DNA from: Cyanophora paradoxa CCMP329
Taxonomy: Eukaryota > Plantae > Glaucophyta
Length of the DNA stretch: 64,000 nucleotides
Assembly: GCA_004431415.1 (NCBI GenBank)
Contig: QPMI01000033.1
Span: forward strand, 13,545-77,544
Direction of reading: 5' to 3'
This document shows positions 1-64,000 of this stretch, piece after piece. Position 1 is the stretch's first letter; every line of letters starts with the position of its first letter. The notes under the pieces were generated by a model. That model was not told the origin of the DNA. It searched no databases and saw only the letters and a list, made by a program, of their open reading frames with translations. The position numbers were made by a program, and so were the translations under genes.

Positions 1-49
1 CTCCCGGAGCGCTTCCCGCCCGCGCGCCGTCTGAGCGACGCCTCCGCAG

Positions 50-161
50 CAAGCTCGGCGATTCCAAGTACCTCGCCAATATGGCCTCCGAGAACCGCAG
101 CGGCGCCAGCCCCACCGGCGCCTCGGGCCCCGCCGCGGCCCCCGCCCGCCCCACCCAATGA
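50..161 (+). CDS. Last exon of a gene entering from the left (unknown product)
   Basis: A CTGAG branch-like motif and CCGCAG acceptor at 49 are followed by a GC3-rich frame KLGDSKYLANMASENRSGASPTG...PTQ, with stop at 159-161. Confidence 0.45.
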
Positions 162-636
162 CCCTCCGCATCCCCTTAAGCTTAGTGTGTTTATTAATAG
201 AGAGATACCTCAACATGGGGTTGCAAGTGGGCCGAGCTCCAGGTGGGCAGGCCCAGGAGCTCGCCAGCGCCAGACGCGCGTAGCGCCAAGCATAACGAGC
301 TGTGTAGCGCGAGTAACCCGGCCGGCAACGCTCGGGTGCGTGGCGCCGGCGTGTACATATGCATGTACATGTAAATGTGTGCCCAGGTGTAGTATTCGTG
401 TAGCCCCCCCGCGGGAAGGCCGTCGAGGAAGGCGTCCGGCTGCGAGCGCGCGCGCTTGTCTCAAAGCCTCAAGACAGTGCAATTGCGCATGTCGGATCCC
501 TTGCCGAAGGTCCGCATGAGGGCAAATGGTCGATGGGAAGCACGGCCAGCGCTCGCACTGACGCATTCCGGCAGGTGGAAGGTAGCGCTAGCGGGGCAAA
601 GAGTGAGCCGGACGTGGTGCGGTCGGGCACACGACG

Positions 637-1453
637 ATGGTCGCTCAGCGCGGCTCTGACACGCCGAGACAGGTCATGCAGCAGGCCAACGACGCACAGG
701 AGAGCGTGAATGCGCCGGGAAGGCCAGCTGCCGACGCAGGCCCCAGCTCGGCCGGCGCTCATGCAGTAGACGGCGGCGCGGGCGGTTCAGTCGCAGCCGG
801 TGCGAGCGAGGATGCGCCTGGGTCTGCTGGAGGATCGCCACCTCGGGACGGCGCTCCGCACACATGTTGGAAAGCGTGCGCCGCGCCTTGCACGCCACGC
901 CCTTATCGGACCCAGCTCCCTGCACTTTACGATCCACCGCCGAGTCGCATGCGACCCTTAGCGCTTCGATGGGTCCACATTAGTTCGCCTTTGTCAGCTC
1001 TGGACTCATACGCGCCGTGCAGGTGCCAGCGGAAGAACTCGCCGGAGTACATTTGGCATCATCTGAAGCCCGTCGGCGACGGGAGCTTCGAGTACCAGGC
1101 AACGTGGGAGTGAGCGCCCCCTTCCTGTTGACCCTTGCGCTCGCTCGCTGACTCACGCGCGGCGCCCCGTCCGCAGCTCCTCGCCCCTCTGGTACTTCCG
1201 CACGCAGCACGGGTGGATCTGGAGCCCAGACAGGATAGTCTGGATAGATGCCCCCCAGGTGCCTAGCCCCGGCCGGATCCGGCTGCTTACGCCCCCAACG
1301 ACGCGCGCGATGCAGGTCACAGTAACGGTTGGTTCGTTCAGCGGCCAGAAGCCGGTGCAAGAGAACCAGAACTTCATCGTTTGGCTGGCGATGGTCGATC
1401 CTGTGGCCCCGCCCGCGGCCGGGTCGTCCCAAAGCTCCGGCAGGCCGACATAG
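637..1453 (+). CDS. Spliced hypothetical protein with a Trp-rich C-terminal domain
   Basis: GT-AG introns at ~1110-1177 and ~1259-1315 join EYIWHHLKPVGDGSFEYQATWD|SSPLWYFRTQHGWIWSPDRIVWIDAPQ|VTVTVGSFSGQKPVQENQNFIVWL in frame. The start codon is uncertain. Confidence 0.55.
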
Positions 1454-1514
1454 CTATAGGGAGCAACGCTTTCTGTGTTGCCTGTAAATATTTCACTTGG
1501 CAATGATTTTCTGC

Positions 1515-2777
1515 CTACTCGCAACGAGCACTGCCCGTGTTGCAACTGCGGATGGAGGCTCGCAAGGCGCCGACACGGTGAAGCCGAAATGAACGGCGTA
1601 CCTGCTGCCCGGCGGGCAGCAAAGGACGTCGGACAAGCAGCAGAATTCGGGCTCGGTGCACTGGAGGCTTGAGCCGCAGGAGAACTGCGCATGCAGGGGA
1701 TCTCACTGAGTCAGAATTAGAAATCTTAACCCGACTTCGTGCAGGCATTAGGGCCCGGCGTTTCGCACCGACCCGCGGGATGAGCTTGAAGAGCCAGTCC
1801 CGGGTCTGTCCTGGCTGCTGGAGTCCGACTCACTGCCGCCGCTGCCCTCGCCGCCGCCGCCACCAGAGCCACTGTCACTGCTTGCAACTGAACCGCCGCC
1901 GCCGTCTTCGCTACCGCTGCCCAAGCTAGAGTCTTCGCCGCCGCCCCTGCCACAACGCACATCAGCAGGGGCGCTTTCTATGAAGATTGCGAAAAGTTGG
2001 ACAGGAGGAGCGCACTGGCACTTGGCGTTGCCGGCGTTCAGGACGTTGCAGCTGTAGAGAAAGGCTCGCAACGCGCCGACACGGCGAAACCAAAATGAAC
2101 GGCGTACCTGCTGCCCGGCGGGCAGCAAAGGACGTCGGACAAGCAGCAGAAATCGGGCTCGGTGCACTGGAGGCTTGAGCCGCAGGAGAACTGCGCACGA
2201 TCCAGGAGGTTAGGCGCGCCGCGACATCGTACACCAACATAGGAGCCTGGCAACGTGGCTCGCTCGCTAACGCACCGAGTTTCTCTGCCCGCCAGACGGC
2301 GCTGCAAGCGTCGCCGGCGGAGATATCGTTGCCTGATGCCACGCGAAGCTGTCAGAGTGTGTCCGGATTCATGATCAGAGCCAAGAGCACGACACGCTTC
2401 CGCGAGCTTCCGCAGCGCAGCTTCCGCGGTCGAGCGCGCGGATTCGCGCGGCAGAGGCCGGCGAAGCGCACACGCAAGCGCCAAGACGAGCGCGGTCCCC
2501 TAGCGCTTCGCGCATTTGCGCACCGGCGGGGTCGTGCCCGGCTCGACATCGAGACACAGGGCTTCGCCTCCGCTGCGCTGCACGCACTGCGCGAACTCCG
2601 GACAGCAAACTCCGCCGCTTTCCAAGCAGCAGAAATCAGTCTCGTAGCATGTCGCCGGTCCGCAGCGCGTCGCCTGCTTCTTGTTAAGAAACGAGCGTCG
2701 GGTGCTACTAGAGCATCGCTCACGTTCTGAGCGCACGCGGCACCCGCCAGGAGCGCTAGGACCAGGAGCGACCTCAT
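1515..2777 (-). CDS. Secreted cysteine-rich repeat protein (granulin-like CC-x5/6-CCP repeats)
   Basis: Signal peptide MRSLLVLALLAGAACAQ. Three Cys modules (CGPATCYETDFCCLESGGVCCPEFAQC, and twice FSCGSSLQCTEP(D/E)FCCLSDVLCCPPGSSC) with a Gly/Ser linker between the last two. The last exon ends SCNTGSARCE* at 1515. Confidence 0.65.
1538..2197. repeat. Direct repeat of ~150 bp (about 1538-1691 and 2045-2197): duplicated exon plus intron
   Basis: Both positions carry the near-identical block ...aatgaacggcgtacctgctgcccggcgggcagcaaaggacgtcggacaagcagcagaa...gagccgcaggagaactgcgca. Confidence 0.9.
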
Positions 2778-2811
2778 TCCCTGGGTACCCGTACGAGCAT
2801 TTGAGCTGCAG

Positions 2812-3572
2812 ATGGCGGACCGCAGGAAGGACAAGGAAAAGGCCCGCGTGTATCCGGCATGCAATATGCGCTTAGCTGACCGCTTGAGCAGGCCGCCGCA
2901 GCGTCGTCCGGCAAGGGCGGCGCGGGGGCTCGGGACAGCCCGCGGCCGTCCGAGGAGGGCGCATCCGGTCGCGGGTCGACAAAGGGCAAGGCGCGCTCCT
3001 CCGGAGCAACGCCCGACCCGAGCAGCGCAAGCAAGGGCGGGCGAGCCTCTGTCAACTCCTCGATCACTACAGGTCCGCGCTGCACCGCAGCTAGGCGAGC
3101 GCTCCAGCATTTTTAAGCCGCGAGGGCTTGCAGAGCGGCCGCCCAAGCGCTTGCGGCGGAATGCGCGCGACGAGGAGGACGAGGACGAGGACGTGGACGT
3201 GACAAACGACATCGACGACGAGGAGGGCCCCGGTGCGGACCTCTCTGCGAAGCTTGGTCCGGACGGGAGCGAGCGGCCGCGCAGGGGCGATCCCGGTGGC
3301 GGAAGAGGAAGGGGAGGACGACGAGCTGGCTGCGGTGGGCGCCGGCCGCCCCGGCACGCCACGCCGGCCGCGCGCGCTGAGCGGCGAGGCAGATGAACGA
3401 CGAGGCGGAGGCGGAGGCGGAGGGCGACGAGGACGAGGACGACGACGGGGAGGCGGACAGGGAGTCGGGGCCGACGCCCTCGGTCCCGAAGGCGTCCCCG
3501 GGCGCCGGCGGGGAGGACGAGGAAGGGGACGGGGACGGCGACGAGAAGAGCAGCTCGAAAGATTCGAAGGAT

Positions 3573-3607
<35 letters not shown>

Positions 3608-4606
3608 GGCGAGCGCCCCCGCCGCGCCCTCCCCCGGCCCCGCACCCGCTGACCGCGCCCTGCGACGGCCGCCCCGGACGCTGCGCAGGACGAGATGATA
3701 CGGAAGTCGGCGCGGCAGCGGGGCTACCGGGTCCGCTCCCGGGGCCTCCCCACGCTGGACGACATCGAGCTCCCGAAGCGTGCGCTGCGCCGGCGCCGCC
3801 CCTCGCCCCGCCCACGCCGCCCGCAGGGAAGGGCAGCCGCCCGGAGGTGCGGCTGACGGCGGAGGAGCGCGCGGCGAAGAAGGCGGAGGCGGCGCGGCGG
3901 CGCAAGCTCCACACGCAGCGGGCGCAGGAAGAGGAGAAGGCGCGAGGGCGCCGGCGCTGCGGCCGGCCTGGGCCCGCTGACCGGGGCGGGGGGGCCGGGG
4001 GCAGAGCTCGACGATCCAGAAGATCCTGGAGCGGGACGGGGCGAGGAAGAAGCGGGAGGAGAAGCAGCGCGAGAAGACGGAGGCTGCCAAGGCCGCCGCC
4101 GTGCGCCCCGCCCCGCCCTACTGCGCTTCCGCCGTCTGCTTTGACGCGTCTCCGCCCGCTGGCAGGCCCCCTCGAAGCCGCCACCGCTGCGCTACGTCGA
4201 CAGCTCCAAGGCGCCCGTCGCGTACCTCGCCGTCAGCGACGAGGAGCCGTACCCCCCGCCGCCCCTTGGCGCCCTCGCCCGCCCGTGCGGCCCTGCTCTC
4301 CTCTGTTCTTGCCCTGCCCCGCGCGCGCTGGGCTTACGGCGGCGGGCAGGGAGGCACCGAAGCGGGACATCTGCGGGGCGCCGGGGTGCAAGGAGCCGCG
4401 GCTGTACGCCTGCTCGGAGACCGGCATCTCCCTCTGTAGCCTCAAGTGCTACAAGGGGCTGCGGCAGGTGCCAGCCTTTGAAGCGGCCGGCCACCGGTAC
4501 CCGCGCTGATCGACGCGGGCAGGACGCGAGCTTTCCGCGGCTGAAGAAGCTGTACGCGATGGAGCGGGAGGAGAGCAGGGCTGGCCCCGAGGCCGCCGCC
4601 GGCTGA
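2812..4606 (+). CDS. INO80B: INO80 complex subunit B (Ies2/PAPA-1 domain plus C-terminal zf-HIT), multi-exon
   Basis: Acidic N-terminal region; PAPA-1-type segment LTAEERAAKKAEAARRRKLHTQRAQEEEK..TIQKILER..LRYVDS; zf-HIT CGAPGCKEPRLYACSETGISLCSLKCYK. Confidence 0.85.
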
Positions 4607-4813
4607 TGCCGGAGGGCTCGCGCCCCTCCGCGTTCGTTCCGTCCATTGACGTGTATTCGATAGTTCATTACTGTTAATAGAGAGGCCTACGGGCCTAGCA
4701 CTAGGATTAGGATACCGCTATGGAAATAGTAGCAAAAAGCCGCCTCAAGGGAAGCGAAGACGCGCGCGCGGGGACTCGAAGAAGCATGAGCGGGGCGCAG
4801 GGCGATGCGGGGG

Positions 4814-6596
4814 CTAGTGCAGGAGGAGGCGGCTGGCGCGGAGCTGCATGGCGACCTTGGCGAGCTTCGGGGCGCTCGGCTTCTCGCCGGCCTCGCCAGC
4901 GCCCTGGTCCTCCTCGCCGCCCTCGGGGGCGACGCCGCGGACGAGGGGCGCGTCGGGGTCGTAGCCCGGGGGCAGGGGCCCGACGATGCGCTCGTCGCCG
5001 AGGAAGAGGCGGATGTCCTCCTCCACGCCGGCCGCCAGCGAGAGCAGCGGCAGCTTGTTGTCGTCTGCCCCGCCCCCGCGCCCCTCGCCGGCGCCCGAGC
5101 AAGGCGAGGTGAAGGAGAGGGGGTGCCCGCACCGATGCCGAAGGGCTCCTCGAGCTCCCACGAGAGGTTCTTGAGGCCGTAGAACACGAAGGTGAAGATG
5201 CCCCTGCCCGCATTCAGAGGAGGCGGCGGGGGAGGGGCGAATGGGGGTACATGATGAGGGGCAGCTGCCAGCGGGTCTTGGTGACGGTGCCGAGGAGGGG
5301 CAGGAAGGCGGGGGGTAGGAAGATAAAGTAGAGGAGGAGGGCCACCTGCAGCATTTGCCTGCCCGCACCCCAGGCGTCGGGGCGGGGCGGGGCGGGGCGC
5401 GGGGCGCGTACACGTAGGGGAAGGGTACAGGGGTGAAGAGGATGCGGTGGAGGAGGTGGAAGTCCTGCAGGAGCATGGAGACCTGCAGGTTTGGGCGGGG
5501 CGGTGCGGGGCGGGGTCAGGGGCGGCGGGCGGGAGCGCCGCGGGAGGGCGAAGGGGCGCGCCTTCGGATCGATGACGCGGATGTGCACGCGGCTCAGGTA
5601 CCCCGCCTGCAAGAAGGCGGAGAGGGTGAGCGCCCCGGGCGGGCGGCGCGGGTCGGGCCCCGTCCCGGCTCTCGGGCGCACCCGCTCCAGTCCGGTGATC
5701 TCGTTCCGCAGCCATAGTGCGAGGTGCACTGGCTTGAGGCCGGGAAGGCCCTGCGGAGTCGCGCCGCGGGAGGCGTCAGGGCCGGGCGGGGGCGGGGCGG
5801 GCGGGGCGCGCCTTGAGCTTGTTAATCTCGCTCTCGGTGAGCCACGGCTCCAAAAAGGAATAGTCCTCTATCACGCCGTGCGTCTGGAGATAGTGTGCGA
5901 CTAGCGCGACGTACGCGCCGACGAAGCGCATCTGCCGCGCGGTGAGGAGAAAGAAGGCGCGGCTTCGCTGGCCGCCCAGGGCGCGCAGGACGCACCACTT
6001 GGTTTCGCACGCGCGCCACCTCGGCGCCCGACCTGTCGATGTACGACGCGAGCTGGAGGCCAATGTCCCTGCAGTTTGTGGCCAGCGAGCTGAAGATTGA
6101 CCGCGCATCCCTGCGGGAACACTCGGCGTGCGTGACGGGCGGGCGGGCGAGCGGGAGCGGTGCTCACCAGTAGCGTGCGTAGGCAACTTGTGCGCGGAAC
6201 ACGAGCAGGAAACCGAGAGCTACGGCAGCCATCGAGTGCATCGTCGTGGGGATGCTGGGGGCGCGGCGCGTGAGCCGTAAGTTCGCGCGTCAACAGCGAT
6301 ATGGCTGCAGCACTGGACGCGCTATTCTGCAGGGCGGGCAGGCGAGCGCGAACCCGATGCCATCTTCGATGCTCTCGCTCCTCGAGGTCGTCCCAACAAT
6401 CGCCACAAGAGCGCCCCTGGTGGCAACGTGAGTTAACTCTGCGCGCTGTGCAGGCAGACTGCTTGTGTCGAGCAGGATCAGGGCACCAGGCGGTGAAGAG
6501 GATGATGTCAACATAGATAGACCGGTAGACGGACCCCTTCCAAGCAAAGAAGAGAAAAAACGTGTGCTTCCAGTTGTCTTGCTTGTATATGATCAT
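4814..6596 (-). CDS. Bestrophin family anion channel (bacterial/plant UPF0187-YneE/VCCN type), multi-exon
   Basis: Motifs WKGSVYRSI, ALGFLLVFRAQVAYARYW, RILFTPVPFPY and GLKNLSWELEEPFG(I)DDNKLPL. Confidence 0.9.
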
Positions 6597-6922
6597 TCTC
6601 AGGGCGCAGCTAGCTAACTGGTGCGAGACTCATTCACGGCACGACCCCGCGGTCAGTAGCCGGTAGCTGCAGCCTAGACTAGCTATAGCGAGACGGATTG
6701 CTCTGCAGCAGCGGCAAGCTTAAGCTTGTGCGTCACACGCGAGCGGATTTCGAGGGGTCGACCGTCGATGTTTGGGAGGGGTACGTTGAGAGAGCAGGGC
6801 ATGCAGCTGCAGTGGGCTAGCGGGGCGGCGACGCCAGACAGCTGCAGGCAGGTGTGAAGGCGCTGTGCAAGCATGCGCAGGTCTAAATGCAATGACAGTA
6901 CGGTTCGAGTTCGGGTCTATAG

Positions 6923-9900
6923 CTATAGCTCGCGTTGGACCGCGGCCACGGCCGGGGCGTACGCGTCCATGTCGAGAGCCGGCAGTGGCGGCTGGGCGCG
7001 AAGCGCGAGCACCGCGGCAGCAGCGCCGAGCGCGTCGGCGAGCTCGGGGGCGCGCGCCGGTTTCTGCGCGCGAAGCGATCGAGAACGATACGGTTGCGTG
7101 CCGGCGGGCCGGGGACGCGACGCACTGCGAGGAAGGCGTCGAACCCCGCCGCGGCGCACTCCTGCCGGTCGTGTGCGCCCACGTTGGCGGAGAGGGCGAT
7201 CGAGTAGGGCACGCGGCCCGGGGGCAGCTCGGCCCGCATCCGCCGCGCCAGCTCCAGGCCGTCCAGGCCCGGCACTGCGTTGGGGTACGCGCGGTTACGC
7301 GCGGGGGTACATAGAGCTGAAGCGCCGGGCGGGGCGCGCACTCATGATGTCGGAGAGGAGGAGGTCGAAGGGCTCGCCGCGGGCCTCGGCCGCCCGCGCC
7401 GCCTCCAGCGCCTCCCGCCCGTCCCCCGCGTGCACGACCCGCCCGTAGCCCAGCTTCCGCAGCTGCACCATCACGATCTTCGCGTTCGTCTGCGCGTCCC
7501 CCGGCGGATTCAGCTCGCGTTTGAGAAGGGAAAATCAGTCTTCCGGAGGGAGGATGGGCGCGCCGGCGTGTCCTCCGCAAAGAGGATGCGCATCCCGCCC
7601 CCTTCGCTCCCGCGGGGCGCAGAGGGTGCGGCGGCTGGTGCCGCGGCCGGAGGCGGGGGCTGGGGCGGGGGAGGGGCCGGGGCGGGCGCGGGGTCGGCGG
7701 CGCGGAGGCCGCTCAGCAGCGCGTCATGGAGGGCGCGCTCGGAGAGGGGCAGGCGGGGGCGAGGACCCGGGGCCGCCCCACGCGGCGGCCGCCCCTCCAG
7801 GGGGAGCGCCGGCCGGGGCAGCACGAGCACGGGGCCGCCACCGCCTCCGCCGCCGCCGCCGCCGCCGGGCGCGCTCATGGCGGCCAAGAGCCGATCGGCC
7901 TGCGCATGCGACGAGAGCCAGAAGTCAAGAAGGGCCAAACAGGGCCGGCGGGGCACGCGCACGAGGGCGGGGAGCTCCGCCGGGGGCACGCAGGAGGGCA
8001 TGAAGAGGACGCAGGCGGCGAGCGGGGGCCCGCCGTCCGCCGCCTCGCGCGCCGCCCCCGCGGTGACGCGCAGGGCCTGCTCCGGCGTGCCGGCGCGGAC
8101 GACGCGGGCGCCCCAGCGCGCCGCGTCCTCTCCCGCCGTCTCGAGCCAGGCCGCCTCGTCCGACGCCAGCACTAACGCCGCCCCGCGCAGCGCCGCGTGT
8201 CCCTGCGCGCGCCCGCGCTGGTGAGAAGGCTTCGCGCGTCGCGCTGGGAAGCCGGACCTCGGCGAGGCAGGCGGCGCGGAGGGCGGGGAGCGCGGCGTCG
8301 CCCTCGGGCAGCGCCGCGGCTCGGAAGGTGAAGGCGAAGGTGGAGCCCGTCCCCGGCGTCGACACCACCTTGGCGGGGAATGAGAAGGGGGAGGTGAGTG
8401 GGGCGGGGGCGGGGGCGGGGGCGGGGCGCCTGGATGTCCCCCTCGAGGGCCCGCGCGATCTGGAGGCTGATGTAGAGCCCCAGGCCCGTCCCTGCCCCGC
8501 CCCGCCCCCTCAGCCCGGCGCAGCGAGAGGGCTGGAGTCGAAGGGGCGAGCCCTGGTGGCGGCGGGACTTGGAGGAGTCGAGCTGCGTGAAGAAGTGGAA
8601 GAGGCGCCGCTGGTCCGCCGCGGAGATCCCGCACCCGGAGTCTGCGCGCCGGCACCTCGGCGCCGGCGGGCGGGAGAGCGCGGGGATGCGGGCGCACCGG
8701 TGACGCAGATGCGGAAGGCTGTCTTGCCGTCGGGCCCCGGGGCGGCGGCCGCCTCGACCTCCACGCAGACCCGCCCCCGCTCCGAGAACTTCACCGAGTC
8801 TGCGGCTCTGTGAGGCGCCGGCGCGGGGGGGGTGCCGGCGCCGGAGGAGCGTGCACTGCCGATGAGGTTGACCATGACCTGCGCAGCGGCCGGAAGCGAG
8901 GCGCTCAGTGGCGGGAAGGAAGCGTGCCGCACGAGTCGTGCGGGCGGGTAGGAGGGGACCTGGCGGATGCGGCCGCGGTCGGAGGCGAGGAAGCGGGGCA
9001 CGGCCCCGCGGAAGACGAGCTGCAGGGCGATCTCCTTCTGCGCCGCAACCTGCCCCGGCCCCGCCCCGCCCGAGCCTCAGGCGCCGCCCCGAGGGGCGGC
9101 GAGGTCTGCTCGGGCGCACGGGCCAGAGCATGTCGAGGGCGGCCTCGGCGCAGGCGCGGAGGTCGCAGGGGGCGGCGTCCACGCGGATCTGTCCGCCCCG
9201 CTCCAGCGCGCTCGCCTCGAGGACCTCGCCCACTAGGTCCAGGAGCCTGCAGCGGGGCCGGCTCGGCTCAGCGGGGCGGGGCGCGGGAAACCGGCTTCCG
9301 CTGGCGGGCGGCGGGCGGGCGGACGCTTGGGCGGAGACGCGGATGAGGTCGATGTACTCGCGCTGCTGCGGCCGCGGCGCGTCGTCGAGCAGCAGGTCGG
9401 TGACCCCGACCACCGCCTGCATCGGCGTCCTGCCCCGCGCCCCCTCGCTCCCGCAGCCTTGCGCCCCGGGGCCGGGCGCACCTGAGCTCGTGGGTGATGA
9501 CGGAGAGGAAGTCGGCCTTGGCGCGGGCGGCCTGGCGGGCCCGCTGGAGGAGCCCCGCGTGCGCCAGCGCCACGCCCACCGTCTGCGCGCGAGCTCAGCG
9601 GCGGCAGCGTCTCGGCGCTCGCCCGGGGGCGGCCGGCGCGCGCGCCTCGCAGACGTCGTCGAAGAACTGCAGGTCCTCGCCGCGCAGCTCCCGCCCCGGC
9701 TCCCGCCAGAGCAGGGCCACGACGCCGTTGACGCGCCCGCCGCCCCGCGAGGCGCGCAGCACGCCCGAGCGCACGCCGGCGCGCCTCAAGCACGCCACGA
9801 CCTCCGGGTCCGCCGCGCCGCCCGTGCCCGGCAGGGCCTCCTCCCCCGCCCACGCCTGCGCCGCGTGCAGGTCGCTCACCGCGAACGCCCGCTCGCCGCC

Positions 9901-12547
9901 ACTGCGGAGGACGGCCTGTGGGATCTTCAGCGAGGGCGAAAGCGAGCGGGCCGGCGCTTGCGTGCCTGTATGCGGGGGCCGAGGGCGGCGAGGAAGCCGG
10001 GCCCGTACGCGGGAGCGAAGTCGGCACCGGGGCCGCCGTCGCCGTCGCCGTCGCCGTGGGCAACAGCGTGGGGCGGGGGCGGAGCTCCGCGGACCCCGTC
10101 GGCGTCGCGGGTCGAGCGCGTGTACTTGACGTACTCGACCTCGTCCTTGTCCTGCCGGCCGCGCGCCGCCTCAGCCGCGGGAGCGAGACGAGAGCGTGCG
10201 GCAGGGCCCCCGCGCGCCTTCCCCGTCCAGTCAACCATGCAGATGTCGGTGCTGTCGGCCTGGAACGCCTCCCGCAGGCGCCGGGCCGTCGACTCCACCA
10301 CGCTGCGCCGCGATCAGAGGCGGCCGCGCGCCGCCGCGCAGAGGCGCGCGCGCGCACCTCTGCGGCTCCAGCGTGTTCCGGATCTCCTTGGTGATGGACA
10401 TGAGGAGCTCGGCGCGGACCAGCTGGAGCCGGCGAGCTCGACGTCGGGGTGCGGCGGGTCGGCGGGGGCGGCGGGGGCGGCGCACGGCGCGCTCGAGGCT
10501 CTCGTTCTTGAGGCGGAGGCTCTCGAGGAGGGCGTCCTGGCCGACGGCGTGGCCCACCTGGTCGGTGACGGCCTGCGGGCAGGCAGTCGGTGAGCGATCG
10601 AGCGTGGGGCCAGCTGGCAGCCGCGGGCACGAGCGGATCGGACCTGGAAGGTGGCGACCTCGTGCGCGCTGAACTCGCGCTCGCGGTTCCAGCAGACAGC
10701 GATGTAGCCGATGACCTGCCCCGCGCGCTCGCTCTCAGCGAACCGGCGTCGGCTGGAGCTTCGCGCAGATCGCGCGCCTTGCTGTCCCACTCCATCGGCT
10801 GGACGATGATCGCCTTGATCTCGCGCTGGATTAGCGACTCGCGCAGCTGGGCGAAGGACGCCTGCGGGAGCCGTGAGGGCGTGGGACGGGCGGTCGCGGG
10901 GTGGGGTCGGGGCGGGCGCGCGTCGTGCTCGTCGGCCGCGGGGCCGCCCTCGTCCAAATCCGGGATCCAGCGCATCCAGCGCGCCTCGGCGCGCGCCGCA
11001 CACGGGCCAGCGAAGAGCCTCTGGAGCGCAATCTCAGCGCCGATCGCAAGGAGTCGCGAGAAGAGAGCCGGGGGCGCACGGAGAGGCGGTAGCGGCAGCC
11101 CGGGATGGCCACGAGCTCCCGCCCCAGCGTCTCGTAGAGGCCGCGGTCCTTCTGGTACCGGAACTGCGCGGGGGAACTCTCAGCGGTGAACGGCGGCAGC
11201 GTCGCAGCGCAGGGAGAGGGCCGACGAAGAGCTCGCGCTCGGAGCCGAGGAGGCTGAAGGGGGCGGCGCCCTGCTCGCCCGGGGCGCGCTTCAGCGCAGA
11301 GACGAGCACGCTGTCGCAGTCGAAGAGCCGCTGGATGTCGCCGATGGTGGCGCGGAGGACGTCTTTGAGGTTCAGCTGCGTCCGGATGCTGCTCGCAATG
11401 CCCCGCAGCAGCGCCTGCCGAGCCCGTGAGGCCCAGCGCTGCCAGGAGCGCGGCGAGCCGTCCGCGGCACCTCCACCTGCAGCCTGCGCTCCAGCGCCAC
11501 TGTCTTCTCCACGTGCTGGGAGCGCGGCAGACGAAGAGTAAAAACCCGGGGCAGGCCGCCGGCGATCGCGAGGAGGGGGCGGCGCGATCGCGAGCACCTC
11601 GACGCGCAGCTGCTCGCTCCTGGCCTCGAGCTCTCGGAGCAGCTCGAGGTTCCTGGCGATGGAAGAGGCGGGGCCAGCGCGCTCGCCGGCCTCGCCCTGC
11701 GGCCGCCGCGGGCGGGACTCAGCCCGTGCCGGCGCGGCGGACCGTGGGGCGCCCCCAAGGGCGCTCCGAGGGAAGCGGCGCCGAGCTTTAACCTCACCTG
11801 CAACTCTTGCAGCTGCGCGTGCCGTCAACGCGGCACGAAACTTCATCCGGGGAGGGAAAAGAGCACGCACCGCGGTGCGCAGCTGCTCGTTCTTCGACCT
11901 CAACTCGAGGCAGAGAGACAGCTCGCGGTCCGGATCAGACGGGGTATCGTCAAGCAAGGGGCTTGGGACTGGCTCCGCCTCGCCGCATGACGCCCCCGCG
12001 TCGCCCCCCATCGCATCCTCGATCGCCAGGCATACTCCCACTTCCCCACGAGTTGGTTAGACGGGGCCAAAGAGAACGAAGGGCAGAAGAACGGACTGCA
12101 TTCAGCGAAGGTGTCGAGAAGGACGAAGTCGTCCACTGAGAACAGCTGCCCCTCGGAGGTGTGCACAGCCAGGTACGCCTGCACCTGCGTTCACGGTTCG
12201 GGCCGGGCACGAGGCCGGCCACACCACCAGCGCGGGCCAGGGCGCGGCGCTCGGCGGCGCGCACGGAACCGAAGGCCGCGCACGCGCGCCAGACGCAAGA
12301 GGCGGCCTGGAACTCGTTGAGGATCACCTGGGCGCGCTCCGCGGGCACGCCGCGGGCCAAGAGCGCAGCGGGCGTGTCGGGCGACGCGACGGACGCTGGT
12401 CGTTTGCAAGCTGATGGAGCGGCGCCGAGACCGAGCGCAAGCTCGAACAATTCTGCAGGATATTCTGCACTGCAGGGGCCCGTCGACATCGGGCGCATTA
12501 CGCAGATCGACAGAGCAAGGAGCAAGCGCACTCGTACGGAATTCCAT
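6923..12547 (-). CDS. Soluble hybrid sensor histidine kinase: (partial GAF)-GAF-GAF-HisKA-HATPase-(degenerate REC)-REC, multi-exon
   Basis: GAF starts IASSIRTQLNLKDVLRATI and ITKEIRNTLEPQ; H-box AKADFLSVITHELRTPMQAVVG; G1/G2 boxes DSGCGI..LFHFFTQLD..GTGLGLYIS..GSTF; REC RILFAED..DLLLSDIMM..GLDGLEL..IALSANV..GFDAFLAKP. Confidence 0.9.
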
Positions 12548-13055
12548 GAATATGATCCAATGTGTCCACGTCCGCAGCGCCTTCCCGGAAGGAGGAAGAC
12601 GCGGAAAGAAGAAAGATGCGGGCGCCGAGCTGATCGCCGAGGACGCGGGTCGCACGCACCAGCTTCGATCTGCGAGCTCTTCGTCAGAGTTTGGAAGGTT
12701 GCTCGAGCGAGCTAGTGCGCGCGAAGCTTGCAACTGCATCTGCTTGGCGCGGTGCGCGGTCTAGGAAGCTGCGGGGGACAGACCGAATGCTGCTGGGTGC
12801 GCGCGGATCCTCATTGATGCTCGGAGATCGTTTTACACCGCTGGGCGCGGAACTGCTGTCCTGCGCGAGGCCCAGTGCGCTGCAGGCCAGCGCGAGCGCC
12901 ACGCGCCGCTTCGTCATTTGATGAGGCGAGGAGCGCTGGATACAAGCGGCTGGAGAAGCCTTCAGACACCTCGAAACGTGTTTTGACGAGGGTACGCGAC
13001 GCGCGTGGGGGTACGAGTTCGCAGCGGGATCTACACGGCGCCGGCAGCTGGCGAG

Positions 13056-15483
13056 ATGGAGTTCATCCCGGTCATCGATGCGCAGGGCAATTACACGTGC
13101 GTGGGAGAGCATAATCTGCATCCTCCCGACCGCTCTGCGACTATCGCCACTGCGTCTGCGAGTCGCTTCAAGCACGCGTCCGATCTCTGACGAAGCGCAC
13201 GCTGATAACAGAAATGCGGTGAACCGCTTCGCGGAGACACTCCGCAGCGGAGATTATTTCTCTGTCTCGGTGCTCGGCGCTCAGTCCACCGGCAAGAGTG
13301 CGCAGCTCATTCCCGGTCGCTCGCTTGCCATCGTTTGGCGGCTCCTCACTCCGCGTCTACGTAGGCACGCTGCTCAACATCCTCTTCGGCACGGGATTCC
13401 CTGTTCTCCAGCCGATCAGCGGACGGACGCAGACCACGAAGGGTGTTTACCTCGCGAAGGCAGCGAACAGCAATGTGCTGGCTGTCGATGTGGAGGGCAT
13501 TGACAGCCGGGAGCGCGAGGGCGAGGTTCGCTGTCTCTCAGCGGTCGCTAGATCGCTCGGAGATTCCGTCCTGTCGCACGCGCGCCCGGTGCCGCACAGC
13601 TGTATTCTCATATCCGATTGCGAGCAGGGCCTGGAAAAGAAGTTCGCGCTGTTCTCGGTCGCCGTCGCGAACGTGGTCATCCTGAACCTTTGGACTCACG
13701 ACGTTGGCCGCCGCGAGGCCTCTAACTATCCCCTTCTCTCGACGGTCTTTGAGGAGTACCTGAAGCTTTTCGGGTCCGTGATCCAGTCAGCGTCTCCTCT
13801 ATGAAACGCTGATTGGTGTTCTGCTCGCGCCCCTCAGCAACCGCAACGCGGCCCCGGCGACGCTTCTTGTTGTTTTCCGTGACCACGACGAGACCTGCCC
13901 CCCTGTCGCCTCTCTGCGGCAGCAGGTTGCGGCTGACCTTCAGGAGATCTGGGAAGGTCTCTCGAAGGTGGGCTGCGCTGTCCACGTAGCTAGAACGGCA
14001 TTGAGGGCTTACGCAATTCTTCTTCGCTCGCAGCCCGCGGGCCGCCAGCTCTCGGACTTCTTCCGGCTGGAGTTCGAGTCGCTTCCCCACTACCGTTACA
14101 ACCGCGCCGGCTTCGACCGCGCCGTTTCTGACCTTCAGAGCCGGTGCCCTTCCTTCCCTACCTTACTCTGAACGAGTGGGCCCTGACCCCCCCCCTTCTG
14201 TAGCTTCCTCGGCGCTGGCCGCGCTGGCTACCTGTTCGGCTCGGACGCGTCTAGCCCCCGCCAGGTCGCGGACAAGCTCCAGGGCACCTGGGTGCGGCCT
14301 TTTCTCCTGCGGATCGTCCTTGCCGCCGCCTGAAGCCGGTCGCAGACGGCGATTAACTCGGACGCGGCGCTGAACGTGCCGAGCGCGCGGGAGCTCTCGG
14401 CGGTTTTCCGCTGCGACGAGGTCATGCAGCAGAAGCTCGGTGACGCGTCGCGCACGTTCGCAAAGTGGCGCCAGCTGGTCAACAACGGTGACACCGTCGA
14501 CGGCCTCGGCAACAAGTCGAAGGAGCTCATCGACACCACCGTCGGTGCGGGTCGCCGCGCCGCATCTCCGCGACGCACGCTCACGCGCGCGCGCGCAGCT
14601 GAGTTCCAGGCGGCGACTGCGGCGTACGCGGCGACCAGCGCACGGGCGCGGAAGGAGGAGGAGCTCCGCAGCGCGCTCTCGGCGGAGCTGTACGGCATCT
14701 ACAGCCAGCAGGTCGTTGCGCTCCGCGACCAGACCTTCGCCCGCATCAAGGCGGCCATCATCCAGTCCACCCCCCTCACCGCCGCCCCCCGCATCTCCGT
14801 GCGCCCCGCCGCCCGCTCCGTCGCCCGCTTGCGCTTGCTTCCTCACGCGAAGCCAGATCACCGAAAGCGACTTCAAGACGCTCCTCGACTCGGCCGAGAA
14901 CTTCTTCACCAAGCAGGCGACGGGTGCGGCCTGCCAAGCCTGCAGCTGCTGCCCGGGCTCTGCAGACTGACGCCCGGGTCCAGAGAGCAAGCCGAAGGAC
15001 TCGGACTGGGCCTTCGATGAGGAGAAGGCGGAGCTGCGCAAGATGATGAGCGAGTTTATCGCGGACAGGCAGAAGGTCCTCAAGTCCATCCCGGGGCCCG
15101 GCCGCGCCAAGCCCGGCTGGTGCGCCCCCCCCCCCCCCCCCCCCCCCCCGCCCCCGCGCCTCGCGCTTTCCCGCTAACGCGCTGCATCAGGTTCCTCTCG
15201 CCCAATGTCGAGTTCAACACGACTTTCTCGCTCCTCACTGCGATCAACCTCGGCCCCCGCCAGACCGTCGGTCAGCTCCCTTCTTTTGAAGCTTCCTCCC
15301 GCGCGCCCCTCAGGCTGGCGGCGGCGCGCAGGCATGCCGCTTGGCGACGACATCGTCGACTCGTCGCCCCTGCCGCCCAACAGCGTCTACTCGGACTCCA
15401 ACGGCGATGCCGGCGTCAACCTCGACAAGGTGCCCCCCACGCCCAAGCCCGCGCCCTCTCGCCCGCGCCTTCTCCACACCTAA
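13056..15483 (+). CDS. SEY1: RHD3/SEY1 (atlastin-like) GTPase homolog, multi-exon; possible extra 5' exons to ~12787
   Basis: VSVLGAQSTGKSTLLNILFGT, QTTKGVY, DVEGIDSRER, EKKFALFS..NLWTHDVGRREASNYPLLSTVFE, SLPHYRY and LNVPSARELSAVFRCDE. Confidence 0.85.
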
Positions 15484-18400
15484 TGGCGGCACCGTCTCCC
15501 AGATCGATTACAGTGGCGGTGACAGCGCTTCTTCCCGTCTCGCGCCCTACTCGCGCAGCTGAGCGGCGGGATTTTTGTCTTGTGTGTGTGGCTATCCAAT
15601 AGAGAGCAGGGCTTCTTTTCAGGTGCCAGTGCTCGCCGAGGCCTCGAAGAAGGGGGGTGGGGGAGGGGAGAGAGAGAGAGAGAGAGAAGAATATATTTTC
15701 TTCATAAAGAGAGGGCCTGGCCCAGTGGAGGCTCAGCGGCTTACACAGAAGGGGCCCCGTATGGAATTGATGTATACATACTCTTCCGCAATCATTGAAT
15801 GTATTCTTCGACCCCCGCCGCAATGTGTACGTACTACGGTATTTCCCGACGCCGTGTTCGAATTCGCGATCGAGTGGATCATGGAGCGCGCGCAATCGAG
15901 ATGCGCCCCGGCGGGCGCGTCTCCAGACGCCGCGGCGCATATGCATTGATATCGATTGATACCGCACTGCGGCACGCATGTGTCAGAAGTGGTTTGTGCA
16001 GGCACATCATGGCATGTACAGCGGCATGCGCACAGCTTGTCGCCGGCTCTCAGAGTCTGGTCTAAACTATAGCGCTAGCTAGCTCTCCGGATCCGTGCCT
16101 CTTATGCATACTATGATATGTACAGAACTAGTCTATAGCTAGTGGTTAAGTAACGTACACTATACGTATACATGTGCATGTATTCGACATCGATGCATCA
16201 TGGCATGCGCAGACACTGAGATCTAGAAATACGCAAACCATTCAAGGATGAAAGCTTCGAATTCAATTGCAAGGCTTCAAAGGCGTAGTTGGAGCTAGAG
16301 ATGAAAGTCGAGGTTCAAAGCTTGCAATTGAGAGGCGCTCGCGATCGCGATTGAATTGATTATTGGCAGAAGAAGTACTAGTACAGCGTTGAGGTGCTCA
16401 AAACGCGTTGAAATGGAGAAGACGCGTTTATCTACAAGAAAAGAAACTGCTCTGAAAAGAAAGGAATTTACAAGAAAGAAAGGCATGGGAGCGACGGAAA
16501 TCAGAAAACCAGAGGCCAGGCCAAGGCGAAATAAAACAAGATGAGAGCAATTAGGGCGGCGGGGGGGCTTACAGGACCTCGACGCGAAGTTCGGAGGCGT
16601 CGGAGGCGGCGGCGGCGGTGGGGAGCAACTCAGGCGGGGCGCTCGAGCGGCGCCCCGCCCGCCGCTCCCCGCCCGCCCCGGCCGGCCCCGCACCGGCGCC
16701 GGGCCCACGGCAGCGTTCCCGGCCATGACCGGATCGGAGGAGAGGCGACGCGGGGGTCCGGCGAATGCGGCGGCCCCGGCGGCGGCGCTGCCGGCGCGGG
16801 GCTACCAGGGACAAGAGGGCTGCTCTTGCCGCTGCAGGGCCCGCTCGCAGCGCCGGCGGGGCCGGCGGCCGGCCCTGCGTTGCCGCCGCCGCACTTGGCG
16901 AGCATGGCGAGGATGCCGGCGCGCGTCTGGGCGGGGTCGGGGCGTGTGAGCGGGCGGGCCGGAGGGTGCGGGGCGGGACGGGGCGGGGCGGGGCGCTACG
17001 ACGGGCTTGACGAGGAGCTCCTGCATGCCGGCCTCCAGCACGTTCGCGTGGTCTGCCGCCCGCCCCTCAGCCCCGCACGCGGGTGTCGGCGCGGCGCCCG
17101 GCGCGCCCTGAGAGGAGAGGGCGGTGCAGGCGACGATGAAGGTGCGGGGCGCCGCGCCGGGGCGCCCCCGCTCGAGCTCCCGGATGCGCCGCGTCGCCCC
17201 GATCCCGTCCAGCCGCGGCATCGACACTGCGCCGGCGTCAGGCGGCAGGCTCCGGGCGGGCGCACGGCCCCGCACCGTCCATGAAGACGATGTCGAAGGG
17301 GGCGGCGGCAGGCGCCCCCGGGGGTCCGGGGCGGCGAGGCGGCGGGCGAAGACCTCCACCGCCTCCTCCCGTCCTCCGCCACCTGCACCTGCGCCCGCCG
17401 CCCGCCCAGCGTCAAGCCCCCGGCGCCCCCTGAGGGCGCTCGCCGGGGCGGGTGGCCCCCAGAGGAGAGCGCGGGGCGCACGCGGTGGCCCTCCCGCGCG
17501 AGGAGCGCCTTCAGCACGCGCCGGTTCATCGCTGCGGGGGCGGCGGGGGCGGCGTGGGCGGCGTGGGCGGCGGGGCGGCGGGGGCGGGCGGGGCGGGGGC
17601 ACCGTTGTCGTCGGCGACGAGGACCTCGAGGGGCGGGGGCGCGCCCCCGGCCCCGCCTCCTCCCGCTCCAGCGAGGCCCGCGCCGCCGGCGAGGCCGGCC
17701 CAGCGCCCCCGCGCCCCGATCCCCGCCCCGATGCCGGCCCCCGCGCACTCGCCGGCCGAGCAGACGGAGAGGAAGCGCTCGCGGTCGCCCGCGTCGCTCA
17801 TCGAGGGCGGCGGGGTGAGCGACGGCGCCCACCGCTCGCCCCGCTCCGCCGCCCGCCGCCCCGCCCCGCCAGCCGGCGGGGCGGCCGCTTCTGCGAGCAA
17901 CGCAGTCGCGAGGGGCCCAGAAAGCGCCTCCGGCGGAGCCACCGAGGGCGCACCTTCGACGGCGGCCGGGGGGAGCTCGATCGGGGGCGGGCCCGGGGCG
18001 GCGTTGAGGGGCGGGGGCCGCCCGTCGGGTCCGCGCGAGGGCGGCGAGCACTGCGAGTCGGAGCGGACGCGCCGCAGAGTCGGCATGAAGAGCACCCGCG
18101 TCGAGGCCGCCGCGAGGGGCGTCGAGCGCGGCCGCAGGAGCGCCGAGGGGGAGGGCGACGGCGAGCGCTCCGGGCCCGAGCGCGGGGCGGCTCCCGTGAG
18201 GGCCTCAATCTGCGGCGCAGCCCGGCCCCGTAAGCTCGACCTCACGGCCGCGGAGGAGCGTTCCTCCGCAAAGAGCGCGGTGCCGACCGTCTCGAGGAGA
18301 ATGCTCTTCCGGATGGGTTTCGTGAGCTGCCCCGCCCCCCGGCGAGGGCGCGGCCAGGCGCGGGAGAGGGCGGGGGCGCGCGCCGGCGCGCATGCGCACC

Positions 18401-21369
18401 CACTTGTCCATGCCGGCGCTGAGGCAGGCGGCCCCGTCCTCCGTGCTGGCGCCCCGGTGAGGGAGGCACGATGCGAGGGCAGGGCGGGTGCGATGCGAGG
18501 GCAGGGCGGGTGCGATGCGGCGGCGGGCGCTCCTCTCTGGCGGCGTGCGCGGGCGGCGGACCTGGCGTGGCCGGTGAGGGCGACAATGAAGTGGCGGCGC
18601 CAGCCGCGCGCCCGCTCCAGCGCCCGGATCCGCCGCGTCGCCTCGAAGCCTGCGCCCCGCCCCCGCCCCGGTCCCCGCCGGCGCCCCGCGCGGGAGCACG
18701 GGCGCCGCGCGGCAAGGCGTCGCGGACCGTCCCTGCGCGCTCGACGGTTAGGCGCCGGCGGGTGGGCGGTGCGCGTCGGCGGGCGGGAGCACACATGACG
18801 GGCATGGAGCACTGCCGGCGACGAGGCGGGCGGGGCGGGGCCATCAGGGGCGGGCGGGGGCGGCGTGGGGCGGGGCGGGCGGCGGGGCGGTGGGCTCGGG
18901 GGCGCACGTCCATGAAGACGAGGTGGAAGCAGTCGGGCGCCCCCGCTGCCTCGAAGGCCTCCACCGCCTGCCCGCCCCGCCCCCCGCCTCCTCAGTCGGG
19001 GCGGGGGCGGGGCGGGGGCGGGGGCGGGGCGCGCCTCGCGGCCGTTGCGGGCCTCGGTCACGCGGTGGCCCTCCTTCTCGAGCATCGTGCGCAGCACGCG
19101 CAGGTTCCTGCCGCCGCCCTCCAGCCCCGCGCGGCGCGGGGCCGGCGGGGGCGGGGCGGGCGCACATGGCGTGGTCCTCCACGACAAGAATCGAGAGGGC
19201 GGCGGCCGCGGCGGGGCCGGGGGCGGGGCGGGCGACCCCCGGGCCCCCGCGGGAGGCCCCAGGGCTCGACGGCGCCGGGTGGAGGAGGGCGGAGGAGGCG
19301 GGGGCGAGGGGCGCGGGGGCGGGATGGCGCTCGGGGTGGCGGGGAGGACGGCGAGGAGCGAGGCGGGACGGGTGGCGAGGAGGGCGTCGGGGCGGGCCCG
19401 CCGGCCTCGAAGTCGGCGCGGACGGCGAGGGTCGCGGGGCTCAGCGGGGCCCCCCGGGGAGCGCCGCCCGCAGCGGCACCGTGAAGTAGAACGTGCTGCC
19501 GCGCCCCACCTGGCCAGCCCCGGCGGCCTTGTGAGGCGCGCCCGCTTCGCCCCGAGGGCGCCGCGCACCTCGCTCGCGCAGCCGATCTCCCCGCCCATCT
19601 TCGTCACGATCTCGCGGCTGATGGCGAGGCCGAGCCCTGCGGCCCCCGCTCGCGCCGGCCCCGGGGCGGGGGCGTCGGGTGGCGTGGCACCGGTGCAGCC
19701 GGGGTCGGCGCCGCGGGCGGGGTCGTGCTGCACGCGGTAGAAGCGCGTGAAGAGCTGCTGGCGCGCCTCCAGCGCGATCCCCGGCCCTGCCCGCACCGCC
19801 CCTCGGCGCTCGGCGCTGCAGGGCGCAGGGAGCGCGGGGGCGGGCGGGGCACCGGAGTCGAGGACGGCGAACTCGCAATTGAGGAAGCGCTGCGGGGCGC
19901 CGGGCTCCTCCACGCTCGGCTCCACGCCGGGCGGCCCGTGCTGCGAGGCCCCGGCGAGGTGGCCGCCGAGGGCCGGGGGGCGGCGGCGGCGAGGGCGGCG
20001 GCGCCGTGGACCGAGGCGTCCACGACGACGGCGTCGGCCGCCTCCGCCTCCACCGTCACCAGCACCTGCGCGGGGTCGCTCGGGCGGTGGCGGCCGGCCG
20101 GCGGGCAGGCGGGCGGGCGGGGCCGGGGGCGCGCCTCGACGGAGCCCCGCAGCGTGTACTTGACCGCGCTGCCGCCACCGGCTTCAGAGGCGCGGGGGAG
20201 GCGAGGGGCGGGGCCCACTTGGAAACGAGGTTGAGGAGGCACTGGCGCGTGCGGTCGGCGTCCCCGACGACGACCTGCGGGGCAGCGCGCGGGGCGCTCA
20301 CGGGCGCCCCCCGCCGGCGGCTGCGAGCGGGGGCGGGGCGGACGGCGGGGACGTCGTCGGCGATGACGGCGGCGAGGAGGAGGCCCTTGGCGGACGCCCG
20401 CGGCGCCACGATCCGCACCGACGCCTCCACCTGCCGCCCCGCGCCCCGCCCCTCAGCGCCCCGCCGCGCCCGGGAGAGCGAGGGCGAGGCGGGCACGATC
20501 TCGGCGACGCGCATGGGCCCCGACTGGAGCTCGATGAGGCCGGCCTCGATCTTCTGCAGGTCCAGCACGTCGTTCACGATCGAGAGGAGGTGCTCTGCGG
20601 CGCGCGATCGCGAGGTGATCCACGAGGCGCGAGGGCGCTCCCCCGCGATCCCTCGACCCCCCGCACCGCCCGAGAGGCTCGCCGCCTCGACGAATTCGGC
20701 CGCCTCCGCCGGCAGCGTGCAGTCGCGCGCCAGCTGCAGCATCCCCAGGATCCCGTTGAGCGGCTGCACCAGCCGGGGGGGTTGGCGACTCGTAGTCATT
20801 GGAGGTGCTGGCAGCAGGGCGTGGGGCGCGAGCGGGCGCACCGTGCGCATCTCGTGGGACATGGTCGAGATGAATTTGCGCGTCTCGTCGGCGCGCACCT
20901 CCATCTCGAGCTTCGTCTTGCGCTCCGCGAGGAGGGAGCGCATGAGCGCGAGCTCCGTGGCGCTCATCTGAGGCGCCGCGTCGCGACGAGGGCGCGGGGC
21001 GGGGCGGGGCGGGGCGGGGCACCTCGCGGAAGGCGGCGAAGCCGGAGCGCATGGCGCGGACGGCCTCCTCGAAGGCCTCGAGCTCCCGCAGGCCGCTCCC
21101 CAGCGCCACCGACTGCCGCGCCCGCGCCCCGCGCCCCGCCCCCGCCGCCCCGGCCCCTCCTCCCGCTCCCCTTCCAGTTCCGTGGGCGGGCAGGAGGAGG
21201 GGGAACCCACGCGAGGTCGCCCCATGAGGCCGGCGCCGCCGCCACGCGCGCCTCCCGCCGCAGCGCCCGCCGCGCCCGCCCGCACAGCCGCCCCAGCAGC
21301 GCCCCGGCGCCCCCGCGCCGTCCGGCGCCCCAGCGGCTTCTGCGGCTGCTGCTCCGGAGGGGCTGCGGA
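15125..21369. repeat. Tandem segmental duplication, copy 1 (~6.25 kb: SEY1 3' end, intergenic, kinase 3' half)
   Basis: Near-identical to ~21874-30429. Homology begins in a poly-C tract and ends at ...ggctgcgga (21369 / 30429). Confidence 0.95.
16569..21369 (-). pseudogene. 5'-truncated copy of the membrane hybrid histidine kinase (HisKA-HATPase-REC-REC only)
   Basis: Same exons as 25515-30429, but breaks off at 21369 before the HAMP, TM and sensor regions. It also lacks ~100 bp present in the other copy near 28215-28335. Confidence 0.8.
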
Positions 21370-21694
21370 AGGCCCTATTTATTTAGCAGTCGGATTGCCG
21401 CAAGTGAACTGTGAACTGAACCTAGAAGCAGTTGATTTATATTATACTATGATTATTCAAAGCCTTTCAAATTTTCGAAGTTTGCCTCGCGCTCTTCTAT
21501 CCGATGATCGATTGTGATTCAATGATTATCATAGCTTGATAGAAGCCTTGCTAATATTCATGCGCGCATACGTATACATTCCCCTTGATTATAACTAGGT
21601 TATATACAATTGGACCCCCCTCCCCCCTCCCCCCCCCCTTCCCTCCCCCTCCCTCCCCCCCCCCCCCCTCCCTGCCCCTCCCTCGAGCTCCCCT

Positions 21695-21875
21695 CCCCGA
21701 GCCGGCCGCGGCACGAGCGAGCGCCGCACAGACTTTCTGGAGCGCTGCTTCCTGCCGAGTGACCCGGCGGCCATAGCCCTTCTCAAGGCCGGGCCTGCCT
21801 CGGGCCGCCCGTACCTCACCACTGCATGCTAGCTGCCGACGTACGCGTACGCGTGCCGCCCGCCCCGCCGCCTCC
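21695..21875 (+). pseudogene. Diverged inverted copy of one PAP2 gene exon (source ~36790-36949) inside the duplication junction
   Basis: ...cag actttctggagcgctgcttc...gcctgcctcgggccgcccgtacctcaccactgc matches the reverse complement of the DFLERCFP..GRPYLTTAD exon, with several substitutions and small insertions. Confidence 0.8.
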
Positions 21876-22980
21876 CCCCCCCCTCCCCCCCCCCCCCCCC
21901 GCGCCTCGCGCTTTCCCGCTAGCGCGCTGCATCAGGTTCCTCTCGCCCAATGTCAAGTTCAACACGACTTTCTCGCTCCTCACTGCGATCAACCTCGGCC
22001 CCCGCCAGACCCTCGGTCAGCTCCCTTCTTTTGAAGCTTCCTCCCGCGCGCCCCTCAGGCTGGCGGCGGCGCGCAGGCATGCCGCTTGGCGACGACATCG
22101 TCGACTCGTCGCCCCTGCCGCCCAACAGCGTCTACTCGGACTCCAACGGCGATGCCGGCGTCAACCTCGACAAGGTGCCCCCCACGCCCAAGCCCGCGCC
22201 CTCTCGCCCGCGCCTTCTCCACACCTAATGGCGGCACCGTCTCCCAGATCGATTACAGTGGCGGTGACAGCGCTTCTTCCCGTCTCGCGCCCTACTCGCG
22301 CAGCTGAGCGGCGGGATTTTTGTCTTGTGTGTGTGGCTATCCAATAGAGAGCAGGGCTTCTTTTCAGGTGCCAGTGCTCGCCGAGGCCTCGAAGAAGGGA
22401 GGGGGGGAGGGGAGAGAGAGAGAGAGAGAGAAGAATATATTTTCTTCATAAAGAGAGGGCCTGGCCCAGTGGAGGCTCAGCGGCTTACACAGAAGGGGCC
22501 CCGTATGGAATTGATGTATACATACTCTTCCGCAATCATTGAATGTATTCTTCGACCCCCGCCGCAATGTGTACGTACTACGGTATTTCCCGACGCCGTG
22601 TTCGAATTCGCGATCGAGTGGATCATGGAGCGCGCGCAATCGAGATGCGCCCCGGCGGGCGCGTCGACGTCTCCAGACGCCGCGGCGCATATGCATTGAT
22701 ATCGATTGATACCGCACTGCGGCACGCATGTGTCAGAAGTGGTTTGTGCAGGCACATCATGGCATGTACAGCGGCATGCGCACAGCTTGTCGCCGGCTCT
22801 CAGAGTCTGGTCTAAACTATAGCGCTAGCTAGCTCTCCGGATCCGTGCCTCTTATGCATACTATGATATGTACCGAACTAGTCTATAGCTATAGCTAGTG
22901 GTTAAGTAACGTACACTATACGTATACATGTGCATGTATTCGACATCGATGCATCATGGCATGCGCAGACACTGAGATCT

Positions 22981-25170
22981 AAAAGAGCCACTGACTTGCC
23001 GCGCGCGTCAGTTGGGTCCGGGGAAGGGAATTTAATCATGTGAACGGGACTGTTGCACTGCAGTGGCTTGCAATTGGCATTCACAGCGCGCACAAGACTC
23101 GCACAAAATGGGCGGGGGGGCTGCAGTTTGGCAGCCCCGTGCGGGACTGCACTGTCACTGCACGGCCTTGGTCTTCTTTCCGCCCTTGGTGTCCTTGGAC
23201 TTGGCGGCCTTGGGGGCCGCCGGCTTCTTGGTCTTCTTGCCCTTGGAGACGCCGGCGCCCAGGAGGCGCGCGGCCTTGGTGCCGAGGAGGCGGGGCGTAG
23301 CGAGGGCCATGAGGCCCTTCATGCCGGTGGCCTTCTTTGGGGCGGAGGCCGACTTCACGACCGGCGCCTCGGCGGCGTCGAGCTCGGGCGCTGCCCCTCC
23401 TCGTCCGAGGAGACCTCGATGGGGTCGTCCCTGAGGGCAGAGCGGGTAAGGAGAGGGAGGAGGGGTGGGGAAGGGGGGGGGGGGGGGGGGGGGCGTGGGG
23501 GAGGTGGGGCGGGGAAGGAGACGGAGGGGCGGCAGACCCGGTGGCGGAGGCGTTGTCGGACTCGTCCGAGGAGATCACGGTGGCCTTGCGGCCACCCGAG
23601 CGGCGCTTTGGCGTATCCCTGCGGGCTGGGATTGAGGAGCGATGGAGCATCCGGGAGCAAGAAAGAGGGACGCACTCGTCGTCGTCCTCGGGCAGCTGTG
23701 GGGCAGGCAGGGCCGCAATCGGGGCAGGCGGGGCCGGCATCACCAGGCAGGACTTGGTGCCGGACCGCAGAGTGGCCGTGCCGTTCCTGCAGGGACGGCG
23801 GTGGGCACACGAAAGCAAACAGACGCGGGAGAGGGGTGGAAAGTGCCCACCGGAATGCGTCGTAGAGGGCGTCAAGCGCCTGGGTCTTCTCGTCCTTGGC
23901 CGTGATCACGCACTCCCGAGTGTACTGCTGGGGGATGAAGTGGACGTGGCCATCTGGGGGAGAGCTCAGCAAGGGCAGACTGAGGCAGAGCACGGAGAGA
24001 CCCACGAACCCTTAAGGTCCGACTCAAAGGTAGTGTAGACGACCTGAAGCTTGTCGCCGGCCTGGTAGTCGAGCTGGTAAACTTGGCTGCGGCCAGGGGA
24101 CTTCTTGTAGGGATGGAAGGTTGCAGTGCACCTGAGCAGGAGGGGTCAAAACAGCATCGGAGAGGCGGAGGGACCAGCAGAGGGACGCGCCCATCGGCGG
24201 AAGCAACCAGGACGTTGTGGAACGTGTATTGGTTCGAGTGGACGTACTCGCCCGGCAGGCACTCGAGGACGACGACCTCCGTGCCTGCGCGGAGCATGAG
24301 AGCGAGAGGGACGGCGCGGCGCCTGCAGAGGGCGCACTTGCGTTGCGTGGTGTGCCACCACCTTCGCCGGGCCGAAGCGCACGAAGTGGGCAGCGCAGAG
24401 GTCACAGCCCCACACGTCTTTGCTGCCGGTGGCTTTGCTCTTCTGCTGACAGTCCCCGCACTCAGGCCGCTCGCTGAACGCGTGGGCGCCAGCTGCCCGG
24501 GTTTTCACGGCTGCGCTGCTTGCCGCCGGATGTCTACATCGCAGCACATGACTGTAAAGCGCGTCCCTCGTGCAGAAGTGCTGGCCGCAGTGCAGGCACT
24601 TGCCGCCGTACTTCTGCCTAGATCCGCCGCAGCCTGGCTGACTGCAGGGCTTGCTGGCCGCTCGATATCGACTCCGATGGCGATGCCCGGCGGTGGCTTC
24701 GCGCCGCCGCTGCCGCTCGGGCGGCCGGAGCGTGGGAGGCTCATTGCAGCGAGCGCGGGAGATCGTGCGGGTACCGCAAAAAGACTTTCCGCAGGGTAAG
24801 TTCGCACTCTCCAATGCGATTGGCTAGCACGCGCGGCGTCCTCCTACGCGACCGCGCTCGCGCCCGGCCTCGCTCTTGCAGTACGGAATGTCGGGCATAA
24901 TGCAAGCATTGACCTCGAACTGGTCCGGCCCGTATATCTGCTCCATGTGCCTCGCTGGACCCCTTTTTGTCCCGGGTGTTGGTGCCTGTTCCTGGATCAC
25001 CCTTTGGTCGGACGGGACCGGGAGACACGGTTTCGGGGTCCCCTGGGGATGGGCTTTCAAGTTTCAGCGTGTACCGCGCGGCCCGGGTTTTGCGGAGGTC
25101 GGGGAAATGGGATTTGGGGTAGGGTTGGGCCCGAGGGACAGGGACAGGGGAAGTGATTTTCCCTTCCCCA
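22981..25170 (-). mobile_element. Non-autonomous Helitron2/Helentron-type element, 2,190 bp, no target-site duplication
   Basis: Empty site gagatct|agaaat at 16224/16225. On the minus strand: 5' T-GGGGAAGGGAA (25169-25159), which also folds with CTTCCCC; its complement TTCCCTTCCCC at 23030-23020; then the hairpin CCAACTGAC..GTCAGTGG and a terminal TTTT. Confidence 0.8.
23155..24800 (-). CDS. Helitron cargo gene: Zn-finger(s), OB-fold-like beta domain, acidic SIM-like motifs, Lys/Ala-rich tail (spliced; start uncertain)
   Basis: CLHCGQHFCTRDALYSHVLRCRH and CGDC..CDLC; spliced segment EVVVLECLPGEYVHSNQYTFHNVLVASADG|CTATFHPYKKSPGRSQVYQLDYQAGDKLQVVYTTFESDLK|DGHVHFIP; tail KKTKKPAAPKAAKSKDTKGGKKTKAVQ*. 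Confidence 0.6.
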
Positions 25171-25514
25171 AGAAATACGCAAACCATTCAAGGATGAAAG
25201 CTTCGAATTCAATTGCAAGGCTTCAAAGGCGTAGTTGGAGCTAGAGATGAAAGTCGAGGTTCAAAGCTTGCAATTGAGAGGCGCTCGCGATCGCGATTGA
25301 ATTGATTATTGGCAGAAGAAGTACTAGTACAGCGTTGAGGTGCTCAAAACGCGTTGAAATGGAGAAGACGCGTTTATCTACAAGAAAAGAAACTGCTCTG
25401 AAAAGAAAGGAATTTACAAGAAAGAAAGGCATGGGAGCGACGGAAATCAGAAAACCAGAGGCCAGGCCAAGGCGAAATAAAACCAGATGAGAGCAATGAG
25501 GGCGGCGGGGGGGC

Positions 25515-28500
25515 TTACAGGACCTCGACGCGAAGTTCGGAGGCGTCGGAGGCGGCGGCGGCGGTGGGGAGCAACTCAGGCGGGGCGCTCGAGCGGCGCC
25601 CCGCCCGCCGCTCCCGCCCGCCCCGGCCGGCCCCGCACCGGCGCCGGGCCCACGGCAGCGTTCCCCGGCCATGACCGGATCGGAGGAGAGGCGACGCGGG
25701 GGGTCCGGCGAATGCGGCGGCCCCGGCGGCGGCGCTGCCGGCGCGGGGCTACCAGGGACAAGAGGGCTGCTCTTGCCGCTGCAGGGCCCGCTCGCAGCGC
25801 CGGCGGGGCCGGCGGCCGGCCCTGCGTTGCCGCCGCCGCACTTGGCGAGCATGGCGAGGATGCCGGCGCGCGTCTGGGCGGGGTCGGGGCGTGTGAGCGG
25901 GCGGGCCGGAGGGTGCGGGGCGGGACGGGGCGGGGCGGGGCGCTACGACGGGCTTGACGAGGAGCTCCTGCATGCCGGCCTCCAGCACGTTCGCGTGGTC
26001 TGCCGCCCGCCCCTCAGCCCCGCACGCGGGTGTCGGCGCGGCGTCCGGCGCGCCCTGAGAGGAGGAGAGGGCGGTGCAGGCGACGATGAAGGTGCGGGGC
26101 GCCGCGCCGGGGCGCCCCCGCTCGAGCTCCCGGATGCGCCGCGTCGCCCCGATCCCGTCCAGCCGCGGCATCGACACTGCGCCGGCGTCAGGCGGCAGGC
26201 TCCGGGCGGGCGCACGGCCCCGCACCGTCCATGAAGACGATGTCGAAGGGGGCGGCGGCAGGCGCCCCCGGGGGTCCGGGGGCGGCGAGGCGGCGGGCGA
26301 AGACCTCCACCGCCTCCTCCCCGTCCTCCGCCACCTGCACCTGCGCCCGCCGCCCGCCCAGCGTCAAGCCCCCGGCGCCCCCTGAGGGCGCTCGCCGGGG
26401 CGGGTGGCCCCCCAGAGGAGAGCGCGGGGCGCACGCGGTGGCCCTCCCGCGCGAGGAGCGCCTTCAGCACGCGCCGGTTCATCGCTGCGGGGGGCGGCGG
26501 GGGCGGCGTGGGCGGCGTGGGCGGCGGGGGCGGCGGGGGCGGGCGGGGCGGGGACACCGTTGTCGTCGACGACGAGGACCTCGAGGGGCGGGGGCGCGCC
26601 CCCGGCCCCGCCTCCTCCCGCTCCAGCGAGGCCCGCGCCGCCGGCGAGGCCGGCCCCAGCGCCCCCGCGCCCCGATCCCCGCCCCGATGCCGGCCCCCGC
26701 GCACTCGCCGGCCGAGCAGACGGAGAGGAAGCGCTCGCGGTCGCCCGCGTCGCTCATCGAGGGCGGCGGGGTGAGCGACGGCGCCCACCGCTCGCCCCGC
26801 TCCGCCGCCCGCCGCCCCGCCCCGCCAGCCGGCGGGGCGGCCGCTTCTGCGAGCAACGCAGTCGCGAGGGGCCCAGAAAGCGCCTCCGGCGGAGCCACCG
26901 AGGGCGCACCTTCGACGGCGGCCGGGGGGAGCTCGATCGGGGGCGGGCCCGGGGCGGCGTTGAGGGGCGGGGGCCGCCCGTCGGGTCCGCGCGAGGGCGG
27001 CGAGCACTGCGAGTCGGAGCGGACGCGCCGCAGAGTCGGCATGAAGAGCACCCGCGTCGAGGCCGCCGCGAGGGGCGTCGAGCGCGGCCGCAGGAGCGCC
27101 GAGGGGGAGGGCGACGGCGAGCGCTCCGGGCCCGAGCGCGGGGCGGCTCCCGTGAGGGCCTCAATCTGCGGCGCAGCCCGGCCCCGTAAGCTCGACCTCA
27201 CGGCCGCGGAGGAGCGTTCCTCCGCAAAGAGCGCGGTGCCGACCGTCTCGAGGAGAACGCTCTTCCGGATGGGTTTCGTGAGCTGCCCCGCCCCCCGGCG
27301 AGGGCGCGGTCAGGCGCGGGAGAGGGCGGGGGCGCGCGCCGGGGCGCGTGCGCACCCACTTGTCCATGCCGGCGCTGAGGCAGGCGGCGCCGTCCTCCGT
27401 GCTGGCGCCCCGGTGAGGGAGGCACGATGCGAGGGCAGGGCGGGTGCGATGCGGCGGCGGGCGCTCCTCTCTGGCGGCGTGCGCGGGCGGCGGACCTGGC
27501 GTGGCCGGTGAGGGCGACAATGAAGTGGCGGCGCCAGCCGCGCGCCCGCTCCAGCGCCCGGATCCGCCGCGTCGCCTCGAAGCCTGCGCCCCGCCCCGCC
27601 CCGGTCCCCGCCGGCGCCCCGCGCGGGAGCACGGGCGCCGCGCGGCAAGGCGTCGCGGACCGTCCCTGCGCGCTCGAAGTTTAGGCGCCGGCGGGTGGGC
27701 GGTGCGCGTCGGCGGGCGGGAGCACACATGACGGGCATGGAGCACTGCCGGCGACGAGGCGGGCGGGGCGGGGCCATCAGGGGCGGGCGGGGGCGGCGTG
27801 GGGCGGGGCGGGGCGGCGGGGCGGCGGGCGCGGGGGCGCACGTCCATGAAGACGAGGTGGAAGCAGTCGGGCGCCGCCGCCGCCTCGAAGGCCTCCACCG
27901 CCTGCCCGCCCCGCCCGCCCGCCTCCTCAGTCGGGCGGGGGCGGGGGCGGGGGCGGGGCGGGGCGGGGCGGGGGCGGGGCGGGGCGCGCCTCGCGGCCGT
28001 TGCGGGCCTCGGTCACGCGGTGGCCCACCTTCTCGAGCATCGTGCGCAGCACGCGCAGGTTCCTGCCACCGCCCTCCAGCCCCCGCGCGGTGCGGGGTGG
28101 GCGGGGGGCGGGGCGGGCGCACATGGCGTGGTCCTCCACGACGAGGATCGAGAGGGCGGCGGCCGCGGCGGGGCCGGGGGCGGGGCGGGCGACCCCCGGG
28201 CCCCCGCGGGGAGGCCCGGGGCTGGAGGGGGCCGAGAGGGGCGTGCGCGCCGTCTCCGTGCAGCCCCCAGCTGCGCCCTTGCTCGAGCGCGCCGAGGGTC
28301 GCGACCAGTGCGCGCGCCGCCGCCGCACCTTCGGAGGCAGGGCGGAGGAGGACGGAGGAGGCGGGGGCGGGGGGCGCGGGGGTGGGATGGCGCTCGGGGG
28401 TTGCGGGGAGGACGGCGAGGAGCGAGGCGGGCGGGGCGGCGAGGAGGGCGTCGGGGCGGGCCCCGCCGGCCTCGAAGTCGGCTCGGACGGCGAGGGTCGC

Positions 28501-31500
28501 GGGGCTCAGCGGGGCCCCCCCGGGGAGCGCCGCCCGCAGCGGCACCGTGAAGTAGAACGTGCTGCCGCGCCCCACCTGGCCAGCCCCGGCGGCCTTGTGA
28601 GGCGCGCCCGCTTCGCCCCGAGGGCGCCGCGCACCTCGCTCGCGCAGCCGATCTCCCCGCCCATCTTCGTCACGATCTCGCGGCTGATGGCGAGGCCGAG
28701 ACCTGCCGCCCCCGCTCGCGCCGGCCCTGGGGCGGGGGCGTCGGGTGGCGTGGCACCGGTGCCGCCGGGGTCGGCGCCGCGGGCGGGGTCGTGCTGCACG
28801 CGGTAGAAGCGCGTGAAGAGCTGCTGGCGCGCCTCCAGCGCGATCCCCGGCCCTGCCCGCGCCGCCCCTCGGCGCTCGGCGCTGCAGGGCGCAGGGAGCG
28901 CGGGGGCGGGCGGGGCACCGGAGTCGAGGACGGCGAACTTGAGGAAGCGCTGCGGGGCGCCGGGCTCCTCCACGCTCAGCTCCACGCCGGGGGGCCCGTG
29001 GTGCGAGGCCCCGGGGAGGTGGCGGCCGAGGGCCGGGGGCGGCGGCGGCGAGGGCGGCGGCGCCGTGGACCGAGGCGTCCACGACGACGGCGTCGGCCGC
29101 CTCCGCCTCCACCGTCACCCGCACCTGCGCGCGCCTCGCTTGGGCGGCGCCGGCCGGCCGGCCGGCCGGCGGGCGGGCGGGGCCGGGGGCGCGCCTCGAC
29201 GGAGCCCCGCAGCGTGTACTTGACCGCGCTGCCGCCACCGGCTTCAGAGGCGCGGGGAGGCGAGGGGCGGGGGCCCACTTGGAAACGAGGTTGAGGAGGC
29301 ACTGGCGCGTGCGGTCGGCGTCCCCGACGACGACCTGCGGGGCAGCGCGCGGGGCGCTCACGGGCGCCCCCGCCGGCGGCTGCGAGCGGGGGCGGGGCGG
29401 ACGGCGGGGACGTCGTCGGCGATGACGGCGGCGAGGAGGAGGCCCTTGGCGGACGCCCGCGGCGCCACGATCCGCACCGACGCCTCCACCTGCCGCCCCG
29501 CGCCCCGCCCCTCAGCGCCCCGCCGCGCCCGGGAGAGCGAGGGCGAGGCGGGCACGATCTCGGCGACGCGCATGGGCCCCGACTGGAGCTCGATGAGGCC
29601 GGCCTCGATCTTCTGCAGGTCCAGCACGTCGTTCACGATCGAGAGGAGGTGCTCTGCGGCGCGCGATCGCGAGGTGATCCACGAGGCGCGAGGGCGCTCC
29701 CCCGCGATCCCTCGACCCCCCGCACCGCCCGAGAGGCTCGCCGCCTCGACGAATTCGGCCGCCTCCGCCGGCAGCGTGCAGTCGCGCGCCAGCTGCAGCA
29801 TCCCCAGGATCCCGTTGAGCGGCTGCACCAGCCGGGGCGATTTGCGACTCGTAGTCATTGGAGGTGCTGGCAGCAGGACGTGGGGCGCGAGCGGGCGCAC
29901 CGTGCGCATCTCGTGGGACATGGTCGAGATGAACTTGCGCGTCTCGTCGGCGCGCACCTCCATCTCGAGCTTCGTCTTGCGCTCCGCGAGGAGCGAACGC
30001 ATGAGCGCGAGCTCCGTGGCGCTCATCTGAGGCGCCGCGTCGCGACGAGGGCGCGGGGCGGGGCGGGGCGGGGCGGGGCACCTCGCGGAAGGCGGCGAAG
30101 CCGGAGCGCATGGCGCGGACGGCCTCCTCGAAGGCCTCGAGCTCCCGCAGGCCGCTCCCCAGCGCCACCGACTGCCGCGCCCGCGCCCGCGCCCCGCCCC
30201 CGCCGCCCCCGGCCCTCCTCCCGCTCCCCTTCCAGTTCCGTGGGCGGGCAGGAGGAGGGGGAACCCCACGCGAGGTCGCCCCATGAGGCCGGCGCCGCCG
30301 CCACGCGCGCCTCCCGCCGCAGCGCCCGCCGCGCCCGCCCGCACAGCCGCCCCAGCAGCGCCCCCGGCGCCCCCGCGCCGTCCGGCGCCCCAGCGGCTTC
30401 TGCGGCTGCTGCTCCGGAGGGGCTGCGGAGGGAGCGGGCGGTGGCTGCCCCGGGGGGCCGGCAGCCTGGGGCGGCTCGCCGAGCTCGAGCTCGCGGGCGA
30501 CGGCGGTCATCGTCTGCGCGAGCTGCACCATCGAGCGCCGCAGCGCCACCAGCGGCCGCGTGATCCGCACCCCCAGCGCCGCCGCCACGCACACGGAGAG
30601 CACCAGCCTGCCGCCGGGCCGGTGAGGGGGCGGGAGGGCGGGGCGGGGCGGGGCGGGGCGGGCGGGGCGGGGCGGGGCGGGCCAGAGGGAGTTGACGACG
30701 AGGTTGACAACGGTGGAGGCGTTGATCCCCGCCAGCAGCGTCCCCCGCGGCGCCGCAAGATACCTGCCCCGCCCCGCCCGCCCCGCCCTCAGCCCCACCC
30801 GCCCCCGCGCCGGGGGTGTGCGCGCACAGCTCCCACTCGAGGTTCGGGCGGCGGGCGACGGGGCGGCGGGCGAGGTAGTACGTGGCGCCCTGCGGGGGAG
30901 GCTCGTGCGGGGCGGGCGCGGGGCTCGTGCGGGGCGGGTCTGCGGCCGGCGCGGACCTCGACGTCGGCGCTCGCAAGGCGGCCCTCGGGGCCCGCCGCCG
31001 CCCGCTGCGCCTCCTGCGCCACGTCAGGGCGCGGGGAGTCGAGGGGGCGCCTGGGCCTGCCTGGGCGATGAGGGAGCGGATGAGGGCGCCCCGGGCCTCC
31101 CCCGCCCCCGCGACCCTGCGGGGCGGCCCTCGGACGAGCGCAGCGGCGGGGGGCGCACGGCAGAGGGAGGGGAGGGCACCCGCCGGGGGCGGCGGGGGCG
31201 GAGGAGGAGGCGATGAGCTGGCCGGCGGAGGAGACGAGGAACGCGAGCGAATCGGGCGTCGGGAGCGCCGCCCGCAGCTGCGCAGAGAGCGCCCCCGTAT
31301 CCATCGCCGCCTGCAGAGCCGCGGCGACGTCGGGCCCCGCCCCCGCGCCTCCCCGCGGGGCCGGCGCACGGCGATCAGGGCGATGGTGGAGCCAAGGGGG
31401 TCGCCTGCCGGCCGCCGCGCCCCCGCCGCGGCCTCCGCCGCGGCATACCTGCCTCCGATTCAGCGCGGGGAGCGTGGGGAAAGGCGCGGCGAGGAGGATC

Positions 31501-33244
31501 CCCGCACCGCTCGCCCAGCGGCGCGGGGAGGCCGGCGGGGCGCGCCCCCGCGAGCCCCGCCTGCGCGACCGCGCGGGTGGCGTACCTGCGCCGGCTGCGT
31601 CGCGGGGCCGCGACGTGTGCCGACGGGCGGGGGTGCGCGTGCACGCACACGACGGCCGCGCGGCCGGCGGCGGCGGTCGCCTTCGGCGGGAGTGAGCGGC
31701 GGCGGGCCGTGGGCGAGGGGCGGCGGGGGCGCACGTTGGGGCGCCGCGCCGGCTGAAGGACGACGTCGGTGAACAGGGCGCTCTCGGGTCCCACAAGAAG
31801 GGCCTCCAGCTCCGCTACCCCGGCGCTCGCCACGCCCACGAACTGCCGCCCCGCTACCCCTCGAAGAGTGCCCGGAGCGGCGGGGCGGGGCGGGCGGCGG
31901 GCCTGCGCTTCCAGCGGCTGGCCGCGTGCGTCGGCCGCGTAGGCGCTCAGGGCTGTCGCTGCCGGCGGCATCAGGGCCGAGGGCGGGGCGGCGGGCGGGC
32001 GGGGCGCCAATGGAGAAGAAAGAGGGGAAGGCGGTCGGGGAGGCGCCGGCCGCCGCCTCGTCCGCCCCGCAGCGCTGCGCGAGGGCTCGGGCCGCGGCCC
32101 GTGGCGCCCGGGCGCCCGACGCGGTGGGGCGGCACCTCGACGCCCAGCGCGGTGCGCTCGGGGAAGAGGGCGAGGGTCTCGAAGTGGGGCCCCGCCCCGC
32201 CGCCCGCCCCGACCCCCGACACTTCCTCGACGCCCACGTGCCGCAGGCTCCGCCCGCCCACACCGGGGCCCGGCCCGGAGCCCCTTCCGGCGGCGAAACT
32301 CCCGTTGAGAGCGGCCATGAAGCTCTGGTCGCGCTCACGAGGGGGAAGGGAAGGGGGATGGGCAGGCGGGGCAGGGCGCACGGCGAGGGTCGTGCGCCAG
32401 TCGTCCTTGGTGAGGAGTGCCTGCGGGGGGCGGACGTCAGAAGCCGGCGCGGGGGCGGCCGGGGGGCCTCGGAGGGGGCGCACCAGCTCGAACGCCCCGC
32501 GCTGCGCCTCAGCCGCCTCCACCAGCCGCTCGAGCTGCCGCTGCGCCGCCCTCCGTTGGCCGCGCCGGTGAGGGGGGAGGGGGGGGGGGGGGGGGGGGGG
32601 GGGGGAGGGGGAGGTGCGAGGGGGATGGTGGGGAGAGAGAACGCGAGGGTTGGGGGTGGGAGGGGAGGGGTGTGTGTTTTCTTTTGGGGGGGGGGGGGGG
32701 GGGGGGTGCGCACGTGGAGGGTCTCGGCGGTGTGGGCGTGCGCCTCGGCGACGAGGAGGCGGGCGACGCTCTCCAGCGAGCGCGCCGAGAAGAGGTACGT
32801 TATCGCCCACGTGAAGGCCACCGCCCCGCCCACCCCCAGCACCGAAGAGATCACCTGCGCCGGATCAGCAAGCCGCCGGCCGCGCGGCGGAGGGCCCCGG
32901 AGCGGAACCATGAGGGAGCGGATGGAGAAGAAGAGGGCAGCAGCCCGCCGGCCCTTCGCCTCCCCCGCCCGCAGTTTCCATCGCGGCTCGCCGTCGCGCA
33001 CGTCAGAGAGCCGCCGGCTGGCGCTCGGCCCCGGCCGGTATGCTTCCGCGCGACCGCCGGGCCACCAGGCGGCGCGGCTGACGTCAGACGCGTTACTGAC
33101 TCGTCGCACTCCCTTATCCCAAATTGGCCGCGACGTCTCGCCGCCGGCCGCACACGCGTTCATTTCCTGCAGCTGGCTGGCGCTGGCCATGGCGCTGGCG
33201 CTGCGGCCGCGGCCGCATGTCATCGTTTCCAACTCCCGATCCAT
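25515..33244 (-). CDS. Membrane-bound hybrid histidine kinase: TM-extracellular sensor (Cache-like?)-TM-HAMP-HisKA-HATPase-REC-REC, multi-exon
   Basis: TM1 VISSVLGVGGAVAFTWAITYLF; TM2/HAMP LVLSVCVAAALGVRITRPLVALRRSM; H-box FISTMSHEMRTPLNGILGML; NLVSNAVKYT; GLGLAISREIVTKMGG; two REC domains (ILVVEDH..VFMD..LTKP and VLVVDDN..IVFMDVSMPRLDG..LVKP). Confidence 0.9.
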
Positions 33245-33892
33245 GCTTGCCGCCTGGTCGTGCGCAGGTGCGGTCTTCAGCGCTTTCGCCGACCGCAGTC
33301 GACGTCAGATCAATGCACATGCGCGAAGCTCGAAGCTGCCTGCCAGGCTGCGCAGGGCTGCCGTCGGCTGGTTGACGTTGCGGCCGCTGGCCGCGGCCGA
33401 ACGATGCAGGCCCACCAGCAGCTGCGAGGTAATGCGAACGACGCCGCGCGCGGCTGTCCGCTTAGCGCAACGGATTTTCGTGCGCAGTTCGCAATCCGCA
33501 TATATACCAGGTCGGAGCAGCTTCTACGCTATTAACGCTAACTTGCGATTGCTTCCGACGCGTACGGTCGCGGCGGTGCGGCTGATGGCGGTCGGTCGCG
33601 ACGCCTGTTGGCGCGAGTATGCGTACTAATTTCGAATTCATGATATCGATATCGCATGCTGACGATCCAACGGTTAATTGCTGCGTGCATGTGTGACGAT
33701 GTGTCACGGGCGCGGCTCAGCTTGCGAGGTTCGAGCGACGGTTGCGCTTGCGCGGCTAGTTGCGCCTCTTTGCAGGGGCACCCCTGACCTTCCGGCATAC
33801 TTCGTTCGCCATCTTGCATCGTCGAGGCCATTTGTACCCCTCCCGGCGAACGGGTTCAACGGGCGAACCGGGCCAGCCATGCGCATTCAGCT

Positions 33893-35421
33893 ATGGCCGC
33901 CTGGATCGACCTTCCAGACGCGATTCTTGGGGCTATTTTCGCGGCGCTGGGGCAGGGCGCCGATGCGGCCAACCTCGCGCTGTGCTGCAAGCGCAATGCC
34001 GACGTGTGGAGGAGCGCGATGTGGGATGAGGTCTCTATCGACTGCTCGCGCGGCTCTAGCCTGCGGTCGTACAAGCGCTACCTCGGAACATCTTCAGGCG
34101 GCTGCCCGCGCTCGCTTCACCTCGCAGTGCCGTGGCTCGTGGCGAACGACTTCCGCTGGAGTGAGCTTTCGCGGGTCGGGCATGCCGTGTGCTCCGCCGC
34201 GCAGCGCGCCGGGAGCCGCGGACCGGAGGAGATACGCGTCCGCCTGAAACACCTCAACCCTTTCTCAGCGTTCTTGTCGAGGAGGGTGTCCGCGCTGCTC
34301 GCCTTGCTGGCATCGCAGGGCGGTTTAAGGAGGCTCGTCCTCCGCGCGCCGGAGGGCCCGGGGGCGGAACCCGCACTGGCCACGGTCTTCGCCTCGGGGC
34401 TCGTGGACCGCGCCGCCCCCGGAAGCCTTGCCGAGCTGGAGGATCTGGACACCGCAGGGGCCTTCTGGTTTGACGCGGACTCCGCGGGAATCGTAGGGGC
34501 GGCGGCCCCCGCGCTCGTCTCCCTGCGCGCGTCCGCGGGGCCCTGGGGGGGCGGGGCGGAGCTCCCCGGCCGCCCCGGCGTGCGCGTCTACCCCGACGAC
34601 CTCCTCGGGGCCTTCGCGGGGCGCGAGCTCCGCGCGCTCTGGACGTCCCCGTCCTCGGCGCGCGACGGCCGCGCCCTCGTGCGCCTCGGGGCAGGCCTCG
34701 CCGAGGTGGCGGTGGCGGGCGGCCCCTGGGCCAGGAGCCTGGGGGCCTCGGGGCGGGGCTGTGCGCGGACGCTGGGGCGCTGGGGGCCATCGGGCGGCTC
34801 GAGGGCCTGGAGGAGCTCGACGTGGCGGTGCGCCCCGAGGACGCCGCCGCCCTCGCCGCCCTCGCCCCGCGCCTCCCGCGCCTCCGCTCCCTCGCCCTCT
34901 ACGACCTCGGGCCCGCCGCCGCCCCCGCCGCGGCCCAGCCCCCGGGCGCCCTCCTGCGCGCCCTCGCCGCCCTCGCCGGGTCGGGGGCCCGCCCCCGGGG
35001 CCTCGAGTCGCTGCGGGCGGCCGTCCCCAACGCGTCGTGGGACGGGGCGGCCGCCGCGGAGCTCCTGCGCAGCCGCGGGGCGGCGGCGCTCGAGCTCCGC
35101 CTCGAGCACCGCGGGGAGGCCGTCCACCGGCTCGTCCCCGAGCTCGCCGGCGCCCTCGCCGAGGCGGCCGCCGGCCCCGCCCCGAGGCTCGCCGCCGCCT
35201 CCCTCGCCCTCCTCGCCGCCTCCCAGGACGACGCGCGCGCCCTCGAGTCGCTCGCCGCGGCTCTGCGCGAGCTCGAGGCGCCCCGCCCGCCCGCGCCCGC
35301 CGCCCGCCGCCCCGCCCTCGACATCCTCGTCCGCGCCGCGGACCCGGAGCTCGCCCCCTCGCTCTGCCTGATCGTCTGGCCCAACTGGGTTCGCATACGC
35401 CTCTCGAGCCCCGAACCCTGA
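33893..35421 (+). CDS. F-box/LRR-like protein, apparently intronless, with a probable 1-nt frameshift near 34740-34800
   Basis: N-terminal F-box WIDLPDAILGAIFAAL..LALCCKR; LxxLxL repeats (LRRLVL, LPRLRSLALYDL) continue in the 34822-35421 frame. Confidence 0.7.
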
Positions 35422-35800
35422 TCGGTCGGACAGGGTCCCGCCGCCTCGCCCCTCCTTCCCTATCCTAGCTTTCAGGGTCGTCATGAGGTTTACTAGTGGT
35501 GCAATTGAGAGATCGGAACTGAACGGATGATCTGCGGTATCGCTGTAAACTATGTTAACATTGGGGCCGCGGCCCGGCCCAACAGCTAATCTAAATCATA
35601 TGCCTAATTTGTGCTGGGCCGGGGCCGCCCATCCAGCCTTGTTCCTAGTCTAGAGTCCCAGCGCCCGCGCCTAGACCTGCAGGCGCGCGCGAGGTGAGTC
35701 GCGATCGACGTCCCTCCTCCTGTAAGCGAGTCGCCGGTTCTGCTAGGGGGCTAGCCTGAGCGTTCGGGGTGGGCTCACCTGCTCGACCGGGCGGTACGCT

Positions 35801-37806
35801 TTACACGAGCGGCTCGGCTTCAGCGCGGGCCGATCAGGGGGCGGGGCACGCAGAGGAGAGGCGGGCAGGCGCACCGCCCCCGCTCTTGCGGACGGCGGGC
35901 AGGCCGTTGCCGGCGTGGGAGGAGGTGGAGGGGATGGCGGTCAGCTGCAGGGCCGCCGAGACGGGCGGGTCGTGGTGCAGGGCCGACATCTGAGGCCGGC
36001 CCCGGGGGCCTCAGCGCATCCCCGCCCGGGCCGGAGAGGGGCGGCGGGGCGCACGGCGTTGCTGCGGGAGAGCTCGAGGGCCCGCACGTAGTGCTCCTCG
36101 TGCACCTGCCGCCCGCGTCAGCACCGGCGGCGGCGCCGGCCGAGAGGGGCGGGGCGGGCCTTCTGCCAGCGCCAGGAGACGGCGCCCATGACCGCCCCGA
36201 CGACGGCGCCCACCAGAACGTCCTCCACTGCGCCCAGCGGTCGGCGCAGGAACGGGCGCTGGCCGGGGCAAGGCGGGGCGGGCCGTGGTGGCGGGAGTCG
36301 CGGAGGCGGGAGGCGGCTATGAAGAAGGCCCCAAGGACGAGGGTCAGGGAGAGGATCGAGCGCCAGACGTGCGGAAGGTGCCCCGCGTTCTGCCCGCACG
36401 CCCCTCAGCGCTCCACTCGCCGCTTGGGAGGAAGGGGGGGAGTGGCGCGGGGAGGGGTTAGGGAAGCGGGGGGGGGGGGGGGGGGGGGGGGGGGAGCCTG
36501 CGCGCCAGCTTGCGGACGACCTCGAAGAGGACCGAGTGGAAGAAGAGGCTGCGGGGGCGCCGGCTGAGCGGGCCGCGGGGCAGGCGAGGCGAGGCGGGGC
36601 GGGCGGGGCGCACGCGACGTAGACCGCGATGGTGAAGGCCGACGAGGTGTGCCCGCTGAAGAAGCCTGCGGGCAGCGAGGCTGACCGGCGCGCCACCTCG
36701 GCAGAGCGGCCCGGGGCGCACTCTTGCGGCCCTCGGTGATGACCTTCTTGTCCCCCAGGCACTGCGCTCGCAACCGTCGGGGGGGGGCGGGGGGGGGGGG
36801 GGCGGCGGGGCGGGCGGCACGTCGGCAGTGGTGAGGTACGGGCGGCCCGAGGCAGGCGCGGCCTTAAGAAAGGCTACAGCCGCCGGGTCACTAGGCGGGA
36901 AGCAGCGCTCCAGAAAGTCTGCGCGACGCTCGCTCGGGCCGGCTCGGGGCGCGGCGCGGCGAGCGGAGGGCGCGCGCCTGGGCGCAGCCGGCCGGCGGTC
37001 ATCTTGACGATCTGCGGCGCGGCGGGGCGCCGGGCGGCGCGGCGTTGGCAAGCGGGGGGCGCTGGGGCCGCGCAGCTCTCGCACCTCGGTGAGAATGACG
37101 GTGGAGATGATCGCCAGCGCCAGCCCGTACGTCCAGACGTACGTGTAGTACAGGGCGCCCCCGATGTTGAGCTTGCGCCCGTTGGAGAACCCGCAGGGAC
37201 CAAAGCTTGCCTGCGCGGCGCGGCGCGGGGGCTCGTCCGGAGGCGCCCCGCACGCTGCAAACCGCCGCACCTCGTGCACAAAGAAGAAGATGATTGCTGC
37301 GAGCCGGTTAAGAGCTGACGCGCGGTGCCGGACAAGCGCATTGGAACGCACGTATGAAAATGCCTCTACAAAGGCATCGGAAGGGAGTGCGGTATGTGTT
37401 AAGCAGGGCACGCCTGATCAGGGGATAATAACACATACGGGATAATAACAGCGGCATCTGTGAAGGCAAAAGTGGGCAGTCTGAGTAAATCAAAGCATCC
37501 TCGATTCTCAAGCGAGCACGCACAGTGAACGCTGTCGTCCACGTGTTCGCCCATGTAGCGCGGGTCATCCCACCGGAATCTCCGTTCTGGCAAACTGCAT
37601 GCAACGCTCAGCTTGTAGTAGCTAAGGCGGCTAGATGTCATGTCGCACTTGATCTTTTCAAAGGCGAGCATGCCGATGAGGATCACAGCCAGAAGCAGGA
37701 GCTGCAGAAGATTAGCTGGGCGGCGCGCAGCACCCGCGCGGCCGCGTCGCACCCAGTTCGGCAGGTGCTTAGTAAATGCTTTGGATGCACCGCCCTCCAT
37801 CATCAT
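35801..37806 (-). CDS. PAP2 family lipid phosphate phosphatase, multi-exon
   Basis: Catalytic motifs C1 KMTAGRLRPDFLERC, C2 RKSFFSGHTS and C3 IAASRLRDSRHH..EDVLVGAVVG, plus several TM helices. The 3' end is approximate. Confidence 0.9.
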
Positions 37807-38163
37807 TCAGCTGGCCGGCGGCTGCTAGCTGGGCGGTGAGCCTCGGAGGGTGTACCGATTCACGGTGTCTCGCACCGACGTAATCGCTGCAGTTGGTGCG
37901 TCTACGCTTCCGGATAACGCTGCGAGGGCAACGGGGCTCTACGGCGCAGTGGTTTTCGCTTTGTGGGGGGTACTGACACCCGGGGTCGCCCGCCAAACTC
38001 GAAGGGGCCACTCGGCAAGCAGCGGTGGCTTGCGTCAGGCGCAGCGCAATAGACGCACTGCAGCCGCCGCCTGAGCGCCCTCACTGATTCCCGACTACAC
38101 GTGCCGGCTCAGCCATCTGTACGGACATCGTCATTGTCGCCGCATCGGCGCTCTAATCCGGAA

Positions 38164-41031
38164 ATGACGACTCAAGCGGGCGTGGACCACGGGGAGGTCC
38201 TGAACAACTTCATCATGGTCACTGGGTGCGAGGACACCGACCAAGCACTGCAGATCTTGCAGGTTTGCCCAACTACGCGCCAGCGCTCGCGCCTTGCGTG
38301 CCCACACTGCGCGCCAGATCTGCGACTGGAACATGGAGAATGCCGTGAACATGTTCTTCGAGGGCGGCATTCACGGCGGGGGCGGCAGGCCCAGTGCCGG
38401 TCGCGCCGCAGACGAGTGCGCAGCATACACAGCCTGCACGGGCGCTGCGCTTGCCGGTTGTCGTGTGACGCGAGCACGTACGCAGGGACATGCCGTACAT
38501 TCCCCCTGAGGAAGATGTGCGGGCGCCCATCCCGGCCACCGAAGGTGTCCTTGTCGACCACGGATTCGGTTCAGGCGAGTGTTTGGTTGCGCCGCACCGC
38601 CGCCGCCGCTGAGTGCCGCGCAGACGCATACTACCGCAACTACCGCAATCCTGCGCCGCAGGTGCGCTCGACCTTGCCAGGACGCGCTCAGTGTCGGTCC
38701 GAGCTGCCGCTATCGTGCCGCACGAGCGCTTACCTTGTTGCCAATCGCAGCCTATCGTTGACGCCTTCCGCGATTTCCGCCGCGAGGCCGAAGAGCGGTC
38801 GGCTGCCGCAGGTCCGCGCTTCCGCGCCGAATGCTCGCGGCACCTTCGCAGCCTTCATTGAATGTCTTCCACCAGGGCATCCACCTCCGAGCTCGAGCGT
38901 GGGCCCCATCGCCGGCATCCCCGCCACCCTCGGAATATCGCCCAGCGCCTCGCCTCCGCCTCGTGTCGACACCGGTGAGGCCAGCGCGTTTTCCCCCTAG
39001 GCGCGCGTCACACCGTGCGCAGGGCTCCCAATCGACCCGCTGACGGGCCTCCCGCTGCCGCCGCGGAGCCGGGCGGCGGGCGGGGGCCTGCAGGACCTCT
39101 TCAGGGCGCCGACGGAGATCATGTTCGCGGGCAACTTCATGCAGGCGAAGGCGCAGGCCCTCTCCGAGAAGCGCTGGCTCCTCGTCAACATCCAGGCGCG
39201 GGCCACGGGGGGCGGCGGGGCGGCCCCCGGCGGCGCGTGGGGCTCACGGGGCCGGCAGAGCGAGTCGGAGTTCGCGTCGCACCAGCTGAACCGCGACGTC
39301 TGGGCCAACCCGGGCATCCAGCAGCTCGTCTCCAACCACTTCGTCTTCATGCAGGCGCCCCGCCCCCCGCCCCGGCCCGCGCCCCGCCCCCCGAGCCGCC
39401 CCCCGCAGAAGTCCAGCTCGGAGGACGACGGCCAGCGCTTCCTCACCTTCTACAAGGCGAGCCTCCACGGCTAGGCCCTGGGGCCGGCGCGGCTGACGTG
39501 CGGGGCAGAACCTGCAGCTGCCGTGCATCTGCATCATCGACCCGCGGACGGGGCAGCTGGTGGAGCACTGGGACGGCTTCGTGGACGCCGAGGAGCTCAA
39601 CGAGCACCGTGCGCTGCCCGCTGGGCCCTCGTCCCGCCCCCGCCGCCGCGAGCCCCGCGCCTCGCAGTCCAGCACTTCCTCGCCCACTCCCCGGCCCTCA
39701 CCGAGGCCGAGCCGCCCCCGCCGCCCAAGAAGAGCCGCGTGCGCTGCGCTGCGCTGCGCCCCCCGACCGGCCGCGCCGCGCCCCTCACGCTGGCGGCAGG
39801 CTCGGGAAGAGCTGACGGAGGAGGAGCAGGCGCGGCGGGCGGGGCGGGGCGGCTCGCGGCGCTCGTCTGACGAGCGGCGCAGGTGGCAATGGCGATCGCG
39901 CAGTCCCTTGGGCAGAGCTACGAGCCCCCCGAGCGGGCCCCCGAGGGTGCCCCCGCCCCCGCTCCCCCGGCCCTGCTCTCTCGCCCTCTCACTCCCTCTC
40001 AGAGACGCGCGCTCGCTCCGGGCCCAGCTCTCGCAGCGTCAGCGAAAGGTACTGGCCTACGCGCTCCACGCTCCGGACGCGCCGCCCTGACAAGGCCTCC
40101 GCAGCGGCCCCTCGGGCGGCGGCGGCGGCCCGCGCTTCACCGAGGAGCGGTGCGTTTGTCGGAGACGGCGGCGCGCCCTCGGCGGTTCACGGTGGCGGGC
40201 AGGGCGATCCGTCGGCAGCAGGACATGGAGTACGAGGAGAGCCTGCGGCAGGACCAGGAGAAGGCGCGCGCCTCGCCCCGCATCGCCCCGCCTCGCCTCA
40301 CGCGCCTTCGCAGGAGCTCGAGAAGGTCCTGCGCCTCTCTAAAGAGGAGGCCCGCCCCGCCACGCCCCGCCCCGCCCCGCCCGCTCTCGCTCATCCCGCC
40401 TCCCTCGCAGGCCGAGAAGCGGGAGGCGGAGGAAGCGGAGCGGTACCCCCAGCCCCTCGCTCTCGGTTGCGCCTGCCGCGCCGCCCGGCGACGCCGCCGC
40501 GCAGGCAGCTCGCGGAGCAGGCGAAGGCGGCGGCCGCGGCCGCCGAGGCCGCCGCGGAGCGCAAGCGCCGTCTGCTGGCCTCCCTGCCCTCTGAGCCGCC
40601 GGCCACGGACAAGGGCGCCACCCGCCTGATGGTGCCTTCCGCGCACGCGCCCATGCCATCACCCGTCGCCGAGGGCGCCCCCCGCAGATCCGGATGCCGG
40701 ACGGGAGCCGGGTGCAGAGGCGGTTCAACCCGACGGACCGGCTGCAGGCGCGGGGGCGGGGCGGGGAGGGTGCCTCGCGGGGCGGGCGCTGAGGGCGGGC
40801 CCCTGCAGGTCCTCTTCGACTTCGTGGAGGGGTCCGTGGAGGAGGACTTTGCCGGCCTCGAGATCGTCACCCTGCAGGTCCCGCCCCGCCCCCGCCCCGC
40901 CCGCCCCGCCCCCCCCCCCCCCTCCCGCCGAGGCCCCGCCGCAGCCGCGCAAGACGTACGACGACCCCGCCGCGACCTTTCTCGACTCGGGCCTCCACCC
41001 GCAGGCCGCCGTCGTCGTCAACAGGAAGTAG
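38164..41031 (+). CDS. UBX domain p97/Cdc48 adaptor (UBA-UAS-UIM-UBX; UBXN7/Ubx5-like), multi-exon
   Basis: UBA NFIMVTGC..LQICDWNMENAVNMFF; UAS KRWLLVNIQ..FASHQLNRDVWAN; UIM TEEEQVAMAIAQSL; UBX LPSEPP..IRMPDGSRVQRRF..LFDFV. Confidence 0.9.
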
Positions 41032-41481
41032 GCCGCCCCGCCACGCTTCGGGGGCGGCTGCGGAGCCCCCGGGTTGCTGCTTCCGGAGCGCCGCGTATCT
41101 CCCCATGGCCACGTCCTTGCGTGAATTGAATCGAACGCGCGAACTTCGAGCCGGCCCTCGGGATTGGAGCCTGCAATTCGTTTGCAGAGCGGGCGCTGGC
41201 ACTTTCTTAGCAAGCAGGCGCCGCTCAGCGGGACAGCCCACGTGCACGGGGCCGGCGGAGAGGGGCATGCAGAAAAAAGCCGATGGGACCCTAAACAAGG
41301 AAAGGTCGACAGCAAGAGCGAGAACAGAGGGTGGGGCAGGTGGGGTCCGGGTGGAGTTGGGTAGGGCGGCGGGGACAAGGTTTAAAACGCGGCTGAAGCT
41401 CGACAGAGAGAGCGCCAAGAAGCAAAGCCTCCGATGCGGGACGGGAAGTGAGGCAGGAGGAGGACGAGGAAGGAGGATGCG

Positions 41482-42923
41482 TCACGAGGAGCGGACGGCC
41501 TTCGTGAGGACGGGGGCAAGAACGACAACGATCACGATGAGGAGGCAGACGATAATGCAGCAGAGTTTCTGCGCCAGAGCCGTGAGGAGGAGATTGCGGA
41601 CGGGAGTGCCCGGCGGGGCAAGGCGCACCTTGTGGGACGAAATCTGGTACTTGCGGGCCTGGTGCAGCTCGCTGACACCCTTCGCTGTGTACGCCGCGCT
41701 CTTGTTCACGTTCGCCTGGCGCGGCGCCGTCAGCGGGGGCTGCGGAGGTACAGGGCTCCACGGGGGTACCTCGATGACGTCGAGGAGCTCGCCCTGGCTC
41801 TCGACGAGGACCGCCATGTCCTTGAAGAGCTGGAGCGCGGACTCAGGCCCGGGACGCCGCCAGGGCCACGCGCGGGGAGCACCTGAGAGAGCTCCTCGAT
41901 GTTTTTCTCGAGCCGGACGATGTCCCTGTGCCGCTCCTGCGCGCCGCCGTGAGATGGGAAGATCCGAACAAGGGCGGCACGCGCCTGAATGTCGGCCAGC
42001 GCGTTCTTGGCGAGCGCGTGGCCCTTCGTCAGCATGCCCGTCGCGAAGATCTGCGCGCTGTCCCCTTCCTCCACAGCCTTCTCGATTTCCTCTTGCGACG
42101 CGTTCGGGTTCACTGGTGAGGGGCGGTCAGGAGGTCGCCAAGAAGGAAGACCGGAGAAAATGAAAACGAAAAAGAAAAGCCACGAACCGATCTTGACTTG
42201 GCGCGCAACCGTCTCGCGAATCTTGTTCTTGTACTTGCTCTGCATCTCCTCAAATTCTCGCAGCAGGTCGAGGTACTTGCGCGTGAGGGTGCCGTGCATG
42301 TTTGTCCGGATGCGAGTTTCTGAAGTCATACCCTCTGATTTGCTCTTCTTCTTGTTCTCATCGTTCAGGGCCTTAAGCTTTGCGCCGATATCGTGGAACA
42401 TCTCGCTTGTTGCGTCGACAATCTCCTCCAGCTGCTTCCCAATCTCTGCGTGGACACAGGGGCGATGAGCGCACACGAACGACGCAGCTGCACTCTCGAA
42501 GCTGAAGAGCGCGCGCGCACTTTCTTTCTGCTCTGTGCTGATAGCGGTGAGCGCTTTGCTCTGCTTCTCGCTGACCTCCTCCATGTTTTTCCGGATCTTG
42601 CTCATCGTCGCTTTGATCTTTCCAACATCCTCGAAGAAGTCCGACATGAATCCCTCGCCCTGCTCGCCTCCGCCGCTCCCGCCGCCGCCGCCCTGGAGCT
42701 CGACATCGTCGAGGTCCGCCTCGTCGGCCCTGTCGCCCTACGCGCGCGGCGTAAGGCGTTTGAACGAGCGATGCACGTAGGGCGCGTCGACTAGAAACAC
42801 GCGGGACGTTCCGGAGGCAGCCGGAACCAGATCGAAAGTTCACACAACGCCCGGCGGGAACGGCAGAGGTGACATTCCATCGCGCATGCAGCTCACCTTG
42901 AGATCCTTTAGCCTGTCCTTCAT
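41482..42923 (-). CDS. Plasma-membrane syntaxin (Qa-SNARE, STX1/SYP1 type), multi-exon
   Basis: N-peptide MKDRLKDL; FMSDFFEDV; ETRIRTNMHGTLTRKY; SNARE motif IQERHRDIVRLEKNIEEL..LFKDMAVLVESQGELLDVIE; C-terminal TM LCCIIVCLLIVIVVVL. Confidence 0.92.
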
Positions 42924-43179
42924 CGCTTCGGCTCCCGTCCGTCAAGCGCCGGGGCAGTCGTTGACTCGATGCTGCAAAGCGAATGGGACAGGCTTGCTGC
43001 GATGGAAGCTTCTTCTGCGCTGCCTGCCGTTGTTCGAGCTTCCTCTCCTCTCCTGTTCTCCCTCCGCTTTGCTCCAATGCTCTTGTAGGGGGGGTACCGC
43101 TGAAGAAGGGGGCTACCGCTGTAAACCGTCCCCGCACCAGCTTCGCTCGTTGTTCATCGGCGTGGGTTCGGCGAGCAGC

Positions 43180-45267
43180 ATGGCAAACTCTAGCCACCCG
43201 CCCCTGCACAGGAGCCCCTCCCTGCGCGGTGCGATGGAGCGTACGCTCGCGCGCGGCCGCCCCTCACGCCCGCGGACGCGCAGAGGTTGACAGTTATCAA
43301 ATCAAGCTTATATCGGGTTCGTCGGAGCGCGTGCACCCCGAACCGATCGCTTAGCTGTTTCTGCTGCGCCCCGAGCCCCGATCGCTTAGCTGCACCACTT
43401 CAAAACGTTGCCCCCTTAGCTCATGCAGCTTTCCTGACCCGCACGCAGGCAATGCGCACCCCGCGCTGGCGAACGAGATCGCGGCCTACATGCGGTTCGC
43501 GGTTATCTGGCCCCACGACCCCCGAACTGCGTCTCTGATCGCCTACAGGCTGCCGCTAACGCGGGCGACTGCGGGGCGCTTCAGCGACGGCGAGGTGCGC
43601 ACCAAATCCGCAACCGTATCGCCGTATCGAGCCGCCACGCTGAAGGGCCCGGTTCTTGCAGATCCGAGTCCAGATCGACGAGAACGTTCGAGGTACGCGA
43701 TTCGATCGCTACCTTCCGCCGCGTCCTTCCACCCGCAAGACGCTGTGCTGATCATCGGTCGGACGCAGGCGCGGATGTCTTCGTCATCCAGGTGACCAGC
43801 AGGCAGCGCTATGGCTCTAAGCTCCAACATTCTCTTCGGCCGCTCTGACAGCGCGCACGTGCAGCCCACCTGCAAGCCCACGAACGACAACTTGATGGTA
43901 AGCGCCCCGACAATTTTCGGCGTTTCTGATGGGGTCGTCGTCTCACGTCCTCGCCACAGGAGCTGCTTATTCTGCTCGATGCCCTCAAGCGGTCATCTGC
44001 CCGCCGCATCACAGCTGTTATCCCGTGCGCCGCTTCGTGCCGGCCGATAGTCGTGCTCTCACGCTGCCTCCCAAGGTACTACGGCTACGCCCGGCAGGAC
44101 AGGAAGACGCAGTCGCGCGCTCCGATCACTTCGAAGTTGGTAGCGGACCTGATCACTCAGGTCCGATCCCTTTTCGTTTCTTTTTTTCGAACGTCCTGAG
44201 TCTCTCTTCCTGCAGGCGGGCGCCCAGCGGGTGCTCACCATGGAGCTGCATGCTGGTCAGATTCAGGTGCGGGGCCCCCGATCGAGCTCGAGCGGGCACG
44301 AGGGCGGGGCCGGGGGCCGAGCCCCCCCGCAGGGCTTCTTCAACATCCCCGTGGACCACCTCTTCTCGGGGTCCGTTCTCGCCGACTACTTTCTCACCAA
44401 GTGCCTCGAAAGGACCTGCGTCGTGCGTTCCGCCCCCCGCCGCCTCCGCCCCGCCCCGCGCCCGCCCGCCGGCGCTCCTCACTGTAGGGGCAGGTCTCGC
44501 CCGACGCCGGCGGCATCGAGCGGGCGCGCATCCTCGCGAAGAAGCTCAACGCCGGCCTCGCGGCCATCGACAAGCGGCGCGACAAGCCGAACCAGGTGCC
44601 TGCGCCCGGGCCGCGCGCGCCGCGGCGGGGGCGGAGGGGCCGACGCGGGCCGGCCGTGGGCGCAGGCGACGGCGATGCACCTGGTGGGGGACGTGCGCAA
44701 CAGGGACTGCATCATCTTCGACGACATGATCGACACCGCCGGCACCATCGTCGAGTGCGTCCACACCCTCAAGAACGCCGTGCGCCCCGCCCCGCCCCTC
44801 GCCCCTCGCCCCTCGCCCCTCCCCCGCGCCCCTGGCCCGACCTGCTCGCCGCGCGGCTCGCCAGGGGGCGCTGCGGGTCTTCGCGTGCGCGACGCACGGC
44901 GTGCTCTCCGGCCCCGCCATCGACCGCCTTCGCTCCATCCCCCTCGAGGAGGTGCCCGGGGCGCGCCCCGCGGGGCCCCCACGGCCGACCCCCGCCCGCC
45001 CGCCCGCCCGCGCAGATCGTCATCACGAACACAATCCCGCTGCCGGGGGACAAGCACCTGCCCAACCTGGTGGTGCGCGGCGCCCTCGCGCGGCGCCCCC
45101 TGCGTGTGCGGGGCCGACCTCGGGCGCCGGGGCGCCGCGCCGCGCAGATCCTCTCGATAGGGGAGATCATGGCGAACGCGATCGCGAGGATCCACGCCGA
45201 CGAGTCCCTGCTCGAGGCGGAGCCCTGGCCCGTCTGGAACATGTCGAAACTCTGCTCTTCCGCATAG
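43180..45267 (+). CDS. PRS: Ribose-phosphate pyrophosphokinase (class I PRPP synthetase), multi-exon
   Basis: [75 protein letters not shown] and ATHGVLSG. Confidence 0.95.
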
Positions 45268-45655
45268 CCCCCGCGGCACCCGCGTCGGCGTCGGCGTCGC
45301 TCCCTGCAGCACTACTAGGCTACTAGGCTAGCTGGTGCAGCCTGTGCACGTGCCGAGATGAGATGGGCCGCTCGCAAATGTACATTCGATATGCATTCAT
45401 GGCCATGGCCGGCGCCGTGCGCGTGGCTCACGAGCATGCATAGTCAGTTTCGAATTCAGTGATCGATCGCGATGAGCGGGTTGCCTCCCAAGTTGGCGAG
45501 ATGCGAAAGCTTCAAGTTCTGAGTTCGAATTCTTTCGAAACGTTAATTATAACCCCCATGGCCGGGCGCCAGCTGCAGGCGATCACGTCCGGTCCGACGG
45601 TCATGATCATGCCATGATCATGATGCACACACTGTGATACGCCGGCGCCGCGGCG

Positions 45656-46669
45656 CCTATATAGGCTACGTACCACGCTACGAAACGCGCCTACTATGGA
45701 ATGTGGAATCTGCCTTCTGATGTATATTTTTGCAAGAATGCAAAGCATTTCGAGGGCGCGAATTGAGGGGATCTGCTCTAGAGTGAAGGTCCTGTATTCT
45801 GCAAGATGGCGAGCGCTCTGGAGGCTACAGTACGCGTCTTCGGGTGAACGGAGGCAATGCAGGCGGACAGGGGTCGGGGTCTCGGGAGGAAAGGGCTCGC
45901 GCTGGCGCGAGTCGATGCAAGTACGAGCACGGGCGGGGCGGCGCGGGGCAAAAAGAGGCGGGGAGAAGCGGGCTGCGTCAGCGGACCCAGGAGGGGACGG
46001 GCCGGCGCGGGGCGCGGGCGGATTGGCTCCAGTCCTCGCCCTCCCCCTCGCTCCCTTCGGCCTCGCCGCGGGAGCTCTCGCCGGGGGCCCCCGGCCCCGT
46101 CTGCGTCCCGATACCGGGCGCCGGCACCACCGTCACGCCCCCGACGGGCGACTCGGACACCGTCTCCCCCCCGGTGCCGCCGCGCCCCCGCCCGCCCTCC
46201 CGCCGCGCCCGTGACGCCCCGCAGACGGGGCCGGGGGCCCCCGGCGAGAGCTCCCGCGGCGAGGCCGAAGGGAGCGAGGGGGAGGGCGAGGACTGGAGCC
46301 AATCCGCCCGCGCCCCGCGCCGGCCCGTCCCCTCCTGGGTCCGCTGACGCAGCCCGCTTCTCCCCGCCTCTTTTTGCCCCGCGCCGCCCCGCCCGTGCTC
46401 GTACTTGCATCGACTCGCGCCAGCGCGAGCCCTTTCCTCCCGAGACCCCGACCCCTGTCCGCCTGCATTGCCTCCGTTCACCCGAAGACGCGTACTGTAG
46501 CCTCCAGAGCGCTCGCCATCTTGCAGAATACAGGACCTTCACTCTAGAGCAGATCCCCTCAATTCGCGCCCTCGAAATGCTTTGCATTCTTGCAAAAATA
46601 TACATCAGAAGGCAGATTCCACATTCCATAGTAGGCGCGTTTCGTAGCGTGGTACGTAGCCTATATAGG
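45656..46669. repeat. Perfect long inverted repeat: 450-bp arms (45656-46105, 46220-46669) with a 114-bp spacer
   Basis: The arms are reverse complements (the same ORF translation appears on both strands at 45696+ and 46629-). Both ends are the self-palindromic 10-mer CCTATATAGG. Confidence 0.95.
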
Positions 46670-46914
46670 TGGGCCTTTGTGAAGCGTTGAGCTCTCGAGC
46701 TTGCCCCTTCGCTGTCAATGCATTGTTAACCCTCGGAGGTTGCATGAGTCACGCGTCGCGGAGGTTTGGGTGTTATATTGCGATCAGGTACACGCTGCAC
46801 TAACAGGGGGGCTAGCACTAACCGACGCGGGGAGTAACAGCCGGTGTACCCCTCGGGGGGCCTCCCGGCCTCTAACGATGCTCAGGCTCTAACTGAATGC
46901 TGTACCCCCCGCTG

Positions 46915-47654
46915 TTACTGCCCGAACCTTCCGAACTTGCGTAATTCGGCCTCGCCCTGTACCCAGTGGCTGGTGTCGTCCATCCATTCGCGTACCTCCC
47001 TCTGACGCTTGAGTGACTCACGCTGCTCGGGGGTAGGGGAGGGGGGGCCTTCGAGGCGGGGTGGGGAAGGGGGTACGGTGGCAAAATTCAGCCACTCGGG
47101 GGTATGCCGAATTCGCCGTGAACGATCCTCTGCGGTGTGAAATACCGGTCGCTGCTCACGGCCAAGTGGAAGAACGCGCTCCTGAGCCCGGAGAGGAAGC
47201 GTGGTTGCATGAATGGCTGCTGGAGGGACTCGTCGCGCCAGGGGGCTACGAAATCAATGATACGCTGCTGTACCTGCGCGGGCAGGGCAAGGATCTGGCT
47301 CTTGCGGTTCGCAAAGGCCGTCCACAGCGCTTGCAGGTCGGCCCAATCGCCGTTCAGATCCCTGCGTTCGCGCCTCAGGTACGATCTCGGGTTCTCTGTC
47401 ATACCCATCAAGCCCGCGGCCCTGATCATCTCCCTGTCCGGGAGCTCTCGCTCGTCGTGGAATTCGTCTCTAATCCAGCGCACAAGGTAGAGCACGCGCT
47501 CCATGAAGTTCTCCGCCGGCGAGCCGCCCCCTGAGGACGTGCGCCTCCCCTCCAGCACTGCGTTCGCATCCTCCAAGTCCACGTTCCGCTGTCGAATCTC
47601 CCCGTCCAGGTCGCCGTTGTTGTACAGCACGTCGGACTCGCGTGTTCGCGCCAT
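46915..47654 (-). CDS. Viral-type hypothetical protein with F-box-like motif (paralog A); 1-nt frameshift in the C-run at ~47098-47102
   Basis: ORF 47088-47654 continues in another frame as EWLNF..GPPSPTPEQRESLKRQREVREWMDDTSHWVQGEAELRKFGRFGQ*, matching the C-terminus of paralog B. Confidence 0.75.
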
Positions 47655-47689
47655 GCTCGCGGCTCGGTGAGAATTTCTACCTGTACCCC

Positions 47690-48432
47690 CTACTCGCGGT
47701 CGGGGTATCGAGGGCCTGGCAGCCTCGCGCGCTTCCGCAGCTCGGCCTCGTCTGGCGACCAGCTCGTCGGATCATTGCTGTACTCCATCCACCTGCGAAT
47801 CTGACCCTCCCGCAGTATCTCTTGGCGCTGCTCCGCCGTGGGCGCCGGTGGGCCGTACGGTGGGCCGGCAGGCGTCAGTTTTCTATACTTGTATCTCTTG
47901 AACCGTTCTTCCATATTGTCTTGTTCTTCGTCCCATCCTTCAGGGATCAAATCCGATGGGGGGACATAGGGTACCACCCATTCATCTTCCTTGTTTTTGG
48001 CGTGGTGAACGAAGCCTTGGAAGTAGTGCTTCAAAATATTGAGCGGGCGATTGATGATCTCCGTGCGAGTGCCCGCATTCAGGAAGAGATCCAGTATAAC
48101 TCTCTGAACGTCTTGGGGCAGGTAGGTCATGGGGCTCTTGCGCGAGCCGAACGCCCACCAGAGCTTGCGAAGTTCATCGCGAACCCTGCCCATGTCGTCC
48201 CTGTGTTCGATTTCGTACACCGGCGGCTCATACGTTCGGATGTCTACCCTGGACCCGAGGCCTCTGCGTGCCACATCGCGCAAATACGTCGCAGCCATGC
48301 CCCGTCTCGCATTGTATTGGGGATCTCTTCTTTCACCCAGCCGATCAGCCCGTTTACCTGCTTAGTGTAATCTCGGATGTACCCCGATAGCGGTGGGAGG
48401 GTAGTCTGATTATCAGACATATGCATTCGCAC
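47690..48432 (-). CDS. Paralog B, copy 1 (1-nt homopolymer frameshift at ~48300)
   Basis: Identical to 51474-52217 except for one missing C (gcccc vs gccccc). Confidence 0.7.
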
Positions 48433-48470
48433 ACATCAAGAAATTCTAAACGCTACTGCGAGGCTAAGCT

Positions 48471-49136
48471 ATGCATACCGATACAGATTGCGAGACTTGC
48501 GAGAACTTACAACAGGGGAGCGCGGCGTGGCACGCGGCGCGCCGTGAAAAACTAACTGCATCTAATTTTGCGGCTGCGTGCGGTATAAACCCCTGGAAAT
48601 CCAGGGCCCGCCTGTGGGCGGAGCTAAGCGGGATAGCGGAGGAAAACAACTTTGACAACCCTGCCCTAACCTACGGGCATGACTATGAGCCCTTCGCGGT
48701 CTCTCTCTACAAAACGTTGAACAATAACGTGGACGTGCAACATACTGGATTGCACGAACATAAGGAACTGCCCTTCCTGGCGGGGAGCCCGGACGGGCTA
48801 ATCGGAAACGATCGCATACTCGAAATAAAATGTCCGTACAAACAAGAACTCTACGACAAGGTTCCTACCTATTACATGACGCAGCTGCAAGGACTTTTAG
48901 ACATAACGGGCCGCGAGTGGGCCGAACTTTTTTGCTTCACGCCTCTGCGCGTGCAAACGTGGTACGTCAGACGGGACGAGAGGTACATCGAGCTCATGCG
49001 GCGGTGCTTACATCTATTTTGGTCGCACGTGAAGGCTGGAACTCCGCCCGAGCCCTACAGCGATCGAATGAAGTCAGAGAACCTCAGCGAGGAGCAGGCG
49101 GCGCTGCGCGAGTTTAAGTCGTACGCCCTCCTCTAG
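48471..49136 (+). CDS. YqaJ-like / lambda-exonuclease family viral recombinase nuclease (copy 1)
   Basis: LQQGSAAWHAARREKLTASNF, YGHDYEP, PD-(D/E)xK core FLAGSPDGL..ILEIKCP, and YYMTQLQGLL. Confidence 0.92.
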   Translation: MHTDTDCETCENLQQGSAAWHAARREKLTASNFAAACGINPWKSRARLWAELSGIAEENNFDNPALTYGHDYEPFAVSLYKTLNNNVDVQHTGLHEHKELPFLAGSPDGLIGNDRILEIKCPYKQELYDKVPTYYMTQLQGLLDITGREWAELFCFTPLRVQTWYVRRDERYIELMRRCLHLFWSHVKAGTPPEPYSDRMKSENLSEEQAALREFKSYALL

Positions 49137-49714
49137 TGTCCCGACCCTCTCAGATATTAATTTAAAGATCTGGGAGGGTCGGGACACGTCTCTTGGTCAG
49201 ACTACTTATGTACGCCCTCCTCTAGTGTCTCGACCCTCTCAGATATTAATTTAAAGATCTGGGAGGGTCGGGACACGTCTCTTGGTCAGACTACTTATGT
49301 ACGCCCTCCCTCCTCTAGTGTCCGGACCTTTCCAATAATCTATAAAGAAAGTAGGGAGGGTCCGGACACGTCTCTTGGTCGGACTCACCGTAGCTTGGTG
49401 TAGCTCAGGCCCAGGCGGGGAAGGCGAGTCTGCAATGAATCAGACCCCACAGGATTTGGTTGAGCTGCTCTTTGCAGGGGGGCAGGAAGGCGGCCGCAGA
49501 GGGCTAGGGAGACTAGATCTAATTAGTAATCCCACACCGCGCATGTGCAAGCGACAGAGAACGAAGTGAGTAAATGCAGATCGATGATACGGCAATCATG
49601 AGTTGTTCAGAAAAGGTCGGGACACATAGAGAGTGCATGCCCTCACTCTCGTCCGCCCTCGCAATGTCCCGACCCTCCCAGATCTTTAAATTAATATCTC
49701 AAAAGGTCGAGACA
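49136..49714. repeat. Palindromic repeat cluster: three tandem ~89-93 bp units with 52-bp palindromes (49136-49187, 49225-49276, 49318-49369) plus an inverted copy (49665-49714)
   Basis: Core sequence GTGTCCCGACCCTCtCAGAT-attaatttaaag-ATCTGgGAGGGTCGGGACAC. Confidence 0.95.
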
Positions 49715-49815
49715 TTCATTGATCATATGCATGACGTCACTTGAATTCGCACGTTCGTATTTACACACTGGCACGCGCATCCCGTTCGCGAAGTCCACAC
49801 TGTGACATCCGACAA

Positions 49816-51427
49816 TCACACGCGCCTGTGAATGAGAGCATAGCAGTCGGAGAAAACGTTGTAAACCTCTGGGAAGCTTGGCGCCATGCCTGCCCTTGCC
49901 TGCTTAGCCTGGCGCTCTACTGCGTCGTCGAGCATGTCTTCCTCCCACGTGATGTAGCGTCGCTTTCGGCTGCCCATTTGCCCTCCGTCCGCGTCGGAGA
50001 AAGCGCGTCTCACTCCGAGGTACTTCTCCAGCAGGTACTTGATGACTTGCCAAGACTGCTGCGAGAGCCGCTTCTTCTCACCGTCCGCTGCATCGAAGCG
50101 GGGCGCGCGCTCGTCCAGACTCTGCAGAGCCGCGTACGCCTCCCGACCCTCCGGCGACGCCAGGGCCGCGTAGGCTTCGTCCGACCACAGAGCACGCCCG
50201 CGAGCTTTCCATACCCCCGCCAGCCGAAGAGTTTCTTGAACAGCGCGACGACCTTCGATACCTTGAGGCGCTCAGCAGTAGGCACGATCTCGGCAACGTC
50301 CGCGCCATGCTTCAGCACCAGCGTGACCACGGCAGTGAGCGGGATGGAGTAGAACGAATCCCACATCCAGGCGACGTCTCCTTCGGTCAGCTCGCTCGGA
50401 TCCTTGGCCAGGAACGCGGCGATCGACGTGCGAGCAAGCGAAGCAACCTTCTCGATGTCCAGCTTAGCGAGAGACTCGCGGGACTGCCTCCAGGCCAGCA
50501 CCGTGCTCCACAGATCGACGGGCTCCAGCGCGCCCGCCTCCAGCACGCTCCTGATCTCGCGCAGCCGCTGCTCCTTCTCCTGCTTCGGTCCGCTCGGGTT
50601 TTGATCCTCCGTGACTTGCACGTTCATCAGCGCGCAGGTCGACATCAGCCGCAGGCGCGCTGCCACTGCGAGGCGCCGAGTGGGCATGCCGGCGCGGCGG
50701 CTCCCGCGGTGGCTAGCCTTCAGGTCCAGGTAGCGCTGCATGTCGTCCGAGCTCTCGTCGTCGTCGCTCTCACGCCAGTGCGCAGCCGCCGCGCCGACCG
50801 CAACCGAGGGCGTCCGGTTCTTGCGCACGGCGACGAGCAGGTGCTCTCCGTCGGGCGTGCTGCGTTTGCGCAGCCTTCTGACTCGAAACAGCAGCTGCAC
50901 GATGTCGTCCGCCTCCAGCTGCGCGGGCTCTGCCTGGAACACGCCGTAGACCTTGTCAAAGTGCGCGTCCGAAAAGTCCACGCCTGCCCCGAGCGCGGAA
51001 GTTGCGATGAGCACGTCGCAGGCCTTGTACGCGCCCTCCTCAGACACATCGATCGACACGATGCGCACTGGGCCCTCGTTCGTGAAGCGCACGCTCTTCT
51101 CCTTGGCCTGCCCAACGATGAGCCCGATCGTGAACGGTGCGCCGCTGCCGTCCTCGGGCCCTGCCTCGAGCTGAGTCACGTACTGAGCGCCGCCCAGGCT
51201 GAGCTGCTCCAGCGCCTGCTTCGCAATCTTCTCCTGCATCTCGATCGCCTTGGCCGGCGTCTCTGCAATGATCATCGCCCGGCAGCGCCCCGGTCTGCAC
51301 AGCGCCATGATGTCCGCCTCGACGTGCGCCGGGCTGTCTGACACGCGCATCTTCCAGTCGCAGGTGCGATGCGAGTTGTACAGGAGCCCCAGGCGCGCCC
51401 CGACCTCCTGCGCCGACTCTGCCAGGT
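49816..51427 (-). pseudogene. 5'-truncated duplicate of the UL9-like helicase
   Basis: Identical to the 3' part of 53601-55213; cut at the duplication junction, so it lacks motifs I-III; an extra frameshift at ~50197. Confidence 0.85.
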
Positions 51428-51473
51428 GTTCGCGCCATGCTCGCGGCTCGGTGAGAATTTCTACCTGTACCCC

Positions 51474-52217
51474 CTACTCGCGGTCGGGGTATCGAGGGCC
51501 TGGCAGCCTCGCGCGCTTCCGCAGCTCGGCCTCGTCTGGCGACCAGCTCGTCGGATCATTGCTGTACTCCATCCACCTGCGAATCTGACCCTCCCGCAGT
51601 ATCTCTTGGCGCTGCTCCGCCGTGGGCGCCGGTGGGCCGTACGGTGGGCCGGCAGGCGTCAGTTTTCTATACTTGTATCTCTTGAACCGTTCTTCCATAT
51701 TGTCTTGTTCTTCGTCCCATCCTTCAGGGATCAAATCCGATGGGGGGACATAGGGTACCACCCATTCATCTTCCTTGTTTTTGGCGTGGTGAACGAAGCC
51801 TTGGAAGTAGTGCTTCAAAATATTGAGCGGGCGATTGATGATCTCCGTGCGAGTGCCCGCATTCAGGAAGAGATCCAGTATAACTCTCTGAACGTCTTGG
51901 GGCAGGTAGGTCATGGGGCTCTTGCGCGAGCCGAACGCCCACCAGAGCTTGCGAAGTTCATCGCGAACCCTGCCCATGTCGTCCCTGTGTTCGATTTCGT
52001 ACACCGGCGGCTCATACGTTCGGATGTCTACCCTGGACCCGAGGCCTCTGCGTGCCACATCGCGCAAATACGTCGCAGCCATGCCCCCGTCTCGCATTGT
52101 ATTGGGGATCTCTTCTTTCACCCAGCCGATCAGCCCGTTTACCTGCTTAGTGTAATCTCGGATGTACCCCGATAGCGGTGGGAGGGTAGTCTGATTATCA
52201 GACATATGCATTCGCAC
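51474..52217 (-). CDS. Viral-type hypothetical protein with F-box-like motif (paralog B, intact copy)
   Basis: Intronless ORF of 247 aa containing LRKLWWAFGSRKSPMTYLPQDVQRVILDLF. Confidence 0.8.
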   Translation of the reverse strand: MRMHMSDNQTTLPPLSGYIRDYTKQVNGLIGWVKEEIPNTMRDGGMAATYLRDVARRGLGSRVDIRTYEPPVYEIEHRDDMGRVRDELRKLWWAFGSRKSPMTYLPQDVQRVILDLFLNAGTRTEIINRPLNILKHYFQGFVHHAKNKEDEWVVPYVPPSDLIPEGWDEEQDNMEERFKRYKYRKLTPAGPPYGPPAPTAEQRQEILREGQIRRWMEYSNDPTSWSPDEAELRKRARLPGPRYPDRE

Positions 52218-52255
52218 ACATCAAGAAATTCTAAACGCTACTGCGAGGCTAAGCT

Positions 52256-52921
52256 ATGCATACCGATACAGATTGCGAGACTTGCGAGAACTTACAACAG
52301 GGGAGCGCGGCGTGGCACGCGGCGCGCCGTGAAAAACTAACTGCATCTAATTTTGCGGCTGCGTGCGGTATAAACCCCTGGAAATCCAGGGCCCGCCTGT
52401 GGGCGGAGCTAAGCGGGATAGCGGAGGAAAACAACTTTGACAACCCTGCCCTAACCTACGGGCATGACTATGAGCCCTTCGCGGTCTCTCTCTACAAAAC
52501 GTTGAACAATAACGTGGACGTGCAACATACTGGATTGCACGAACATAAGGAACTGCCCTTCCTGGCGGGGAGCCCGGACGGGCTAATCGGAAACGATCGC
52601 ATACTCGAAATAAAATGTCCGTACAAACAAGAACTCTACGACAAGGTTCCTACCTATTACATGACGCAGCTGCAAGGACTTTTAGACATAACGGGCCGCG
52701 AGTGGGCCGAACTTTTTTGCTTCACGCCTCTGCGCGTGCAAACGTGGTACGTCAGACGGGACGAGAGGTACATCGAGCTCATGCGGCGGTGCTTACATCT
52801 ATTTTGGTCGCACGTGAAGGCTGGAACTCCGCCCGAGCCCTACAGCGATCGAATGAAGTCAGAGAACCTCAGCGAGGAGCAGGCGGCGCTGCGCGAGTTT
52901 AAGTCGTACGCCCTCCTCTAG
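52256..52921 (+). CDS. YqaJ-like / lambda-exonuclease family nuclease (copy 2)
   Basis: Identical translation to 48471-49136. Confidence 0.92.
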   Translation: MHTDTDCETCENLQQGSAAWHAARREKLTASNFAAACGINPWKSRARLWAELSGIAEENNFDNPALTYGHDYEPFAVSLYKTLNNNVDVQHTGLHEHKELPFLAGSPDGLIGNDRILEIKCPYKQELYDKVPTYYMTQLQGLLDITGREWAELFCFTPLRVQTWYVRRDERYIELMRRCLHLFWSHVKAGTPPEPYSDRMKSENLSEEQAALREFKSYALL

Positions 52922-53499
52922 TGTCCCGACCCTCTCAGATATTAATTTAAAGATCTGGGAGGGTCGGGACACGTCTCTTGGTCAGACTACTTATGTACGC
53001 CCTCCTCTAGTGTCTCGACCCTCTCAGATATTAATTTAAAGATCTGGGAGGGTCGGGACACGTCTCTTGGTCAGACTACTTATGTACGCCCTCCCTCCTC
53101 TAGTGTCCGGACCTTTCCAATAATCTATAAAGAAAGTAGGGAGGGTCCGGACACGTCTCTTGGTCGGACTCACCGTAGCTTGGTGTAGCTCAGGCCCAGG
53201 CGGGGAAGGCGAGTCTGCAATGAATCAGACCCCACAGGATTTGGTTGAGCTGCTCTTTGCAGGGGGGCAGGAAGGCGGCCGCAGAGGGCTAGGGAGACTA
53301 GATCTAATTAGTAATCCCACACCGCGCATGTGCAAGCGACAGAGAACGAAGTGAGTAAATGCAGATCGATGATACGGCAATCATGAGTTGTTCAGAAAAG
53401 GTCGGGACACATAGAGAGTGCATGCCCTCACTCTCGTCCGCCCTCGCAATGTCCCGACCCTCCCAGATCTTTAAATTAATATCTCAAAAGGTCGAGACA
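52921..53499. repeat. Second copy of the palindromic repeat cluster (52921-52972, 53010-53061, 53103-53154; inverted copy 53450-53499)
   Basis: Part of the 3.78-kb duplication. Confidence 0.95.
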
Positions 53500-53600
53500 T
53501 TCATTGATCATATGCATGACGTCACTTGAATTCGCACGTTCGTATTTACACACTGGCACGCGCATCCCGTTCGCGAAGTCCACACTGTGACATCCGACAA

Positions 53601-56600
53601 TCACACGCGCCTGTGAATGAGAGCATAGCAGTCGGAGAAAACGTTGTAAACCTCTGGGAAGCTTGGCGCCATGCCTGCCCTTGCCTGCTTAGCCTGGCGC
53701 TCTACTGCGTCGTCGAGCATGTCTTCCTCCCACGTGATGTAGCGTCGCTTTCGGCTGCCCATTTGCCCTCCGTCCGCGTCGGAGAAAGCGCGTCTCACTC
53801 CGAGGTACTTCTCCAGCAGGTACTTGATGACTTGCCAAGACTGCTGCGAGAGCCGCTTCTTCTCACCGTCCGCTGCATCGAAGCGGGGCGCGCGCTCGTC
53901 CAGACTCTGCAGAGCCGCGTACGCCTCCCGACCCTCCGGCGACGCCAGGGCCGCGTAGGCTTCGTCCGACCACAGAGCACGCCCCGCGAGCTTTCCATAC
54001 CCCCGCCAGCCGAAGAGTTTCTTGAACAGCGCGACGACCTTCGATACCTTGAGGCGCTCAGCAGTAGGCACGATCTCGGCAACGTCCGCGCCATGCTTCA
54101 GCACCAGCGTGACCACGGCAGTGAGCGGGATGGAGTAGAACGAATCCCACATCCAGGCGACGTCTCCTTCGGTCAGCTCGCTCGGATCCTTGGCCAGGAA
54201 CGCGGCGATCGACGTGCGAGCAAGCGAAGCAACCTTCTCGATGTCCAGCTTAGCGAGAGACTCGCGGGACTGCCTCCAGGCCAGCACCGTGCTCCACAGA
54301 TCGACGGGCTCCAGCGCGCCCGCCTCCAGCACGCTCCTGATCTCGCGCAGCCGCTGCTCCTTCTCCTGCTTCGGTCCGCTCGGGTTTTGATCCTCCGTGA
54401 CTTGCACGTTCATCAGCGCGCAGGTCGACATCAGCCGCAGGCGCGCTGCCACTGCGAGGCGCCGAGTGGGCATGCCGGCGCGGCGGCTCCCGCGGTGGCT
54501 AGCCTTCAGGTCCAGGTAGCGCTGCATGTCGTCCGAGCTCTCGTCGTCGTCGCTCTCACGCCAGTGCGCAGCCGCCGCGCCGACCGCAACCGAGGGCGTC
54601 CGGTTCTTGCGCACGGCGACGAGCAGGTGCTCTCCGTCGGGCGTGCTGCGTTTGCGCAGCCTTCTGACTCGAAACAGCAGCTGCACGATGTCGTCCGCCT
54701 CCAGCTGCGCGGGCTCTGCCTGGAACACGCCGTAGACCTTGTCAAAGTGCGCGTCCGAAAAGTCCACGCCTGCCCCGAGCGCGGAAGTTGCGATGAGCAC
54801 GTCGCAGGCCTTGTACGCGCCCTCCTCAGACACATCGATCGACACGATGCGCACTGGGCCCTCGTTCGTGAAGCGCACGCTCTTCTCCTTGGCCTGCCCA
54901 ACGATGAGCCCGATCGTGAACGGTGCGCCGCTGCCGTCCTCGGGCCCTGCCTCGAGCTGAGTCACGTACTGAGCGCCGCCCAGGCTGAGCTGCTCCAGCG
55001 CCTGCTTCGCAATCTTCTCCTGCATCTCGATCGCCTTGGCCGGCGTCTCTGCAATGATCATCGCCCGGCAGCGCCCCGGTCTGCACAGCGCCATGATGTC
55101 CGCCTCGACGTGCGCCGGGCTGTCTGACACGCGCATCTTCCAGTCGCAGGTGCGATGCGAGTTGTACAGGAGCCCCAGGCGCGCCCCGACCTCCTGCGCC
55201 GACTCTGCCAGGTACGCGAGATCGACCGACCGAACGAAGCCGTCCATCGCCACGATGCGCGATGCCTTCATCACGCCGCGCCATAGGCCCACGCAGCGCG
55301 CGTTTCGAGGCACTGACCGCATACCTAGGTGCAGGCCGGTGGGCTCGAGGGTGCCGCTCGAGGTGAGGTGCTTCGTGAGGGAGGAGAGCTCGTCCAGCAC
55401 GACCAGTAGCGGCGCCGTCGACCAGCCCTCCCAGTCCTCGAGCACCTTGTGCAGCGAGTCCCATGTGATGACGACGCACCTGCACTCCTCATGGCGGAAG
55501 CCCCACTTGCCATGCGATCCCTTTGAGCTCTCCGGTGGCTTCTTGATGTCCATGTAAAGCACGGCGTCCTTTGACAACTCCGCAGCATCAATGCGACGCT
55601 TGAGGTCGCGGGAGAAGGCCCGGCGGCAAGTCACGAGGATCACTCGCCAGCCGCCTGCAAGGGCCGGGTCCAGGTACGCATCGATCAGCGCCTGCGTCTT
55701 CCCCGTGTTGAGTCCCGAGCAGATGACGTCGACCTGCGGCTGAGCGGATCTCGGGTTCTGCTCCAGCGCCCCGAATGCGGAGGTAAGGATCTTGCACGAG
55801 AGGTGGCGTTCATCCACTGCATTGACGCAAGCCTCCAGGCCCGTCGACTCGAGCGCGATCAGGAGGGAGGGGAGGGCAATGTCGAAGGCGACAGGCTGCG
55901 AGGGATCGGTCACATAGCGGGTCTGTGCCACGCTGCCCGACTCCCCTCCGGTCCCTCCCCCTCGAGCTCGACTTCAATACCGTGCGCCTGGATGGAGATT
56001 CGAGCCGCCGGCGCCCCGGCTGACTCCCGCCCAGGACGAGGGTGATGGACCCGTCGGGCTCGACTCCAAGGTGCTGAACGCGGCGGGCGTCGTGCAGGCC
56101 AAGGTCCGCGCGCAGCTCTGCCCCCGCCTTCCAGATCTCGTCCCTCACCGCCTTGTTCTTGCGTAGGCGGTCCAGGAGCCGCTCCAAGGCCGGCAGGCTT
56201 GGGCTCGAATCCAGGAGAGCGCCCGGCTCCGGGATGGGCTTAGCGCGGGGCGCCGAGCTTCTGGATGGAGTGGGGAGGAGCTCCGCTCGCGGCCCGGGCG
56301 CCGGCCCCCGCAGAACGTAGCCCCCGGTGCCATCCACACCGAGCTCCAGGCCGCTCGAGCTCCCAAAGAACCATGCCATGAGATCGCAAGCCTCCGGGCT
56401 CTGTAGGACGTAGGCAGCCTTGAATCCATTATCCAAGGGGCGAGAGAAAGTGAAGCCTCCGAACTTGGTTGCAAAGGCGCAGGCTGCCGCAGTGCTCGTC
56501 TCATCCTCGGCACCCGAGAAGTGGCTGGGGGTGATGCAGGGCGGGTGGAAGACGCAGAAAGCCGTCCCCAGGGTCGGGCTGCAGGCCTTCTGGACTTCGA

Positions 56601-56722
56601 CGAGAGGGAATCGAACGAAAAAGCTGCACTCCTGCTCGCTCAGATCTATCTGCTGTACCCCGGGCCCGGGCATACGGGCCAGGAAGGCGTCGACGTCGAG
56701 AGACACGCGTCCGGTTGCCATG
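53601..56722 (-). CDS. Origin-binding-protein (herpes UL9-like) SF2 helicase, probably fused to an N-terminal Prim-Pol-like domain across two homopolymer frameshifts
   Basis: UL9-type motifs SGLNTGKT, VILVTCRRAF, VITWDSLHKV, VVLDELSSL, IVAMDG, DVLIATSALGAGVDFSDAHFD and QLLFRVRRL in ORF 53601-55931. The upstream ORF from ATG 56722 joins if one G is restored in each of two G-runs (~56027, ~55945). Confidence 0.85.
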
Positions 56723-56811
56723 GTCGTCTCTCTATAGCTAGGCTTGGAAAATTCTAGATCTACTAGGCTAGTCAACGTCTGTTGGCTAGCTATAGTCGAC
56801 GTCTGGACTGC

Positions 56812-56947
56812 TGTCTCGACCTTCTGAGATATTAATTTAAAGATCTGGGAGGGTCGGGACAGGCTCTGGTCCGTCTGGATCCGGACTGCTCAGCGGCTGT
56901 CTCGACCTTCTGAGATATTAATTTAAAGATCTGGGAGGGTCGGGACA
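56812..56947. repeat. Two further 50-bp palindromic repeats (56812-56861, 56898-56947) upstream of the helicase gene
   Basis: TGTCTCGACCTTCTGAGATATTAATTTAAAGATCTGGGAGGGTCGGGACA twice with an 86-bp period; the reverse complement of 53450-53499 with one mismatch. Confidence 0.95.
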
Positions 56948-58091
56948 GGCTTTGGTCCGACCTTAAGCGCTCAACTAGACCCGGTTGACACCGTCTTGAT
57001 CTCTCCTTCTTGGCGCAGCGGACGATGTGACGCGCAGACCGTCGGCCCGGCGGACGGGGAGGCGCGCGCGTAGAACTTCGGAAGCGCTAGCCCCTTGCTT
57101 GACCGAAGCTTAGAAAGTTTTGAGCGCACGTGAATGCGACACGTGTAGAGAGAAGGCAGAGCGCGCCGGAGCTAGCTTGCGCGGCCGAGCGCTCGACCGC
57201 CTTTGCTCCTAAGCTCAGAAAGTTTTGGGCTCACGCGGTTGCTCCACGTGTTTCGACTCAAAACACAGTACCCCAACCCGAAAAAAAGCGCCCGGGCAGC
57301 GCATCTCGCAGCGCCCGGGCCCAGCGCTCCTTGCAGCACTTGCCAGAGGCACTAGCTTGCATTCCGCTCAGCCCGGAGAGCCGCCGCCTCGCTCCTTTCG
57401 ATTCGGAGGTGCGCCTCACTTCGCAACCTCTTTCTCCGCACCACGGCTAGCTCCGGACCTCAGATTTTGGGCGCTGGAAAGCTCTCTCGACGCCGCACTC
57501 ACGCCGCCACGCGCAGGGTCGCTCGCGCCGGCCGCGGACCTTCGAAAGCTCGATGGCGCCCGAGCCGGAGCACTCCGCCGCATCCCGCAGGTGCCAGCTC
57601 GCTCTCTTGCCGCTCTATCCCTTGCATTTAGCACCTAGAACATGCCCCGCAACCTCGCGCTCGATTCGCCCGCGTCCGCTGACATTTGGTCTCTGAGCAG
57701 GTGCCGAGATTGGCCGCCGCGCCTTCCGCAACTCGAGCCGACGTTCGCGGCGACTTGCGCACGCTTCTAGATCTCGTTCTCAAGCCCGCGCATCGATTCG
57801 GCGGCTCCGGCTCGCCTCCCCGCGCCTCCAGCCCCGCGCCCCACACCCGTTCTTGTCCTAGCTAAGCCCTCCCTTGTCCGCGGCCAGTCGCGGGCTACGC
57901 GCATCGCGGATAGCATCAGTGGAGCTACGTTTCAGCGCTGGACGCAGGCCCGCCCGCCCAATCCTCCCACCTCCCGCTCGCAGCACGCTCACTGGGCCGC
58001 AGGCAGCTTCGCGGGGAGCCGCTGGATTCGAAGCCGCGCACCTTCCCCGCCCGTCCCGACGTCGTACGCGCTAACGTCGCCCGCGCCGCAG

Positions 58092-59247
58092 GTGGCCGCC
58101 AGGCCTCCTGCATCCAGGCCTTCGAGCCGGTGTGGCTGCGGGAGAAGCGCCTCGCCTTCTGGCAGGAGACGGCCTCCTGTCCCCTCACCCGCTTCATCAT
58201 CGCCCACTGCGCCGTCGACCCCACCACCTACGTCGCCGCCCCGAACACGGAGGGCTACATGACGAGCGTCGCGGGCATCGTCGAGTACATCGCGCGCACG
58301 GAGGGCCCCGACACCTCCGCCGCCGTCGGCGCCGACATCGAGAACGGCCGGCTGGACGAGACCCTCGCCGGCTTCGGCTCCTGGTGCCGCCCCTACTCCT
58401 ACAAGCTCGGCGGCGTCTGGCAGACCTACATCCGCGGCATCGTCCCCAAGGCCCCGCTCTCCCTCGGCGAGAGCCAGCCGGCGCTGGAGGCGATCGCGAT
58501 CCCCGTCGCCCAGTTCAAGGACCCGGCGCCCGACGTCGGGCCCTTCCTCGTCAAGCCCCACACCAAGGGCAAGGGCAAGCGCACCCGCAACTCGGCGCCG
58601 GCCTTCCTCCCGCCCCAGCCCCCCGCCACGGCCCCCCAGCAGCGCCCCGGCCAGCAGCGCATCGACGAGATGCTGCCGCGCCAGGTCCGGCCCCGCGTAC
58701 CCCCCGCCTTCCCTCCCGTACCCCCCCTCCCCCCGCCCCCCTCCTGATCCAAGGGCAGGGTACCCCGACGAACGGCGGCGCGGGCCCGAGCGGCTACGGG
58801 AGCTCGGCCTCCTCCGCGAGCGCCGACGGCCCCAGCCCCCTCCCCGGCCCCGGCGCCGTCCTCACCGCGATCCAGGGCTTCGGGGCCCAGCAGGAGGCCG
58901 AGCGGCGGGCGCTGGCGGCGCGCCAGGCGCGCGAGGCGGAGGAGCGGCGCCAGGCCCTCTGGGCCCAGCGCCTGCAGGCCACCATCGCCTTCCGCGCCGA
59001 GCTGGACTCCGGCTTCCGCGCGGCCAGATCGCCGGGGCGGAGGCCTCGGAGCGCTGGCGGGCGTTCGAGGCGGAGTCGGCGGGGCTGGCGAAGGGCCTCG
59101 GCTACAGCTACCGGCGCGTGCCCGTGCTCAAGACTACGCGTCGGCCGCGGCGCGGGAGGCCTCGCGGGCGAGATCGACGCGGCGGAGGAGCAGGCGGCGC
59201 GCGAGGAGGCCGAGGACAACGCGCGCTTCCGGCACCTGCACCACTGA
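58092..59247 (+). CDS. Hypothetical protein (Pro-rich middle, coiled-coil C-terminus); probable frameshifts near 58740 and 59035; 5' exons possible
   Basis: Strong GC3 codon bias in 58092-58740 and 58750-59247; a CTAAC...CGCAG acceptor at 58071-58091. Confidence 0.6.
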
Positions 59248-59295
59248 GGCCCGAGGCGGTATTTTTTCTCAACCCTCCCTCAATTCGGTCCCGCG

Positions 59296-59484
59296 ATGGC
59301 CTTCGAAGCTTATCCTGCCCACTACTCGCTAGGAGCGCTGGCCGCGACCCTCACCTGGCTCCTCGGCGGCACCCCCACGGCCTCGGCGGTCATAGGCGTG
59401 GGCTTCGGCTACGCCGCCAAGTCCCTCTACGCCCCCGGCGGCGCCTCGCAGGCGGCGGCCGGCATGCGCCCCGCCGGGCGCTAA
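59296..59484 (+). CDS. Small hydrophobic (two-TM) protein
   Basis: 62 aa with YSLGALAATLTWLLG and AVIGVGFGYAA; GC3-biased codons; T-rich upstream motif. Confidence 0.65.
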   Translation: MAFEAYPAHYSLGALAATLTWLLGGTPTASAVIGVGFGYAAKSLYAPGGASQAAAGMRPAGR

Positions 59485-59579
59485 CTTTTCAAAGTTCATT
59501 CTCCCCTCCCCCTTTTCCGAGTTCCGAGTCCGTTGGCGTTCCCTTTTAAATTTTCTTCATTCTCGTTACACGTTCGAAG

Positions 59580-60059
59580 ATGTCGAGCGCGGTAGAGAAG
59601 CTGCTGTGCACCGTGTTCAAATCGGATTCGCGATGCAGCAAGATCGGCGAGGCGGCGAGGGCTAAGGGTGGGGCGGCGGCGGAGGGGCCCAGGGTGAGGG
59701 CGGCGGATCCCGCGCCGCCGTCGCTGAAAACGATCAAGGGGGCGGGCAAGGGCAGGAGCGTGGGGGCGCTGCCCCTCGTGGCGATCGCGCCGGGGCAGAG
59801 GGAGGCGGCGCACGCGGCGACGGCGGCGCTGGCCGCGCGGCGCCAGGCGGAGGCCTACCCGTGCCTGGGCCGGGGGCTGCACCCGCCGGCCGGCCGCCCC
59901 TACGCCGTGAGCGCCTACTTCGACGAGGCCAACCGGCTGAGCTGCCAGGAGCTGTGCGACAACCGCATGCGGCGCGCCGTGGACGGGCACCTGCCGCTGC
60001 TGGTGGCGCTGGGCGGCTCGCTCCTGATGGTCTGGTACCTGCGCGGCCTGGTCATTTAG
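59580..60059 (+). CDS. Cys-containing protein with C-terminal membrane anchor
   Basis: 159 aa; C-terminal LPLLVALGGSLLMVWYL. Confidence 0.7.
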   Translation: MSSAVEKLLCTVFKSDSRCSKIGEAARAKGGAAAEGPRVRAADPAPPSLKTIKGAGKGRSVGALPLVAIAPGQREAAHAATAALAARRQAEAYPCLGRGLHPPAGRPYAVSAYFDEANRLSCQELCDNRMRRAVDGHLPLLVALGGSLLMVWYLRGLVI

Positions 60060-60096
60060 ATAGTTTTTCGAAACCCCGGTTGGAAGCTAGCCAAGG

Positions 60097-60422
60097 ATGA
60101 GCTGGCTCGATGCGCTGCTCACGAAGACCTTCGGCCCCAAGGGCCAGCCGCGCCTGCAGTTCGGCGAGATCAACGCGGCGATTGGCGCCACGGTGGAGAC
60201 GAAGAACCGAGAGAACGTCCTGCGCGGCGACGGAGGCGCGTGGGCCGACATTGCGGCGGGCGCCCTGGGCTCCGCGCTCACCGCACCGGGCAAGGCGGGC
60301 CGCGCGCTGACGGACGGGCCGAGCGCTTCTGGCACTGGCTCAAGGTGGCCGTTGTCATCGCCGCAGCGGTTGTGGCGGGTCTCCTGGTGCTCGAGGCTCG
60401 CGCGCTATTTTCTAAACGCTAG
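60097..60422 (+). CDS. Small protein with C-terminal TM (probable 1-nt frameshift near 60320)
   Basis: The frame MSWLDALLTKTFG.. is followed in another frame by FWHWLKVAVVIAAAVVAGLLVLEARALFSKR*. Confidence 0.6.
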
Positions 60423-60438
60423 GTAAACCGAGCGAACC

Positions 60439-60813
60439 ATGCGCGGCGGCTCTTCCCCCCGTGTTTCCTTCGCTGAGAACCCGGTGGCGAACGCAGTCGC
60501 CCCTACCCCCCTGGAGCCCGGAGTGAAGCTGGAGCGTGCGAACGCAGTCTCCGTCAAGAAGGCCAAGCGCACGCTGGCGCTGGAAGTCCCGGTCGCGGAG
60601 GATACGGAGAAGGTTGCATTCAACAAGCGCAAGACGTACAAGGCGATACGCGAGGGACAGCTGCTGCCCACGGACTCGGTTCCCGGGCTGCCGGGCACCA
60701 CGGCCGGCGAGCTCCTAGTGCGCAACCTGCGCCTGCAGTACGTCTCCCGCCTCCGCCGCTCCAAGGCCAAGAAGGCGCGCCTGGACTCGGGCGATAGCAG
60801 CTCTAGCTCGTAG
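60439..60813 (+). CDS. Basic hypothetical protein
   Basis: 124 aa, GC3-biased and Lys/Arg-rich, with TTTTCTAA upstream. Confidence 0.6.
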   Translation: MRGGSSPRVSFAENPVANAVAPTPLEPGVKLERANAVSVKKAKRTLALEVPVAEDTEKVAFNKRKTYKAIREGQLLPTDSVPGLPGTTAGELLVRNLRLQYVSRLRRSKAKKARLDSGDSSSSS

Positions 60814-60928
60814 GGCTCTGTACTGTTGTATTCAATGCCTTTACCAGTTCCTGTTCCTATCCCAGAGCACGACTCGGGTGAAGGCACGGTCATAGCGAAC
60901 ATGAACTCGGCGAACTTGGCAAAGTTCA

Positions 60929-61122
60929 TCAGGGTTCCCAGGCGGGGATCCTCCAGTAGATCGCCTCGCGCAGCGCCTCGTAGACGCGCATGAGGGAGCG
61001 CTCGTTCTCCGTCGCGAAGGCGTCGCCGGGCTCGTCGGGTCGGGATCCGTGAGCTCGGAGTACTCGTCCGAGCTGCCCGCGCTCTCGGCACCTGCGGCGG
61101 GGTCGGGCGAGGGGTCGGGCAT
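60929..61122 (-). CDS. Small acidic protein (probable 1-nt frameshift at ~61038)
   Basis: MPDPSPDPAAGAESAGSSDEYSELTDPD|PDEPGDAFATENERSLMRVYEALREAIYWRIPAWEP*. Confidence 0.45.
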
Positions 61123-61170
61123 TCTTTGCTGGTAGAAGGGCTAGAAGAGGGACCAGAAAATCACTAGCAA

Positions 61171-61512
61171 TCACGGGCGCCGGAACTCCATCGAGTCGCC
61201 GCGCCAGTACTTGTTGCCGGAGGCGAGCAGCTTCATCGGCTCGCCCGTCGAATCGTGCTTCCAGGCCTCGCCGTCCCAGAGGGCCGTGCCGCCGTCCTCT
61301 AGCTTGAGGCGGTGGCCCGGCTCGAGACGGTTGCCGTCGAGCATGCGGCCGGCCATGAGCGCCAGGTCCCACTCGGTGAGGTTGCGCTGCTCTGCGGGGG
61401 TGAGGCCGCGCTCGACGCGCTCGGGCTGGCGCGCCTCGCGCTCCATGCGGCTGAGGCCCACCAGGAAGAAGATGGGCAGGGCAAAGGCCATGAGATCTAG
61501 CAGGGCCTCCAT
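61171..61512 (-). CDS. Small protein with N-terminal TM
   Basis: MEALLDLMAFALPIFFLVGL followed by a Trp-rich domain (ALWDGEAWKHDSTG..KYWRG). Confidence 0.7.
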   Translation of the reverse strand: MEALLDLMAFALPIFFLVGLSRMEREARQPERVERGLTPAEQRNLTEWDLALMAGRMLDGNRLEPGHRLKLEDGGTALWDGEAWKHDSTGEPMKLLASGNKYWRGDSMEFRRP

Positions 61513-61522
61513 TGGGCAAGAC

Positions 61523-61810
61523 TTAGAAAAGGTTCCGGACCAGGCCCGAGAGCTGCGGGCCCAGGCGCCGGGCGGCGTAGTAGAGCGCGGCCGCCGCCGC
61601 CGCAAGGATCAGCAGGCGCGGCGGGCCGCGCGCCGGCTCCTCCAGCGTCAGGTCCACGGTCTCCGGCCCGCGCGCCGGAGCCGCCAGGATCTCGGGCTCG
61701 GAGCAGAGGGACTTGGGCCCACGGCGGCGGCGCTGCTTGGGCGCCGAGGCGGCGGCGGTGAGAAGGTCCTCAGGCTCCTGCTTGATACCTGCGCAGTCAG
61801 TAAAGTCCAT
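61523..61810 (-). CDS. Small protein with C-terminal TM
   Basis: MDFTDCAGIKQEPED..KQRRRR..TVDLT..LLILAAAAAALYYAA. Confidence 0.65.
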   Translation of the reverse strand: MDFTDCAGIKQEPEDLLTAAASAPKQRRRRGPKSLCSEPEILAAPARGPETVDLTLEEPARGPPRLLILAAAAAALYYAARRLGPQLSGLVRNLF

Positions 61811-62718
61811 GCTTGCTGGGTACCTTGGAAAATTGTGGGAGGCGTCCGGAGATTGCGAACGTAGGAGGGGGGAGAAATGACGCGGACGCAAAAGATTCCG
61901 TCATGGGTTTTCCGTCATGGGCTGGAACTTGGACTCGGGACTCGGCCGGGAATTCTCCTGGTAAGTTCGAGACTTGAACTCGGCGGGTACCCCCTATGTC
62001 CAAATGCCCTAGTGTCCCAGAGTCCTAGTGTCCTAGTGTCCTAGTAGTACTAAGTAGTACTAAGTAGGTGGTATCGATATCTAGCTAGCTAGCGCTAGCG
62101 CTTGCTTAATTAATTACCTGAAAGGTTGCGGAGGTTGCGGACGCGTCACAATTCCGTCATGGGTTTTCCGTCATGGGCTGGAACTTGGACTCGGGACTCG
62201 GCCGGAATTCTCCTGGTAAGTTCGAGACTTGAACAAGAACGACGTACCCCTCCTATGACCGTTCTATACTACATTAAAGTATTCATTGATTGTGAATAAC
62301 GATAATGTCATAGCAACTTCAGTATGATGTCATAGCAACTTGAAATTACCTTCAAGTCGAATAGAGGGGTACAGAGTCGGTACGTTAGACTTGACAAAAA
62401 CACGTGTATTTTTTTACGCCGAGTTTTGCGGCCGAGTCCCGAGTCCAAGTTCCAGCCCATGACGGAAAACCCATGACGGAATTGTGACGCGTCCGCAACC
62501 TCCGCAACCTTTCAGGTAAATGTCAGGTAACTTCAGGTTAATTAATTAAGCAAGCGCTAGCAAGCACTAGCTAGATATCACAGCTCTACCTTGCCCAAGT
62601 TGATGGTATCTAGCAAGGCCTGCTCCTCCAAGTCTGCACCACCACCGCCTCCCAGCGCTAGCGCTAGCTCGATACCGCTCCGGCCTTGATCTCCCTTGGC
62701 TCCAGCCACCTGAGAGGC

Positions 62719-63006
62719 TCAGGCCACCTCCTCCTGGTGAAGCCGGTATCGGTTGCTCTTGTCCAGCTTGAGGTAGCGGTAGGGCGCCGGCGCCGGCCAG
62801 TCCGGCCTGTGGCCGCTTGCCTCCTTGGCTATGTCCTTGGGCCTACGCGGTCGCAGGTCCGCCTTGGCCTTCGCCCTCTGCAGGGGGCCCAGCGCCTTGA
62901 ACTTCGGTGCCTTGGTCGCCGGCAGGGCCTTGGGCTGGGGCTTCTGGGGCTTCTGCATCTTCACCGCCTTGGGCTTCGGCATCCTTGGCTGCTTCGATTT
63001 CGGCAT
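62719..63006 (-). CDS. Lys/Pro-rich basic protein (possible DNA-condensing protein), overlapping the adjacent ORF
   Basis: 95 aa MPKSKQPRMPKPKAVKMQKPQKPQPK..; almost all codons end in G or C. Confidence 0.5.
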   Translation of the reverse strand: MPKSKQPRMPKPKAVKMQKPQKPQPKALPATKAPKFKALGPLQRAKAKADLRPRRPKDIAKEASGHRPDWPAPAPYRYLKLDKSNRYRLHQEEVA

Positions 63007-63246
63007 ACTTCTTGCTCATAAATGAGAAAAGCGCCTCAAAGTCTGCCTTTATCTCCTCCTTGGACCAGGATGTCATCTGATCCGGGTCACCTGAGAACGG
63101 CGCATCGAACGCCACGTGGAGCGATTTGCAGCCTGGGCAATCATTGGCTCGGGCCATGCCAGCTCGATCAGCTGAAGGTAAGATGTTGAGGGCCTTGTCG
63201 AGCTTGGCCGCCCTGGGAGACCAGCTGGGAGATGGCGGGCTCCATG
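62843..63246 (-). CDS. Hypothetical protein with CxxC and acidic tail (probable 1-nt frameshift at ~63213)
   Basis: MEPAISQLVSQ|AAKLDKALNIL..NDCPGCKSLH..WSKEEIKADFEALFSFMSKKY. Confidence 0.5.
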
Positions 63247-63440
63247 GTGGGTAGACTAGCATCAGAAAATGGCGCCAAGTTCGAATCTATTTTTTTACCG
63301 GGAGAGTTTGGGCCCGAGTCCCAGGTCCAAGTTCCAGCCCATGACGGAAAAACCCATGACGGAATCTTTCGCGTCCGCGTCACTTCTCCCCCCCCCCCTC
63401 CTCAGGTGAGCGCTCACCTGAACCTCACCTGAACGGCCTC

Positions 63441-63446
63441 TATAAG
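63441..63446 (+). promoter_or_regulatory. TATA-like box (TATAAG) upstream of the ORF at 63508
   Basis: An isolated TATAAG in GC-rich context, followed ~25-35 nt later by a pyrimidine-rich CA-containing tract and then the ATG. Confidence 0.35.
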
Positions 63447-63507
63447 CACGCGGCACGCGGCGTTCCCCTCACACTCTCAATCTCTCTCAACGCAACCAGC
63501 AAGCAAC

Positions 63508-63833
63508 ATGGCCCTTGTTGCCCAGTTCTTCGTCGAGGAATACACCGTGCGCGTGATCGGCGAGCCCATTGACCGCGAGGTGGAAGTTCTCAAGGACGGC
63601 AAAGTAGACGACTGCAAGGACTGCCCGGTAAGATCCTCCTCATGAAGCTCTCCGACGATGGCTTCTCCTTCACCCTGGTCTCCTGCGCCAAGACCCAAAC
63701 CGGACAGACGGCCTACATCGTGACCTTTCTCCGCGGGGCGCCTGAACTGCACGCATGTTCAAGTACCCGAGTGGGCCTCGTTCTGCGCGGCGATCTCTCC
63801 CTCAGGCCGCTCCCTCGCCTACACATTCTTTGA
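63508..63833 (+). CDS. Hypothetical protein (probable frameshift at ~63625; 3' end uncertain)
   Basis: MALVAQFFVEEYTVRVIGEPIDREVEVLKDGKVDDCKDCP|GKILLMKLSDDGFSFTLVSCAK..; GC3-biased codons. Confidence 0.55.
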
Positions 63834-64000
63834 GGGGTATCAGTGCACATCTGGGTCTTGCGGAGGCAGATGGGCTCCCCCCAGATGAAGGTCGATCAGC
63901 TGCACCAGCAGTGCGGCTACCCTTTAGCCTTGACGATAGGATGATTTCCTTTGATCTTGATGGCTCTGTATCCCTCTGAAATTGAACGCGTGTTTTCTGA

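Follow-up and report, generated by a model that had tools for sequence, protein, structure and literature searches.

A multicopy family of integrated virus-like replicons with a UL9-like helicase in Cyanophora paradoxa

What kind of DNA begins beyond the host gene for ribose-phosphate pyrophosphokinase (PRS) in Cyanophora paradoxa? The initial annotation of the 64,000-nucleotide stretch analysed here (the window) took it for an integrated virus, or a replicon derived from one, belonging to a poorly described lineage. Our results strengthen this reading: the DNA past PRS is a member of an undescribed family of virus-like integrated replicons, syntenic and multicopy within one eukaryote, from which host-type spliced RNA is made and whose flank here is ordinary host sequence. 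Pfam matches on pieces bear out PRS as the left neighbour and add a syntaxin on that side, and in both DNA runs the contigs that carry the PRS 3' flank are of single depth.

43180..45267, + strand: PRS, intron-rich host gene (Pfam Pribosyltran_N and Pribosyltran on pieces; start approximate)
45656..46669, no strand: low-copy foldback insert, perfect 450-nt inverted arms, CCTATATAGG at both ends
46670..64000, no strand: multicopy element, delimited by depth jump and syntenic copies

The left edge lies at ~46670–46720, contig depth rising from hundreds to thousands in the bin 46584–47031, while the right end is beyond the window; the part visible between 46.7 and 64 kb holds about 15 genes. The lower GC content noted at first holds overall (62.2% in the element versus 71.3% for 1–45655), but the drop is patchy, with 64.7% at 42000–45655 next to the element and 70.5% at 58091–61810. 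The element is marked more clearly by loss of host G/C-run pentamers: 2-kb bins to the left of 46 kb contain 7–69 of them, and seven of eight bins from 48 kb contain 2–10. Of 14 starts, 13 have a shared T-rich motif, picked after the starts had been viewed, in the 40 nt before them, versus 29 of 276 other ATGs. Within the window, which excludes the right end, the left edge has no repeat partner, inverted or other.

Relatives of 11 element genes comprise 117 C. paradoxa gene models in 55 groups, and 27 of the 29 multi-gene groups are colinear with the window. Helicase copies fall into four subfamilies of about 50, 67, 75–78 and >90% identity (range 50–99%) with frames kept. The family is thus multicopy, with conserved order at dozens of genome loci, as expected of an integrated element. 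Relative to the flank contig, the depth of element contigs is 16–64 times as great in both DNA runs, the same order as the 55 groups, contig depth not being copy number and library types not being on record. No helicase relatives were found outside C. paradoxa, including in IMG/VR, JGI metagenomes and GTDB, so that no free virus is on record.

The long palindrome that had been noticed after PRS is indeed there, with perfect arms. Its contig depth (126–267, against 99–110 for the flank and 1,700–6,700 for the element) makes it low-copy and therefore not the element's terminus; it is likely a separate transposon, possibly shortened in assembly. When junction-spanning sequence was sought, the step from flank to palindrome was found bridged by 32 nt in one DNA run and 30 nt in the other, while among the contig pieces listed there is no bridge from palindrome to element, nor one across the palindrome's inner junction. 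A joint 45611>46662 is present in both DNA runs, weakly, its short side being 20 letters only; together with the same 10-mer at both palindrome ends it gives a weak hint that the flanks were once contiguous. The PRS–element join is thus supported in part. A local mis-join at the palindrome is unlikely and would leave the family unaffected. The further proposal that the element is a co-cultured virus or contaminant, fused with host contigs at the palindrome through faulty assembly, could draw on these missing bridges, on two contigs that run unbroken from the right arm into the spacer (one extending 703 nt into sequence absent from the window) and on a depth ratio that differs 1.3–2.4-fold between the DNA runs. 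We consider it highly improbable, since copies lie on many contigs in diverged subfamilies, the element is present in 14 DNA-type runs at 0.90–0.92 of words, its RNA carries host-type spliceosomal introns (see below), and the joint and 10-mer, weak as they are, point the other way.

The left part of the element is organized as follows.

47088..47654, − strand: gene A, orphan of 188 aa, paralogous to B (copy in EukProt)
47642..51427, no strand: tandem duplication, first copy, 3,786 nt (gene B, YqaJ, four palindromes, helicase 3' part)
51474..52211, − strand: gene B, 245 aa, orphan
52256..52921, + strand: YqaJ/lambda-exonuclease-family nuclease, 221 aa (PF09588, TIGR03033)
52922..53153, no strand: three tandem 50-bp palindromes (52922, 53011, 53104), 89–93 nt period, candidate origin
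53450..53499, no strand: fourth palindrome, inverted, just past helicase stop
53537..56856, + strand: spliced antisense RNA across the whole helicase gene (joints in RNA-run contigs)
53601..56721, − strand: UL9-like SF2 helicase, about 1,040 aa (PF02399, PDB, Foldseek)
56812..56947, no strand: two further palindromes (56812, 56898), upstream of helicase start

Overlooked at first was the 3.79-kb internal tandem duplication: 47642–51427 and 51426–55213 are 99.947% identical, with two 1-nt gaps and a 2-nt overlap at the join. The duplication doubles YqaJ (identical copy at 48471–49136), gene B and the 3' part of the helicase, the latter two being one base short in the first copy. The layout YqaJ / B+helicase / YqaJ recurs at another locus. 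Gene A, which is related to gene B (30% over 105 aa, E 2e-6), is covered by an unspliced RNA-run contig (46691–47671); gene B has no Pfam, NCBIfam, PHROG or useful PDB match. As the initial annotation stated, the exonuclease and the helicase are the only recognizable genes, and Pfam agrees. The former is assigned to the YqaJ/lambda exonuclease family by its score (PF09588, E 1e-29; TIGR03033 above cut-off) and predicted catalytic motifs, SPDG, ExKCP and Q being invariant across 11 aligned sequences; its PDB matches are exonucleases. Herpes simplex virus has a lambda-family exonuclease too, UL12.

The helicase matches PF02399 (Herpes_ori_bp) with 34.1 bits and E 1e-8 (Pfam gathering cut-off 20), whereas a divergent paralogue scores 17.2 bits, below that cut-off. 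Its SF2 motifs I, Ia, II, V and VI (GxNTGKT, TCRRAF, LDE, TSALGAGVDF, QLLFRVR) align with UL9 and CyRepA1. UL9 is the best match in the PDB search, albeit at a profile score of only 20 bits, and the top Foldseek rows for a low-confidence model are herpes UL9 and mimivirus-group origin-binding proteins. Pfam, PDB and Foldseek thus place the protein in the PF02399 family, and it is predicted to be an origin-binding initiator. Two single-base gaps split its frame in the window; short-read contigs carry both extra bases, which together with single-protein paralogues indicates one gene of about 1,041 codons. The N-terminal ~300 aa are modelled at pLDDT 52, with a best Z of 5.7 to an unrelated small alpha/beta domain; at rank 38, the C-terminal part of a herpes helicase-primase chain matches with a Z of 4.0, no more than a lead. 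No AEP domain was recognized in this low-confidence model.

The six 50-bp palindromes flanking the helicase have GC-rich arms and an AT-only centre, resembling herpes oriS, in which two boxes surround an 18-bp AT-rich spacer (PMC13261067). They are confined to the helicase/YqaJ module and fold with z of −3.4 to −8.7 (four folded), hairpins of the tandem set reaching −8.7 and −5.3; the third tandem palindrome has symmetric changes in both arms. By analogy with herpes simplex virus, where a UL9-family helicase likewise meets inverted GC-rich boxes around an AT-rich spacer, this arrangement suggests an initiator/origin pair as the likely replication engine, the element presumably copying itself via a herpesvirus-type origin-binding helicase. 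In contrast to that virus, the element has six palindromes rather than one oriS type, sits at many integrated loci, and lacks ICP8, polymerase, terminase and HK97 capsid in its visible part.

A cyanobacterial comparison pulls in another direction. CyRepA1 (NCBIfam NF042913) is the best-scoring family for the helicase (56.1 bits, E 3e-15) and the sole plasmid match type: weak matches occur in 62 plasmid records, each of them cyanobacterial. It is a Rep of about 1,000 aa with the same helicase motifs, and an alignment of the helicase with two CyRepA1 proteins at 20–21% covers these motifs plus an R..Y stretch near the C-terminal end. CyRepA1 is described as a Rep that its plasmids cannot do without, and an antisense RNA to the gene upstream of it takes part in setting their copy number (PMC9978351). 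The element might accordingly be a capsid-less replicon, integrated and plasmid- or transpoviron-like, that multiplies through an initiator of its own and recombination driven by YqaJ; its ancestor may have been a cyanobacterial plasmid of the CyRepA1 type, or a giant virus may carry it. That about 13.5 kb of unique sequence shows no virion hallmark fits this. Yet 56 bits is far below the family cut-off of 200, the best tblastn E is 3e-4, the N-terminus is another domain with no DUF3854/Toprim match, herpes and mimivirus-group proteins come level with a cyanophage helicase in the Foldseek ranking, the location is nuclear and eukaryotic, and the element's right end is outside the window. We regard such a replicon as possible, though rather doubtful.

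The antisense RNA itself differs from that of CyRepA1 in that it covers the rep gene and is spliced. It has at least 11 introns, ten of 49–65 nt and one of 117 nt, whose joints are seen in RNA-run contigs and have zero depth in both DNA runs. All 11 displayed joints inside the helicase are GT..AG on the + strand and none is CT..AC (chance about 1.2% each); five joints are common to the two RNA runs, whose study codes differ. The RNA contig starts 38 nt beyond the fourth palindrome, and the incomplete transcript model has no ATG frame >119 aa. Antisense splice-site pairs are mildly above synonymous shuffles (19 versus 11.7 ± 2.8, P 0.011, one of 12 statistics), and intron use differs between the two RNA runs, as expected of functionless cryptic splicing. 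The RNA may hold the helicase gene in check. The description of the element as compact and mostly intronless has to be qualified by this transcript and by gene E/F, which probably has introns, judging from sequence.

58091..59247, + strand: gene E/F, orphan, probably spliced (5' end uncertain)
59296–59484, + strand: gene G (within gene run 59296..60813)
59580–60059, + strand: gene H (copies in EukProt; hydrophobic segments)
60097–about 60424, + strand: gene I, frameshifted in window (copies in EukProt; hydrophobic segments)
60439–60813, + strand: gene J (copies in EukProt)
60841–61122, − strand: gene K, frameshifted in window (21 gene models)
61171–61512, − strand: gene L, N-terminal hydrophobic segment (25 gene models)
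61523–61810, − strand: gene M (7 gene models)
61864..63396, no strand: second repeat family, two inverted pairs of 54–100-nt copies (four in all) around genes N and O
62581–63006, − strand: gene N, Lys/Pro-rich, frameshifted in window (7 gene models)
start 63262, − strand: gene O, adjoining gene N (N+O span 62581..63262)
63508..63833, + strand: gene P, two overlapping short frames, orphan (element membership assumed from position)

With these the orphans number about 13, close to the dozen first counted. Gene E/F has a globular N-terminal part, a Pro-rich linker and a coiled-coil-like end, six relatives, all from EukProt, and no protein-family or PDB match; gene P has no Pfam match and is absent by exact look-up of copies. 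Small membrane-type and basic proteins in a row, as here, are met more typically in virions, which counts against a capsid-less replicon.

Virion genes proper were not seen, as had been reported: capsid, packaging ATPase and integrase have no Pfam match in 24 + 40 frames, the right end being outside the window, and none by NCBIfam or PHROGs (17 window frames each). In the visible part there is likewise no protease or polymerase; no rve integrase or tyrosine recombinase; no HUH endonuclease, MCP, ATPase, VLTF2/3 or RuvC of Mriyaviricetes; no HK97 capsid, terminase, portal or family B polymerase of Mirusviricota/Herpesvirales; and no double-jelly-roll capsid among the visible frames, as judged by general sequence profiles rather than PLV-specific ones. 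The suggested affinity to Polinton-like viruses (PLVs), mirusviruses or small NCLDVs therefore finds no hallmark in the visible part and so far lacks support. Few gene models lie between YqaJ and N in the copies (e.g. 8 accessions in group 25120–25127), leaving no space there for a large capsid module, and compact gene order kept across copies argues against a large genome.

Among known systems, PLVs are similarly integrated, multicopy, about 15–40 kb and found in protist genomes, Cyanophora included; some carry PF02399 (15/34 streptophyte, 9/1,393 rhizarian, 3/89 ochrophyte and 2/126 chlorophyte elements, but 0/156 glaucophyte ones; PMC12220804 Table S6), and YqaJ is absent from the text and searched supplements of that paper. 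The element differs in having no capsid, A32 ATPase, rve/YR integrase or TIR in its visible part. UL9-like helicases are also described in some PLVs (PMC12220804), in mriyaviruses and in an ariadnavirus (PMC11253617, 10.64898/2026.08.29.747986). Mriyaviricetes (Yaraviridae with SF2_hel) and 'Ariadnavirales', small, polymerase-less and presumably nuclear giant-virus relatives, share a UL9-like SF2 helicase with an N-terminal domain and a PD-(D/E)XK or YqaJ nuclease; their helicases, however, as described there, have an intact AEP domain, unlike our low-confidence model. YqaJ and UL9-like genes are reported as common in Nucleocytoviricota (PMC11253617), and viral-type genes are clustered in the C. 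paradoxa genome as giant-virus insertions (PMC12344493 section 9), in a text that mentions neither a helicase nor YqaJ nor a multicopy family of 15 genes. With giant-virus insertions and PLVs both known in the host, and frameshifts and a duplication in the window copy, one could take the element for the dead remnant of a larger virus in the genome, a giant virus or PLV, spread passively by host duplication or a transposon. This is quite unlikely: helicase subfamilies diverge down to 50% identity with frames and neighbours kept, the compact 15-gene order includes no other giant-virus gene, and most checkable window frameshifts are missing from short-read contigs.

We therefore lean, by a little over an even chance, towards an integrated copy of a gene-order-conserving family, which is likely a small DNA virus that replicates in the nucleus and belongs to an undescribed lineage. 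Its helicase is predicted to open the palindromic origins of the element itself. Helicase dimers would bind both GC-rich arms and melt the AT centre, like UL9 at oriS; since the element shows no polymerase or primase, DNA synthesis would fall to those of the host. The predicted YqaJ nuclease may resect ends for recombination-dependent replication, which would account for integrase-free integration and recurring internal duplications. The small hydrophobic and basic right-arm proteins could be virion parts, with a capsid gene past 64 kb or too diverged for recognition, and the antisense RNA, which the host's machinery for short introns would splice at cryptic sites, may repress the initiator and keep copies quiet.

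A more tentative proposal is a new class of eukaryotic mobile DNA without capsid, integrase or polymerase: a minimal herpes-like initiator/origin replicon with exonuclease-driven spread and a self-limiting spliced antisense RNA. If true, it would be a living intermediate, in a culturable alga, between cyanobacterial CyRepA1 plasmids and the UL9 replicons of herpesviruses and giant viruses. Dozens of copies sit in a well-studied algal genome, yet the helicase is missing from the glaucophyte row of the PLV catalogue; as screens for protist endogenous DNA viruses are described as starting from capsid genes (PMC10120064), this element class may be slipping through. With candidate origins beside the helicase gene, the locus offers a small culturable system for the question whether non-herpesvirus UL9-like helicases act as origin-binding initiators. 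It also raises the questions of how integration proceeds in an element that shows no integrase and whether a host dense in introns uses spliced antisense transcripts to silence foreign DNA.

The left 45 kb of the window is intron-rich host DNA, as judged from Pfam scans of 13 pieces (10 with matches), and from ∼46.7 kb onward the G/C-run pentamers of the host are mostly gone. The features on which the argument draws are as follows.

Left 45 kb: host genes (syntaxin, ribose-phosphate pyrophosphokinase (PRS), histidine kinases, an F-box gene), assigned by Pfam on pieces
45656–46669: foldback palindrome with 450-nt perfect arms
∼46.7–64 kb: virus-like element, continuing beyond the window
47642–51427 and 51426–55213: tandem duplication of 3,786 nt, copies 99.95% identical
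53601–56721 (–): UL9-like helicase

The initial annotation, which overlooked the duplication, reported lower GC after PRS and the palindrome; this is true of the element overall (62.2%), but composition is patchy and 58091–61810 reaches 70.5%. The host side has repeats of its own: a ∼5-kb duplication (16225–21372 and 25171–30432, ∼9 kb apart, 97% identity) covering hybrid histidine-kinase genes, a segment at 15123–16228 recurring at 21869–22984 (98% identity), and a 153-nt direct repeat (1539–1691 and 2045–2197, 93% identity).

The 14 DNA-type sequencing runs hold 0.90–0.92 of the words of positions 44000–53999. Contigs of two of them, and of two of the six RNA-type runs, were compared with 45240–58650; library types are unrecorded, and the RNA status of the latter two is a guess backed by spliced joints. 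Read depth of element against host had been proposed as a check, and element contigs are indeed 16–64 times deeper than flank contigs (four matched places, two DNA runs), although contig depth does not equal copy number and the DNA runs may come from enriched libraries. Main contigs of both DNA runs carry two single-base insertions near 55.95–56.01 kb; with both extra bases the helicase becomes a single 1,041-codon frame, as in full-length paralogues.

It is more difficult to interpret the join to PRS. The element had been placed directly after PRS and the palindrome, and one half of this is borne out: the PRS flank is one contig in each DNA run (depth 110 and 99), entering the palindrome by 30 and 32 nt. 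A bridge from palindrome to element is, however, absent among the contig pieces listed (1,347 further pieces are unlisted), as is a piece bridging the join of the 3,786-nt duplication. Both gaps count against the layout of the window. So do two contigs that cross from right arm to spacer unbroken, where a fold-back would interrupt them; one of the two extends 703 nt farther, into sequence from elsewhere, and a further contig carries a different 125-nt flank at the palindrome's outer end. Both arms end in an identical 10-mer, and both DNA runs contain the joint 45611>46662, whose short side is only 20 letters; these favour the layout. We take the palindrome to be a low-copy insert distinct from the element, and the assembly may have shortened it; its perfect arms may be those of a longer foldback transposon. 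That it forms a hairpin end of the element was rejected on contig depth. The element probably adjoins PRS at this locus, and a contaminant or mis-join, which the missing bridge would suit and the presence of the sequence across the DNA-type runs would not, strikes us as very improbable.

Only two of the 24 frames scanned first gave significant Pfam matches, to YqaJ (E 1e–29) and Herpes_ori_bp (E 1e–8), and 40 further frames gave none, so these stand as the only recognizable genes, as the initial annotation had held. Its dozen or so orphans become 13 among 15 genes once the duplication is removed. Rfam and tRNA searches found no match. Genes A (47088–47654) and B (51474–52211) share a segment without a Pfam match, which we take to resemble an F-box motif (LP..v...I..f); a 36%-identical third variant at another locus (sequence P0023) suggests that cargo in the A/B slot may vary. 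The orphans E to P are all small, with clear hydrophobic segments in H, I and L and a Lys/Pro-rich N, and gave no family, PDB or confident Atlas match; for gene E, Atlas scores of at most 0.86, some to ADP-ribosyltransferase-like families, are a lead only. This silence would suit a capsid-less replicon, a reading that we regard as possible yet doubtful; the right-arm genes suit a virion module. Of 14 starts, 13 have a T-rich motif in the 40 nt upstream of them, versus 29 of 276 other ATGs, its P value being inflated because the motif was picked once the starts had been seen. A second repeat family at 61864–63396 comprises four copies in two inverted pairs with CCGTCATGGG doublets; its GGAGGTTGC motif occurs once at the left edge of the element (46735) and nowhere in 1–45655.

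The helicase lies above the Pfam cut-off, and its credible PDB sequence matches are to UL9 only (E 0.0013 with the family profile). Its low-confidence model (pLDDT 45) retrieves herpes UL9, origin-binding proteins of the mimivirus group and a cyanophage helicase; with the same model, VIA ties SF2-type domains at Z 9–10.5, and the longest alignment in this set is to HSV UL9. Against CyRepA1 the score is 56 bits (cut-off 200), with SF2 motifs aligned. For the N-terminal 300 aa, Atlas gave no usable match, and Foldseek searches of BFVD and PDB returned nothing at E ≤ 0.001; the best VIA Z for this domain is 5.7, and these results fall short of showing that an AEP fold is absent. The catalytic motifs of YqaJ are retained. 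Around the helicase lie six copies of a 50-bp palindrome: three follow YqaJ, one is just past the stop of the helicase and two precede its start, four of the six being repeated in the duplicate. They have GC-rich arms and an A/T-only centre (z –3.4 to –8.7 for the four copies folded), and one diverged copy has changed symmetrically in both arms; an exact search for the pattern in IMG/VR found nothing. In HSV oriS, two UL9 boxes flank an 18-bp AT-rich spacer that melts (PMC13261067). By their layout the palindromes are candidate origins for the element's helicase, and the element is predicted to work like a UL9/oriS replicon.

Searching with the helicase gave 10 clusters (27 members), every one from EukProt, and all named members looked up are Cyanophora paradoxa, which places the host of the window in this species or very near to it; copies from this species were also found for genes A, YqaJ, E, H, I, J, K, L, M and N. 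With accessions no more than 10 apart grouped as a proxy for a single locus, at least 117 accessions fall into at least 55 groups, at least 29 of them with two or more different genes. Gene order follows the window in 27 of the 29 multi-gene groups listed, and both exceptions have internal duplications. Two EukProt groups, 21073–21085 and 6079–6082, are internally duplicated in the region of YqaJ and the helicase, and one of them shares the window's layout. Circular permutation between copies was dropped, the 94-aa cluster members being gene K and not M. A giant-virus fragment spread passively seems unlikely beside this conserved order. Helicase copies form subfamilies at over 90, 75–78, 67 and 50–55% identity, which indicates a family long diversifying in the Cyanophora lineage.

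No helicase relatives were found in IMG/VR, JGI metagenomes, GTDB or GenBank phages. HMMER over 1.84 billion representatives gave six matches: four Cyanophora models, a 138-aa fragment, and a long repeat protein discarded as a repeat artefact. Outside Cyanophora the helicase matches cyanobacterial CyRepA1 weakly, in 62 plasmid records (best E 3e–4). At the 52 loci found through YqaJ (best-segment identity 25–48%), none of the other 15 queries has a relative, and these loci are thus generic YqaJ carriers. On an ENA contig of 1,912 nt (P0092), YqaJ is 65% identical to that of the element, other outside matches reaching 42% or less; judged by sequence, it is possibly an environmental relative.

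Any placement in a virus class would be provisional, the right end of the element lying outside the window. PLVs are known from C. paradoxa; in PMC12220804 (Table S6, columns counted by us), PF02399 occurs in 15 of 34 streptophyte and 9 of 1,393 rhizarian PLV elements and in 0 of 156 glaucophyte ones, whereas the element here carries a PF02399 helicase. In mriyaviruses and one ariadnavirus, the UL9-like helicase carries an AEP domain, and genes for capsid and transcription factors are present as well (PMC11253617; 10.64898/2026.08.29.747986). PMC10120064 describes a screen by capsid genes, with C. paradoxa in its supplements. In a literature search run mostly without subscription papers and some supplements and figures, we found the family described nowhere.

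RNA-run contigs have joints inside the helicase at which depth is 0 in both DNA runs. Among the joints listed (12 more are unlisted), 11 read GT..AG on the + strand and none CT..AC, against a random-gap expectation of ∼1.2% for GT..AG; 10 do so as reported, one of them moved over from the duplicate copy, and one after a 4-base slide of the cut. Nine of the 11 donors have G at +5 versus 31% of all GT (P 8e–4). Since the helicase is on the – strand and the introns read on +, the RNA is antisense. It extends over at least 53537–56856, with ten introns of 49–65 nt and one of 117 nt (host genes have a mean of 9.2 introns, averaging 86 bp in length; PMC6704402). Five introns are common to both RNA runs, the others being retained in one. 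The region had been called compact and mostly intronless; its 15 genes are compact, but this spliced RNA, with at least 11 introns, crosses the helicase. An overlapping protein-coding gene on + was dropped, the longest ATG frame being 119 aa in a model lacking at least one undisplayed intron. Donor–acceptor pairs on the antisense strand mildly exceed synonymous shuffles (19 versus 11.7 ± 2.8, P 0.011, one of 12 statistics), and the simplest interpretation is a non-coding transcript spliced at cryptic sites. The RNA-run contigs contained no helicase RNA of the sense strand, although contigs cannot show absence, and any of the genomic copies may be the source of the antisense RNA. At 56918–58091 depth is high, with several host-type donor and acceptor sites; an RNA-run contig ends at 57406, just before a donor-like site, and + strand RNA may continue past it, splicing towards gene E. 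CyRepA1 plasmids also use antisense RNA, but there its target is the small gene that precedes rep (PMC9978351). Repeats and viral genes are methylated in the host (PMC12344493), where exonic small RNAs are abundant (PMC3700990); this makes silencing of the element a plausible, putative role.

We lean towards a small DNA virus that replicates in the nucleus and belongs to an undescribed lineage; its UL9-like initiator would act on the palindromic origins, a host polymerase would synthesize DNA, YqaJ-driven recombination would serve replication and integration, the antisense RNA would repress, and the capsid gene would be either unseen or unrecognized. The elements are a real, undescribed, multicopy virus-like family with a candidate initiator/origin pair, and the spliced antisense RNA over the helicase is an unexpected feature of that family.

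Follow-up and report, generated by a model that had tools for sequence, protein, structure and literature searches.

Introduction

Helicases resembling UL9 have been catalogued in giant viruses, mriyaviruses and Polinton-like viruses, and our search of the literature retrieved nothing naming the binding sites of such helicases in viruses outside herpesviruses. In HSV-1 oriS, as given in the excerpt of PMC12543377 available, Box 1 and Box 2 are spaced by 41 bp (hand-counted from an oligonucleotide in that paper) and Box 3 is located 15 bp from Box 1. AEP-SF2 helicases are described in mriyaviruses, Mimivirus (R8), ASFV (pF1055L) and SmDNAV (PMC11253617; 10.64898/2026.08.29.747986); the accessible portions of these two reports name neither a binding site nor an origin for them. 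CyRepA1 of cyanobacterial plasmids is required for plasmid replication (excerpt of PMC9978351). Among the 156 glaucophyte elements in Table S6 of PMC12220804, D5-like primase-helicases are common and PF02399 is absent (0 of 156), the latter being recorded in 29 elements from four other host groups. Palindromes of 52 nt, with a proposed role in replication, flank the terminal inverted repeats of Halocafeteria virophages and PLVs and are linked to elements lacking pPolB (excerpt of 10.64898/2026.07.28.741278).

Here we describe a window of 64,000 nucleotides from the glaucophyte Cyanophora paradoxa CCMP329 (contig QPMI01000033.1, positions 13,545 to 77,544), in which a candidate site with oriS geometry adjoins its helicase gene in a cultured alga. 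Such a system would permit a direct test of herpes-type initiation outside herpesviruses, and it bears on how small polymerase-less DNA viruses start replication and exchange replication modules.

A Probable Virus-Like Element with a UL9-Type Helicase

Three runs show an increase in contig depth at about 46,670, and homologous gene models are present on many contigs. All sequence relatives found for the helicase are Cyanophora paradoxa gene models; since they sit on 25 contigs and have matching neighbours there, the region is a multi-copy, virus-like element, probably Polinton-like. The relatives include a helicase subfamily at 50% identity (P0004/P0022). The main features of the element are as follows:

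46670..64000, no strand: virus-like element present in many copies; position of left edge approximate, right end past the window
46915..47654, minus strand: gene without family assignment, paralogue 1; frame interrupted once in the window, near 47,097
47642..51426, no strand: tandem duplicate of 51426-55213, with part of paralogue 2, YqaJ, four palindromes and a 5′-truncated helicase
51474..52211, minus strand: gene, paralogue 2 (245 aa), divergently oriented from YqaJ; no family match
52256..52921, plus strand: YqaJ-like nuclease/recombinase (Pfam PF09588, E 1e-29; PHROG 434, E 4e-40)
53601..56721, minus strand: UL9/CyRepA1-type SF2 helicase; N-terminal domain without family match, helicase core, helical C-terminal domain
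54374..56034, plus strand: eight GT-AG introns of an antisense transcript, opposite the helicase, one run
56744..56751, minus strand: TTTTC-type motif 30 nt upstream of the helicase ATG, common to other genes of the element
58101..59247, plus strand: probable D5-like SF3 helicase gene, of which the 3′ part remains; upstream sequence kept in other copies
61867..63393, no strand: second repeat system, unrelated to the palindromes; four units of ~90 bp forming two nested inverted pairs around a 191-bp centre of 38% GC

No capsid gene (MCP), A32 ATPase, integrase or terminal inverted repeats were found among the ORFs scanned, and no VLTF2/3, HUH endonuclease, polymerase or site-specific recombinase gene was seen in the window; the element continues past 64,000. 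Region 47642-51427 repeats 51426-55213 at 99.95% identity, with two homopolymer indels. This duplication, the truncated second helicase and the multi-copy viral context had been overlooked in the preliminary description of the locus, as had the strand bias of mismatches reported below.

The helicase reading frame has two breaks near 55,950-56,015 in the window. ORFs 55810-56721 and 53601-55973 are likely to form one gene of ~1,040 aa, as they appear joined both in short-read contigs and in homologous gene models. The initial assignment of its product as UL9-like was borne out: it matches profile PF02399 with 34.1 bits (cut-off 20), HSV OBP is its best PDB match both by sequence and by Foldseek, and Walker A, DE and motifs V and VI are intact and aligned with those of HSV OBP. 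The match to CyRepA1 (NF042913; E 3e-15) scores 56 bits, under the cut-off of 200, and the helicase core aligns with CyRepA1 across the motifs (hhalign E 3e-9). Both structure models are poor (pLDDT 48.6 and 53.0). The helicase model was aligned with 9hgi by VIA (Z 9.3, rmsd 13.2, 298 aligned over model 31-757), while the C-terminal model alone retrieved several OBP-family proteins weakly (E 0.06-0.8) and, by VIA, generic helical matches only (best Z 7.0). For the N-terminal region, no AEP primase domain was matched in Pfam, PHROG, NCBIfam or the Atlas, one phage Prim-Pol gave no alignment, and the first 150 residues had no match in the ESM Atlas. A DUF3854 domain is absent from the protein, and so is, from the translation, the RVKNL recognition motif as it is given in the excerpt of PMC12543377.

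A search of 1.84 billion representatives with the helicase returned six matches, five of them to its own family; the sixth, an insect repeat protein (P0013), was dropped as spurious. No relatives were detected in the viral contigs, metagenome contigs or phage records searched. A helicase model adjoins YqaJ in 9 of 14 YqaJ gene models, the other five having no listed helicase beside them, and the module is rearranged in two other gene-model series. At 1.15 kb from the module is the 5′-truncated, probably D5-like gene, whose product aligns with a D5-type helicase domain (hhalign E 4e-4, probability 36%) and gave no significant library match and no viral locus. That this gene is kept longer in other copies suggests that the replication module was replaced.

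Six Palindromic Units with oriS-Like Geometry

The palindrome pattern matched ten times in the window and not once in 100 shuffles. All ten occurrences of the ~50-bp palindrome listed in the preliminary description were recovered; they are not independent, however, because four are products of the tandem duplication, which leaves six distinct units. That description had also missed a half-unit and a third box outside the stem. The units are:

49136..49369, plus strand: units 1-3, duplicate copies; pattern match
49664..49715, minus strand: unit 4, duplicate copy; pattern match
52921..52972, plus strand: unit 1; 20-bp stem, 12-nt A/T core
53010..53061, plus strand: unit 2; pattern match
53103..53154, plus strand: unit 3; both boxes doubly changed, different A/T core
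53397..53410 (approximate), minus strand: half-unit, left arm alone, 90 bp from unit 4
53449..53500, minus strand: unit 4; 100 nt past the helicase stop
56811..56862, plus strand: unit 5; 89 nt upstream of the helicase ATG
56897..56948, plus strand: unit 6; pattern match

The first base of unit 1 is also the final one of the YqaJ stop codon, as had been noticed, and the measured tandem periods of 89, 93 and 86 bp agree with the earlier range of 86-93 bp. The inverted pair 53450-53499 and 56812-56861, described with one mismatch, is indeed 98% complementary. It encloses the helicase, with margins of 100 and 89 nt, only if the two helicase ORFs are one gene, and it is not unique, since 56898-56947 pairs equally well with 53450-53499.

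The six units and the half-unit are all confined to the YqaJ and helicase module. Neither 45.6 kb of host DNA nor the 57-64 kb stretch contains a copy, hairpins of such size are found nowhere else in 46,670-64,000, and no match to an Rfam family, a tRNA or a bacterial-type terminator was obtained. Unit length is constant at 52, gapless, though the core sequence varies, with A or T at 10-11 of its 12 positions. The right arm is almost invariant and the left arm drifts. Four stem pairs have changed on both sides; the compensatory double change reported for unit 3, with its different A/T core, was confirmed, and the outermost stem pair also covaries among units (G-C, A-T, C-G). All five transition mismatches in the stems are G-T on one strand (p 0.03), i.e., G-U wobbles.

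In each of the six units, two inverted GTC-NN-GAC boxes, defined by us post hoc, lie 40 bp apart around the A/T core. A third box is present 16-18 bp past the right arm in all six (four exact, two with one mismatch), against a background of ~0.1% per position and with only three independent flank types. As in HSV-1 oriS (excerpt of PMC12543377), two inverted boxes ~40 bp apart surround an A/T spacer, a third, degenerate box lies outside the pair, the arms are unequal, and the helicase is an SF2 enzyme of the same family; the near-invariant right and drifting left arms resemble high- and low-affinity boxes. Unlike in HSV-1, the box sequence is different and each box is itself a small dyad, the core is 12 bp of A/T, six units are arrayed around the helicase gene itself in an integrated algal element, the helicase has an extra N-terminal domain and lacks RVKNL, and neither ICP8 nor a polymerase is seen in the window.

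Because this layout matches herpes oriS closely, we consider the units candidate origins. Our estimate is that, with a probability of about 0.55, the six palindromes are both the binding sites of the UL9-type helicase and replication origins in the manner of oriS; the oriS-like box spacing, the third box and the confinement to the helicase module argue for it, as do the constant unit length, the unequal arms, the family of the helicase, the need for CyRepA1 in plasmid replication and the frequent pairing of YqaJ with a helicase model. The GTC-NN-GAC boxes would be recognised by the C-terminal domain of the helicase, most strongly at the invariant right arm next to the third box. The 12-bp A/T core would then be melted by a pair of complexes spaced 40 bp apart, and a hairpin could keep the opened strand in place. 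As the window has no polymerase gene, synthesis would be supported by YqaJ and by enzymes of the host. Helicase, YqaJ and sites would have arrived as one module, which would have replaced the front of the older D5-like helicase gene.

Several observations weigh against this assignment, among them the missing RVKNL motif, the poor structure models and the G-T mismatches confined to one strand. A rule that UL9-like genes come with repeated dyads failed: none of 82 CyRepA1 loci had two or more such dyads (14 had one), compared to 0 of 159 YqaJ loci. In viral contigs the palindrome pattern matched two sequences, neither with an A/T core, and 162 loci fetched via YqaJ or the palindrome pattern (YqaJ identity at most 45%) gave no profile match to the helicase or its neighbours. 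Also against the assignment, the third box may simply have been inherited as part of a longer unit, and it may be YqaJ that the repeats accompany, since five of the 14 YqaJ models have no helicase listed beside them and loose read ends at 53,215 and 53,277 give a hint that different sequence follows the YqaJ arrays elsewhere. The repeats at 61.9-63.4 kb compete as a candidate origin.

Possible Alternative Roles of the Palindromes

The G-T mismatches, all on one strand, suit a single-stranded structure and keep alive the main rival reading, which we hold to be unlikely, namely that the palindromes are RNA hairpins marking transcript 3′ ends, imported with the module. The wobble strand, which is the sense strand after both YqaJ (plus) and the helicase (minus), folds with -26 to -39 kcal/mol (z -7 to -10), and the opposite strand is weaker by 3.5-12 kcal/mol; the pairs changed on both sides are also expected of a hairpin. 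One RNA-like run has a spliced plus-strand transcript running across the helicase, with depth dropping from 146 to 12 past units 5-6, where DNA runs stay level. In the same run, judged by contig depth only, depth is not reduced after the three YqaJ hairpins (66, then 148), and units 5-6 have no preceding sense gene. As with Mimivirus polyadenylation hairpins (excerpt of PMC4402537), a palindrome directly follows a stop codon. Those hairpins end most genes, whereas within 46,670-64,000 no gene other than YqaJ and the helicase has such a hairpin at its end, and here the stem is G+C-rich and sequence and spacing are conserved. RNA hairpins, moreover, need no tandem arrays, fixed box spacing or third box; the last favours an origin, because an RNA hairpin gains nothing from a box beyond its stem.

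It is quite improbable that the boxes are operators, bound by the helicase or another element protein, that control transcription of the module with no replication firing. Units 5-6 do lie 89-227 nt upstream of the helicase ATG and adjoin the motif common to other genes of the element, which is also present in the half-unit, and the antisense transcript covers the gene between units 4 and 5. Four of the six units, however, sit between convergent gene ends, and repression needs no intact ATPase/helicase core.

The earlier suggestion of an invertible or mobile helicase cassette, recombining at the repeats perhaps via YqaJ, appears very improbable to us. Units 4 and 5 do bracket the helicase gene as near-perfect complements, and the module is duplicated here and rearranged elsewhere. 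However, neither the ends of the duplication (47,642 and 55,213) nor the edge of the module coincide with palindromes, that edge (58,101) being 1,153 bp from the closest one. The helicase neighbours are the same on other contigs, a promoter-like motif is located inside the pair, and the window has no site-specific recombinase gene. No opposite-strand joint was seen at the units among the 15 joints listed out of 54, a weak negative because contigs break at repeats. Least credible is a non-autonomous transposon (MITE) or a functionless product of template switching: copies are in tandem and each box is a small dyad, so that paired changes could arise by template switching, but host DNA and the 57-64 kb region are free of copies, target-site duplications were looked for in the unit flanks and not found, and depth at the repeats is just ~2x that of neighbouring bins, contig depth being a rough measure.

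Comparison with Other Replication Modules

The candidate origins and their helicase differ from AEP-SF2 systems in that no intact AEP domain is shown and the window has no capsid, VLTF or HUH gene. With CyRepA1 (excerpt of PMC9978351) the locus shares a helicase core aligned across motifs and an antisense RNA; it differs in lacking DUF3854, in having repeated A/T-core dyads, absent from the 82 CyRepA1 loci, and in its antisense transcript, since that of CyRepA1 overlaps a neighbouring gene. The palindromes are similar in length to those of Halocafeteria elements, which are terminal, whereas the Cyanophora units are internal and clustered at one gene. Like Polinton-like viruses (excerpts of PMC12220804 and PMC10120064), the element is endogenous and multi-copy and has a putatively swappable replication module, with a D5-like or other non-pPolB replicase; unlike them, it shows no capsid, packaging ATPase, integrase or terminal repeats in the window.

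A broader scenario, which we offer tentatively and would not bet on, is that one family of endogenous Polinton-like viruses in this glaucophyte swapped a D5-like helicase for a UL9-type initiator with flanking oriS-like sites, that this device is portable and ancient, predating herpesviruses, and that the spliced antisense transcript bounded by the sites damps it. A second coding gene in the spliced antisense was rejected, its ORF having 333 codons versus 535 in the unspliced antisense. Divergent helicase subfamilies coexist in the Cyanophora paradoxa genome.

Palindromic Units and Their Copies

The palindrome is a real feature of this DNA. The preliminary description counted ten copies, and a pattern built on the arms does match ten times within 49,137-56,947 (0 in 100 shuffles); the third unit's double change, the inverted pair and the spacing of the tandem copies are also as noted there. 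Since 47,642-51,427 repeats 51,426-55,213 at 99.95% identity, however, four of the ten are duplicates, which leaves six distinct units and a half-unit. The two copies of the duplication differ by two homopolymer indels, and the duplication may itself be a long-read misassembly. A short-read contig ends at 47,671, the branch position expected of the duplication if the assembly word length is 31. Two other gene-model series run YqaJ-helicase-YqaJ or helicase-YqaJ-helicase, with a junction differing from that of the window. On the host side, 15,123-30,429 holds duplications of 1-3 kb (97-98% identity, histidine-kinase fragments included) that are alleles or misassembly.

Each unit is a gapless 52 bp, with 20-bp arms and a 12-bp core containing 10-11 A/T. 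Each arm carries a GTC-NN-GAC box, the two box starts are separated by 40 bp in every one of the six units, and a third box follows 16-18 bp past the right arm (exact in four units, with one mismatch in two). The arrangement resembles that of HSV oriS, in which a hand count from PMC12543377 gives 41 bp between the starts of Box 1 and Box 2, with Box 3 a further 15 bp out from Box 1.

The right arm is near-invariant and the left one drifts. Four stem pairs are altered on both sides, which could be the product of template switching; the five distinct sequences are related, so shuffle counts are not probabilities here. All five transition mismatches are G-T on one strand and none is A-C (p 0.03), the G-T strand being + in units 1-3 (after YqaJ), - in unit 4 (after the helicase stop) and + in units 5-6 (ahead of the helicase ATG). 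This bias agrees with a hairpin formed in RNA or in single-stranded DNA, and also with a left site that is the weaker one and is decaying by C-to-T change.

The Helicase

ORF 53,601-55,973 matches PF02399 above cut-off and NCBIfam CyRepA1 with E 3e-15, though far under that family's cut-off; its best solved sequence is HSV OBP (E 0.0016). HSV OBP also ranked first in the PDB for a low-confidence helicase model (pLDDT 48.6), whose BFVD matches include numerous herpesvirus and giant-virus origin-binding proteins; VIA aligned over 298 positions (span 31-757, Z 9.3, rmsd 13.2), a score tied with unrelated folds. A separate C-terminal model (pLDDT 53.0) again retrieved several of these origin-binding proteins, with E-values short of significance. 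Because contigs of three DNA-like runs are one base off the window at each of two places (~55,950-56,015), and homologous gene models fuse the upstream ORF's domain to the helicase, the gene is likely a single frame of ~1,040 codons starting at 56,721. Its N-terminal domain, which is assigned to no family, is possibly a decayed AEP primase, judged by eye from its motifs.

Every family member that turned up is a gene model bearing the label Cyanophora paradoxa (49-100% identity); these models lie on at least 25 contigs among the clusters looked up. UL9-like helicases of small and giant protist viruses are already on record in the parts seen of PMC11253617, 10.64898/2026.08.29.747986 and PMC12220804. 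Hand-counted columns of Table S6 in the latter give PF02399 in 0 of 156 glaucophyte Polinton-like elements and in 29 elements of four other groups. Searches that covered openly readable papers, preprint main texts and a minor part of the PMC12220804 supplement found no literature on cognate sites of such helicases or on this element.

Candidate Origin Sites or RNA Hairpins

Because the spacing is fixed, a box lies outside, the arms are unequal, and arrays flank the gene on both sides while other gene ends are without units, we favour protein binding: the initiator-type helicase encoded next to the units would bind them in double-stranded form, and they are predicted origins (probability about 0.55). 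Against this counts the finding that none of 82 CyRepA1 loci has repeated dyads of the unit kind. The origin role is also contested by another set of repeats (61.9-63.4 kb), a candidate that could be the origin of the element or of an older replicase, a terminal junction or an enhancer. This second system (61,867-63,393) has four ~90-bp units with doubled 12-mers, which form two nested inverted pairs on either side of an A/T-rich centre, and encloses a 95-codon Lys/Pro/Ala-rich ORF (62,722-63,006, -) whose product is possibly DNA-condensing.

That the units are instead RNA 3'-end hairpins is rather improbable. The strand bias of the mismatches speaks for it, as does RNA depth in run X15 (short-read contigs), which falls past units 5-6 with no fall after units 1-3, a weak hint from one run of contigs; hairpins of the unit type are, however, absent from all other gene ends of the element (46,670-64,000). 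The same run has eight joints over the helicase that are absent in three other runs (15 of 54 joints listed). All eight can be placed as GT-AG introns of the + strand (two also as CT-AC). The gene is therefore probably traversed by a spliced antisense transcript, in which there is no long ORF. Some public gene models (P0037, P0039) use antisense exons here.

54,374-56,034, + strand: eight GT-AG introns of the antisense transcript over the helicase gene, from a single RNA-like run (X15)
56,744-63,269: TTTTC-type motif upstream of seven element ORFs, at a distance of 18-39 nt

An invertible helicase cassette, proposed earlier from the inverted pair, is unlikely because breakpoints steer clear of the repeats and neighbouring genes are constant.

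The TTTTC-type motif, spotted by eye, has 12 occurrences between 51,427 and 64,000 (shuffle mean 1.8, maximum 6, 200 shuffles) and in 7 of 12 cases lies upstream of an ORF of at least 60 codons, the helicase among them. It is a candidate helper-virus promoter; some copies contain TCTA, presumably the CroV/Mavirus late promoter core.

The Element and Its Replicases

Left of 46,670 lie intron-rich host genes (53 selected ORFs examined). In run X4, contig depth, which is not copy number, is 13-14 there and 669 over the helicase gene; the corresponding values in run X5 are 242 and 3,972. A host ribose-phosphate pyrophosphokinase gene (43,500-45,267, +) directly adjoins the element on its left, and at the left edge lies a perfect 450-bp inverted repeat with host-level depth (45,656-46,669). 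This repeat may be an assembly fold-back, because short-read contigs diverge from the window inside it, at 45,687 and 46,103. Of 14 YqaJ models, 9 adjoin a helicase model. The window, beyond which the element extends, showed no gene for a capsid protein, an ATPase or an integrase.

Of 26 gene models in the family of the probable D5-like helicase remnant (58,101-59,247, +), 12 lie at most eight gene numbers from a UL9-type helicase model. Some homologues reach upstream into a P-loop domain, which hhalign aligns with a D5-type helicase of a phage (E 4e-4, probability 36%; the template was chosen after a weak match). Similarity of the window to this family begins at 58,100, and one run has a loose end at 58,101 that codes for the upstream part lacking in the window. 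A UL9-type neighbour accompanies 1 of 7 models that keep upstream sequence versus 11 of 19 truncated ones (p 0.08), or 13 of 19 when accession distance is used to include one further contig (p 0.03). This greater frequency beside truncated models suggests, without proving, that one replicase was replaced by another, which resembles the exchange described for mriyaviruses in the part seen of PMC11253617.

Between 59,100 and 63,200, many single-base homopolymer differences separate window and short-read contigs, and ORFs there are likely split through assembly errors. Genes at 46,915-47,654 and 51,474-52,211 form a paralogous pair without assigned function (32% across 92 aa) whose C-terminal tails resemble each other; P0029 carries a third variant, apparently fused to a helicase fragment. 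P0057, a metagenomic YqaJ on a 1.9-kb contig, has 65% identity to that of the window; judging by this sequence, a related element is present outside the Cyanophora paradoxa genome.
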